Below, piece after piece: positions 1-49,312 of a DNA stretch of 49,312 nt. The DNA lies in assembly GCA_003552795.1 (NCBI GenBank), contig PUOM01000263.1, forward strand, positions 1 through 49,312. The letters run 5' to 3'. Every line of letters begins with the position of its first letter. Within the stretch, counting starts at the first letter, position 1. The translations under genes and the position numbers were made by a program. Origin of the DNA: Halomonas sp. (lineage in GTDB: Bacteria; Pseudomonadota; Gammaproteobacteria; Pseudomonadales; Halomonadaceae). Below the pieces are notes generated by a model. That model was not told the origin of the DNA and searched no databases. It saw only the letters and a program-made list of their open reading frames with translations.

Positions 1-70
1 CTGCCGTGGTTTCTCCCTCCTCATTAGCTAGTCACGGTCTTGCCGCCGCCCCATCGAGGGCGGCTTTTTT
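1..70 (+). ncRNA. 3' portion of a PrrF-like (iron/Fur-type) small RNA with its intrinsic terminator
   Basis: ctcctcattagctagtcacggtc (17-39) resembles the Pseudomonas PrrF core ctcctcatcaggctaatcacggtt as I recall it. It is followed by stem gccgccc-catcga-gggcggc (45-64) and T6 (65-70). The 5' end is cut off by the window edge. Confidence 0.7.
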
Positions 71-152
71 CGTCCCGCAGAAACAGCGATGCCCCCGGAT
101 GGGAGCATCACATGAGCGTTTTCGCTGCCCAGGCGAGGGGCGCTGGGGCAAG

Positions 153-265
153 CCGAAGAGGAGGCCCTGCGCCAGGGATGGCGTCGGTAGCGTACGGGGA
201 GGTATTCACAGCGCCTCCTCGTCGGACCGACGCTCCGGGGCTTGCCGCCAGATCAGCCCCGAGCG
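153..265. repeat. Structured intergenic REP/MITE-like element
   Basis: Inverted arms ccgaagaggaggc (153-165) and gcctcctcgtcgg (213-225) enclose hairpin cgcca-ggga-tggcg (170-183). A further hairpin lies at 231-265. Confidence 0.45.
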
Positions 266-304
266 CTTGGAACCACCGTCGACAGATTCGTCAGCACCGG
301 CAGG

Positions 305-1048
305 TCAGTCGACGCGGCGGTAGATCAGGTCCCAGACGCCGTGGCCCAGCTTCTCGCCGCGAGCCTCGAACTTGGTCAGCGGGCGGAACTCCGGCCGCGG
401 CACGTAGGGCAAGGTGTCCGCGGCGGCGGTATTGGCATAGCCCGGTGCGGCGTCCATCACCTCGGCCATCCACTCGGCGTAGGCCTCCCAGTCGGTGGCC
501 AGATGGAAGGTGCCGCCCACCTTGAGCCGGCTGCGCACCAGCTCCACGAAGGCCGGCTGCACGATGCGTCGCTTGTGATGCTTCTTCTTCGGCCAGGGGT
601 CGGGGAAGAAGAGCTGCAGGGTGTCGAGGCTGGCCTCGGGCAGGCACTCCTCGAGTACCCGCAGGGCATCTTCCCGGTAGACGCGCAGATTGGTCAGGCC
701 GCGCTTGTCGGCCTCGTCGAGCAGCTTGCCCACCCCCGGGGCGTGCACCTCGATGCCGATGAAATCGGTGTCGGGGTGGGTCTCGGCCTGCTCGATCAGC
801 GAGGCGCCCATGCCGAAACCGATCTCCACCACCCGCGGCGCACGCCGACCGAACAGGGTATCCAGATCCTGGCGCCCTTCGGCCAGGGTCAATCCCAGCC
901 TCGGCCACACCTCCTCGAGGCCACGGGTCTGGGCCTGGGTCATGCGCCCGGCACGCAGCACATAGCTCTTGATGCCGCGGCGGTGCAGGGGGGCCTGCGG
1001 GCCTTCCGGCCCGGTGGTGGCGGTATCGTCGCGGGGTTGATCACTCAT
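305..1048 (-). CDS. trmB: tRNA (guanine-N7)-methyltransferase
   Basis: EIGFGMG SAM motif, [19 protein letters not shown] and LATDW. Start set at MSDQ (1048) to avoid overlap with thiG. Confidence 0.96.
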
Positions 1049-1076
1049 CGGTCGTTGCAGCTCTCGATTGGCAGAT

Positions 1077-1874
1077 TCAGCCGTTGATGCGGCCGGCGAA
1101 GGGGGAGGAGGGATCGGCACTCTGGCGGCGCGGCATGCGTCCGGCCAGGAAGGCCTCGCGGCCCGCCTCCACGGCCTTGCGCATGGCGCTGGCCATCAGC
1201 ACCGGCTGGCGGGCATGGGCGATGGCGGTGTTCAGCAGCACACCGTCGCAGCCCAGCTCCATGGCCATGGCGGCATCGGAGGCGGTGCCGATGCCGGCGT
1301 CCACCAGTACCGGCACGCTGGCCTGCTCGATGATCAGGCGAATATTGTGAGGGTTCTGGATGCCGTGGCCGGAGCCGATCAGCGAGCCCAGCGGCATGAT
1401 GGCGCAGCAGCCCAGGCGCTCCAGCTCGCGGGCGACGATGGGGTCGTCGCTGGTATAGACCATGACGTCGAAGCCATCCTTGATCAGCGCCTCGGCGGCG
1501 GTCAGGGTCTCCACCACGTTGGGATAGAGGGTCGCGTCGTCGCCCAGCACCTCAAGCTTCACCAGCCTGTGGCCGTCAAGCAGCTCACGGGCCAGTTTGC
1601 AGGTGCGCACCGCGTCCTTGGCCGTATAGCAACCGGCGGTGTTGGGCAGCAGGGTATAGCGCTCCGGGGGCACCGCGTCGAGCAGGTTGGGCTCTCCGGC
1701 TTCCTGACCGAGGTTGGTGCGGCGCACCGCGAAGGTGACCACTTCGGCGCCGGAGGCGCTGATCGCCTCGCTGGTCTCGTCGAAGTCCTTGTACTTGCCG
1801 GTGCCGACCAGCAGGCGTGAGGAGAATTCACGCCCGGCGATGCGCAGGGGCTGGTCCTGGAAGAAGTCTGTCAT
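1077..1874 (-). CDS. thiG: Thiazole synthase
   Basis: [34 protein letters not shown] and VDAGIG motifs. Start MTDFFQ follows aagg RBS. Confidence 0.97.
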
Positions 1875-1921
1875 CGAGTCTGCCTTGTGTGGTTGTCGTC
1901 GCGGTGGCGTACGGGCGGCGC

Positions 1922-2134
1922 TCAGCCACCGCCGATGGCGTGCACCACCTCGACCCGGTCGCCCTCGGCCAGGCGAGTGGCGGCGTGTTCGCTGCGGGGC
2001 ACGATCTCCTCGTTCACCTCCACCGCGATGCGGCGGCCGGCGAGTCCCAGGGACTCGACCAGCGCGGCAATCGTCGGGGCAGGCATGAGGTCGGGCGCCA
2101 GGGTGTGCGCCTCGCCATTGAGCTGGATCTGCAT
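1922..2134 (-). CDS. thiS: Sulfur carrier protein ThiS
   Basis: 70 aa ubiquitin-like protein, MQIQLNGE...[12 protein letters not shown]...VHAIGGG with C-terminal GG. Lies upstream of thiG. Confidence 0.96.
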
Positions 2135-2322
2135 GGCGTTCTCTCTGCGCTCTGGTGGCTATCGTTGTCAGCCCCCGCCGGGGCGGCCGGCAGGGGGAAA
2201 TCGCGGCCCCATTGTAGCCGAGTCCGGCCGGCCGGGGTACGGTAGCGGCCATGACGCTCCCACCTCTCGGGGCTGAGCACCCGATATCGACCTGACCAGG
2301 ATGCCATATGAGGGAGAAAGGA

Positions 2323-2703
2323 ATGCAGGACCGAGGCTGGTGGCTGGGGGCGGCGCTGTCGGGCGCCGTGGTGGTGATGGCGGGCGCCTTCGGCGCCCAC
2401 GCCCTGGAGGAAAGCCTGGCGCCGCGTCTGGTAGCGGCCTTCGGGACCGGCGTGCGCTATCAGGCATGGCACACCCTGGCGCTGCTCGCCGTGCTGGCCT
2501 GGCGCAGCTCGCTTCCCCTCACGGGGCAGCGGCTGGCCATGGGGCTCTGGGCGGCGGGAATCGTGCTCTTCTCGGGGTCGCTCTACGCCATGGCGCTGAC
2601 CGGCATTGGCGGCCTGGGCATGATCACCCCCGTGGGCGGCGTACTGATGATCGCCGGCTGGCTGGCCCTGGCCGGCGCGGCGCTGCGCGCGCCACGCACC
2701 TGA
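2323..2703 (+). CDS. DUF423 (YgdD/TMEM256) membrane protein
   Basis: [21 protein letters not shown] and ITPVGG motifs with hydrophobic helices. Start chosen by RBS. Confidence 0.88.
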
Positions 2704-2709
2704 GCCGGC

Positions 2710-3123
2710 TCAGTCCCGGTCGGGCAGGGCGTAGGTGGCGGTGACCAAGGCCACCGGCTCTTCGTCGCCGGCGGAGAACAGCTGCACCTCGCCCACCGCC
2801 AGACGCCGCCCCAGCTTGAGGATACGCGCGATGGCGATGATGTCGCGATCGCCCCGGGGGCGGCGCAGGAAGCGGCAGTGCAGATCGCTGGTGACCGCCA
2901 TGGCCTCGGGGCCGATCTGGGCGAGGATCGCCACGTAGAGGCAGACATCGGCCAGACCCATCAGGGTCGGGCCGGAGACGCTGGCGCCGGGGCGCAGGTG
3001 GTCGTCGTCGATGGCCAGGCTCATGGTGGCGCGCATGTGGTCGACGGCCTCGATGGTCCCGATACGCTGGGGAAACACCTCGTCGAGAAAGTCCTCGATG
3101 GTGGCGGCGCTCATCACGGTCAT
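2710..3123 (-). CDS. PaaI-family hotdog thioesterase
   Basis: 137 aa, HLRPGASVSGPTLMGLAD helix motif, AVTSDLHCRFLRR, LKLGRRLAVGEV. Confidence 0.85.
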   Translation of the reverse strand: MTVMSAATIEDFLDEVFPQRIGTIEAVDHMRATMSLAIDDDHLRPGASVSGPTLMGLADVCLYVAILAQIGPEAMAVTSDLHCRFLRRPRGDRDIIAIARILKLGRRLAVGEVQLFSAGDEEPVALVTATYALPDRD

Positions 3124-3152
3124 CGGCGGGCTCCTTGCGGTGGGTGGAGAAG

Positions 3153-3170
3153 GTTGACGCTGGCGTCAAC
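3153..3170. promoter_or_regulatory. 18-bp palindromic operator, LiuR-like, upstream of the thioesterase
   Basis: GTTGACGC-TG-GCGTCAAC, about 30 bp upstream of the thioesterase start. Confidence 0.55.
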
Positions 3171-3176
3171 ATAACC

Positions 3177-3206
3177 GAAAGCGCCCCGGGCAGATACCCG
3201 GGGCGC
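3177..3206 (-). terminator. Intrinsic terminator after glcB
   Basis: 10-bp stem gcgccccggg-cagata-cccggggcgc followed by tttc on the minus strand. Confidence 0.7.
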
Positions 3207-3249
3207 CTCTGGCTGGGCGGCGTCGCCGCCCTGGCGGATCAGGCCGAGG

Positions 3250-5424
3250 TTACTTGGCCTTGTGCACGGCGCGCCAGTGGTGCAGCAGCGGCTCGGTGTA
3301 GCCGGAGGGCTGCACATGGCCCTTGAAGATCAGGTCGCTGGCGGCCTGGAAGGCGCTGGAGCCCTCGTAGTCCGCGCTCATCGGCGTGTAGGTGGGGTCG
3401 CCGGCGTTCTGCTCGTCCACCACCTTGGCCATGCGCGTCAGGGTCTCCTGAACACGCGCGGCATCCACCACGCCGTGGTGCAGCCAGTTGGCGATATGCT
3501 GGCTGGAGATGCGCAGGGTGGCGCGGTCTTCCATCAGGCCCACATCGTGGATGTCCGGCACCTTGGAGCAGCCCACGCCGTGCTCGACCCAGCGCACCAC
3601 ATAGCCGAGGATGCCCTGGCAGTTGTTGTCGAGCTCCTGCTGGATCTCCTCGTCGGACCAGCTGGCCTCGGCGACCACCGGCACGGAGAGCAGCTCATCC
3701 AGGTAGTCCGGCTCCCCCTGGGCCTCCAGCTCGCGCTGGATGCCGGTGACGTCCACCTGATGGTAGTGCAGGGCGTGCAGGGTGGCGGCGGTGGGCGACG
3801 GCACCCAGGCGGTGTTGGCACCGGCCTTGGGATGGCCGATCTTCTGCTCGAGCATGGCGGCCATCAGGTCAGGCATGGCCCACATGCCCTTGCCGATCTG
3901 GGCACGGCCGCGCAGGCCACAGGCCAGGCCGATCTGGACGTTGTTCTTCTCGTAGGCGCCGATCCAGGCGGCCCCCTTCATGTCCCCCTTGCGGAGCATC
4001 GGGCCCGCCTCCATGGCGGTGTGCATCTCGTCGCCGGTGCGGTCCAGGAAGCCGGTGTTGATGAAGACCACCCGAGAGGACGCCTCGGCGATACACGCCT
4101 TGAGGTTCACCGTGGTGCGACGCTCCTCGTCCATGATGCCCATCTTGAGCGTGTCTCGGGCCATCCCCAGCAGGTCCTCGATGCGGCCGAACAGCTCGCT
4201 GGAGAAGGCCACTTCCCCGGGACCGTGCATCTTGGGCTTGACGATGTACACGGAGCCTTCGCGGGAGTTGCGCGGCTCCCCCTCGCTCTTCTTGAGGTCG
4301 TGCAGGGCGAGCAGACCGGTGACGATGCCGTCGAGGATACCCTCGGGCAGCTCGTTGCCCTCGGCGTCGAGCACCGCCGGCGTGGTCATCAGATGACCCA
4401 CGTTGCGCACGAACATCAGCGAACGGCCCGGCAGGGTCAGCTTGCCGCCGTCCGGGGCGGTGAACCGGCGGTCGGCGTGCAGGCGGCGGGTGAGGGTCTT
4501 GCCACCCTTCTCCACCTGCTCCTCCAGATCGCCCTTCATCAGGCCCAGCCAGTTGGCGTAGACGCCCACCTTGTCCTCGGCATCCACCGCCGCCACGGAG
4601 TCCTCGCAGTCCATGATGGTGGTCAGCGCCGCCTCGACCACGACATCCTTGACGCCGGCCGGATCGGTCTTGCCGATGGGATGGCTCGGGTCGATCTGGA
4701 TCTCCAGGTGCAGACCGTGGTTGGCCAGCAGCACCGACTCGGGGCTCGCCGCCTCGCCGGTGTAGCCCACCAGCTTGCCGGCATCCTTGAGGCCGGTCTC
4801 GCGCCCGCCCTCCAGAGTCACCACCAGGTGGCCGTCACGCAGCACATACTTCACGGCATCGCGGTGGGAGCCGGTGGCCAGCGGGGCGGCGCGATCCAGC
4901 ACGCCGCGGGCGTAGGCGATCACCTTCTCGCCGCGCTTGGGGTTGAAGCTCGACCCCTTCTCGGCGCCGTCCTCCTCGGAGATGGCGTCGGTGCCGTAGA
5001 GGGCATCGTAGAGGCTGCCCCAGCGCGCATTGGCAGCGTTCAGCGCATAGCGGGCGTTGCTTACCGGCACCACCAGCTGCGGCCCGGCCTGGACGGCGAT
5101 CTCGCGGTCGACGTTGGCCGTGGTCACCGCTACCCTGGCCGGCGCCTCGCTCAGGTAGCCGATCTCCTTGAGGAAGGCACGATAGGCGGTCATGTCGCCC
5201 ACCGGGCCGGGGTGCTCGCGATGCCAGGCGTCGAGCTGCTCCTGCAGTCGCTCACGTTCGGCGAGCAGTTCGCGGTTCTTCGGGGTCAGATCGTGAAAGA
5301 GGGCATCGACGCCGGCCCAGAACGCCTCGGCATCGACGCCGGTGCCCGGAAGCGCCTGCTCGCTGATGAAACGGTCCAGTTCGGCGGCCACCTGGAGGCG
5401 GTGACGGGTGACACGTTGGGTCAT
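3250..5424 (-). CDS. glcB: Malate synthase G
   Basis: [48 protein letters not shown] and [12 protein letters not shown] motifs. 724 aa from MTQRV with gaggag RBS. Confidence 0.98.
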
Positions 5425-5510
5425 GGTGGATCTCCTCGTGCTTGGCAGCCGACGGGTCGCATGCCAGTCTGCCGATACAGGGGTGAGTGACTGCTGTGGC
5501 TGCAATTTTG

Positions 5511-5525
5511 TGGAAAATACTTCCA
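5511..5525. promoter_or_regulatory. IclR-type operator upstream of glcB
   Basis: TGGAA-aatac-TTCCA 15-bp palindrome in the AT-rich promoter region. A second copy lies upstream of iclR. Confidence 0.65.
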
Positions 5526-5658
5526 TGTGTAAACCCGCAAAGCAGCGGGTTCGCGCGCAGCTAGACCAAAAGATAAGGCAGGGCCGCCGAGCGCGCCCAC
5601 CTTTCCCTGTGCCATCGCCCGCCAGGCACCCGCTCGAGAGAGATTCATGGAGGAGACG

Positions 5659-6645
5659 ATGAGCGACTTCACTCCACTGCAGGCGCTGGGCGCGATGCGG
5701 CTGATCGAGCCGAGCGGTTCGGACGGCGACGGCGACCACCTGGCACGCTATCTGGGCCACTACGGCCTGGCACCGCTGCTGGCCAAGCACGTGGGGCTCT
5801 ACGTGGGCTATGTGGACGCCCGGGACTTCCGGCTCTGGACCCAGGTCTGGAGCCCCGATGAACCGGTGGGTACCGCCTTCGTGGTGCACGGCTACTTCGA
5901 CCACCTGGGGCTCTACCGCCACCTGCTGGAGCGCCTGCTGGAGCGGCGCTGGCGGGTCGTGCTCTGGGACCTCCCCGGCCACGGCCTCTCCAGCGGGCCG
6001 CGCGCCTCCATTGACGATTTCGACGACTACGGCGGCTGCCTGCAAGCCCTGCAGACCCATCTCGAGGCGGAGGGGCTCGCCCCGCGCCCCTGGCTCGGCG
6101 TCGGCCAGAGCACCGGCGCGGCGATACTCGCCACCGACGCCCTGACCCGCGGCGACGATGGCCACTGGGCCGGCCTGGCGCTGCTGGCCCCCCTGGTGCG
6201 CCCCTGGGGCTGGAGCCAGAGAAGCTGGCTGCACCTGCTGGCCGGGCCCTTCGTGCGCTCCATTCCGCGCAAGTTCCGCGCCAACTCCACCGACGCCGAG
6301 TTCGCCGCCTTCCTGCGCGAGCGGGACCCCCTGCAGGCGGATCGCGTCGAGGTCGGCTGGGTCAGTGCCATGCGCCGCTGGATGCCGAGACTGCTCGCCC
6401 TGCCCCCTACTCCGGTGAAGACACTGATCCTCCAGGGCGAGCAGGACCTGACGGTGGACTGGGAGTGGAACCTCGCCGTGCTGGCGCGCAAGTTCCCCAA
6501 TGCCGAGATTCACCGCCATCCCGAAGCGCGCCACCACCTGGTCAACGAGGCCGAGCCGATCCGCCGGGCGCTCTTCGATGCCCTGGATCGCTTTATCGAC
6601 GACCTGGCACCCGCCGCCGCCCACCTCGAGATCGAACGCCCATGA
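5659..6645 (+). CDS. Alpha/beta hydrolase (Hydrolase_4/lysophospholipase-like)
   Basis: [15 protein letters not shown], nucleophile elbow GQSTG, QGEQD and ARHHL. ggaggag RBS precedes ATG 5659. Confidence 0.9.
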
Positions 6646-7127
6646 ACGCTAGCCGCCCGCTCCTGCTGCTGCTTGCCCCGCTGCTGGCCGGCTGCGCTGC
6701 CGCCCCGGAGCGCCCCGAGACCCTGCGCCAGGCGCTCTTCAACCTGGGCGAGCGCGCGGCCATCCGCGTGACCGAAGCCCCCGCCCTGCCACGCCCGCCC
6801 GGCGACCAGGTGCTGCTGCTGGTTACCCCGGAGGTCAACGGCGAACTCGGTATCGGCCAGGAACGTTTCCGCGAAAGCCTGACTCGGGCACTGCTGGCGG
6901 TAGGCGACGGTCCCCAGGTGCTCGACTGGAGCGACAGCATGGGCGAAGGAGGAGGTGACAACCAGTGGCGACTGGAGAGCCGCCTGATGGCCGACGGGCC
7001 ACGCCTGCGGCTCTCGGACCGGGAGCTGCTTCCCTACCGCCTGACCCTGATACTGCGACGCCCCGACGGCGAGTCGGTGATGTGGGAAGAGAGCCTGCAG
7101 GGCGCCCTGGATGCCACGGCGCTATAG
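6642..7127 (+). CDS. Hypothetical lipoprotein
   Basis: [18 protein letters not shown] lipobox. ATGA overlap with the hydrolase stop. Confidence 0.8.
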
Positions 7128-7145
7128 CGCCCCTCCTTCCACTCC

Positions 7146-7187
7146 TCACCACTCACCCCTCACCATTCACCACTCACCACTCACCCC
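7146..7187. repeat. Heptamer tandem repeat (TCACCMY x6)
   Basis: tcaccac tcacccc tcaccat tcaccac tcaccac tcacccc between convergent genes. Confidence 0.85.
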
Positions 7188-8683
7188 TTAAGCAGCCGAT
7201 CCAGCTGCCGATAGCCGATCGCCTCGATCAGCTGCTCCCGGGCGGGCGTCGGTTCCCCTGTCAGGTCGGCCAGGGTCAGCGCCACCCGCAGCACCCGATG
7301 ATAGGCCCGGGCCGAGAGCCTGAGTCGCTCCAGCACGCCTGCCAGCCAGGCACGATCGGCGGCGGCCAGGCCGCAGGCCGCCTCCAGCTCCCGTCCGGCC
7401 AGGTGCGCATTGAGCGCCCCGCGCGCCAGCTGGCGTTCACGAGCCGCCACCACCCGCCGGCGCACGACCGCCGAGGACTCCCCGGCCGTTGCCGAGGTGA
7501 GCTGTTCCGGCGGCAATGCCGGAACCTCCACCTGCAGATCGATGCGGTCGAGCAGGGGTCCCGAGAGGCGCGCCTGGTAGCGCTGAATCTGCGCCGCGGT
7601 GCAGTGGCAGGGCTGGCGGGGATCGCCCAGATGGCCGCAGGGACAGGGATTCATGGCCGCCACCAGCTGGAAACGCGCCGGAAAGCGGCGCTGATGGCTG
7701 GCTCGGGCGATATGGATCTGGCCCGACTCCATGGGCTCGCGCATCACCTCCAGCACCTGTCGCGAGAACTCCGGCAGCTCGTCCAGGAACAGCACCCCGT
7801 GGTGGGCCAGCGAGATCTCTCCCGGGCGGGGCTTCGAGCCACCGCCCACCAGGGCCACCGCGCTGGCGGTATGGTGCGGCGCCCGGAAGGGCCGCTGCCC
7901 CCACTCGGCGGCCAGCGGCAATCCGCTGACAGAGCGCACCGCCGCTACCTCCAGGGCCTCTTCGTCGGTAAGCGACGGCAGGATACCGGGCAGGCGGCTG
8001 GCCAGCATGGTCTTGCCGGTGCCGGGCGGGCCGGCGAAAAGCAGGTTGTGGGATCCCGCCGCGGCCACCTCCAGGGCGCGGCGCGCCTGGTGCTGGCCGC
8101 GCACCTCGGCCAGGTCAGGCAGCGGCGTGGCCGCCTCGGGCGGACGCGAAAGCCGGTGCGGCGTGATCGGCGCCTGCCCCAGCAGGTGAGCGACCACCTC
8201 GAGCAGATGGTCGGCGGGCAGCACCTCGAGATCACCGGAGAGTGCCGCCTCATCGGCATTGGCGCGGGGCACGATCAGCCGTCGACCGGCACGGCGAGTG
8301 GCCAGGGCCAGGGGCAGCACGCCGCTGATCGGGCGCAAGCCGCCGTCCAGGGCCAGCTCGCCGACGCTCTCGGTCTCCTCGAGAGCCCTCGGGGGCAGCT
8401 GCCCCGAGGCCAGCAGCAGGCCCAGGGCGATGGGCAGATCGAAGCGTCCGCCCTCCTTGGGCAGGTCGGCGGGTGCCAGATTGAGGGTGATACGACGCAG
8501 AGGGTAGTCGAAGCCGGCGTGGGTCAGGGCGCTGCGCACCCGCTCACGGCTCTCCTTCACCGCCGCCTCGGGCAGGCCCACCAGGGTCATCCCCGGCAGG
8601 CCGTTGGCCAGGTGGACTTCCACCTGCACCTCGGGGGCCTCGAGGCCGAGGCCTGCGCGGGTATGGACGATCGCCAGCGTCAT
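7181..8683 (-). CDS. comM: YifB/ComM Mg-chelatase-like AAA+ ATPase
   Basis: VGLPEAAVKESRERV, NLAPADLPKEG, Walker A GPPGTGKT, RPFRAPHH, LFLDE, NPCPCG...CHC and LLDRID. Confidence 0.93.
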   Translation of the reverse strand: MTLAIVHTRAGLGLEAPEVQVEVHLANGLPGMTLVGLPEAAVKESRERVRSALTHAGFDYPLRRITLNLAPADLPKEGGRFDLPIALGLLLASGQLPPRALEETESVGELALDGGLRPISGVLPLALATRRAGRRLIVPRANADEAALSGDLEVLPADHLLEVVAHLLGQAPITPHRLSRPPEAATPLPDLAEVRGQHQARRALEVAAAGSHNLLFAGPPGTGKTMLASRLPGILPSLTDEEALEVAAVRSVSGLPLAAEWGQRPFRAPHHTASAVALVGGGSKPRPGEISLAHHGVLFLDELPEFSRQVLEVMREPMESGQIHIARASHQRRFPARFQLVAAMNPCPCGHLGDPRQPCHCTAAQIQRYQARLSGPLLDRIDLQVEVPALPPEQLTSATAGESSAVVRRRVVAARERQLARGALNAHLAGRELEAACGLAAADRAWLAGVLERLRLSARAYHRVLRVALTLADLTGEPTPAREQLIEAIGYRQLDRLLKG

Positions 8684-8749
8684 GGGCGCTCCCTCGCCTG
8701 GAGTCTTGCCCTCAGGCTAGCCCAGGGGGCGCCGCCCTGCCCGGGAGGC

Positions 8750-9091
8750 TCAGCGGCCGGCTTCGCCGCCGCCGGCGTCCTCCTCGGGCGGAGGCGTCTC
8801 ACTGCCGGCGTCCGCTGCCGGAGCGTCCGTCGGCGCTTCGCCGGTGCGCTCCTCCAGCAGCGTCTCCAGCGCCGCCACCTGCTGCTCCAGCGCCTCCACT
8901 CGGGCCCGGGTCCGCTGCAGGACATCCATCAGGATGTCGAAGTCCTCCCGTGACACCAGCTCCAGGCGGTCGAAGGCGCCCTTCACCACCTGCTGAATGC
9001 CCTTCTGCACCTCCTCGGGCGCCTGGGAGGCGCCCTGAAGGCGCTCGCCGATCTGCTGGGCCAATTGGCCGATACGGTCATGGCTCACCAT
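8750..9091 (-). CDS. ubiK: UbiK/BMFP-family accessory factor
   Basis: LELVSREDFDI...LQRTRARVEALEQQVAALE coiled coil. Sits in the conserved position between yifB and glnK. Confidence 0.85.
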   Translation of the reverse strand: MVSHDRIGQLAQQIGERLQGASQAPEEVQKGIQQVVKGAFDRLELVSREDFDILMDVLQRTRARVEALEQQVAALETLLEERTGEAPTDAPAADAGSETPPPEEDAGGGEAGR

Positions 9092-9163
9092 GGGTCTCTC
9101 CTCAACGTGTGGAATGCCGATGACAGGATACCCATGGCCCGCCAGGAACGCATGCCCTGACGC

Positions 9164-9212
9164 CGCGCCAGGATGGCGCGCCTGCACCCGCACCCGGCAC
9201 CAGCACGGTGCA
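9164..9212. promoter_or_regulatory. Tandem NtrC binding sites
   Basis: cGCGCC-aggat-GGCGCG (9164-9180) and gGCACC-agcac-GGTGCA (9196-9212), 32 bp apart. NtrC consensus is TGCACC-N5-GGTGCA. Confidence 0.75.
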
Positions 9213-9292
9213 ACCGCCCGCCTGTCTCTCCGATCGCCCACGGACAAGCGACCGTGACATCAGATTAATTGCTTGTTTTATCTCTAATTTAA

Positions 9293-9709
<417 letters not shown>

Positions 9710-9736
9710 TCATCCCATGCCCCTGGAGAAACAGCC

Positions 9737-10987
9737 ATGAGTGAACTGTCCGAGCTGAGCTATGCGCTCGATACCTTCTACTTCCTGATCTGCGGCGTGC
9801 TGGTGATGTGGATGGCCGCCGGCTTCTCGATGCTCGAAGCCGGCCTGGTCCGCTCCAAGAACACCGCCGAGATCCTCACCAAGAATATCGCCCTGTTCGC
9901 CATCGCCTGCACCATGTACCTGCTGGTGGGCTACTACATCATGTATTCCAGCCCGGAAGGCGGCATCCTGCCCAACCTGGGCTTCCTGCTGGGCGGCGAG
10001 AACAGCGCCGACGCGGTGCTGGCCGGCGGTGACGATGCCCCCTACTACTCCATGCGCGCCGACTATTTCTTCCAGGTGGTGTTCGTGGCGACCGCCATGT
10101 CCATCGTCTCCGGTGCCGTGGCAGAGCGCATGAAACTGTGGGCCTTCCTGGCCTTCGCCGTGGTGATGACCGCCGTGATCTATCCGGTCTCCGGCTTCTG
10201 GACCTGGGGTGGCGGCTGGCTCGATGAGGCCGGCTTCTCCGACTTCGCCGGTTCCGGCATCGTGCACATGGCAGGCGCCGCCGCGGCCCTGGCCGGCGTG
10301 CTGATCCTCGGCCCCCGCAAGGGCAAGTACGGCAAGGACGGCAGCATCTACGCCATCCCCGGCGCCAATCTGCCGCTGGCCACCCTGGGCACCTTCATCC
10401 TGTGGATGGGCTGGTTCGGCTTCAACGGCGGCTCCGAGCTCAAGGTCTCCGATGTGGACTCCGCCAACAACGTGGCCCAGGTGCTGGTCAACACCAACGC
10501 CGCGGCTGCCGGCGGCGTGATCGCCGCGCTGATCCTGGCCAAGGTCTGGTTCCGCAAGGCCGACCTGACCATGACCCTCAACGGCGCCCTGGCCGGCCTG
10601 GTGGCCATCACCGCCGAGCCGCTGGCCCCGTCGGCCCTGAGTGCCGCCCTGATCGGTGCCGTGGGCGGCGTCATCGTGGTCGCCGCCATCGTGGGCCTGG
10701 ACAAGCTGAAGCTCGACGATCCCGTCGGCGCCATCTCGGTGCACGGCGTGGTCGGCATCTGGGGCCTGCTGGCCGTGCCGCTGACCAACGGCGACGCCAC
10801 CTTCGGCGCCCAGCTGCTGGGCATGGTCGCCATCTTCGCCTGGGTCTTCGGCGCCAGCCTGCTCGTCTGGGTGATCCTCAAGGCGGTGATGGGCATCCGC
10901 GTCAGCGAGGAAGAAGAGTACGAGGGCGTCGACCTGGCCGAGTGCGGCATGGAGGCCTACCCCGAGTTCAGCGTCGCCAAGAAGTGA
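9737..10987 (+). CDS. amtB: Ammonium transporter (Amt family)
   Basis: GF.MLEAGLVRSKN, IVSGAVAER, DFAGSGIVH, WFGFNGGS, NGALAGLVAIT and DDPVGAISVH. Confidence 0.96.
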   Translation: MSELSELSYALDTFYFLICGVLVMWMAAGFSMLEAGLVRSKNTAEILTKNIALFAIACTMYLLVGYYIMYSSPEGGILPNLGFLLGGENSADAVLAGGDDAPYYSMRADYFFQVVFVATAMSIVSGAVAERMKLWAFLAFAVVMTAVIYPVSGFWTWGGGWLDEAGFSDFAGSGIVHMAGAAAALAGVLILGPRKGKYGKDGSIYAIPGANLPLATLGTFILWMGWFGFNGGSELKVSDVDSANNVAQVLVNTNAAAAGGVIAALILAKVWFRKADLTMTLNGALAGLVAITAEPLAPSALSAALIGAVGGVIVVAAIVGLDKLKLDDPVGAISVHGVVGIWGLLAVPLTNGDATFGAQLLGMVAIFAWVFGASLLVWVILKAVMGIRVSEEEEYEGVDLAECGMEAYPEFSVAKK

Positions 10988-11473
<486 letters not shown>

Positions 11474-11474
11474 C

Positions 11475-11579
11475 AGTTGGAAGCTGGAAGCTGGAAGACA
11501 GCCTGAATGACACCGCCTCCGTGGCCAGACCACGGAGGCGGATTTTCTTCCAGCTTCAGGCTTCCAGGCGCGAAGCGCC
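11475..11579. repeat. Heptamer-flanked hairpin element between convergent PII and fpr
   Basis: agttgga agctgga agctgga; then a 12-bp stem ccgcctccgtgg-ccaga-ccacggaggcgg (11513-11541); then inverted heptamers cttccag cttcagg cttccag; then ggcgc-gaa-gcgcc. Confidence 0.7.
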
Positions 11580-11611
11580 GCTCTTCAAACTCCCGGCGCA
11601 GCCGGGGCGGG

Positions 11612-12388
11612 TCACTTCTCCACGAACGCCCGCTCGATCACATAGTCCCCTGGCTCGCCCATGCGCGGCGAGATCTTGAAGCCCAGTTCGTCGAGCAGCG
11701 CGCTGCTCTCGTCGAGCATCGCGGGGCTGCCGCAGATCATGGCGCGATCCTGCCTGGGATCCATGGGCGGCAGACCGAGGTCCTCGAACAGCTTGCCGCT
11801 GCGGATATGGTCGGTCAGGCGCCCCGTGGTGTGGAACGCCTCCCGGGTCACCGTGGGGTAGTAGAGCAGTTTCTCGGCGATCTCCTCGCCCAGGTACTCG
11901 TGGGCCGGCAGCTCCTTCCGGATGAAGTCGGCATAGGCCAGCTCGCTGACGTTGCGCACGCCGTGCACCAGCACCACCTTCTCGAAGCGCTCGTAGACTT
12001 CCGGGTCCTGGATCAGGCTCATGAAGGGGGCCAGCCCGGTGCCCGTGGAGAGAAAATAGAGATGGCGGCCAGGCAGCAGGTCATCGGTGACCAGGGTGCC
12101 GGTCGGCTTGCGGCTTACCATGATCTGATCGCCTACCTTGAGGTGCTGCAGCCGCGAGGTGAGCGGTCCGTCCGGCACCTTGATGCTGAAGAACTCGAGA
12201 TGGTCCTCGTAGTTGGGGCTGGCGATGGAGTAGGCACGCATCAGCGGCTTGCCGCCCACCTCGAGGCCGATCATCACGAACTGACCGTTCTTGAAGCGCA
12301 GACTGCGCTCGCGAGTGGTGCGAAAGCTGAACAGGGTGTCGTTCCAGTGATGGACGCTGAGCACCTCTTCCAGGGCAAACTTGCTCAT
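11612..12388 (-). CDS. fpr: Ferredoxin--NADP+ reductase
   Basis: RAYSIAS, GPLTSRL, STGTGLAPF, VHGVR, ICGSP and C-terminal ERAFVEK. Confidence 0.96.
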   Translation of the reverse strand: MSKFALEEVLSVHHWNDTLFSFRTTRERSLRFKNGQFVMIGLEVGGKPLMRAYSIASPNYEDHLEFFSIKVPDGPLTSRLQHLKVGDQIMVSRKPTGTLVTDDLLPGRHLYFLSTGTGLAPFMSLIQDPEVYERFEKVVLVHGVRNVSELAYADFIRKELPAHEYLGEEIAEKLLYYPTVTREAFHTTGRLTDHIRSGKLFEDLGLPPMDPRQDRAMICGSPAMLDESSALLDELGFKISPRMGEPGDYVIERAFVEK

Positions 12389-12549
12389 GCCGGCTCCTTG
12401 TGGTCCCGCAAGGGGTTATATTCTCAAAAGGAATGAATGACAGGATAATATTTACATTGAATTCTAAGAGATGTCGCGTTATCTGTTAAATGGATTGTAT
12501 GGATAACCCTTATTCATGACTTTGATATAGATCACCGGAGCCCTGCGCC

Positions 12550-13476
12550 ATGCGATTCACCCTGCGCCAGCTGGAAGTCTTCGTCGCCGTGGCCCAGCAC
12601 GAGAGCGTCTCTCGGGCCGCCCGGGCCCTGTCACTCTCCCAGTCTGCGGCCAGCACCGCCCTGGGCGAGCTGGAGCGCCAGTTCGACTGCCAGCTGCTGG
12701 ATCGCATCGGCAAGCGCCTGAAGCTCAACGCCCTGGGATTCCAGCTGCTGCCCAAGGCGGTGGCCCTGCTCGACCGGGCCGAGGAGGTCGAGGAGCTGCT
12801 GCGTGGCCGCCAGGGCATCGGCACCCTGGACGTGGGCGCCACCCTGACCATCGGCAACTACCTGGCCACCCTGCTGATCGGCGATTTCATGCAGCGCTTC
12901 CCCGGCAGCCGGGTGCGTCTGGCGGTGCGCAATACCCGGGCCATCATCGAGGGAGTGCGCCACCACGAGCTGGACCTGGGCCTGATCGAGGGTCACTGCG
13001 AGGCGGAGGATATCGTCACCCAGCCCTGGGTGGAGGACGATCTGGCGGTGTTCTGCTCACCGAACCATCCGCTGGCGGGAGCCGGCCCGGTGGCGCTGGA
13101 GAGGCTGCTGCGCGAGGCCTGGATCATGCGCGAGGAGGGCTCGGGCACCCGCCTCACCCTGGAGCAGGCCGCTCGCCACCGCCGTGGGCGCTTCAACATT
13201 CTGCTGGAGCTGGAGCATACCGAAGGCATCAAGCGCGCGGTGGAGTCGGGGCTGGGGATCGGCTGCGTGTCGAAGCTGGCCCTTCGCGACGCCTTCCGCC
13301 GGGGCAGCCTGGTGTCCATCCCCACCCCGGAGCTGGACCTGAGCCGCCAGTTCGCCTTCATCTGGCATCGGCACAAGTACCTGGCCACCGGCATGCGCGA
13401 GTTCCTCAAGCTCTGCCGGCAGATGACCGAGGGGATCACCCGCAGCGATCAGATCGCCCTGCCTCCGGTGCCCTAG
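12550..13476 (+). CDS. finR: LysR-family regulator, FinR-like, divergent from fpr
   Basis: MRFTLRQLEVF...SVSRAARALSLSQSAAS HTH and REEGSGTR. The divergent fpr arrangement matches Pseudomonas finR-fpr. Confidence 0.82.
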   Translation: MRFTLRQLEVFVAVAQHESVSRAARALSLSQSAASTALGELERQFDCQLLDRIGKRLKLNALGFQLLPKAVALLDRAEEVEELLRGRQGIGTLDVGATLTIGNYLATLLIGDFMQRFPGSRVRLAVRNTRAIIEGVRHHELDLGLIEGHCEAEDIVTQPWVEDDLAVFCSPNHPLAGAGPVALERLLREAWIMREEGSGTRLTLEQAARHRRGRFNILLELEHTEGIKRAVESGLGIGCVSKLALRDAFRRGSLVSIPTPELDLSRQFAFIWHRHKYLATGMREFLKLCRQMTEGITRSDQIALPPVP

Positions 13477-13486
13477 CCGCGCACGC

Positions 13487-13518
13487 GAGAGGGCCCGGCA
13501 TCTCTGCCGGGCCCTCTC
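13487..13518. terminator. Hairpin between convergent genes
   Basis: 14-bp perfect stem gagagggcccggca-tctc-tgccgggccctctc with no U-tract. Confidence 0.55.
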
Positions 13519-13543
13519 CGCGCCGCAAGTGCCGTGCACGGCG

Positions 13544-13972
13544 TCAGCGCATGTCGCTGACCGCCTCCTGAATATCCTCGAGGCTGGCCTTGGAGAGGTC
13601 CTTGGAGAGGGAGTGGATGACCAGCTTGCTCGTGGGGCCGTCGAGCTTGTCGCGCAGCTGGCCCAGGAAGCGCGGCGGCGCCACCAGAATCAGCTTCTTC
13701 ATGGTGTTGTCGACCCGGGCTCGATAGATGCGCTCGGCCACCTCCTTGGCAAAGATCATCTCCTCATGGGTACGGGCGGTGCTTTCACCGCCGGAGGAGC
13801 GCGACGTCGTCGACGTCGATTCGTGCACGTCGGCACCGCGGTCTGTCACCAGGTCGCCCTCATGCAGCCGGCTGGCCGCATGCACCAGGCTGTCCTGCTC
13901 GACCAGCTTGAGCGCGTCGCGGGTGAAGATCCGCGCCCGGGCTGCGTCTGCCACCACGATATACGTCGTCAT
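13544..13972 (-). CDS. Host-attachment protein family (AtsE/baeRF-like)
   Basis: YIVVADAARARIF...FAKEVAERI...LILVAPPRFLGQLR...SKDL, with aaggag RBS. Confidence 0.85.
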   Translation of the reverse strand: MTTYIVVADAARARIFTRDALKLVEQDSLVHAASRLHEGDLVTDRGADVHESTSTTSRSSGGESTARTHEEMIFAKEVAERIYRARVDNTMKKLILVAPPRFLGQLRDKLDGPTSKLVIHSLSKDLSKASLEDIQEAVSDMR

Positions 13973-14188
13973 AGCCACTCCTTGATGCAGGTTCATCGGA
14001 TACCGAGGGCGTTACCCCCGGCAGCACTGCTCACTCAACAGTGGCAAGCCGCTCAGGGTTGGTCAACCCGTGGCGCAGCGGCGACACCGACAACTGCATG
14101 CCAACCGAATCTGGGGTAGCATCCGAGCCTGGCCGGCAGGGATGTCGGTGCGCTGCAACGCTGACGACAAGCCACCGGGAGGAGCCCG

Positions 14189-14677
14189 ATGCGACAGTTC
14201 CTGTTTCCCCGCCGCCCGCTGTCACGCGGCACCCTGATCGCCTGCCACCTGCTGCTGCAGCTAGGCCTGGCGGCCGGCGCTGCCCTCTGGCTGGCACCCC
14301 GGACCCCCTGGCTCGCCCCGCTGACGTGGCCCGAGGCCTGGCCGCCCCTGGCACTGGGCTTGGGTCTGTGGCTGCTGGCCGCGGTGGCCCTGCGCCTGCT
14401 CGCCGAGCTGTGGCTGCTGCCTCATCACCTGGCCGGCAGCATGGGGGCCGGCCCGGTGATCACCCGCTCCTACGAGCGCCGCCCGGCGGTCCATGACCCC
14501 AGTGCCGCCTGGACCAGCGACGCCCGGGCGCTGGACCCCGACGACAGCGAGGTGGGCAGCCCCCGTGTCCGCCGACCGGCCGAACCGCTGCGCTCCCGGC
14601 AGGCCGCCCGCGAGCCCTCGCTGGACCTGGCCGAGCCACAGGCGGGTAGCGCCCCTGACCGGGAGCCCCGCTTCTGA
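14189..14677 (+). CDS. Hypothetical membrane protein
   Basis: Two hydrophobic segments, RLLAEL motif and low-complexity tail ending EPRF. ggaggag RBS. Confidence 0.65.
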   Translation: MRQFLFPRRPLSRGTLIACHLLLQLGLAAGAALWLAPRTPWLAPLTWPEAWPPLALGLGLWLLAAVALRLLAELWLLPHHLAGSMGAGPVITRSYERRPAVHDPSAAWTSDARALDPDDSEVGSPRVRRPAEPLRSRQAAREPSLDLAEPQAGSAPDREPRF

Positions 14678-14708
14678 GGCGAAAGGCGCCAGCGCAGGGC
14701 AAGCGCCT

Positions 14709-15092
14709 TCAGCGCTGGGCCAGCCCTCTGCGCAGGCCGGCCAGCAGCACCACGGCAAAGGCGGCCCCCAGGGTATTGGCGAGGATGTCGGCCCAGTCGC
14801 CGCCGCTGCGGCCCGGCACCGGAATCTGGGCGTATTCGACGGCGATGCCGTAGAGCACGGCGATCAGAAAGGCACGTGGCAGGCGCACCCCGGCCAGGCC
14901 GACCAGCCCCGCAAGGCCGGCGTAGCCGACGAAGTGGTTGAGCTTGTCCCAGGGCAGGTTCGAGGGCATCTGGCTGCCCGGGGTCAGGCTGCCGACGGCG
15001 ATGGCCAGGGCCCCCACAACGGCCAGCGCCGCCCACAGGCGGCGCTGGTCGTGCAGGCGTCGGAGCCAGTCGAGCCGGGGCGACTCAGCCAT
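14709..15092 (-). CDS. VanZ-family membrane protein
   Basis: [21 protein letters not shown] and DILANTLG. Overlaps the hemE stop. Confidence 0.85.
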
Positions 15093-16161
15093 GCTGGATC
15101 CGGCGGTGATAGGCCGGGCTCAGCTCGTGCAGCGCCTCCATGAAGGCCGTGACGCTGTCCGGGTTGGTGAACTGGCTGATGCCGTGGCCCAGGTTGAACA
15201 CATGGCCGGGGCCTTCGCCATAGCTCTCGAGGATGCGGGCCACCTCGGCACGGATCGCCGCGGGGCGGGCGAACAGCACGTTGGGATCCAGATTGCCCTG
15301 CAGCGCCACCTTGTGGCCGATCCGGGCACGGGCGCTGGAGAGCTCGGTGGACCAGTCCAGGCCCACGGCGTCGGCGCCCGCCAGGGCGATGTCTTCGAGC
15401 CACTGCCCCCCGTTCTTGGTGAACAGGATCACCGGCACGCGACGGCCGTCGTGCTCGCGAATCAGGCCGGCGACGATCTGCTCCATGTAGCGCAGCGAGA
15501 ACTCGCGGTAGGCCGGCGTGGAAAGCGCGCCGCCCCAGGTGTCGAAAATCTGCACCGCCTGGGCGCCGGCGCGGATCTGGGCGTTGAGGTAGTCGGTGAC
15601 CGCCGTGGCCAGGGTGTCGAGCAGGTCATGCATCACGCTGGGCGTGTCATAGAGCATCGTCTTGACGTGGCGGAAGTCCTTGCTGGAGCTGCCCTCCACC
15701 ATGTAGGTGGCCAGCGTCCAGGGGCTGCCGGAGAAGCCGATCAGCGGCACCCGGCCGTTGAGCTCGCGGCGAATGGTGGAGACCGCGCGCATCACGTAGT
15801 CCAGATCGCGCTCGGCATCCGGCGCCTTGAGCGCTTCGACCTCGGCCGCGGTACGCACCGGCTTGCGGAATTTCGGTCCCTCGCCGGTCTCGAAATAGAG
15901 CCCCAGGCCCATGGCATCGGGGATGGTGAGAATATCCGAAAAGAGGATCGCCGCGTCCAGCGGATAGCGCTCCAGGGGCTGGAGGGTCACCTCACAGGCC
16001 AGCTCCTGATTGCGACACAGGCTCATGAAATCGCCGGCCTCGGCTCGGCTGGCGCGGTACTCCGGCAGGTAGCGGCCTGCCTGGCGCATCATCCACACCG
16101 GGGTGCGGTCCACAGGCTGACGCGCCAGGGCGCGCAGAAAGCGATCGTTCTTGAGTTCCAT
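15085..16161 (-). CDS. hemE: Uroporphyrinogen decarboxylase
   Basis: [41 protein letters not shown] and FNLGHGI. Confidence 0.98.
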
Positions 16162-16319
16162 GCAGGCGGTCATCCACGGGAAGTGTGGGCCGTATTGTAC
16201 CCGATTGACGACCGCGAGGCTGCGGTCGTGAGCCGCGCTCGGCTTCCTGCTAGAATGGCCCTCCACTCGCCGGCACCGCCCTGCCGTGTACCAAGAAGGG
16301 CCTGACACCGAGGTACTCC

Positions 16320-16955
16320 GTGACGATTCGCTTCATCGCCGCCTCCCGGCTGCCCACCCCCTGGGCCACCTTCACCATGCATGGCTTCGAGGACGAGGCC
16401 ACCGGCAAGGACCATATCGCCCTGACGCTGGGCAACGTGGCCGACGGTGAGCCGGTGCTGGGACGGGTCCACTCCGAGTGCCTGACCGGCGACGCGCTCT
16501 TCTCCATGCGCTGCGACTGTGGCTATCAGCTGCAGGAGGCGCTCAAGCGCATCGCCGACGAGGGCCGCGGCGTGCTCTTCTACCTGCGCCAGGAGGGCCG
16601 CGGCATCGGCCTGCTCAACAAGATCCGCGCCTACCACCTCCAGGATCAGGGGGCCGACACCGTGGAGGCCAACGAGCAGCTGGGCTTCGGCGCCGACCTG
16701 CGCCGCTACGATCTCTGCGTACCGATGCTTGCGCACCTGGGCATCGCCGCCCTGCGCCTGATGACCAACAACCCCCGCAAGGTCGATGCCCTGACCGACG
16801 CCGGCATCAATGTCGTCGAACGCGTCTCCCTGACCACCGGTCTCAACCCCCACAACGAGCAGTATCTCTCCACCAAGGCCGGCAAGCTCGGCCACATGAT
16901 GGCGCTGGGGGACTTCACCCAGGCCAGCGACGTGGATATCGAGCGCAAGGAGTGA
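16320..16955 (+). CDS. ribA: GTP cyclohydrolase II
   Basis: [31 protein letters not shown] and YLSTK..KLGH. GTG start. Confidence 0.97.
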
Positions 16956-16979
16956 GCCTTCGGCGACCGCCGAAAGTGA

Positions 16980-17007
16980 AAGGGGCCTTCCCGATGGAAG
17001 GCCCCTT
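16980..17007. terminator. Bidirectional terminator between ribA and dxs
   Basis: aaggggccttcc-cgat-ggaaggcccctt. Confidence 0.75.
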
Positions 17008-17025
17008 CTGGTTGGCAGCAGGCTC

Positions 17026-18936
17026 CTAGGCGTCCAGCCGAGTTCGGATCGCCGCCTCGATCCCCGCGGCGTCCAGGCCGCTCTCGGCGAGCAGCTCGGC
17101 GGGTTTGCCATGCTCGACGAAGGCGTCGGGCAGCCCCAGGTTGAGCATCGCCACCTGCACGCCCTCGGCGGCCAGCAGCTCATTGACCGCGCTGCCGGCA
17201 CCGCCGGCCACCACGTTCTCCTCCAGGGTCACCAGCAGATCGTGGCCGGCGGCCGCCGCGAGGATGGCCTCCCGATCCAGCGGCTTCACCGAACGCATAT
17301 TGACGTGACCGGCATCGAGGTTCTCGGCCACCTCGGCGGCCGGCGTATTGAGGCTGCCGAAGGCCAGCAGGACCACCCGCCGCCCCGCCTCGGCGCCGCA
17401 CTCGCGGCGGGTCTCGGCCTGGCCGATCGGCATCGGCTCGAGGTGGGTGGGGATCGTGACACCCGGGCCGCTGCCGCGGGGGTAGCGCACCGCGGCAGGG
17501 CCGGGATAGTGGTAGGCGGCGCTGAGCATGGCGCGGCACTCCGCCTCGTCGGCGGGGGCCAGCACCACCAGGCCCGGCACGCAGCGCAGATAGGCGAGGT
17601 CCAGGCTGCCGTGGTGGGTGGGGCCGTCCTCCCCCACCAGGCCGGCGCGGTCGATGGCGAAGGTCACATCGAGGTCCTGTACCGCCACATCGTGAATCAG
17701 CTGATCATAGCCGCGCTGCAGGAAGGTGGAGTAGATCGCCACCACCGGCTTCATGCCCTCGCAGGCCATGCCGGCGGCCAGGGTCACCGCGTGCTGCTCG
17801 GCGATGGCCACGTCGAAGTAGCGCTCGGGATACTCCCGGGAGAAGCGGATCAGGTCGGAGCCCTCTCGCATCGCCGGGGTGATGCCGAGCAGCCGCGCAT
17901 CGGCGGCCGCCATGTCGCAAAGCCAGTCGCCGAAGACGTTGCAGTACTTCGGCACCTTTTTCTTGGGCACGGGCGGGACGAGCGGTGGGGCCTCGTCGCC
18001 CTTCTCCAGCTTGGTGATGGCGTGGTAGCCGATGGGGTCGGCCTCGGCGGGCAGGAAACCGCGCCCCTTGCGGGTCCTCACGTGCAGGAACTGCGGGCCG
18101 TCGAGATCGCGCATGTTGCCCAGCGTCTGCACCAGCAGCGGCAGGTCATGGCCGTCGATGGGGCCGATATAGTTGAAGCCCATCTCCTCGAAGAGGGTAG
18201 CGGGGCTGATCATGCCCTTCATGTGCTCCTCGGTGCGCCGCGCCAGCTCCAGCGCCCCGGGCAGGTGGGAGAGCACCTTCTTGCCGCCCTCGCGCATGGT
18301 GGTGTAGGGCTTGCTGACCAGGATCCGGGCCAGGTAGCTGGCGATGCCGCCGACGTTCTCCGAGATCGACATCTCGTTGTCGTTGAGCACCACCAGCAGG
18401 TTGGCATCCACGTGGCCGGCATGGGCCAGGGCCTCGAAGGCCATGCCCGCGGTGAGGGCGCCGTCGCCGATCACCGCGCAGCTGCGCCGCTTCTCGCCCC
18501 GGGCACGCGCGGCCAGGGCCATGCCCAGGGCGGCGGAGATGGAGGTGCTCGAGTGGCCCACGCCGAAAGTGTCGTACTCCGACTCGGCGCGGCGCGGGAA
18601 GGCAGCCAGGCCGCCGTAGTGGCGGATACTCGGCATCCCCTCGCGACGCCCGGTGAGAATCTTGTGGGGATAGGCCTGGTGCCCCACGTCCCATACCAGG
18701 CGGTCGTAGGGCGTCTCCAGCGCCTGATGCAGCGCCACGGTAAGCTCCACGACGCCGAGGCCGGCGCCGAAGTGCCCTCCGGAGACCCCCACGCTGTAGA
18801 GCAGGTAGGCGCGCAGCTCGTCGGCTACCTGCACCAGCTGAGCGGTGGACATGGCGCGCAGCGCGGCCGGGGTGTCCAGGGTGTCGAGCAGCGGCGTGGC
18901 CGGACGCTCGGCGGGAATCTCGTCGAACAGCTTCAT
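17026..18936 (-). CDS. dxs: 1-deoxy-D-xylulose-5-phosphate synthase
   Basis: [27 protein letters not shown] motif, IAEQH, YSTFLQR and DRAG. Confidence 0.98.
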
Positions 18937-18952
18937 GGGCTCATCTGTCGTA

Positions 18953-19837
18953 TCAGTGGTCGCGCTCGATCATGTAGCGGGCCAGGGCTGTCAGGGGAGC
19001 GGCACCGTCACCCAGCGGGGCGAGGGCAGCCACGGCGTTCTCCACCAGCTCTGCCGCACGAGCGCGAGCGCCTTCAAGGCCCAGCAGGGCCGGATAGGTG
19101 GGCTTGTCGCGGGCGGCATCGGCCCCGGACACCTTGCCCAGAGTCGCGGTGTCGCCGGTAACATCGAGGACATCGTCATGGATCTGGAAGGCCAGGCCGA
19201 TGGCGCGTGCATAGGCGTCCAGGGCGTCCAGGCGCGGGTCATCCTCGGCCACGGCGACCAGCCCGCCCAGGCGCACCGCGGCGCGGATCAGCGCGCCGGT
19301 CTTGTGGCCGTGCATGGTGGCCAGCGCGCAGACGTCGGGGTGCCCCCCAACCGCGGCCAGGTCCAGCGCCTGGCCGGCCACCATGCCATCGCGGCCGGCG
19401 GCCCCGGCCAGGGTGCGCACCATCGCCGGCAGGCGCGAATGGCTGTTCCGGGCCAGCACCTCGAAGGCCAGCGCCTGGAGGGCGTCGCCGGCAAGAATGG
19501 CGGTGGCTTCGTCATAGGCGCGGTGCACCGTGGGCTGCCCGCGGCGCAGGTCGTCGTCGTCCATGGCCGGCAGGTCATCGTGGACCAGGGAGTAGGCGTG
19601 CACCAGCTCGATGGCCATGGCCGGAAAGTCCAGAGCGCTCTGTTCGGCGCCCAGGGCGCGGCCGGCGGCGTAGACCAGCACCGGACGCAGCCGCTTGCCG
19701 CCCACCAGCACGCCGTGGCGCATGGCGGCGTCCAGACGCGGCACCGCGGCATCTCCCTCGCCGAACAGCGCTTCCAGCCGGGCATCCACCCGGGCGCGAT
19801 CGGCGGCCAGTCCGGCCGCCAGAGTCTCAGCGTTCAC
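18953..19837 (-). CDS. ispA: Farnesyl diphosphate synthase
   Basis: [32 protein letters not shown] and FQIHDD. Gene order xseB-ispA-dxs. Confidence 0.96.
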
Positions 19838-20117
19838 TATCGTCCTCCACGGGCGGAGCGAAGGGCGCCAGGGCCATACCGCCCTCGGCTCCCTCCGTCA
19901 GGGTGCGCACCCGGAGCTCGGCCTCATCGAGCCGGCGCTGGGCATCGCGGGTCAGACGAATGCCCTCCTCGAAGGCGGCCAGAGAGGCCTCCAGCGTCAG
20001 CTCGCCGGACTCGAGCCGCTCGACGAGCCGCTCGAGACCATCGACGGTAGTGGCGAAATCGACCGTTTCCGCCGCGTCGCTCTCCTGCCCCTCGGGCCCT
20101 TGCCTGCGCTCCGCCAT
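19827..20117 (-). CDS. xseB: Exodeoxyribonuclease VII small subunit
   Basis: LERLVERLESGELTLEASLAAFEEGIRL...LDEAELRV. Upstream of ispA. Confidence 0.93.
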   Translation of the reverse strand: MAERRQGPEGQESDAAETVDFATTVDGLERLVERLESGELTLEASLAAFEEGIRLTRDAQRRLDEAELRVRTLTEGAEGGMALAPFAPPVEDDSER

Positions 20118-20350
20118 CGCTCACCTCGCCCCGCTTGCGCCCGATCATTTCGGCGTCTCGAAAGGCGACAGTATACACGCTCACCCCCGGGGGTCGTCTG
20201 CCCCGGCGTCGGAGGCCTTGACTTGCACGGCGTTCATCATGACGGCACAGCATTTTCATCCTGGCTCATGGCCGGCCTGTGCTAGAATAGCGCCTCTTTT
20301 TTCCTACCTGTCACTGCATGCGGCTCGCGCCGGAAGGGGTTGATTCGACC

Positions 20351-21601
20351 ATGGCCAAGACGTCCCTGGACAAGAGCAAGATCAAGGTCCTGCTACTCGA
20401 GGGGGTCCACCAGAGCGCGGTGGACAATCTGCGCAACGCCGGGTACTCGAATATCGAGCACCTGCCCACCTCGCTGGACGAGGCGGCGCTGATCGAGAAG
20501 ATTCGCGATGTCCACTTCATCGGCATTCGCTCTCGCACCCAGCTCAACGAGCGGGTCTTCGCCGCCGCCGAGAAGCTGGTGGCCGTGGGCTGCTTCTGCA
20601 TCGGCACCAACCAGGTCGATCTCAATGCGGCGCTGGTGCGAGGCATTCCGGTCTTCAACGCCCCCTACTCCAATACCCGCTCGGTGGCCGAGCTGGTGCT
20701 GGCCGAGGCGATCATGCTGCTGCGCGGCATCCCGGAGAAGAACGCCCTGGCCCACCGCGGCGGCTGGCAGAAGTCGGCGAAGAACTCCCACGAGGCCCGC
20801 GGCAAGACCCTGGGTATCGTCGGCTACGGCAGCATCGGCTCACAGCTTTCGGTACTCGCCGAGTCGCTGGGCTTCGACGTCATCTATTACGACGTGGTGG
20901 CCAAGCTCGGCATGGGCAACGCCCGCCAGGTGGCCAGCCTCGACGAGCTGCTGGGTCGCGCCGACGTGGTCAGCCTGCACGTGCCCGACCTGCCCTCCAC
21001 CAAGTGGATGATCGGCGCCGAGCAGATTGCGCGCATGAAGCAGGGCGGCATCCTGATCAACGCCGCTCGGGGCAGCGTGGTGGTGATCGAGGCCCTGGCC
21101 GAGGCGATCCAGGCCGGCAAGCTCAACGGTGCCGCCATCGACGTCTTCCCGGTGGAGCCCAAGGGCAACAACGAGGAGTTCGAAAGCCCCCTGCGCGGCC
21201 TGGACAACGTCATCCTCACCCCGCATATCGGCGGCTCCACCCTCGAGGCCCAGGAGAACATCGGCATCGAGGTCTCAGAGAAGCTGATCACCTATTCCGA
21301 CAACGGCACCACCGTCACCTCGGTCAACTTCCCCGAGGTCGCCCTGCCGGCCCACCCGGACAAGCACCGTCTGCTGCATATCCACGACAACGTGCCGGGG
21401 GTGCTCTCCGAGATCAACCGCGTGCTCTCCGAGAACGAAATCAACATCGCCGGCCAGTACCTGCAGACCAACGAGAAGGTCGGCTACGTAGTGATCGACG
21501 TCGACAAGGCCTACGGCCCCCAGGCGCTCGCGGCCCTGCGCCAGGTGGAGCACACCCTCAAGGTGCGGGTGCTCTACTCCGAGACCGGCCAGGACGCCTG
21601 A
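20351..21601 (+). CDS. serA: D-3-phosphoglycerate dehydrogenase
   Basis: MAKTSLDKSKIKVLLLEG, GIRSRT, GYGSIG, INAARG, TPHIGGST and C-terminal ACT domain. Confidence 0.98.
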   Translation: MAKTSLDKSKIKVLLLEGVHQSAVDNLRNAGYSNIEHLPTSLDEAALIEKIRDVHFIGIRSRTQLNERVFAAAEKLVAVGCFCIGTNQVDLNAALVRGIPVFNAPYSNTRSVAELVLAEAIMLLRGIPEKNALAHRGGWQKSAKNSHEARGKTLGIVGYGSIGSQLSVLAESLGFDVIYYDVVAKLGMGNARQVASLDELLGRADVVSLHVPDLPSTKWMIGAEQIARMKQGGILINAARGSVVVIEALAEAIQAGKLNGAAIDVFPVEPKGNNEEFESPLRGLDNVILTPHIGGSTLEAQENIGIEVSEKLITYSDNGTTVTSVNFPEVALPAHPDKHRLLHIHDNVPGVLSEINRVLSENEINIAGQYLQTNEKVGYVVIDVDKAYGPQALAALRQVEHTLKVRVLYSETGQDA

Positions 21602-21629
21602 CCCCTCTCGCCAGTGCCCGCAAGACTCG

Positions 21630-21659
21630 CCGCCGCGCCGCCTCGACGCGGCGGTTTTT
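21630..21659 (+). terminator. Intrinsic terminator after serA
   Basis: ccgccgcg-(9 nt)-cgcggcgg followed by ttttt. Confidence 0.75.
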
Positions 21660-21767
21660 CTTGATCGCCCCGCGAAGACGACGCCCATGGTCGAAGTGCG
21701 CGAGCGGGGCAAGGCGCGCTAGTCTGGTGGCGTCCGCCAGGGCATCGACAACTTCCGGGAGATTTTC

Positions 21768-22553
21768 ATGAGCGACTCGACTCCGCCCCTGCTGCGCCGC
21801 GACAGCGGCGGCGTGGCCACCCTGATCCTCAGCCGCCCGGACAGCTTCAACGCTCTCTCCGAGGAGATGCTGACGGCCCTCAGGGAGGAGCTCGGCCGGC
21901 TGGCCAACGACGGCAGCGTGCGCTGCGTGGTGATCGCCGCCGAGGGGCGCGCCTTCTGTGCCGGCCACGACCTCAAGCAGATGCGTGCCAACCCCGACAA
22001 GGCCTACTACCAGGAGCTGTTCACCCGCTGCGGCCGGGTGATGCAGGCCATCGTCGAGCTGCCGGTGCCGGTGATCGCCCGGGTTCAGGGCATCGCCACC
22101 GCCGCCGGCTGCCAGCTGGTGGCCAGCTGCGACCTGGCCGTGGCGGCGCGCTCGGCGCGCTTCGCCGTCTCCGGCATCAACGCCGGACTGTTCTGCTCCA
22201 CCCCGGCGGTGGCGCTGTCACGCAACGTCAGCCGCAAGCGCGCCATGGAGATGCTGCTGACCGGCGACTTCATCGACGCCGAGACCGCCCGGGACTGGGG
22301 GCTGGTCAACCGGGTCGCCGATGACGACGCCCTCGATGACGCCGTGGCCGAGCTTACCGACAGCCTCTGTGCCAAGAGCGCGGTGGCGGTGCGCACCGGC
22401 AAGGCCATGTTCCAGCGCCAGCTGCAGATGCCCCTGGAAGAGGCCTATGTCTTCGCCGGCGAGGTGATGGCCTGCAACATGATGGCCGAGGACGCCGGCG
22501 AGGGCATCGACGCCTTTATCGAGAAGCGCCAGCCCCGATGGCGCCATCGCTAG
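21768..22553 (+). CDS. Enoyl-CoA hydratase/isomerase family protein
   Basis: NALS, AFCAGHDL, PVIARVQG.ATAAGCQLVASCDL, GLFCSTP and EGIDAFIEKR. Confidence 0.92.
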   Translation: MSDSTPPLLRRDSGGVATLILSRPDSFNALSEEMLTALREELGRLANDGSVRCVVIAAEGRAFCAGHDLKQMRANPDKAYYQELFTRCGRVMQAIVELPVPVIARVQGIATAAGCQLVASCDLAVAARSARFAVSGINAGLFCSTPAVALSRNVSRKRAMEMLLTGDFIDAETARDWGLVNRVADDDALDDAVAELTDSLCAKSAVAVRTGKAMFQRQLQMPLEEAYVFAGEVMACNMMAEDAGEGIDAFIEKRQPRWRHR

Positions 22554-22620
22554 CCGGGGGCGCCATCGAGGGCGACGGCTGTCCGCCATGGCGCGGCCGA
22601 CCGCAACGCCCCGGAGGGTG

Positions 22621-22635
22621 TGGAAGCGATTTCCG
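22621..22635. promoter_or_regulatory. IclR-type operator upstream of iclR
   Basis: TGGAA-gcgat-TTCCG, same architecture as the box at 5511-5525. Confidence 0.55.
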
Positions 22636-22709
22636 CAGGCGCGACAGGCCACAGCCCACAGGGTATCCTGTGGGCCAACAGCAGTCAGGCGGCACGAGGA
22701 GAGTCGAAG

Positions 22710-23534
22710 GTGAGCGAGGTCAAGCGCAGAACGGCGGGACGCCCCGCCGGGTCAGGGAAGGCCACCGGCGGCCACAGCCAGTCGCTGGTGCGCGGGCTCA
22801 ACCTGCTCGAGCGCCTCTCGGCCAGCCCCGGGGGCCTGGCGCTCTCGGAGCTGGCCGAGCTGGCCGACCTCGCCCCCTCCACCACCCATCGCCTGCTCCA
22901 GGCGCTGCAGGGCCAGGGGTTCGTCACCCAGGACAGCGAGCTCGGCGTCTGGAAGATCGACGTCAAGACCTTCCGCATCGGCAACAGCTTCCTCGAGGCC
23001 CGCGACTTCGTGGCCACCAGCCGCCCCTTCCTGCGCCGCCTGACGGCCCTGACCGGCGAGACCGCCAACCTCGGCATCCGCGATGACGGCACCGCGGTAT
23101 TCCTGGCCCAGAGCGAGTCGTCGCAGATGATGCGCATGATCACCCGGCTGGGCTCCCGGGCGCCCCTGCACGCCTCCGGCGTCGGCAAGGCGCTGATGGC
23201 CTGGCTGCCCGACGACGAGCTCGCGCGTATCCTCGCCGATCAGGGCCTGACCCGCGTGACCGAGAACACCCTCCACACCCCGGAATCGCTGCGCGCCGGC
23301 CTCGCCGAGATTCGCCGCCAAGGCTTCGCCTGCGACCGCGAGGAGCACGCCATCGGCCTGCACTGCGTGGCCGCCTGCCTGCATGACGAGCACGGCATCC
23401 CGCTGGCCGCCATCTCGGTCTCCGGGCCCGTGGCGCGCATTCCCGAGGCGCGCCTGCTGGAGCTGGGCGAGCTGGTGCGCGATACCGCCGCCGAGATCAC
23501 CGCCCGGCTGGGCGGGCGCTTGCCGGACGCCTGA
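22710..23534 (+). CDS. iclR: IclR-family regulator (glyoxylate-bypass repressor-like)
   Basis: QSLVRGLNLLE, STTHRLL..LQ.QGFV, GETANL, LHASGVGKA and GLHCVAA. GTG start after gaggag gives 274 aa. Confidence 0.85.
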   Translation: MSEVKRRTAGRPAGSGKATGGHSQSLVRGLNLLERLSASPGGLALSELAELADLAPSTTHRLLQALQGQGFVTQDSELGVWKIDVKTFRIGNSFLEARDFVATSRPFLRRLTALTGETANLGIRDDGTAVFLAQSESSQMMRMITRLGSRAPLHASGVGKALMAWLPDDELARILADQGLTRVTENTLHTPESLRAGLAEIRRQGFACDREEHAIGLHCVAACLHDEHGIPLAAISVSGPVARIPEARLLELGELVRDTAAEITARLGGRLPDA

Positions 23535-23544
23535 GTCAATGGGC

Positions 23545-23582
23545 GACACCTCCTGTTCGCTTGACGCGTCACAAGCGGTATC
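23545..23582. promoter_or_regulatory. Putative PaaX operator upstream of paaX
   Basis: GACACC-N26-GGTATC, compared with the Pseudomonas-type GATACA-N26-TGTATC. Confidence 0.45.
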
Positions 23583-23668
23583 ATGTCGAGATGACCGTTG
23601 CCGCGGCCAGGCGTGCTCCCGCCATCGCCTCCCTGCGGCCCCCACCCGGCAAGCTCCAAGGTTTCGAC

Positions 23669-24637
23669 ATGCCCTCCGCCAGCGAATGCGTCACTGCCCT
23701 TATCGATGACTTCCAGCAGCGCCGCCCGATCCGGGCCGGTTCGCTGATCATCACCGTCTACGGCGATGCCATCGCGCCCCGCGGCGGTACCGTCTGGCTG
23801 GGCAGCCTGTCGAAGCTGGTCGAGCCGATCGGTATCAACGAGCGGCTGGTGCGCACCTCGGTCTATCGCCTGACCCGGGAGACCTGGCTGCAGGGCGAGA
23901 AGGTCGGCCGCCGCAGCTACTACAGCCTGAGCGGACCGGGTCGACGCCGCTTCGAGCAGGCCTTCAAGCGCGTCTACCACGGAACCCAGGCGCCCTGGTC
24001 GGGGCAGTGGACCCTGGTGCTGCTGACCCAGGTGGACAGCGCCCGGCGCCAGAAGGTGCGCGACGAGCTGGAGTGGCTGGGTTTCGGCCACTTCGCTCCC
24101 GGCCTGCTGGCCCATCCGCTGCTCAGCCGCAGCGACGCCATGGCCGCCCTCCTGGAGCAGGGAGCCGCCGACGAGGCCATCGTGATGCAGACCGAGGCTC
24201 TGGAGCCCCTGGCCAGCAAGCCGCTGCGCCTGCAGGTCCGCGAAAGCTGGAGCCTCGACGAGCTGGCCGAGCACTACCAGCACTTTCTGACCCTGTTCCG
24301 CCCGCTGTGGAAGGCGCTCAACGAGGAGAACCACCTCGGCGAGGAGGCCTGCTTCATCGCCCGCACCCTGCTGATCCACGAGTACCGCCGGGTGCAGCTG
24401 CGCGACCCGCAGCTGCCCGACGAGCTGCTGCCCACCGCCTGGGAGGGGCGCAACGCCCACCAGCTGTGCCGCAACATCTATCGCATGATCTACCGCCGCG
24501 CCGAGAACTGGCTGGACCGCCATCTGGAGACCGCAGAGGGCCCCCTCCCGGCGCCCGGCCCCAGCTTCTACCGGCGTTTCGGCGGGCTTGAGCCGTTTGC
24601 ACAGAGAGAGCCCGGAGAGCCGCTTCCGGCCCCCTGA
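23669..24637 (+). CDS. paaX: Phenylacetate catabolism repressor
   Basis: RAGSLIITVYGDAI..RGG.VWLGSL, RTSVYRL, ELEWLGFG, LIHEYRR..LRDPQLP.ELLP..W.G and FYRRFGGL. Confidence 0.95.
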   Translation: MPSASECVTALIDDFQQRRPIRAGSLIITVYGDAIAPRGGTVWLGSLSKLVEPIGINERLVRTSVYRLTRETWLQGEKVGRRSYYSLSGPGRRRFEQAFKRVYHGTQAPWSGQWTLVLLTQVDSARRQKVRDELEWLGFGHFAPGLLAHPLLSRSDAMAALLEQGAADEAIVMQTEALEPLASKPLRLQVRESWSLDELAEHYQHFLTLFRPLWKALNEENHLGEEACFIARTLLIHEYRRVQLRDPQLPDELLPTAWEGRNAHQLCRNIYRMIYRRAENWLDRHLETAEGPLPAPGPSFYRRFGGLEPFAQREPGEPLPAP

Positions 24638-24675
24638 ACGCGAGCGCCCCCTGCCATGGCAGGGGGCGCTCGCGT
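24638..24675. other. Palindrome axis; GC-rich hairpin after paaX (possibly its native terminator)
   Basis: acgcgagcgccccctgcca|tggcagggggcgctcgcgt between the two paaX stops. Confidence 0.9.
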
Positions 24676-25644
24676 TCAGGGGGCCGGAAGCGGCTCTCCG
24701 GGCTCTCTCTGTGCAAACGGCTCAAGCCCGCCGAAACGCCGGTAGAAGCTGGGGCCGGGCGCCGGGAGGGGGCCCTCTGCGGTCTCCAGATGGCGGTCCA
24801 GCCAGTTCTCGGCGCGGCGGTAGATCATGCGATAGATGTTGCGGCACAGCTGGTGGGCGTTGCGCCCCTCCCAGGCGGTGGGCAGCAGCTCGTCGGGCAG
24901 CTGCGGGTCGCGCAGCTGCACCCGGCGGTACTCGTGGATCAGCAGGGTGCGGGCGATGAAGCAGGCCTCCTCGCCGAGGTGGTTCTCCTCGTTGAGCGCC
25001 TTCCACAGCGGGCGGAACAGGGTCAGAAAGTGCTGGTAGTGCTCGGCCAGCTCGTCGAGGCTCCAGCTTTCGCGGACCTGCAGGCGCAGCGGCTTGCTGG
25101 CCAGGGGCTCCAGAGCCTCGGTCTGCATCACGATGGCCTCGTCGGCGGCTCCCTGCTCCAGGAGGGCGGCCATGGCGTCGCTGCGGCTGAGCAGCGGATG
25201 GGCCAGCAGGCCGGGAGCGAAGTGGCCGAAACCCAGCCACTCCAGCTCGTCGCGCACCTTCTGGCGCCGGGCGCTGTCCACCTGGGTCAGCAGCACCAGG
25301 GTCCACTGCCCCGACCAGGGCGCCTGGGTTCCGTGGTAGACGCGCTTGAAGGCCTGCTCGAAGCGGCGTCGACCCGGTCCGCTCAGGCTGTAGTAGCTGC
25401 GGCGGCCGACCTTCTCGCCCTGCAGCCAGGTCTCCCGGGTCAGGCGATAGACCGAGGTGCGCACCAGCCGCTCGTTGATACCGATCGGCTCGACCAGCTT
25501 CGACAGGCTGCCCAGCCAGACGGTACCGCCGCGGGGCGCGATGGCATCGCCGTAGACGGTGATGATCAGCGAACCGGCCCGGATCGGGCGGCGCTGCTGG
25601 AAGTCATCGATAAGGGCAGTGACGCATTCGCTGGCGGAGGGCAT
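24676..25644 (-). CDS. paaX: PaaX (mirror copy)
   Basis: Reverse complement of 23669-24637. Confidence 0.93.
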   Translation of the reverse strand: MPSASECVTALIDDFQQRRPIRAGSLIITVYGDAIAPRGGTVWLGSLSKLVEPIGINERLVRTSVYRLTRETWLQGEKVGRRSYYSLSGPGRRRFEQAFKRVYHGTQAPWSGQWTLVLLTQVDSARRQKVRDELEWLGFGHFAPGLLAHPLLSRSDAMAALLEQGAADEAIVMQTEALEPLASKPLRLQVRESWSLDELAEHYQHFLTLFRPLWKALNEENHLGEEACFIARTLLIHEYRRVQLRDPQLPDELLPTAWEGRNAHQLCRNIYRMIYRRAENWLDRHLETAEGPLPAPGPSFYRRFGGLEPFAQREPGEPLPAP

Positions 25645-25778
25645 GTCGAAACCTTGGAGCTTGCCGGGTGGGGGCCGCAGGGAGGCGATGGCGGGAGCAC
25701 GCCTGGCCGCGGCAACGGTCATCTCGACATGATACCGCTTGTGACGCGTCAAGCGAACAGGAGGTGTCGCCCATTGAC

Positions 25779-26603
25779 TCAGGCGTCCGGCAAGCGCCCG
25801 CCCAGCCGGGCGGTGATCTCGGCGGCGGTATCGCGCACCAGCTCGCCCAGCTCCAGCAGGCGCGCCTCGGGAATGCGCGCCACGGGCCCGGAGACCGAGA
25901 TGGCGGCCAGCGGGATGCCGTGCTCGTCATGCAGGCAGGCGGCCACGCAGTGCAGGCCGATGGCGTGCTCCTCGCGGTCGCAGGCGAAGCCTTGGCGGCG
26001 AATCTCGGCGAGGCCGGCGCGCAGCGATTCCGGGGTGTGGAGGGTGTTCTCGGTCACGCGGGTCAGGCCCTGATCGGCGAGGATACGCGCGAGCTCGTCG
26101 TCGGGCAGCCAGGCCATCAGCGCCTTGCCGACGCCGGAGGCGTGCAGGGGCGCCCGGGAGCCCAGCCGGGTGATCATGCGCATCATCTGCGACGACTCGC
26201 TCTGGGCCAGGAATACCGCGGTGCCGTCATCGCGGATGCCGAGGTTGGCGGTCTCGCCGGTCAGGGCCGTCAGGCGGCGCAGGAAGGGGCGGCTGGTGGC
26301 CACGAAGTCGCGGGCCTCGAGGAAGCTGTTGCCGATGCGGAAGGTCTTGACGTCGATCTTCCAGACGCCGAGCTCGCTGTCCTGGGTGACGAACCCCTGG
26401 CCCTGCAGCGCCTGGAGCAGGCGATGGGTGGTGGAGGGGGCGAGGTCGGCCAGCTCGGCCAGCTCCGAGAGCGCCAGGCCCCCGGGGCTGGCCGAGAGGC
26501 GCTCGAGCAGGTTGAGCCCGCGCACCAGCGACTGGCTGTGGCCGCCGGTGGCCTTCCCTGACCCGGCGGGGCGTCCCGCCGTTCTGCGCTTGACCTCGCT
26601 CAC
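25779..26603 (-). CDS. iclR: IclR-family regulator (mirror copy)
   Basis: Reverse complement of 22710-23534. Confidence 0.85.
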   Translation of the reverse strand: MSEVKRRTAGRPAGSGKATGGHSQSLVRGLNLLERLSASPGGLALSELAELADLAPSTTHRLLQALQGQGFVTQDSELGVWKIDVKTFRIGNSFLEARDFVATSRPFLRRLTALTGETANLGIRDDGTAVFLAQSESSQMMRMITRLGSRAPLHASGVGKALMAWLPDDELARILADQGLTRVTENTLHTPESLRAGLAEIRRQGFACDREEHAIGLHCVAACLHDEHGIPLAAISVSGPVARIPEARLLELGELVRDTAAEITARLGGRLPDA

Positions 26604-26759
26604 CTTCGACTCTCCTCGTGCCGCCTGACTGCTGTTGGCCCACAGGATACCCTGTGGGCTGTGGCCTGTCGCGCCTGCGGAAATCGCTTCCACACCCTCC
26701 GGGGCGTTGCGGTCGGCCGCGCCATGGCGGACAGCCGTCGCCCTCGATGGCGCCCCCGG

Positions 26760-27545
26760 CTAGCGATGGCGCCATCGGGGCTGGCGCTTCTCGATAAAGG
26801 CGTCGATGCCCTCGCCGGCGTCCTCGGCCATCATGTTGCAGGCCATCACCTCGCCGGCGAAGACATAGGCCTCTTCCAGGGGCATCTGCAGCTGGCGCTG
26901 GAACATGGCCTTGCCGGTGCGCACCGCCACCGCGCTCTTGGCACAGAGGCTGTCGGTAAGCTCGGCCACGGCGTCATCGAGGGCGTCGTCATCGGCGACC
27001 CGGTTGACCAGCCCCCAGTCCCGGGCGGTCTCGGCGTCGATGAAGTCGCCGGTCAGCAGCATCTCCATGGCGCGCTTGCGGCTGACGTTGCGTGACAGCG
27101 CCACCGCCGGGGTGGAGCAGAACAGTCCGGCGTTGATGCCGGAGACGGCGAAGCGCGCCGAGCGCGCCGCCACGGCCAGGTCGCAGCTGGCCACCAGCTG
27201 GCAGCCGGCGGCGGTGGCGATGCCCTGAACCCGGGCGATCACCGGCACCGGCAGCTCGACGATGGCCTGCATCACCCGGCCGCAGCGGGTGAACAGCTCC
27301 TGGTAGTAGGCCTTGTCGGGGTTGGCACGCATCTGCTTGAGGTCGTGGCCGGCACAGAAGGCGCGCCCCTCGGCGGCGATCACCACGCAGCGCACGCTGC
27401 CGTCGTTGGCCAGCCGGCCGAGCTCCTCCCTGAGGGCCGTCAGCATCTCCTCGGAGAGAGCGTTGAAGCTGTCCGGGCGGCTGAGGATCAGGGTGGCCAC
27501 GCCGCCGCTGTCGCGGCGCAGCAGGGGCGGAGTCGAGTCGCTCAT
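26760..27545 (-). CDS. Enoyl-CoA hydratase (mirror copy)
   Basis: Reverse complement of 21768-22553. Confidence 0.9.
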   Translation of the reverse strand: MSDSTPPLLRRDSGGVATLILSRPDSFNALSEEMLTALREELGRLANDGSVRCVVIAAEGRAFCAGHDLKQMRANPDKAYYQELFTRCGRVMQAIVELPVPVIARVQGIATAAGCQLVASCDLAVAARSARFAVSGINAGLFCSTPAVALSRNVSRKRAMEMLLTGDFIDAETARDWGLVNRVADDDALDDAVAELTDSLCAKSAVAVRTGKAMFQRQLQMPLEEAYVFAGEVMACNMMAEDAGEGIDAFIEKRQPRWRHR

Positions 27546-27711
27546 GAAAATCTCCCGGAAGTTGTCGATGCCCTGGCGGACGCCACCAGACTAGCGCGCC
27601 TTGCCCCGCTCGCGCACTTCGACCATGGGCGTCGTCTTCGCGGGGCGATCAAGAAAAACCGCCGCGTCGAGGCGGCGCGGCGGCGAGTCTTGCGGGCACT
27701 GGCGAGAGGGG

Positions 27712-28962
27712 TCAGGCGTCCTGGCCGGTCTCGGAGTAGAGCACCCGCACCTTGAGGGTGTGCTCCACCTGGCGCAGGGCCGCGAGCGCCTGGGGGCCGT
27801 AGGCCTTGTCGACGTCGATCACTACGTAGCCGACCTTCTCGTTGGTCTGCAGGTACTGGCCGGCGATGTTGATTTCGTTCTCGGAGAGCACGCGGTTGAT
27901 CTCGGAGAGCACCCCCGGCACGTTGTCGTGGATATGCAGCAGACGGTGCTTGTCCGGGTGGGCCGGCAGGGCGACCTCGGGGAAGTTGACCGAGGTGACG
28001 GTGGTGCCGTTGTCGGAATAGGTGATCAGCTTCTCTGAGACCTCGATGCCGATGTTCTCCTGGGCCTCGAGGGTGGAGCCGCCGATATGCGGGGTGAGGA
28101 TGACGTTGTCCAGGCCGCGCAGGGGGCTTTCGAACTCCTCGTTGTTGCCCTTGGGCTCCACCGGGAAGACGTCGATGGCGGCACCGTTGAGCTTGCCGGC
28201 CTGGATCGCCTCGGCCAGGGCCTCGATCACCACCACGCTGCCCCGAGCGGCGTTGATCAGGATGCCGCCCTGCTTCATGCGCGCAATCTGCTCGGCGCCG
28301 ATCATCCACTTGGTGGAGGGCAGGTCGGGCACGTGCAGGCTGACCACGTCGGCGCGACCCAGCAGCTCGTCGAGGCTGGCCACCTGGCGGGCGTTGCCCA
28401 TGCCGAGCTTGGCCACCACGTCGTAATAGATGACGTCGAAGCCCAGCGACTCGGCGAGTACCGAAAGCTGTGAGCCGATGCTGCCGTAGCCGACGATACC
28501 CAGGGTCTTGCCGCGGGCCTCGTGGGAGTTCTTCGCCGACTTCTGCCAGCCGCCGCGGTGGGCCAGGGCGTTCTTCTCCGGGATGCCGCGCAGCAGCATG
28601 ATCGCCTCGGCCAGCACCAGCTCGGCCACCGAGCGGGTATTGGAGTAGGGGGCGTTGAAGACCGGAATGCCTCGCACCAGCGCCGCATTGAGATCGACCT
28701 GGTTGGTGCCGATGCAGAAGCAGCCCACGGCCACCAGCTTCTCGGCGGCGGCGAAGACCCGCTCGTTGAGCTGGGTGCGAGAGCGAATGCCGATGAAGTG
28801 GACATCGCGAATCTTCTCGATCAGCGCCGCCTCGTCCAGCGAGGTGGGCAGGTGCTCGATATTCGAGTACCCGGCGTTGCGCAGATTGTCCACCGCGCTC
28901 TGGTGGACCCCCTCGAGTAGCAGGACCTTGATCTTGCTCTTGTCCAGGGACGTCTTGGCCAT
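27712..28962 (-). CDS. serA: D-3-phosphoglycerate dehydrogenase (mirror copy)
   Basis: Reverse complement of 20351-21601. Confidence 0.96.
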   Translation of the reverse strand: MAKTSLDKSKIKVLLLEGVHQSAVDNLRNAGYSNIEHLPTSLDEAALIEKIRDVHFIGIRSRTQLNERVFAAAEKLVAVGCFCIGTNQVDLNAALVRGIPVFNAPYSNTRSVAELVLAEAIMLLRGIPEKNALAHRGGWQKSAKNSHEARGKTLGIVGYGSIGSQLSVLAESLGFDVIYYDVVAKLGMGNARQVASLDELLGRADVVSLHVPDLPSTKWMIGAEQIARMKQGGILINAARGSVVVIEALAEAIQAGKLNGAAIDVFPVEPKGNNEEFESPLRGLDNVILTPHIGGSTLEAQENIGIEVSEKLITYSDNGTTVTSVNFPEVALPAHPDKHRLLHIHDNVPGVLSEINRVLSENEINIAGQYLQTNEKVGYVVIDVDKAYGPQALAALRQVEHTLKVRVLYSETGQDA

Positions 28963-29195
28963 GGTCGAATCAACCCCTTCCGGCGCGAGCCGCATGCAGT
29001 GACAGGTAGGAAAAAAGAGGCGCTATTCTAGCACAGGCCGGCCATGAGCCAGGATGAAAATGCTGTGCCGTCATGATGAACGCCGTGCAAGTCAAGGCCT
29101 CCGACGCCGGGGCAGACGACCCCCGGGGGTGAGCGTGTATACTGTCGCCTTTCGAGACGCCGAAATGATCGGGCGCAAGCGGGGCGAGGTGAGCG

Positions 29196-29486
29196 ATGGC
29201 GGAGCGCAGGCAAGGGCCCGAGGGGCAGGAGAGCGACGCGGCGGAAACGGTCGATTTCGCCACTACCGTCGATGGTCTCGAGCGGCTCGTCGAGCGGCTC
29301 GAGTCCGGCGAGCTGACGCTGGAGGCCTCTCTGGCCGCCTTCGAGGAGGGCATTCGTCTGACCCGCGATGCCCAGCGCCGGCTCGATGAGGCCGAGCTCC
29401 GGGTGCGCACCCTGACGGAGGGAGCCGAGGGCGGTATGGCCCTGGCGCCCTTCGCTCCGCCCGTGGAGGACGATAGTGAACGCTGA
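29196..29486 (+). CDS. xseB: Exonuclease VII small subunit (mirror copy)
   Basis: Reverse complement of 19827-20117. Confidence 0.92.
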   Translation: MAERRQGPEGQESDAAETVDFATTVDGLERLVERLESGELTLEASLAAFEEGIRLTRDAQRRLDEAELRVRTLTEGAEGGMALAPFAPPVEDDSER

Positions 29487-30360
29487 GACTCTGGCGGCCG
29501 GACTGGCCGCCGATCGCGCCCGGGTGGATGCCCGGCTGGAAGCGCTGTTCGGCGAGGGAGATGCCGCGGTGCCGCGTCTGGACGCCGCCATGCGCCACGG
29601 CGTGCTGGTGGGCGGCAAGCGGCTGCGTCCGGTGCTGGTCTACGCCGCCGGCCGCGCCCTGGGCGCCGAACAGAGCGCTCTGGACTTTCCGGCCATGGCC
29701 ATCGAGCTGGTGCACGCCTACTCCCTGGTCCACGATGACCTGCCGGCCATGGACGACGACGACCTGCGCCGCGGGCAGCCCACGGTGCACCGCGCCTATG
29801 ACGAAGCCACCGCCATTCTTGCCGGCGACGCCCTCCAGGCGCTGGCCTTCGAGGTGCTGGCCCGGAACAGCCATTCGCGCCTGCCGGCGATGGTGCGCAC
29901 CCTGGCCGGGGCCGCCGGCCGCGATGGCATGGTGGCCGGCCAGGCGCTGGACCTGGCCGCGGTTGGGGGGCACCCCGACGTCTGCGCGCTGGCCACCATG
30001 CACGGCCACAAGACCGGCGCGCTGATCCGCGCCGCGGTGCGCCTGGGCGGGCTGGTCGCCGTGGCCGAGGATGACCCGCGCCTGGACGCCCTGGACGCCT
30101 ATGCACGCGCCATCGGCCTGGCCTTCCAGATCCATGACGATGTCCTCGATGTTACCGGCGACACCGCGACTCTGGGCAAGGTGTCCGGGGCCGATGCCGC
30201 CCGCGACAAGCCCACCTATCCGGCCCTGCTGGGCCTTGAAGGCGCTCGCGCTCGTGCGGCAGAGCTGGTGGAGAACGCCGTGGCTGCCCTCGCCCCGCTG
30301 GGTGACGGTGCCGCTCCCCTGACAGCCCTGGCCCGCTACATGATCGAGCGCGACCACTGA
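29476..30360 (+). CDS. ispA: Farnesyl diphosphate synthase (mirror copy)
   Basis: Reverse complement of 18953-19837. Confidence 0.95.
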
Positions 30361-30376
30361 TACGACAGATGAGCCC

Positions 30377-32287
30377 ATGAAGCTGTTCGACGAGATTCCC
30401 GCCGAGCGTCCGGCCACGCCGCTGCTCGACACCCTGGACACCCCGGCCGCGCTGCGCGCCATGTCCACCGCTCAGCTGGTGCAGGTAGCCGACGAGCTGC
30501 GCGCCTACCTGCTCTACAGCGTGGGGGTCTCCGGAGGGCACTTCGGCGCCGGCCTCGGCGTCGTGGAGCTTACCGTGGCGCTGCATCAGGCGCTGGAGAC
30601 GCCCTACGACCGCCTGGTATGGGACGTGGGGCACCAGGCCTATCCCCACAAGATTCTCACCGGGCGTCGCGAGGGGATGCCGAGTATCCGCCACTACGGC
30701 GGCCTGGCTGCCTTCCCGCGCCGCGCCGAGTCGGAGTACGACACTTTCGGCGTGGGCCACTCGAGCACCTCCATCTCCGCCGCCCTGGGCATGGCCCTGG
30801 CCGCGCGTGCCCGGGGCGAGAAGCGGCGCAGCTGCGCGGTGATCGGCGACGGCGCCCTCACCGCGGGCATGGCCTTCGAGGCCCTGGCCCATGCCGGCCA
30901 CGTGGATGCCAACCTGCTGGTGGTGCTCAACGACAACGAGATGTCGATCTCGGAGAACGTCGGCGGCATCGCCAGCTACCTGGCCCGGATCCTGGTCAGC
31001 AAGCCCTACACCACCATGCGCGAGGGCGGCAAGAAGGTGCTCTCCCACCTGCCCGGGGCGCTGGAGCTGGCGCGGCGCACCGAGGAGCACATGAAGGGCA
31101 TGATCAGCCCCGCTACCCTCTTCGAGGAGATGGGCTTCAACTATATCGGCCCCATCGACGGCCATGACCTGCCGCTGCTGGTGCAGACGCTGGGCAACAT
31201 GCGCGATCTCGACGGCCCGCAGTTCCTGCACGTGAGGACCCGCAAGGGGCGCGGTTTCCTGCCCGCCGAGGCCGACCCCATCGGCTACCACGCCATCACC
31301 AAGCTGGAGAAGGGCGACGAGGCCCCACCGCTCGTCCCGCCCGTGCCCAAGAAAAAGGTGCCGAAGTACTGCAACGTCTTCGGCGACTGGCTTTGCGACA
31401 TGGCGGCCGCCGATGCGCGGCTGCTCGGCATCACCCCGGCGATGCGAGAGGGCTCCGACCTGATCCGCTTCTCCCGGGAGTATCCCGAGCGCTACTTCGA
31501 CGTGGCCATCGCCGAGCAGCACGCGGTGACCCTGGCCGCCGGCATGGCCTGCGAGGGCATGAAGCCGGTGGTGGCGATCTACTCCACCTTCCTGCAGCGC
31601 GGCTATGATCAGCTGATTCACGATGTGGCGGTACAGGACCTCGATGTGACCTTCGCCATCGACCGCGCCGGCCTGGTGGGGGAGGACGGCCCCACCCACC
31701 ACGGCAGCCTGGACCTCGCCTATCTGCGCTGCGTGCCGGGCCTGGTGGTGCTGGCCCCCGCCGACGAGGCGGAGTGCCGCGCCATGCTCAGCGCCGCCTA
31801 CCACTATCCCGGCCCTGCCGCGGTGCGCTACCCCCGCGGCAGCGGCCCGGGTGTCACGATCCCCACCCACCTCGAGCCGATGCCGATCGGCCAGGCCGAG
31901 ACCCGCCGCGAGTGCGGCGCCGAGGCGGGGCGGCGGGTGGTCCTGCTGGCCTTCGGCAGCCTCAATACGCCGGCCGCCGAGGTGGCCGAGAACCTCGATG
32001 CCGGTCACGTCAATATGCGTTCGGTGAAGCCGCTGGATCGGGAGGCCATCCTCGCGGCGGCCGCCGGCCACGATCTGCTGGTGACCCTGGAGGAGAACGT
32101 GGTGGCCGGCGGTGCCGGCAGCGCGGTCAATGAGCTGCTGGCCGCCGAGGGCGTGCAGGTGGCGATGCTCAACCTGGGGCTGCCCGACGCCTTCGTCGAG
32201 CATGGCAAACCCGCCGAGCTGCTCGCCGAGAGCGGCCTGGACGCCGCGGGGATCGAGGCGGCGATCCGAACTCGGCTGGACGCCTAG
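30377..32287 (+). CDS. dxs: DXP synthase (mirror copy)
   Basis: Reverse complement of 17026-18936. Confidence 0.96.
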
Positions 32288-32357
32288 GAGCCTGCTGCCA
32301 ACCAGAAGGGGCCTTCCATCGGGAAGGCCCCTTTCACTTTCGGCGGTCGCCGAAGGC

Positions 32358-32993
32358 TCACTCCTTGCGCTCGATATCCACGTCGCTGGCCTGGGTGAAG
32401 TCCCCCAGCGCCATCATGTGGCCGAGCTTGCCGGCCTTGGTGGAGAGATACTGCTCGTTGTGGGGGTTGAGACCGGTGGTCAGGGAGACGCGTTCGACGA
32501 CATTGATGCCGGCGTCGGTCAGGGCATCGACCTTGCGGGGGTTGTTGGTCATCAGGCGCAGGGCGGCGATGCCCAGGTGCGCAAGCATCGGTACGCAGAG
32601 ATCGTAGCGGCGCAGGTCGGCGCCGAAGCCCAGCTGCTCGTTGGCCTCCACGGTGTCGGCCCCCTGATCCTGGAGGTGGTAGGCGCGGATCTTGTTGAGC
32701 AGGCCGATGCCGCGGCCCTCCTGGCGCAGGTAGAAGAGCACGCCGCGGCCCTCGTCGGCGATGCGCTTGAGCGCCTCCTGCAGCTGATAGCCACAGTCGC
32801 AGCGCATGGAGAAGAGCGCGTCGCCGGTCAGGCACTCGGAGTGGACCCGTCCCAGCACCGGCTCACCGTCGGCCACGTTGCCCAGCGTCAGGGCGATATG
32901 GTCCTTGCCGGTGGCCTCGTCCTCGAAGCCATGCATGGTGAAGGTGGCCCAGGGGGTGGGCAGCCGGGAGGCGGCGATGAAGCGAATCGTCAC
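32358..32993 (-). CDS. ribA: GTP cyclohydrolase II (mirror copy)
   Basis: Reverse complement of 16320-16955. Confidence 0.96.
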
Positions 32994-33151
32994 GGAGTAC
33001 CTCGGTGTCAGGCCCTTCTTGGTACACGGCAGGGCGGTGCCGGCGAGTGGAGGGCCATTCTAGCAGGAAGCCGAGCGCGGCTCACGACCGCAGCCTCGCG
33101 GTCGTCAATCGGGTACAATACGGCCCACACTTCCCGTGGATGACCGCCTGC

Positions 33152-34228
33152 ATGGAACTCAAGAACGATCGCTTTCTGCGCGCCCTGGCGCGTCAGCCTG
33201 TGGACCGCACCCCGGTGTGGATGATGCGCCAGGCAGGCCGCTACCTGCCGGAGTACCGCGCCAGCCGAGCCGAGGCCGGCGATTTCATGAGCCTGTGTCG
33301 CAATCAGGAGCTGGCCTGTGAGGTGACCCTCCAGCCCCTGGAGCGCTATCCGCTGGACGCGGCGATCCTCTTTTCGGATATTCTCACCATCCCCGATGCC
33401 ATGGGCCTGGGGCTCTATTTCGAGACCGGCGAGGGACCGAAATTCCGCAAGCCGGTGCGTACCGCGGCCGAGGTCGAAGCGCTCAAGGCGCCGGATGCCG
33501 AGCGCGATCTGGACTACGTGATGCGCGCGGTCTCCACCATTCGCCGCGAGCTCAACGGCCGGGTGCCGCTGATCGGCTTCTCCGGCAGCCCCTGGACGCT
33601 GGCCACCTACATGGTGGAGGGCAGCTCCAGCAAGGACTTCCGCCACGTCAAGACGATGCTCTATGACACGCCCAGCGTGATGCATGACCTGCTCGACACC
33701 CTGGCCACGGCGGTCACCGACTACCTCAACGCCCAGATCCGCGCCGGCGCCCAGGCGGTGCAGATTTTCGACACCTGGGGCGGCGCGCTTTCCACGCCGG
33801 CCTACCGCGAGTTCTCGCTGCGCTACATGGAGCAGATCGTCGCCGGCCTGATTCGCGAGCACGACGGCCGTCGCGTGCCGGTGATCCTGTTCACCAAGAA
33901 CGGGGGGCAGTGGCTCGAAGACATCGCCCTGGCGGGCGCCGACGCCGTGGGCCTGGACTGGTCCACCGAGCTCTCCAGCGCCCGTGCCCGGATCGGCCAC
34001 AAGGTGGCGCTGCAGGGCAATCTGGATCCCAACGTGCTGTTCGCCCGCCCCGCGGCGATCCGTGCCGAGGTGGCCCGCATCCTCGAGAGCTATGGCGAAG
34101 GCCCCGGCCATGTGTTCAACCTGGGCCACGGCATCAGCCAGTTCACCAACCCGGACAGCGTCACGGCCTTCATGGAGGCGCTGCACGAGCTGAGCCCGGC
34201 CTATCACCGCCGGATCCAGCATGGCTGA
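33152..34228 (+). CDS. hemE: Uroporphyrinogen decarboxylase (mirror copy)
   Basis: Reverse complement of 15085-16161. Confidence 0.96.
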
Positions 34229-34604
34229 GTCGCCCCGGCTCGACTGGCTCCGACGCCTGCACGACCAGCGCCGCCTGTGGGCGGCGCTGGCCGTTGTGGG
34301 GGCCCTGGCCATCGCCGTCGGCAGCCTGACCCCGGGCAGCCAGATGCCCTCGAACCTGCCCTGGGACAAGCTCAACCACTTCGTCGGCTACGCCGGCCTT
34401 GCGGGGCTGGTCGGCCTGGCCGGGGTGCGCCTGCCACGTGCCTTTCTGATCGCCGTGCTCTACGGCATCGCCGTCGAATACGCCCAGATTCCGGTGCCGG
34501 GCCGCAGCGGCGGCGACTGGGCCGACATCCTCGCCAATACCCTGGGGGCCGCCTTTGCCGTGGTGCTGCTGGCCGGCCTGCGCAGAGGGCTGGCCCAGCG
34601 CTGA
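34221..34604 (+). CDS. VanZ-family protein (mirror copy)
   Basis: Reverse complement of 14709-15092. Confidence 0.83.
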
Positions 34605-34635
34605 AGGCGCTTGCCCTGCGCTGGCGCCTTTCGCC

Positions 34636-35124
34636 TCAGAAGCGGGGCTCCCGGTCAGGGGCGCTACCCGCCTGTGGCTCGGCCAGGTCCAGCGAGGGCT
34701 CGCGGGCGGCCTGCCGGGAGCGCAGCGGTTCGGCCGGTCGGCGGACACGGGGGCTGCCCACCTCGCTGTCGTCGGGGTCCAGCGCCCGGGCGTCGCTGGT
34801 CCAGGCGGCACTGGGGTCATGGACCGCCGGGCGGCGCTCGTAGGAGCGGGTGATCACCGGGCCGGCCCCCATGCTGCCGGCCAGGTGATGAGGCAGCAGC
34901 CACAGCTCGGCGAGCAGGCGCAGGGCCACCGCGGCCAGCAGCCACAGACCCAAGCCCAGTGCCAGGGGCGGCCAGGCCTCGGGCCACGTCAGCGGGGCGA
35001 GCCAGGGGGTCCGGGGTGCCAGCCAGAGGGCAGCGCCGGCCGCCAGGCCTAGCTGCAGCAGCAGGTGGCAGGCGATCAGGGTGCCGCGTGACAGCGGGCG
35101 GCGGGGAAACAGGAACTGTCGCAT
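34636..35124 (-). CDS. Hypothetical membrane protein (mirror copy)
   Basis: Reverse complement of 14189-14677. Confidence 0.63.
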   Translation of the reverse strand: MRQFLFPRRPLSRGTLIACHLLLQLGLAAGAALWLAPRTPWLAPLTWPEAWPPLALGLGLWLLAAVALRLLAELWLLPHHLAGSMGAGPVITRSYERRPAVHDPSAAWTSDARALDPDDSEVGSPRVRRPAEPLRSRQAAREPSLDLAEPQAGSAPDREPRF

Positions 35125-35340
35125 CGGGCTCCTCCCGGTGGCTTGTCGTCAGCGTTGCAGCGCACCGACATCCCTGCCGGCCAGGCTCGGATGCTACCCC
35201 AGATTCGGTTGGCATGCAGTTGTCGGTGTCGCCGCTGCGCCACGGGTTGACCAACCCTGAGCGGCTTGCCACTGTTGAGTGAGCAGTGCTGCCGGGGGTA
35301 ACGCCCTCGGTATCCGATGAACCTGCATCAAGGAGTGGCT

Positions 35341-35769
35341 ATGACGACGTATATCGTGGTGGCAGACGCAGCCCGGGCGCGGATCTTCACCCGCGACGCG
35401 CTCAAGCTGGTCGAGCAGGACAGCCTGGTGCATGCGGCCAGCCGGCTGCATGAGGGCGACCTGGTGACAGACCGCGGTGCCGACGTGCACGAATCGACGT
35501 CGACGACGTCGCGCTCCTCCGGCGGTGAAAGCACCGCCCGTACCCATGAGGAGATGATCTTTGCCAAGGAGGTGGCCGAGCGCATCTATCGAGCCCGGGT
35601 CGACAACACCATGAAGAAGCTGATTCTGGTGGCGCCGCCGCGCTTCCTGGGCCAGCTGCGCGACAAGCTCGACGGCCCCACGAGCAAGCTGGTCATCCAC
35701 TCCCTCTCCAAGGACCTCTCCAAGGCCAGCCTCGAGGATATTCAGGAGGCGGTCAGCGACATGCGCTGA
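35341..35769 (+). CDS. Host-attachment family protein (mirror copy)
   Basis: Reverse complement of 13544-13972. Confidence 0.83.
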   Translation: MTTYIVVADAARARIFTRDALKLVEQDSLVHAASRLHEGDLVTDRGADVHESTSTTSRSSGGESTARTHEEMIFAKEVAERIYRARVDNTMKKLILVAPPRFLGQLRDKLDGPTSKLVIHSLSKDLSKASLEDIQEAVSDMR

Positions 35770-35836
35770 CGCCGTGCACGGCACTTGCGGCGCGGAGAGG
35801 GCCCGGCAGAGATGCCGGGCCCTCTCGCGTGCGCGG

Positions 35837-36763
35837 CTAGGGCACCGGAGGCAGGGCGATCTGATCGCTGCGGGTGATCCCCTCGGTCATCTGCCGGCAG
35901 AGCTTGAGGAACTCGCGCATGCCGGTGGCCAGGTACTTGTGCCGATGCCAGATGAAGGCGAACTGGCGGCTCAGGTCCAGCTCCGGGGTGGGGATGGACA
36001 CCAGGCTGCCCCGGCGGAAGGCGTCGCGAAGGGCCAGCTTCGACACGCAGCCGATCCCCAGCCCCGACTCCACCGCGCGCTTGATGCCTTCGGTATGCTC
36101 CAGCTCCAGCAGAATGTTGAAGCGCCCACGGCGGTGGCGAGCGGCCTGCTCCAGGGTGAGGCGGGTGCCCGAGCCCTCCTCGCGCATGATCCAGGCCTCG
36201 CGCAGCAGCCTCTCCAGCGCCACCGGGCCGGCTCCCGCCAGCGGATGGTTCGGTGAGCAGAACACCGCCAGATCGTCCTCCACCCAGGGCTGGGTGACGA
36301 TATCCTCCGCCTCGCAGTGACCCTCGATCAGGCCCAGGTCCAGCTCGTGGTGGCGCACTCCCTCGATGATGGCCCGGGTATTGCGCACCGCCAGACGCAC
36401 CCGGCTGCCGGGGAAGCGCTGCATGAAATCGCCGATCAGCAGGGTGGCCAGGTAGTTGCCGATGGTCAGGGTGGCGCCCACGTCCAGGGTGCCGATGCCC
36501 TGGCGGCCACGCAGCAGCTCCTCGACCTCCTCGGCCCGGTCGAGCAGGGCCACCGCCTTGGGCAGCAGCTGGAATCCCAGGGCGTTGAGCTTCAGGCGCT
36601 TGCCGATGCGATCCAGCAGCTGGCAGTCGAACTGGCGCTCCAGCTCGCCCAGGGCGGTGCTGGCCGCAGACTGGGAGAGTGACAGGGCCCGGGCGGCCCG
36701 AGAGACGCTCTCGTGCTGGGCCACGGCGACGAAGACTTCCAGCTGGCGCAGGGTGAATCGCAT
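35837..36763 (-). CDS. finR: LysR/FinR-like regulator (mirror copy)
   Basis: Reverse complement of 12550-13476. Confidence 0.8.
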   Translation of the reverse strand: MRFTLRQLEVFVAVAQHESVSRAARALSLSQSAASTALGELERQFDCQLLDRIGKRLKLNALGFQLLPKAVALLDRAEEVEELLRGRQGIGTLDVGATLTIGNYLATLLIGDFMQRFPGSRVRLAVRNTRAIIEGVRHHELDLGLIEGHCEAEDIVTQPWVEDDLAVFCSPNHPLAGAGPVALERLLREAWIMREEGSGTRLTLEQAARHRRGRFNILLELEHTEGIKRAVESGLGIGCVSKLALRDAFRRGSLVSIPTPELDLSRQFAFIWHRHKYLATGMREFLKLCRQMTEGITRSDQIALPPVP

Positions 36764-36924
36764 GGCGCAGGGCTCCGGTGATCTATATCAAAGTCATGAA
36801 TAAGGGTTATCCATACAATCCATTTAACAGATAACGCGACATCTCTTAGAATTCAATGTAAATATTATCCTGTCATTCATTCCTTTTGAGAATATAACCC
36901 CTTGCGGGACCACAAGGAGCCGGC

Positions 36925-37701
36925 ATGAGCAAGTTTGCCCTGGAAGAGGTGCTCAGCGTCCATCACTGGAACGACACCCTGTTCAGCTTTCGCACCACTC
37001 GCGAGCGCAGTCTGCGCTTCAAGAACGGTCAGTTCGTGATGATCGGCCTCGAGGTGGGCGGCAAGCCGCTGATGCGTGCCTACTCCATCGCCAGCCCCAA
37101 CTACGAGGACCATCTCGAGTTCTTCAGCATCAAGGTGCCGGACGGACCGCTCACCTCGCGGCTGCAGCACCTCAAGGTAGGCGATCAGATCATGGTAAGC
37201 CGCAAGCCGACCGGCACCCTGGTCACCGATGACCTGCTGCCTGGCCGCCATCTCTATTTTCTCTCCACGGGCACCGGGCTGGCCCCCTTCATGAGCCTGA
37301 TCCAGGACCCGGAAGTCTACGAGCGCTTCGAGAAGGTGGTGCTGGTGCACGGCGTGCGCAACGTCAGCGAGCTGGCCTATGCCGACTTCATCCGGAAGGA
37401 GCTGCCGGCCCACGAGTACCTGGGCGAGGAGATCGCCGAGAAACTGCTCTACTACCCCACGGTGACCCGGGAGGCGTTCCACACCACGGGGCGCCTGACC
37501 GACCATATCCGCAGCGGCAAGCTGTTCGAGGACCTCGGTCTGCCGCCCATGGATCCCAGGCAGGATCGCGCCATGATCTGCGGCAGCCCCGCGATGCTCG
37601 ACGAGAGCAGCGCGCTGCTCGACGAACTGGGCTTCAAGATCTCGCCGCGCATGGGCGAGCCAGGGGACTATGTGATCGAGCGGGCGTTCGTGGAGAAGTG
37701 A
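36925..37701 (+). CDS. fpr: Ferredoxin--NADP+ reductase (mirror copy)
   Basis: Reverse complement of 11612-12388. Confidence 0.95.
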   Translation: MSKFALEEVLSVHHWNDTLFSFRTTRERSLRFKNGQFVMIGLEVGGKPLMRAYSIASPNYEDHLEFFSIKVPDGPLTSRLQHLKVGDQIMVSRKPTGTLVTDDLLPGRHLYFLSTGTGLAPFMSLIQDPEVYERFEKVVLVHGVRNVSELAYADFIRKELPAHEYLGEEIAEKLLYYPTVTREAFHTTGRLTDHIRSGKLFEDLGLPPMDPRQDRAMICGSPAMLDESSALLDELGFKISPRMGEPGDYVIERAFVEK

Positions 37702-37839
37702 CCCGCCCCGGCTGCGCCGGGAGTTTGAAGAGCGGCGCTTCGCGCCTGGAAGCCTGAAGCTGGAAGAAAATCCGCCTCCGTGGTCTGGCCACGGAGGCGG
37801 TGTCATTCAGGCTGTCTTCCAGCTTCCAGCTTCCAACTG

Positions 37840-38325
<486 letters not shown>

Positions 38326-39576
38326 TCACTTCTTGGCGACGCTGAACTCGGGGTAGGCCTCCATGCCGCACTCGGCCAGGTCGACGCCCTCGTACTCTTC
38401 TTCCTCGCTGACGCGGATGCCCATCACCGCCTTGAGGATCACCCAGACGAGCAGGCTGGCGCCGAAGACCCAGGCGAAGATGGCGACCATGCCCAGCAGC
38501 TGGGCGCCGAAGGTGGCGTCGCCGTTGGTCAGCGGCACGGCCAGCAGGCCCCAGATGCCGACCACGCCGTGCACCGAGATGGCGCCGACGGGATCGTCGA
38601 GCTTCAGCTTGTCCAGGCCCACGATGGCGGCGACCACGATGACGCCGCCCACGGCACCGATCAGGGCGGCACTCAGGGCCGACGGGGCCAGCGGCTCGGC
38701 GGTGATGGCCACCAGGCCGGCCAGGGCGCCGTTGAGGGTCATGGTCAGGTCGGCCTTGCGGAACCAGACCTTGGCCAGGATCAGCGCGGCGATCACGCCG
38801 CCGGCAGCCGCGGCGTTGGTGTTGACCAGCACCTGGGCCACGTTGTTGGCGGAGTCCACATCGGAGACCTTGAGCTCGGAGCCGCCGTTGAAGCCGAACC
38901 AGCCCATCCACAGGATGAAGGTGCCCAGGGTGGCCAGCGGCAGATTGGCGCCGGGGATGGCGTAGATGCTGCCGTCCTTGCCGTACTTGCCCTTGCGGGG
39001 GCCGAGGATCAGCACGCCGGCCAGGGCCGCGGCGGCGCCTGCCATGTGCACGATGCCGGAACCGGCGAAGTCGGAGAAGCCGGCCTCATCGAGCCAGCCG
39101 CCACCCCAGGTCCAGAAGCCGGAGACCGGATAGATCACGGCGGTCATCACCACGGCGAAGGCCAGGAAGGCCCACAGTTTCATGCGCTCTGCCACGGCAC
39201 CGGAGACGATGGACATGGCGGTCGCCACGAACACCACCTGGAAGAAATAGTCGGCGCGCATGGAGTAGTAGGGGGCATCGTCACCGCCGGCCAGCACCGC
39301 GTCGGCGCTGTTCTCGCCGCCCAGCAGGAAGCCCAGGTTGGGCAGGATGCCGCCTTCCGGGCTGGAATACATGATGTAGTAGCCCACCAGCAGGTACATG
39401 GTGCAGGCGATGGCGAACAGGGCGATATTCTTGGTGAGGATCTCGGCGGTGTTCTTGGAGCGGACCAGGCCGGCTTCGAGCATCGAGAAGCCGGCGGCCA
39501 TCCACATCACCAGCACGCCGCAGATCAGGAAGTAGAAGGTATCGAGCGCATAGCTCAGCTCGGACAGTTCACTCAT
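38326..39576 (-). CDS. amtB: Ammonium transporter (mirror copy)
   Basis: Reverse complement of 9737-10987. Confidence 0.95.
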   Translation of the reverse strand: MSELSELSYALDTFYFLICGVLVMWMAAGFSMLEAGLVRSKNTAEILTKNIALFAIACTMYLLVGYYIMYSSPEGGILPNLGFLLGGENSADAVLAGGDDAPYYSMRADYFFQVVFVATAMSIVSGAVAERMKLWAFLAFAVVMTAVIYPVSGFWTWGGGWLDEAGFSDFAGSGIVHMAGAAAALAGVLILGPRKGKYGKDGSIYAIPGANLPLATLGTFILWMGWFGFNGGSELKVSDVDSANNVAQVLVNTNAAAAGGVIAALILAKVWFRKADLTMTLNGALAGLVAITAEPLAPSALSAALIGAVGGVIVVAAIVGLDKLKLDDPVGAISVHGVVGIWGLLAVPLTNGDATFGAQLLGMVAIFAWVFGASLLVWVILKAVMGIRVSEEEEYEGVDLAECGMEAYPEFSVAKK

Positions 39577-39603
39577 GGCTGTTTCTCCAGGGGCATGGGA
39601 TGA

Positions 39604-40020
<417 letters not shown>

Positions 40021-40221
40021 TTAAATTAGAGATAAAACAAGCAATTAATCTGATGTCACGGTCGCTTGTCCGTGGGCGATCGGAGAGACAGGCGGGCGGT
40101 TGCACCGTGCTGGTGCCGGGTGCGGGTGCAGGCGCGCCATCCTGGCGCGGCGTCAGGGCATGCGTTCCTGGCGGGCCATGGGTATCCTGTCATCGGCATT
40201 CCACACGTTGAGGAGAGACCC

Positions 40222-40563
40222 ATGGTGAGCCATGACCGTATCGGCCAATTGGCCCAGCAGATCGGCGAGCGCCTTCAGGGCGCCTCCCAGGCGCCCGAGG
40301 AGGTGCAGAAGGGCATTCAGCAGGTGGTGAAGGGCGCCTTCGACCGCCTGGAGCTGGTGTCACGGGAGGACTTCGACATCCTGATGGATGTCCTGCAGCG
40401 GACCCGGGCCCGAGTGGAGGCGCTGGAGCAGCAGGTGGCGGCGCTGGAGACGCTGCTGGAGGAGCGCACCGGCGAAGCGCCGACGGACGCTCCGGCAGCG
40501 GACGCCGGCAGTGAGACGCCTCCGCCCGAGGAGGACGCCGGCGGCGGCGAAGCCGGCCGCTGA
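40222..40563 (+). CDS. ubiK: UbiK-family protein (mirror copy)
   Basis: Reverse complement of 8750-9091. Confidence 0.83.
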   Translation: MVSHDRIGQLAQQIGERLQGASQAPEEVQKGIQQVVKGAFDRLELVSREDFDILMDVLQRTRARVEALEQQVAALETLLEERTGEAPTDAPAADAGSETPPPEEDAGGGEAGR

Positions 40564-40629
40564 GCCTCCCGGGCAGGGCGGCGCCCCCTGGGCTAGCCTG
40601 AGGGCAAGACTCCAGGCGAGGGAGCGCCC

Positions 40630-42132
40630 ATGACGCTGGCGATCGTCCATACCCGCGCAGGCCTCGGCCTCGAGGCCCCCGAGGTGCAGGTGGAAGTCCA
40701 CCTGGCCAACGGCCTGCCGGGGATGACCCTGGTGGGCCTGCCCGAGGCGGCGGTGAAGGAGAGCCGTGAGCGGGTGCGCAGCGCCCTGACCCACGCCGGC
40801 TTCGACTACCCTCTGCGTCGTATCACCCTCAATCTGGCACCCGCCGACCTGCCCAAGGAGGGCGGACGCTTCGATCTGCCCATCGCCCTGGGCCTGCTGC
40901 TGGCCTCGGGGCAGCTGCCCCCGAGGGCTCTCGAGGAGACCGAGAGCGTCGGCGAGCTGGCCCTGGACGGCGGCTTGCGCCCGATCAGCGGCGTGCTGCC
41001 CCTGGCCCTGGCCACTCGCCGTGCCGGTCGACGGCTGATCGTGCCCCGCGCCAATGCCGATGAGGCGGCACTCTCCGGTGATCTCGAGGTGCTGCCCGCC
41101 GACCATCTGCTCGAGGTGGTCGCTCACCTGCTGGGGCAGGCGCCGATCACGCCGCACCGGCTTTCGCGTCCGCCCGAGGCGGCCACGCCGCTGCCTGACC
41201 TGGCCGAGGTGCGCGGCCAGCACCAGGCGCGCCGCGCCCTGGAGGTGGCCGCGGCGGGATCCCACAACCTGCTTTTCGCCGGCCCGCCCGGCACCGGCAA
41301 GACCATGCTGGCCAGCCGCCTGCCCGGTATCCTGCCGTCGCTTACCGACGAAGAGGCCCTGGAGGTAGCGGCGGTGCGCTCTGTCAGCGGATTGCCGCTG
41401 GCCGCCGAGTGGGGGCAGCGGCCCTTCCGGGCGCCGCACCATACCGCCAGCGCGGTGGCCCTGGTGGGCGGTGGCTCGAAGCCCCGCCCGGGAGAGATCT
41501 CGCTGGCCCACCACGGGGTGCTGTTCCTGGACGAGCTGCCGGAGTTCTCGCGACAGGTGCTGGAGGTGATGCGCGAGCCCATGGAGTCGGGCCAGATCCA
41601 TATCGCCCGAGCCAGCCATCAGCGCCGCTTTCCGGCGCGTTTCCAGCTGGTGGCGGCCATGAATCCCTGTCCCTGCGGCCATCTGGGCGATCCCCGCCAG
41701 CCCTGCCACTGCACCGCGGCGCAGATTCAGCGCTACCAGGCGCGCCTCTCGGGACCCCTGCTCGACCGCATCGATCTGCAGGTGGAGGTTCCGGCATTGC
41801 CGCCGGAACAGCTCACCTCGGCAACGGCCGGGGAGTCCTCGGCGGTCGTGCGCCGGCGGGTGGTGGCGGCTCGTGAACGCCAGCTGGCGCGCGGGGCGCT
41901 CAATGCGCACCTGGCCGGACGGGAGCTGGAGGCGGCCTGCGGCCTGGCCGCCGCCGATCGTGCCTGGCTGGCAGGCGTGCTGGAGCGACTCAGGCTCTCG
42001 GCCCGGGCCTATCATCGGGTGCTGCGGGTGGCGCTGACCCTGGCCGACCTGACAGGGGAACCGACGCCCGCCCGGGAGCAGCTGATCGAGGCGATCGGCT
42101 ATCGGCAGCTGGATCGGCTGCTTAAGGGGTGA
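40630..42132 (+). CDS. comM: YifB/ComM ATPase (mirror copy)
   Basis: Reverse complement of 7181-8683. Confidence 0.92.
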   Translation: MTLAIVHTRAGLGLEAPEVQVEVHLANGLPGMTLVGLPEAAVKESRERVRSALTHAGFDYPLRRITLNLAPADLPKEGGRFDLPIALGLLLASGQLPPRALEETESVGELALDGGLRPISGVLPLALATRRAGRRLIVPRANADEAALSGDLEVLPADHLLEVVAHLLGQAPITPHRLSRPPEAATPLPDLAEVRGQHQARRALEVAAAGSHNLLFAGPPGTGKTMLASRLPGILPSLTDEEALEVAAVRSVSGLPLAAEWGQRPFRAPHHTASAVALVGGGSKPRPGEISLAHHGVLFLDELPEFSRQVLEVMREPMESGQIHIARASHQRRFPARFQLVAAMNPCPCGHLGDPRQPCHCTAAQIQRYQARLSGPLLDRIDLQVEVPALPPEQLTSATAGESSAVVRRRVVAARERQLARGALNAHLAGRELEAACGLAAADRAWLAGVLERLRLSARAYHRVLRVALTLADLTGEPTPAREQLIEAIGYRQLDRLLKG

Positions 42133-42185
42133 GTGGTGAGTGGTGAATGGTGAGGGGTGAGTGGTGAGGAGTGGAAGGAGGGGCG

Positions 42186-42671
42186 CTATAGCGCCGTGGC
42201 ATCCAGGGCGCCCTGCAGGCTCTCTTCCCACATCACCGACTCGCCGTCGGGGCGTCGCAGTATCAGGGTCAGGCGGTAGGGAAGCAGCTCCCGGTCCGAG
42301 AGCCGCAGGCGTGGCCCGTCGGCCATCAGGCGGCTCTCCAGTCGCCACTGGTTGTCACCTCCTCCTTCGCCCATGCTGTCGCTCCAGTCGAGCACCTGGG
42401 GACCGTCGCCTACCGCCAGCAGTGCCCGAGTCAGGCTTTCGCGGAAACGTTCCTGGCCGATACCGAGTTCGCCGTTGACCTCCGGGGTAACCAGCAGCAG
42501 CACCTGGTCGCCGGGCGGGCGTGGCAGGGCGGGGGCTTCGGTCACGCGGATGGCCGCGCGCTCGCCCAGGTTGAAGAGCGCCTGGCGCAGGGTCTCGGGG
42601 CGCTCCGGGGCGGCAGCGCAGCCGGCCAGCAGCGGGGCAAGCAGCAGCAGGAGCGGGCGGCTAGCGTTCAT
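42186..42671 (-). CDS. Hypothetical lipoprotein (mirror copy)
   Basis: Reverse complement of 6642-7127. Confidence 0.78.
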
Positions 42672-43654
42672 GGGCGTTCGATCTCGAGGTGGGCGGCGGC
42701 GGGTGCCAGGTCGTCGATAAAGCGATCCAGGGCATCGAAGAGCGCCCGGCGGATCGGCTCGGCCTCGTTGACCAGGTGGTGGCGCGCTTCGGGATGGCGG
42801 TGAATCTCGGCATTGGGGAACTTGCGCGCCAGCACGGCGAGGTTCCACTCCCAGTCCACCGTCAGGTCCTGCTCGCCCTGGAGGATCAGTGTCTTCACCG
42901 GAGTAGGGGGCAGGGCGAGCAGTCTCGGCATCCAGCGGCGCATGGCACTGACCCAGCCGACCTCGACGCGATCCGCCTGCAGGGGGTCCCGCTCGCGCAG
43001 GAAGGCGGCGAACTCGGCGTCGGTGGAGTTGGCGCGGAACTTGCGCGGAATGGAGCGCACGAAGGGCCCGGCCAGCAGGTGCAGCCAGCTTCTCTGGCTC
43101 CAGCCCCAGGGGCGCACCAGGGGGGCCAGCAGCGCCAGGCCGGCCCAGTGGCCATCGTCGCCGCGGGTCAGGGCGTCGGTGGCGAGTATCGCCGCGCCGG
43201 TGCTCTGGCCGACGCCGAGCCAGGGGCGCGGGGCGAGCCCCTCCGCCTCGAGATGGGTCTGCAGGGCTTGCAGGCAGCCGCCGTAGTCGTCGAAATCGTC
43301 AATGGAGGCGCGCGGCCCGCTGGAGAGGCCGTGGCCGGGGAGGTCCCAGAGCACGACCCGCCAGCGCCGCTCCAGCAGGCGCTCCAGCAGGTGGCGGTAG
43401 AGCCCCAGGTGGTCGAAGTAGCCGTGCACCACGAAGGCGGTACCCACCGGTTCATCGGGGCTCCAGACCTGGGTCCAGAGCCGGAAGTCCCGGGCGTCCA
43501 CATAGCCCACGTAGAGCCCCACGTGCTTGGCCAGCAGCGGTGCCAGGCCGTAGTGGCCCAGATAGCGTGCCAGGTGGTCGCCGTCGCCGTCCGAACCGCT
43601 CGGCTCGATCAGCCGCATCGCGCCCAGCGCCTGCAGTGGAGTGAAGTCGCTCAT
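42668..43654 (-). CDS. Alpha/beta hydrolase (mirror copy)
   Basis: Reverse complement of 5659-6645. Confidence 0.88.
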
Positions 43655-43888
43655 CGTCTCCTCCATGAATCTCTCTCGAGCGGGTGCCTGGCGGGCGATG
43701 GCACAGGGAAAGGTGGGCGCGCTCGGCGGCCCTGCCTTATCTTTTGGTCTAGCTGCGCGCGAACCCGCTGCTTTGCGGGTTTACACATGGAAGTATTTTC
43801 CACAAAATTGCAGCCACAGCAGTCACTCACCCCTGTATCGGCAGACTGGCATGCGACCCGTCGGCTGCCAAGCACGAGGAGATCCACC

Positions 43889-46063
43889 ATGACCCAACGT
43901 GTCACCCGTCACCGCCTCCAGGTGGCCGCCGAACTGGACCGTTTCATCAGCGAGCAGGCGCTTCCGGGCACCGGCGTCGATGCCGAGGCGTTCTGGGCCG
44001 GCGTCGATGCCCTCTTTCACGATCTGACCCCGAAGAACCGCGAACTGCTCGCCGAACGTGAGCGACTGCAGGAGCAGCTCGACGCCTGGCATCGCGAGCA
44101 CCCCGGCCCGGTGGGCGACATGACCGCCTATCGTGCCTTCCTCAAGGAGATCGGCTACCTGAGCGAGGCGCCGGCCAGGGTAGCGGTGACCACGGCCAAC
44201 GTCGACCGCGAGATCGCCGTCCAGGCCGGGCCGCAGCTGGTGGTGCCGGTAAGCAACGCCCGCTATGCGCTGAACGCTGCCAATGCGCGCTGGGGCAGCC
44301 TCTACGATGCCCTCTACGGCACCGACGCCATCTCCGAGGAGGACGGCGCCGAGAAGGGGTCGAGCTTCAACCCCAAGCGCGGCGAGAAGGTGATCGCCTA
44401 CGCCCGCGGCGTGCTGGATCGCGCCGCCCCGCTGGCCACCGGCTCCCACCGCGATGCCGTGAAGTATGTGCTGCGTGACGGCCACCTGGTGGTGACTCTG
44501 GAGGGCGGGCGCGAGACCGGCCTCAAGGATGCCGGCAAGCTGGTGGGCTACACCGGCGAGGCGGCGAGCCCCGAGTCGGTGCTGCTGGCCAACCACGGTC
44601 TGCACCTGGAGATCCAGATCGACCCGAGCCATCCCATCGGCAAGACCGATCCGGCCGGCGTCAAGGATGTCGTGGTCGAGGCGGCGCTGACCACCATCAT
44701 GGACTGCGAGGACTCCGTGGCGGCGGTGGATGCCGAGGACAAGGTGGGCGTCTACGCCAACTGGCTGGGCCTGATGAAGGGCGATCTGGAGGAGCAGGTG
44801 GAGAAGGGTGGCAAGACCCTCACCCGCCGCCTGCACGCCGACCGCCGGTTCACCGCCCCGGACGGCGGCAAGCTGACCCTGCCGGGCCGTTCGCTGATGT
44901 TCGTGCGCAACGTGGGTCATCTGATGACCACGCCGGCGGTGCTCGACGCCGAGGGCAACGAGCTGCCCGAGGGTATCCTCGACGGCATCGTCACCGGTCT
45001 GCTCGCCCTGCACGACCTCAAGAAGAGCGAGGGGGAGCCGCGCAACTCCCGCGAAGGCTCCGTGTACATCGTCAAGCCCAAGATGCACGGTCCCGGGGAA
45101 GTGGCCTTCTCCAGCGAGCTGTTCGGCCGCATCGAGGACCTGCTGGGGATGGCCCGAGACACGCTCAAGATGGGCATCATGGACGAGGAGCGTCGCACCA
45201 CGGTGAACCTCAAGGCGTGTATCGCCGAGGCGTCCTCTCGGGTGGTCTTCATCAACACCGGCTTCCTGGACCGCACCGGCGACGAGATGCACACCGCCAT
45301 GGAGGCGGGCCCGATGCTCCGCAAGGGGGACATGAAGGGGGCCGCCTGGATCGGCGCCTACGAGAAGAACAACGTCCAGATCGGCCTGGCCTGTGGCCTG
45401 CGCGGCCGTGCCCAGATCGGCAAGGGCATGTGGGCCATGCCTGACCTGATGGCCGCCATGCTCGAGCAGAAGATCGGCCATCCCAAGGCCGGTGCCAACA
45501 CCGCCTGGGTGCCGTCGCCCACCGCCGCCACCCTGCACGCCCTGCACTACCATCAGGTGGACGTCACCGGCATCCAGCGCGAGCTGGAGGCCCAGGGGGA
45601 GCCGGACTACCTGGATGAGCTGCTCTCCGTGCCGGTGGTCGCCGAGGCCAGCTGGTCCGACGAGGAGATCCAGCAGGAGCTCGACAACAACTGCCAGGGC
45701 ATCCTCGGCTATGTGGTGCGCTGGGTCGAGCACGGCGTGGGCTGCTCCAAGGTGCCGGACATCCACGATGTGGGCCTGATGGAAGACCGCGCCACCCTGC
45801 GCATCTCCAGCCAGCATATCGCCAACTGGCTGCACCACGGCGTGGTGGATGCCGCGCGTGTTCAGGAGACCCTGACGCGCATGGCCAAGGTGGTGGACGA
45901 GCAGAACGCCGGCGACCCCACCTACACGCCGATGAGCGCGGACTACGAGGGCTCCAGCGCCTTCCAGGCCGCCAGCGACCTGATCTTCAAGGGCCATGTG
46001 CAGCCCTCCGGCTACACCGAGCCGCTGCTGCACCACTGGCGCGCCGTGCACAAGGCCAAGTAA
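43889..46063 (+). CDS. glcB: Malate synthase G (mirror copy)
   Basis: Reverse complement of 3250-5424. Confidence 0.96.
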
Positions 46064-46189
46064 CCTCGGCCTGATCCGCCAGGGCGGCGACGCCGCCCAG
46101 CCAGAGGCGCCCCGGGTATCTGCCCGGGGCGCTTTCGGTTATGTTGACGCCAGCGTCAACCTTCTCCACCCACCGCAAGGAGCCCGCCG

Positions 46190-46603
46190 ATGACCGTGAT
46201 GAGCGCCGCCACCATCGAGGACTTTCTCGACGAGGTGTTTCCCCAGCGTATCGGGACCATCGAGGCCGTCGACCACATGCGCGCCACCATGAGCCTGGCC
46301 ATCGACGACGACCACCTGCGCCCCGGCGCCAGCGTCTCCGGCCCGACCCTGATGGGTCTGGCCGATGTCTGCCTCTACGTGGCGATCCTCGCCCAGATCG
46401 GCCCCGAGGCCATGGCGGTCACCAGCGATCTGCACTGCCGCTTCCTGCGCCGCCCCCGGGGCGATCGCGACATCATCGCCATCGCGCGTATCCTCAAGCT
46501 GGGGCGGCGTCTGGCGGTGGGCGAGGTGCAGCTGTTCTCCGCCGGCGACGAAGAGCCGGTGGCCTTGGTCACCGCCACCTACGCCCTGCCCGACCGGGAC
46601 TGA
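46190..46603 (+). CDS. PaaI-family thioesterase (mirror copy)
   Basis: Reverse complement of 2710-3123. Confidence 0.83.
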   Translation: MTVMSAATIEDFLDEVFPQRIGTIEAVDHMRATMSLAIDDDHLRPGASVSGPTLMGLADVCLYVAILAQIGPEAMAVTSDLHCRFLRRPRGDRDIIAIARILKLGRRLAVGEVQLFSAGDEEPVALVTATYALPDRD

Positions 46604-46609
46604 GCCGGC

Positions 46610-46990
46610 TCAGGTGCGTGGCGCGCGCAGCGCCGCGCCGGCCAGGGCCAGCCAGCCGGCGATCATCAGTACGCCGCCCACGGGGGTGATCATGCCCAGG
46701 CCGCCAATGCCGGTCAGCGCCATGGCGTAGAGCGACCCCGAGAAGAGCACGATTCCCGCCGCCCAGAGCCCCATGGCCAGCCGCTGCCCCGTGAGGGGAA
46801 GCGAGCTGCGCCAGGCCAGCACGGCGAGCAGCGCCAGGGTGTGCCATGCCTGATAGCGCACGCCGGTCCCGAAGGCCGCTACCAGACGCGGCGCCAGGCT
46901 TTCCTCCAGGGCGTGGGCGCCGAAGGCGCCCGCCATCACCACCACGGCGCCCGACAGCGCCGCCCCCAGCCACCAGCCTCGGTCCTGCAT
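46610..46990 (-). CDS. DUF423 membrane protein (mirror copy)
   Basis: Reverse complement of 2323-2703. Confidence 0.86.
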
Positions 46991-47178
46991 TCCTTTCTCC
47001 CTCATATGGCATCCTGGTCAGGTCGATATCGGGTGCTCAGCCCCGAGAGGTGGGAGCGTCATGGCCGCTACCGTACCCCGGCCGGCCGGACTCGGCTACA
47101 ATGGGGCCGCGATTTCCCCCTGCCGGCCGCCCCGGCGGGGGCTGACAACGATAGCCACCAGAGCGCAGAGAGAACGCC

Positions 47179-47391
47179 ATGCAGATCCAGCTCAATGGCG
47201 AGGCGCACACCCTGGCGCCCGACCTCATGCCTGCCCCGACGATTGCCGCGCTGGTCGAGTCCCTGGGACTCGCCGGCCGCCGCATCGCGGTGGAGGTGAA
47301 CGAGGAGATCGTGCCCCGCAGCGAACACGCCGCCACTCGCCTGGCCGAGGGCGACCGGGTCGAGGTGGTGCACGCCATCGGCGGTGGCTGA
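47179..47391 (+). CDS. thiS: ThiS (mirror copy)
   Basis: Reverse complement of 1922-2134. Confidence 0.95.
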
Positions 47392-47438
47392 GCGCCGCCC
47401 GTACGCCACCGCGACGACAACCACACAAGGCAGACTCG

Positions 47439-48236
47439 ATGACAGACTTCTTCCAGGACCAGCCCCTGCGCATCGCCGGGCGTGAATTCTCCTCACGCCT
47501 GCTGGTCGGCACCGGCAAGTACAAGGACTTCGACGAGACCAGCGAGGCGATCAGCGCCTCCGGCGCCGAAGTGGTCACCTTCGCGGTGCGCCGCACCAAC
47601 CTCGGTCAGGAAGCCGGAGAGCCCAACCTGCTCGACGCGGTGCCCCCGGAGCGCTATACCCTGCTGCCCAACACCGCCGGTTGCTATACGGCCAAGGACG
47701 CGGTGCGCACCTGCAAACTGGCCCGTGAGCTGCTTGACGGCCACAGGCTGGTGAAGCTTGAGGTGCTGGGCGACGACGCGACCCTCTATCCCAACGTGGT
47801 GGAGACCCTGACCGCCGCCGAGGCGCTGATCAAGGATGGCTTCGACGTCATGGTCTATACCAGCGACGACCCCATCGTCGCCCGCGAGCTGGAGCGCCTG
47901 GGCTGCTGCGCCATCATGCCGCTGGGCTCGCTGATCGGCTCCGGCCACGGCATCCAGAACCCTCACAATATTCGCCTGATCATCGAGCAGGCCAGCGTGC
48001 CGGTACTGGTGGACGCCGGCATCGGCACCGCCTCCGATGCCGCCATGGCCATGGAGCTGGGCTGCGACGGTGTGCTGCTGAACACCGCCATCGCCCATGC
48101 CCGCCAGCCGGTGCTGATGGCCAGCGCCATGCGCAAGGCCGTGGAGGCGGGCCGCGAGGCCTTCCTGGCCGGACGCATGCCGCGCCGCCAGAGTGCCGAT
48201 CCCTCCTCCCCCTTCGCCGGCCGCATCAACGGCTGA
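47439..48236 (+). CDS. thiG: Thiazole synthase (mirror copy)
   Basis: Reverse complement of 1077-1874. Confidence 0.95.
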
Positions 48237-48264
48237 ATCTGCCAATCGAGAGCTGCAACGACCG

Positions 48265-49008
48265 ATGAGTGATCAACCCCGCGACGATACCGCCACCACC
48301 GGGCCGGAAGGCCCGCAGGCCCCCCTGCACCGCCGCGGCATCAAGAGCTATGTGCTGCGTGCCGGGCGCATGACCCAGGCCCAGACCCGTGGCCTCGAGG
48401 AGGTGTGGCCGAGGCTGGGATTGACCCTGGCCGAAGGGCGCCAGGATCTGGATACCCTGTTCGGTCGGCGTGCGCCGCGGGTGGTGGAGATCGGTTTCGG
48501 CATGGGCGCCTCGCTGATCGAGCAGGCCGAGACCCACCCCGACACCGATTTCATCGGCATCGAGGTGCACGCCCCGGGGGTGGGCAAGCTGCTCGACGAG
48601 GCCGACAAGCGCGGCCTGACCAATCTGCGCGTCTACCGGGAAGATGCCCTGCGGGTACTCGAGGAGTGCCTGCCCGAGGCCAGCCTCGACACCCTGCAGC
48701 TCTTCTTCCCCGACCCCTGGCCGAAGAAGAAGCATCACAAGCGACGCATCGTGCAGCCGGCCTTCGTGGAGCTGGTGCGCAGCCGGCTCAAGGTGGGCGG
48801 CACCTTCCATCTGGCCACCGACTGGGAGGCCTACGCCGAGTGGATGGCCGAGGTGATGGACGCCGCACCGGGCTATGCCAATACCGCCGCCGCGGACACC
48901 TTGCCCTACGTGCCGCGGCCGGAGTTCCGCCCGCTGACCAAGTTCGAGGCTCGCGGCGAGAAGCTGGGCCACGGCGTCTGGGACCTGATCTACCGCCGCG
49001 TCGACTGA
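48265..49008 (+). CDS. trmB: tRNA (guanine-N7)-methyltransferase (mirror copy)
   Basis: Reverse complement of 305-1048. Confidence 0.95.
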
Positions 49009-49242
49009 CCTGCCGGTGCTGACGAATCTGTCGACGGTGGTTCCAAGCGCTCGGGGCTGATCTGGCGGCAAGCCCCGGAGCGTCGGTCCGACGAGGAGGC
49101 GCTGTGAATACCTCCCCGTACGCTACCGACGCCATCCCTGGCGCAGGGCCTCCTCTTCGGCTTGCCCCAGCGCCCCTCGCCTGGGCAGCGAAAACGCTCA
49201 TGTGATGCTCCCATCCGGGGGCATCGCTGTTTCTGCGGGACG

Positions 49243-49312
49243 AAAAAAGCCGCCCTCGATGGGGCGGCGGCAAGACCGTGACTAGCTAATGAGGAGGGAG
49301 AAACCACGGCAG
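49243..49312 (-). ncRNA. PrrF-like sRNA 3' end (mirror copy)
   Basis: Reverse complement of 1-70. Confidence 0.65.

What the first reader, a model, noticed from the sequence alone, without database searches (positions are those of the whole stretch)
1..49312. Entire window is a spacer-less 24,656-bp x 2 palindrome of core housekeeping genes
Seen: the second half is the reverse complement of the first. Both ends match, the axis is at 24656|24657, and every ORF has a mirror with an identical translation; I spot-checked rather than compared every base. Established: long perfect palindromes are unstable in bacteria (cruciform extrusion, SbcCD cleavage). Palindromic contigs arise from fold-back or missed-adapter long reads, MDA chimeras, or de Bruijn assemblers turning back at a palindromic k-mer. 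They also arise from covalently closed hairpin telomeres and fold-back inverted duplications. Inference: an artefact is most likely, because no divergence is visible, single-copy essential genes (dxs, ispA, hemE, ribA) are duplicated, no protelomerase, transposase or recombinase is present, and the window is exactly symmetric.
Basis: partly seen in the sequence, partly recalled or inferred. Interest (0 to 1): 0.8.

Follow-up and report, generated by a model that had tools for sequence, protein, structure and literature searches.

The report
Assembly fold-back at a short hairpin
This 49-kb contig is an exact mirror image of itself, most likely because the assembly program turned back at a short natural DNA hairpin between two ordinary genes, so the duplicated half is very likely not in the living bacterium.

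Summary
The window is one whole contig (C176) of a 336-contig draft genome and equals its own reverse complement at 49,312 of 49,312 positions. It is almost certainly an assembly fold-back. (1) The axis sits on a short natural palindrome just after paaX. In a sample of a near-identical population, contigs leave the mirror at 24672/24673 into unique DNA, which gives a natural palindrome of about 34 bp. (2) In 20 of 22 relatives with paaX, the next DNA is the paaY end of another contig of this same assembly (C197). All 22 have one paaX match; relatives carry short hairpins there. (3) Both window ends overlap one contig (C327) by 121 nt, the assembly's graph overlap. (4) The same assembly folded back a second time (C299), and there the true neighbour C154 starts inside the hairpin. 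(5) No protelomerase was found. A toy de Bruijn graph reproduces the artefact. The source sample's raw reads were not examined, so the depth test is open. The scan has noted such fold-backs before on other DNA. Real content: 24.7 kb of ordinary single-copy genes. Interest is very low.

The parts
1..24656 (+). Real arm: ordinary chromosomal genes, colinear and single-copy in relatives
   Evidence: Colinear with closed relative G012 at 87-89% identity; one location per segment in 4 of 4 relatives; NCBIfam names
24674..49312 (+). Mirror arm, inferred to be an assembly artefact (reverse complement of 1-24639)
   Evidence: 0 mismatches; contigs of runs X1/X2 leave the mirror after 24672/24673; relatives continue into the C197 homolog
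24640..24673 (.). Natural spacer-less GC-rich palindrome of about 34 bp; the turn-back point. Length is taken from a near-identical population, not from the source strain
   Evidence: Loose ends at 24672/24673; folds at -22.9 kcal/mol as DNA, z -7.3; related hairpins after paaX in relatives, 40 bp spacer-less in G118 and 28 bp in G012
23669..24637 (+). paaX, phenylacetate catabolism repressor; last real gene before the axis (ATG at 23669 read from the sequence; the ORF runs from a TTG at 23561)
   Evidence: TIGR02277 313 bits, cut-off 264.55; sequence
1..121 (+). 121-nt graph overlap with contig C327 (mirrored at 49192-49312)
   Evidence: Exact 121-nt match; C327 follows the arm in G012
15085..19837 (.). 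hemE, ribA, dxs, ispA: core genes that appear twice only because of the mirror
   Evidence: NCBIfam above cut-off; single location in relatives

Best explanation
The contig is an exact self-reverse-complement, most likely because a short-read de Bruijn assembler turned back at a natural hairpin of about 34 bp between the convergent paaX and paaY genes and walked the same 24.7 kb again on the other strand. Shown: exact symmetry; 121-nt end overlaps; the palindrome's natural exit in a near-identical population; the paaX-paaY join in relatives; a second fold-back in the same assembly. Inferred mechanism: a spacer-less palindrome longer than k gives the graph a self-complementary edge. If reads crossing this very stable hairpin are scarce, the true exit is lost or pruned and the only path left is the U-turn. 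The mirrored contig is then carried up to the final k (about 121), either as a contig fed forward from a small k (my preference, roughly 60%) or on library-made fold-back reads (roughly 40%). The true order is likely C327 (reversed), window 1 to about 24673, a few unassembled bases, C197 (reversed).
For: 0 mismatches over 49,312 nt and the window is a whole contig. There are 38 oriented exact end overlaps of 121 nt (19 junctions); both ends of C176 meet the same end of C327. In closed relative G012 the order is C197, arm, C327, once. 22 of 116 genus genomes matched paaX, each once; in 20 of these 22 the best G000 match of the downstream 1.5 kb is C197's end, which encodes PaaY and PaaN. In G118 the bases just after a natural 40-bp palindrome align to the first bases of reversed C197. 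Runs X1 and X2 (one sample) each hold two small contigs leaving the mirror at 24672/24673 (or the mirror-equivalent 24640/24641) with 34-35 unique letters; one of them starts at 24633, outside the palindrome, and so bridges it. C299 ends in a 102-nt perfect hairpin, and reversed C154 starts at the second base after that axis and matches for 15 nt before diverging; C154 follows C299 in 3 of the 4 relative loci examined, and the fourth locus ends earlier. Toy graph on G118's natural locus: with the exit removed, k of 21, 33 or 39 gives a perfect palindrome of twice the arm length, and it persists at k=121 when fed forward. No PF16684 match in G000.
Against: The source sample's reads were not examined, so single-copy depth is unshown. 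X1 differs from the window at 6 of 6,302 nt, so it is not the source strain, and X1 and X2 are one sample. The loose-end motif from X1/X2 was not found in G000, and reversed C197 does not overlap the axis, so the exact junction is not assembled. Runs X5 and X9 show neither exit nor mirror; their contigs stop at 24655 and 24656. A palindrome alone does not force a fold-back: 26 of 28 perfect palindromes of 22 bp or more in G000 are internal, including one of 46 bp. The loss of the exit is therefore an inferred step.
Confidence: 0.97

Rival explanations
1. The axis is a real covalently closed hairpin end (telomere) of a linearised chromosome. Assemblers walk round such ends and give the same mirror contig.
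For: The graph shape (C327 at both ends of a self-complementary contig) is what a hairpin-capped end would also give. Contigs of X5 and X9 stop at the apex. G000 is only 86.7% complete.
Against: No protelomerase family match in G000, while the control search hit 1 of 14 control genomes. A near-identical population runs through the site. C197's end carries no half of the palindrome, which a resolved telomere pair would be expected to show (recalled). In 20 of 22 relatives the site is internal.
Confidence: 0.01
2. A real, very recent fold-back inverted duplication of at least 24.7 kb in the source strain, seeded by the short hairpin.
For: Short inverted repeats can seed fold-back duplications (recalled). 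A very recent event would show no divergence. The source strain's own reads were not seen.
Against: No spacer and no distal junction: both ends lead into the same contig, so the duplication would have to extend through C327 as well. The expected neighbour C197 is in the same bin and ends just past the homologous hairpin. The same assembly makes the same error at C299. Spacer-less palindromes of this size are unstable in bacteria (established knowledge, recalled).
Confidence: 0.015
3. Still an artefact, but made before assembly by whole-genome amplification (MDA) chimeras or long-read fold-back, independent of the hairpin.
For: Palindromic contigs were removed as likely artefacts in a single-cell genome study (bioRxiv 10.1101/2023.06.06.543983, one passage read). 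The library type of the source is unknown.
Against: The turn falls exactly on the centre of a conserved natural palindrome, twice in this assembly, and has no spacer. Fixed 121-nt overlaps point to short reads.
Confidence: 0.005

Closest known systems
Palindromic (self-reverse-complement) contigs and unsafe unitigs of de Bruijn assemblers (PMC9528984, passages read; bioRxiv 10.1101/2023.06.06.543983, one passage read)
   Same: The first half is mirrored exactly in the second. The first paper reports that unitigs can be misassembled where coverage is imperfect, and that SPAdes and MEGAHIT output long palindromes unsplit in its test.
   Different: The passages read do not describe a short natural hairpin seeding a whole-contig mirror; that step rests. 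The assembler used here is not identified.
Library-made chimeric reads at inverted repeats and palindromes (PMC10908179, abstract and outline only)
   Same: Natural palindromes give rise to chimeric reads, a possible source of support for the U-turn at large k.
   Different: That study concerns human capture libraries and variant calls. No chimeric read was seen here, because only contigs were available.
Hairpin telomeres made by protelomerases (N15 TelN, ResT/TelK family PF16684; details recalled)
   Same: An assembler walking round a closed end gives an identical mirror contig.
   Different: No PF16684 match in G000, the cargo is core chromosomal genes, and the site is internal in relatives and in a near-identical population.
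GC-rich intergenic hairpins between convergent genes (terminator-like or REP-like; label recalled)
   Same: A stable stem between convergent stop codons, kept in relatives with changes on both arms.
   Different: The pattern scan found no terminator-like site at G118's copy (0 found), so terminator function is only inferred from position.

Membership tests
Assembly fold-back contig | Whole contig equals its reverse complement exactly | tested here: met
   0 of 49,312 mismatches; whole contig C176
Assembly fold-back contig | Assembly has de Bruijn signatures and both ends meet the same graph node | tested here: met
   19 junctions with 121-nt overlaps; both ends overlap C327
Assembly fold-back contig | Axis centred on a short natural palindrome | tested here: met
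   Exit at 24672/24673 in X1/X2; perfect arms of 12 nt or more after paaX in 11 of 22 relatives, spacer-less in 3
Assembly fold-back contig | True continuation exists elsewhere in the assembly | tested here: met
   C197 end is the downstream neighbour in 20 of 22 relatives; no direct overlap in G000
Assembly fold-back contig | Single-copy read depth on the collapsed arm in the source sample | not testable with these tools
   The 8 run-layings made (7 distinct runs) were contigs, and no run was shown to be the source
Protelomerase hairpin telomere | Telomere resolvase gene in the genome | tested here: not met
   0 matches to PF16684 in G000, 86.7% complete
Protelomerase hairpin telomere | DNA ends at the axis | tested here: not met
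   Contigs of a near-identical population cross into unique DNA; source strain itself not seen
Biological fold-back inverted duplication | A distal junction where the duplicated arm rejoins different DNA | tested here: not met
   Both ends join the same end of C327
Biological fold-back inverted duplication | Twice the read depth over the duplicated DNA | not testable with these tools
   No raw reads of the source sample were laid
Intrinsic terminator (the short hairpin itself) | GC-rich stem followed by a T run | tested here: inconclusive
   Stem is stable; scan found 0 terminator-like sites at G118's copy; the downstream side is unassembled in G000

The most novel reading that the evidence does not exclude
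The source strain's chromosome really folds back at the paaX-paaY hairpin, as a protelomerase-free closed hairpin end or a spacer-less inverted duplication of more than 24 kb of core genes that is abundant enough to dominate the assembly.
Probability: 0.02. Interest if true: 0.75.

Novelty: not a real feature. Interest (0 to 1): 0.04.

Why it matters
It matters only for data quality. The draft genome carries 24,656 nt twice (0.86% of its length), so dxs, ispA, hemE, ribA and the neighbouring genes appear duplicated and could inflate copy-number or contamination estimates. The contig should be cut just after the axis and scaffolded to C197; C299's mirrored tail should be trimmed too. If the fold-back were real, a stable giant palindrome of essential genes with no protelomerase would be surprising, but the evidence leaves that about 2%.

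Tried and rejected
A scan of metagenome contigs with a 32-nt pattern from the end of paaX found 0 matches; the tool notes that records of near genomes may be left out, so this says nothing. The loose-end motif of X1/X2 was not found in G000. Zero depth beyond 24691 in 4 of 4 runs is not counted as evidence, because a collapsed mirror arm would be laid on the first arm anyway. Contig depths at the hairpin (X1: arm 35.7, small pieces 7.3-22.2; X2: arm 30.6, pieces 6.8-16.2) fit under-representation of the hairpin, but contig depth is no copy number, so this is a hint only. Rfam found 0 families in 1-24800. None of the 25 ORFs scanned hit a transposase, recombinase or resolvase family at E 1e-10; these were 25 chosen from 98 listed ORFs, not all of them. 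The assembler could not be named from the 121-nt overlap alone. Three paper searches found general descriptions; no claim of absence from print is made. Supplements were not read. No earlier notes exist on this genome.

Full report
Observation. The window equals its reverse complement at all 49,312 positions, with the axis between 24656 and 24657 and no spacer. It is the whole of contig C176 in G000, a draft of 2,865,674 nt in 336 contigs, N50 12,064, 86.7% complete. It is the longest contig only because it is doubled, and the only whole-contig palindrome. The arm has 68.7% GC against 67.5% for the genome. It encodes ordinary genes: trmB, malate synthase G, a YifB ATPase, two P-II genes around an ammonium transporter, hemE, ribA, dxs, ispA, phosphoglycerate dehydrogenase and paaX (25 of 98 ORFs scanned). 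Near-identical DNA occurs in salt-lake and soda-lake metagenomes.

How the assembly was made. Exact end-to-end overlaps between contigs peak sharply at 121 nt: 38 oriented overlaps, that is 19 junctions. This is the signature of a de Bruijn assembly with a final k of about 121 (inference; the program is not identified). Both ends of C176 overlap the same end of C327 by 121 nt. In graph terms C176 is a loop that leaves one node and returns to it on the other strand.

What really follows paaX. In the closed relative G012 the order is C197, then the arm, then C327, each once, at 87-89% identity. Across the 19.7 kb searched, 4 of 4 relatives have one location per segment, apart from one enoyl-CoA hydratase paralog in G012. 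Of 116 other genomes of the genus, 22 matched paaX at E 1e-50 or better, each once. In 20 of these 22 the best G000 match to the next 1.5 kb is the right end of C197; the other two hit C30 weakly. That end of C197 encodes PaaN and PaaY, so paaX and paaY converge on a short spacer. In 11 of the 22 the spacer holds an inverted repeat with perfect arms of 12-20 nt; three are spacer-less (24, 28 and 40 bp). G118's 40-bp copy differs from the window's axis by changes on both arms, and the bases right after it align to the first bases of reversed C197. The unassembled gap in G000 is therefore probably only a few bases (inference). Reversed C197 does not itself overlap the axis.

Evidence from a near-identical population. 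Run X1 covers 18361-24662 with one contig at 6 differences in 6,302 nt. At the axis, X1 and X2 (two runs of one sample) each hold two small contigs that leave the mirror after 24672 or 24673 (or the mirror-equivalent places) with 34-35 unique letters. One of them begins at 24633, outside the palindrome, has one differing letter, and so bridges the site in a single piece. This sets the natural palindrome at 24640-24673, 34 bp, which folds at -22.9 kcal/mol as DNA (z -7.3). Limits: this is one sample and not the source strain. Runs X5 and X9 stop at 24655 and 24656 and show neither exit nor mirror. All runs laid were contigs, so there is no valid depth test.

A second case inside the same assembly. 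C299 ends in a 102-nt perfect hairpin. In 3 of 4 relative loci C299's DNA is followed by C154's; the fourth locus ends earlier. Reversed C154 starts at the second base after C299's axis, matches 15 nt and then diverges. The natural palindrome there is about 32 bp and the remaining mirrored tail is false. The same error thus occurred twice, and in this second case the proof lies within G000.

Mechanism. In a toy doubled de Bruijn graph built on G118's natural locus, k of 21, 33 or 39 makes a branch at the 40-bp palindrome when the exit is covered. When the exit is removed, the same k gives a perfect palindrome of exactly twice the arm (4,954 nt). At k of 41 or more there is no turn-back, unless the small-k contig is fed forward, in which case the mirror persists at k=121. 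This shows the route is sufficient, not that it was taken. The alternative is that fold-back reads made in library preparation supported the turn directly (PMC10908179, abstract only). A palindrome is not enough by itself: 26 of 28 perfect palindromes of 22 bp or more in G000 were assembled through, including one of 46 bp. Loss of the exit, likely through poor coverage across the hairpin, is the inferred step. PMC9528984 (passages) reports misassembled unitigs at imperfect coverage, and unsplit palindromes in SPAdes and MEGAHIT output. A single-cell genome study removed exact palindromic contigs as likely artefacts (bioRxiv 10.1101/2023.06.06.543983, one passage).

Rivals. A hairpin telomere would give the same graph, but G000 has no PF16684 match (genome incomplete), the site is internal in relatives and in X1/X2, and C197 carries no half-site. 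A real inverted duplication lacks a spacer and a distal junction, and would leave the position of C197 unexplained. Together these keep about 2-3%.

The hairpin itself is probably an ordinary intergenic stem between convergent genes. Terminator function is inferred from position only; the scan found no terminator-like site at G118's copy, and Rfam had no match in the arm.

Earlier scan notes describe similar fold-backs on other DNA, two at phage telomeres and one centred on a repeat hairpin. They are unchecked and were not used as support.

Verdict. The giant palindrome is not a real feature (confidence 0.97); interest 0.04.

Noticed in passing
L023:2964-3065 (G000 C299 end) and C154 end: Second fold-back in the same assembly: a 102-nt terminal hairpin. 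The true neighbour C154 starts inside it, so the natural palindrome is about 32 bp.
   Followed up: yes
window 133-265: Dispersed intergenic repeat of about 50-130 nt with matches on 11 other G000 contigs at 68-92% identity and a similar element in relative G044. No Rfam match. Possibly a REP-like or miniature mobile element.
   Followed up: partly
window 11475-11615: Intergenic element with 7-nt repeat units on both sides of a stem, with related copies on many G000 contigs. Several contigs end in 7-nt-periodic overlaps (C16, C111, C164, C167, C235, C242, C272, C322), probably such repeats.
   Followed up: partly
window 7140-7188: Tandem array of a 7-nt unit, about 6 copies, next to the end of the YifB gene.
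   Followed up: no
window 9371-9709 and 11135-11473: Two P-II paralogs, 79.8% identical in DNA, flank an ammonium transporter gene; the pair is also present in G012.
   Followed up: no
window 24593-24637: PaaX runs about 15 codons further here than in G012, G009, G004, G008 and G014, which stop right after the conserved end. G118 also has an extension.
   Followed up: no
window 24655-24656: Contigs of two low-depth runs (X5, X9) stop at the hairpin apex, perhaps because reads fail there.
   Followed up: no
G000 contig C91 (5,815 nt): Both ends share an inverted 121-nt stretch: another loop on one graph node, with a non-palindromic interior.
   Followed up: no
L022:2843-5633: Relative G012 has about 2.8 kb between trmB and the C327 homolog that G000 lacks; a variable site at the window's outer end.
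   Followed up: no
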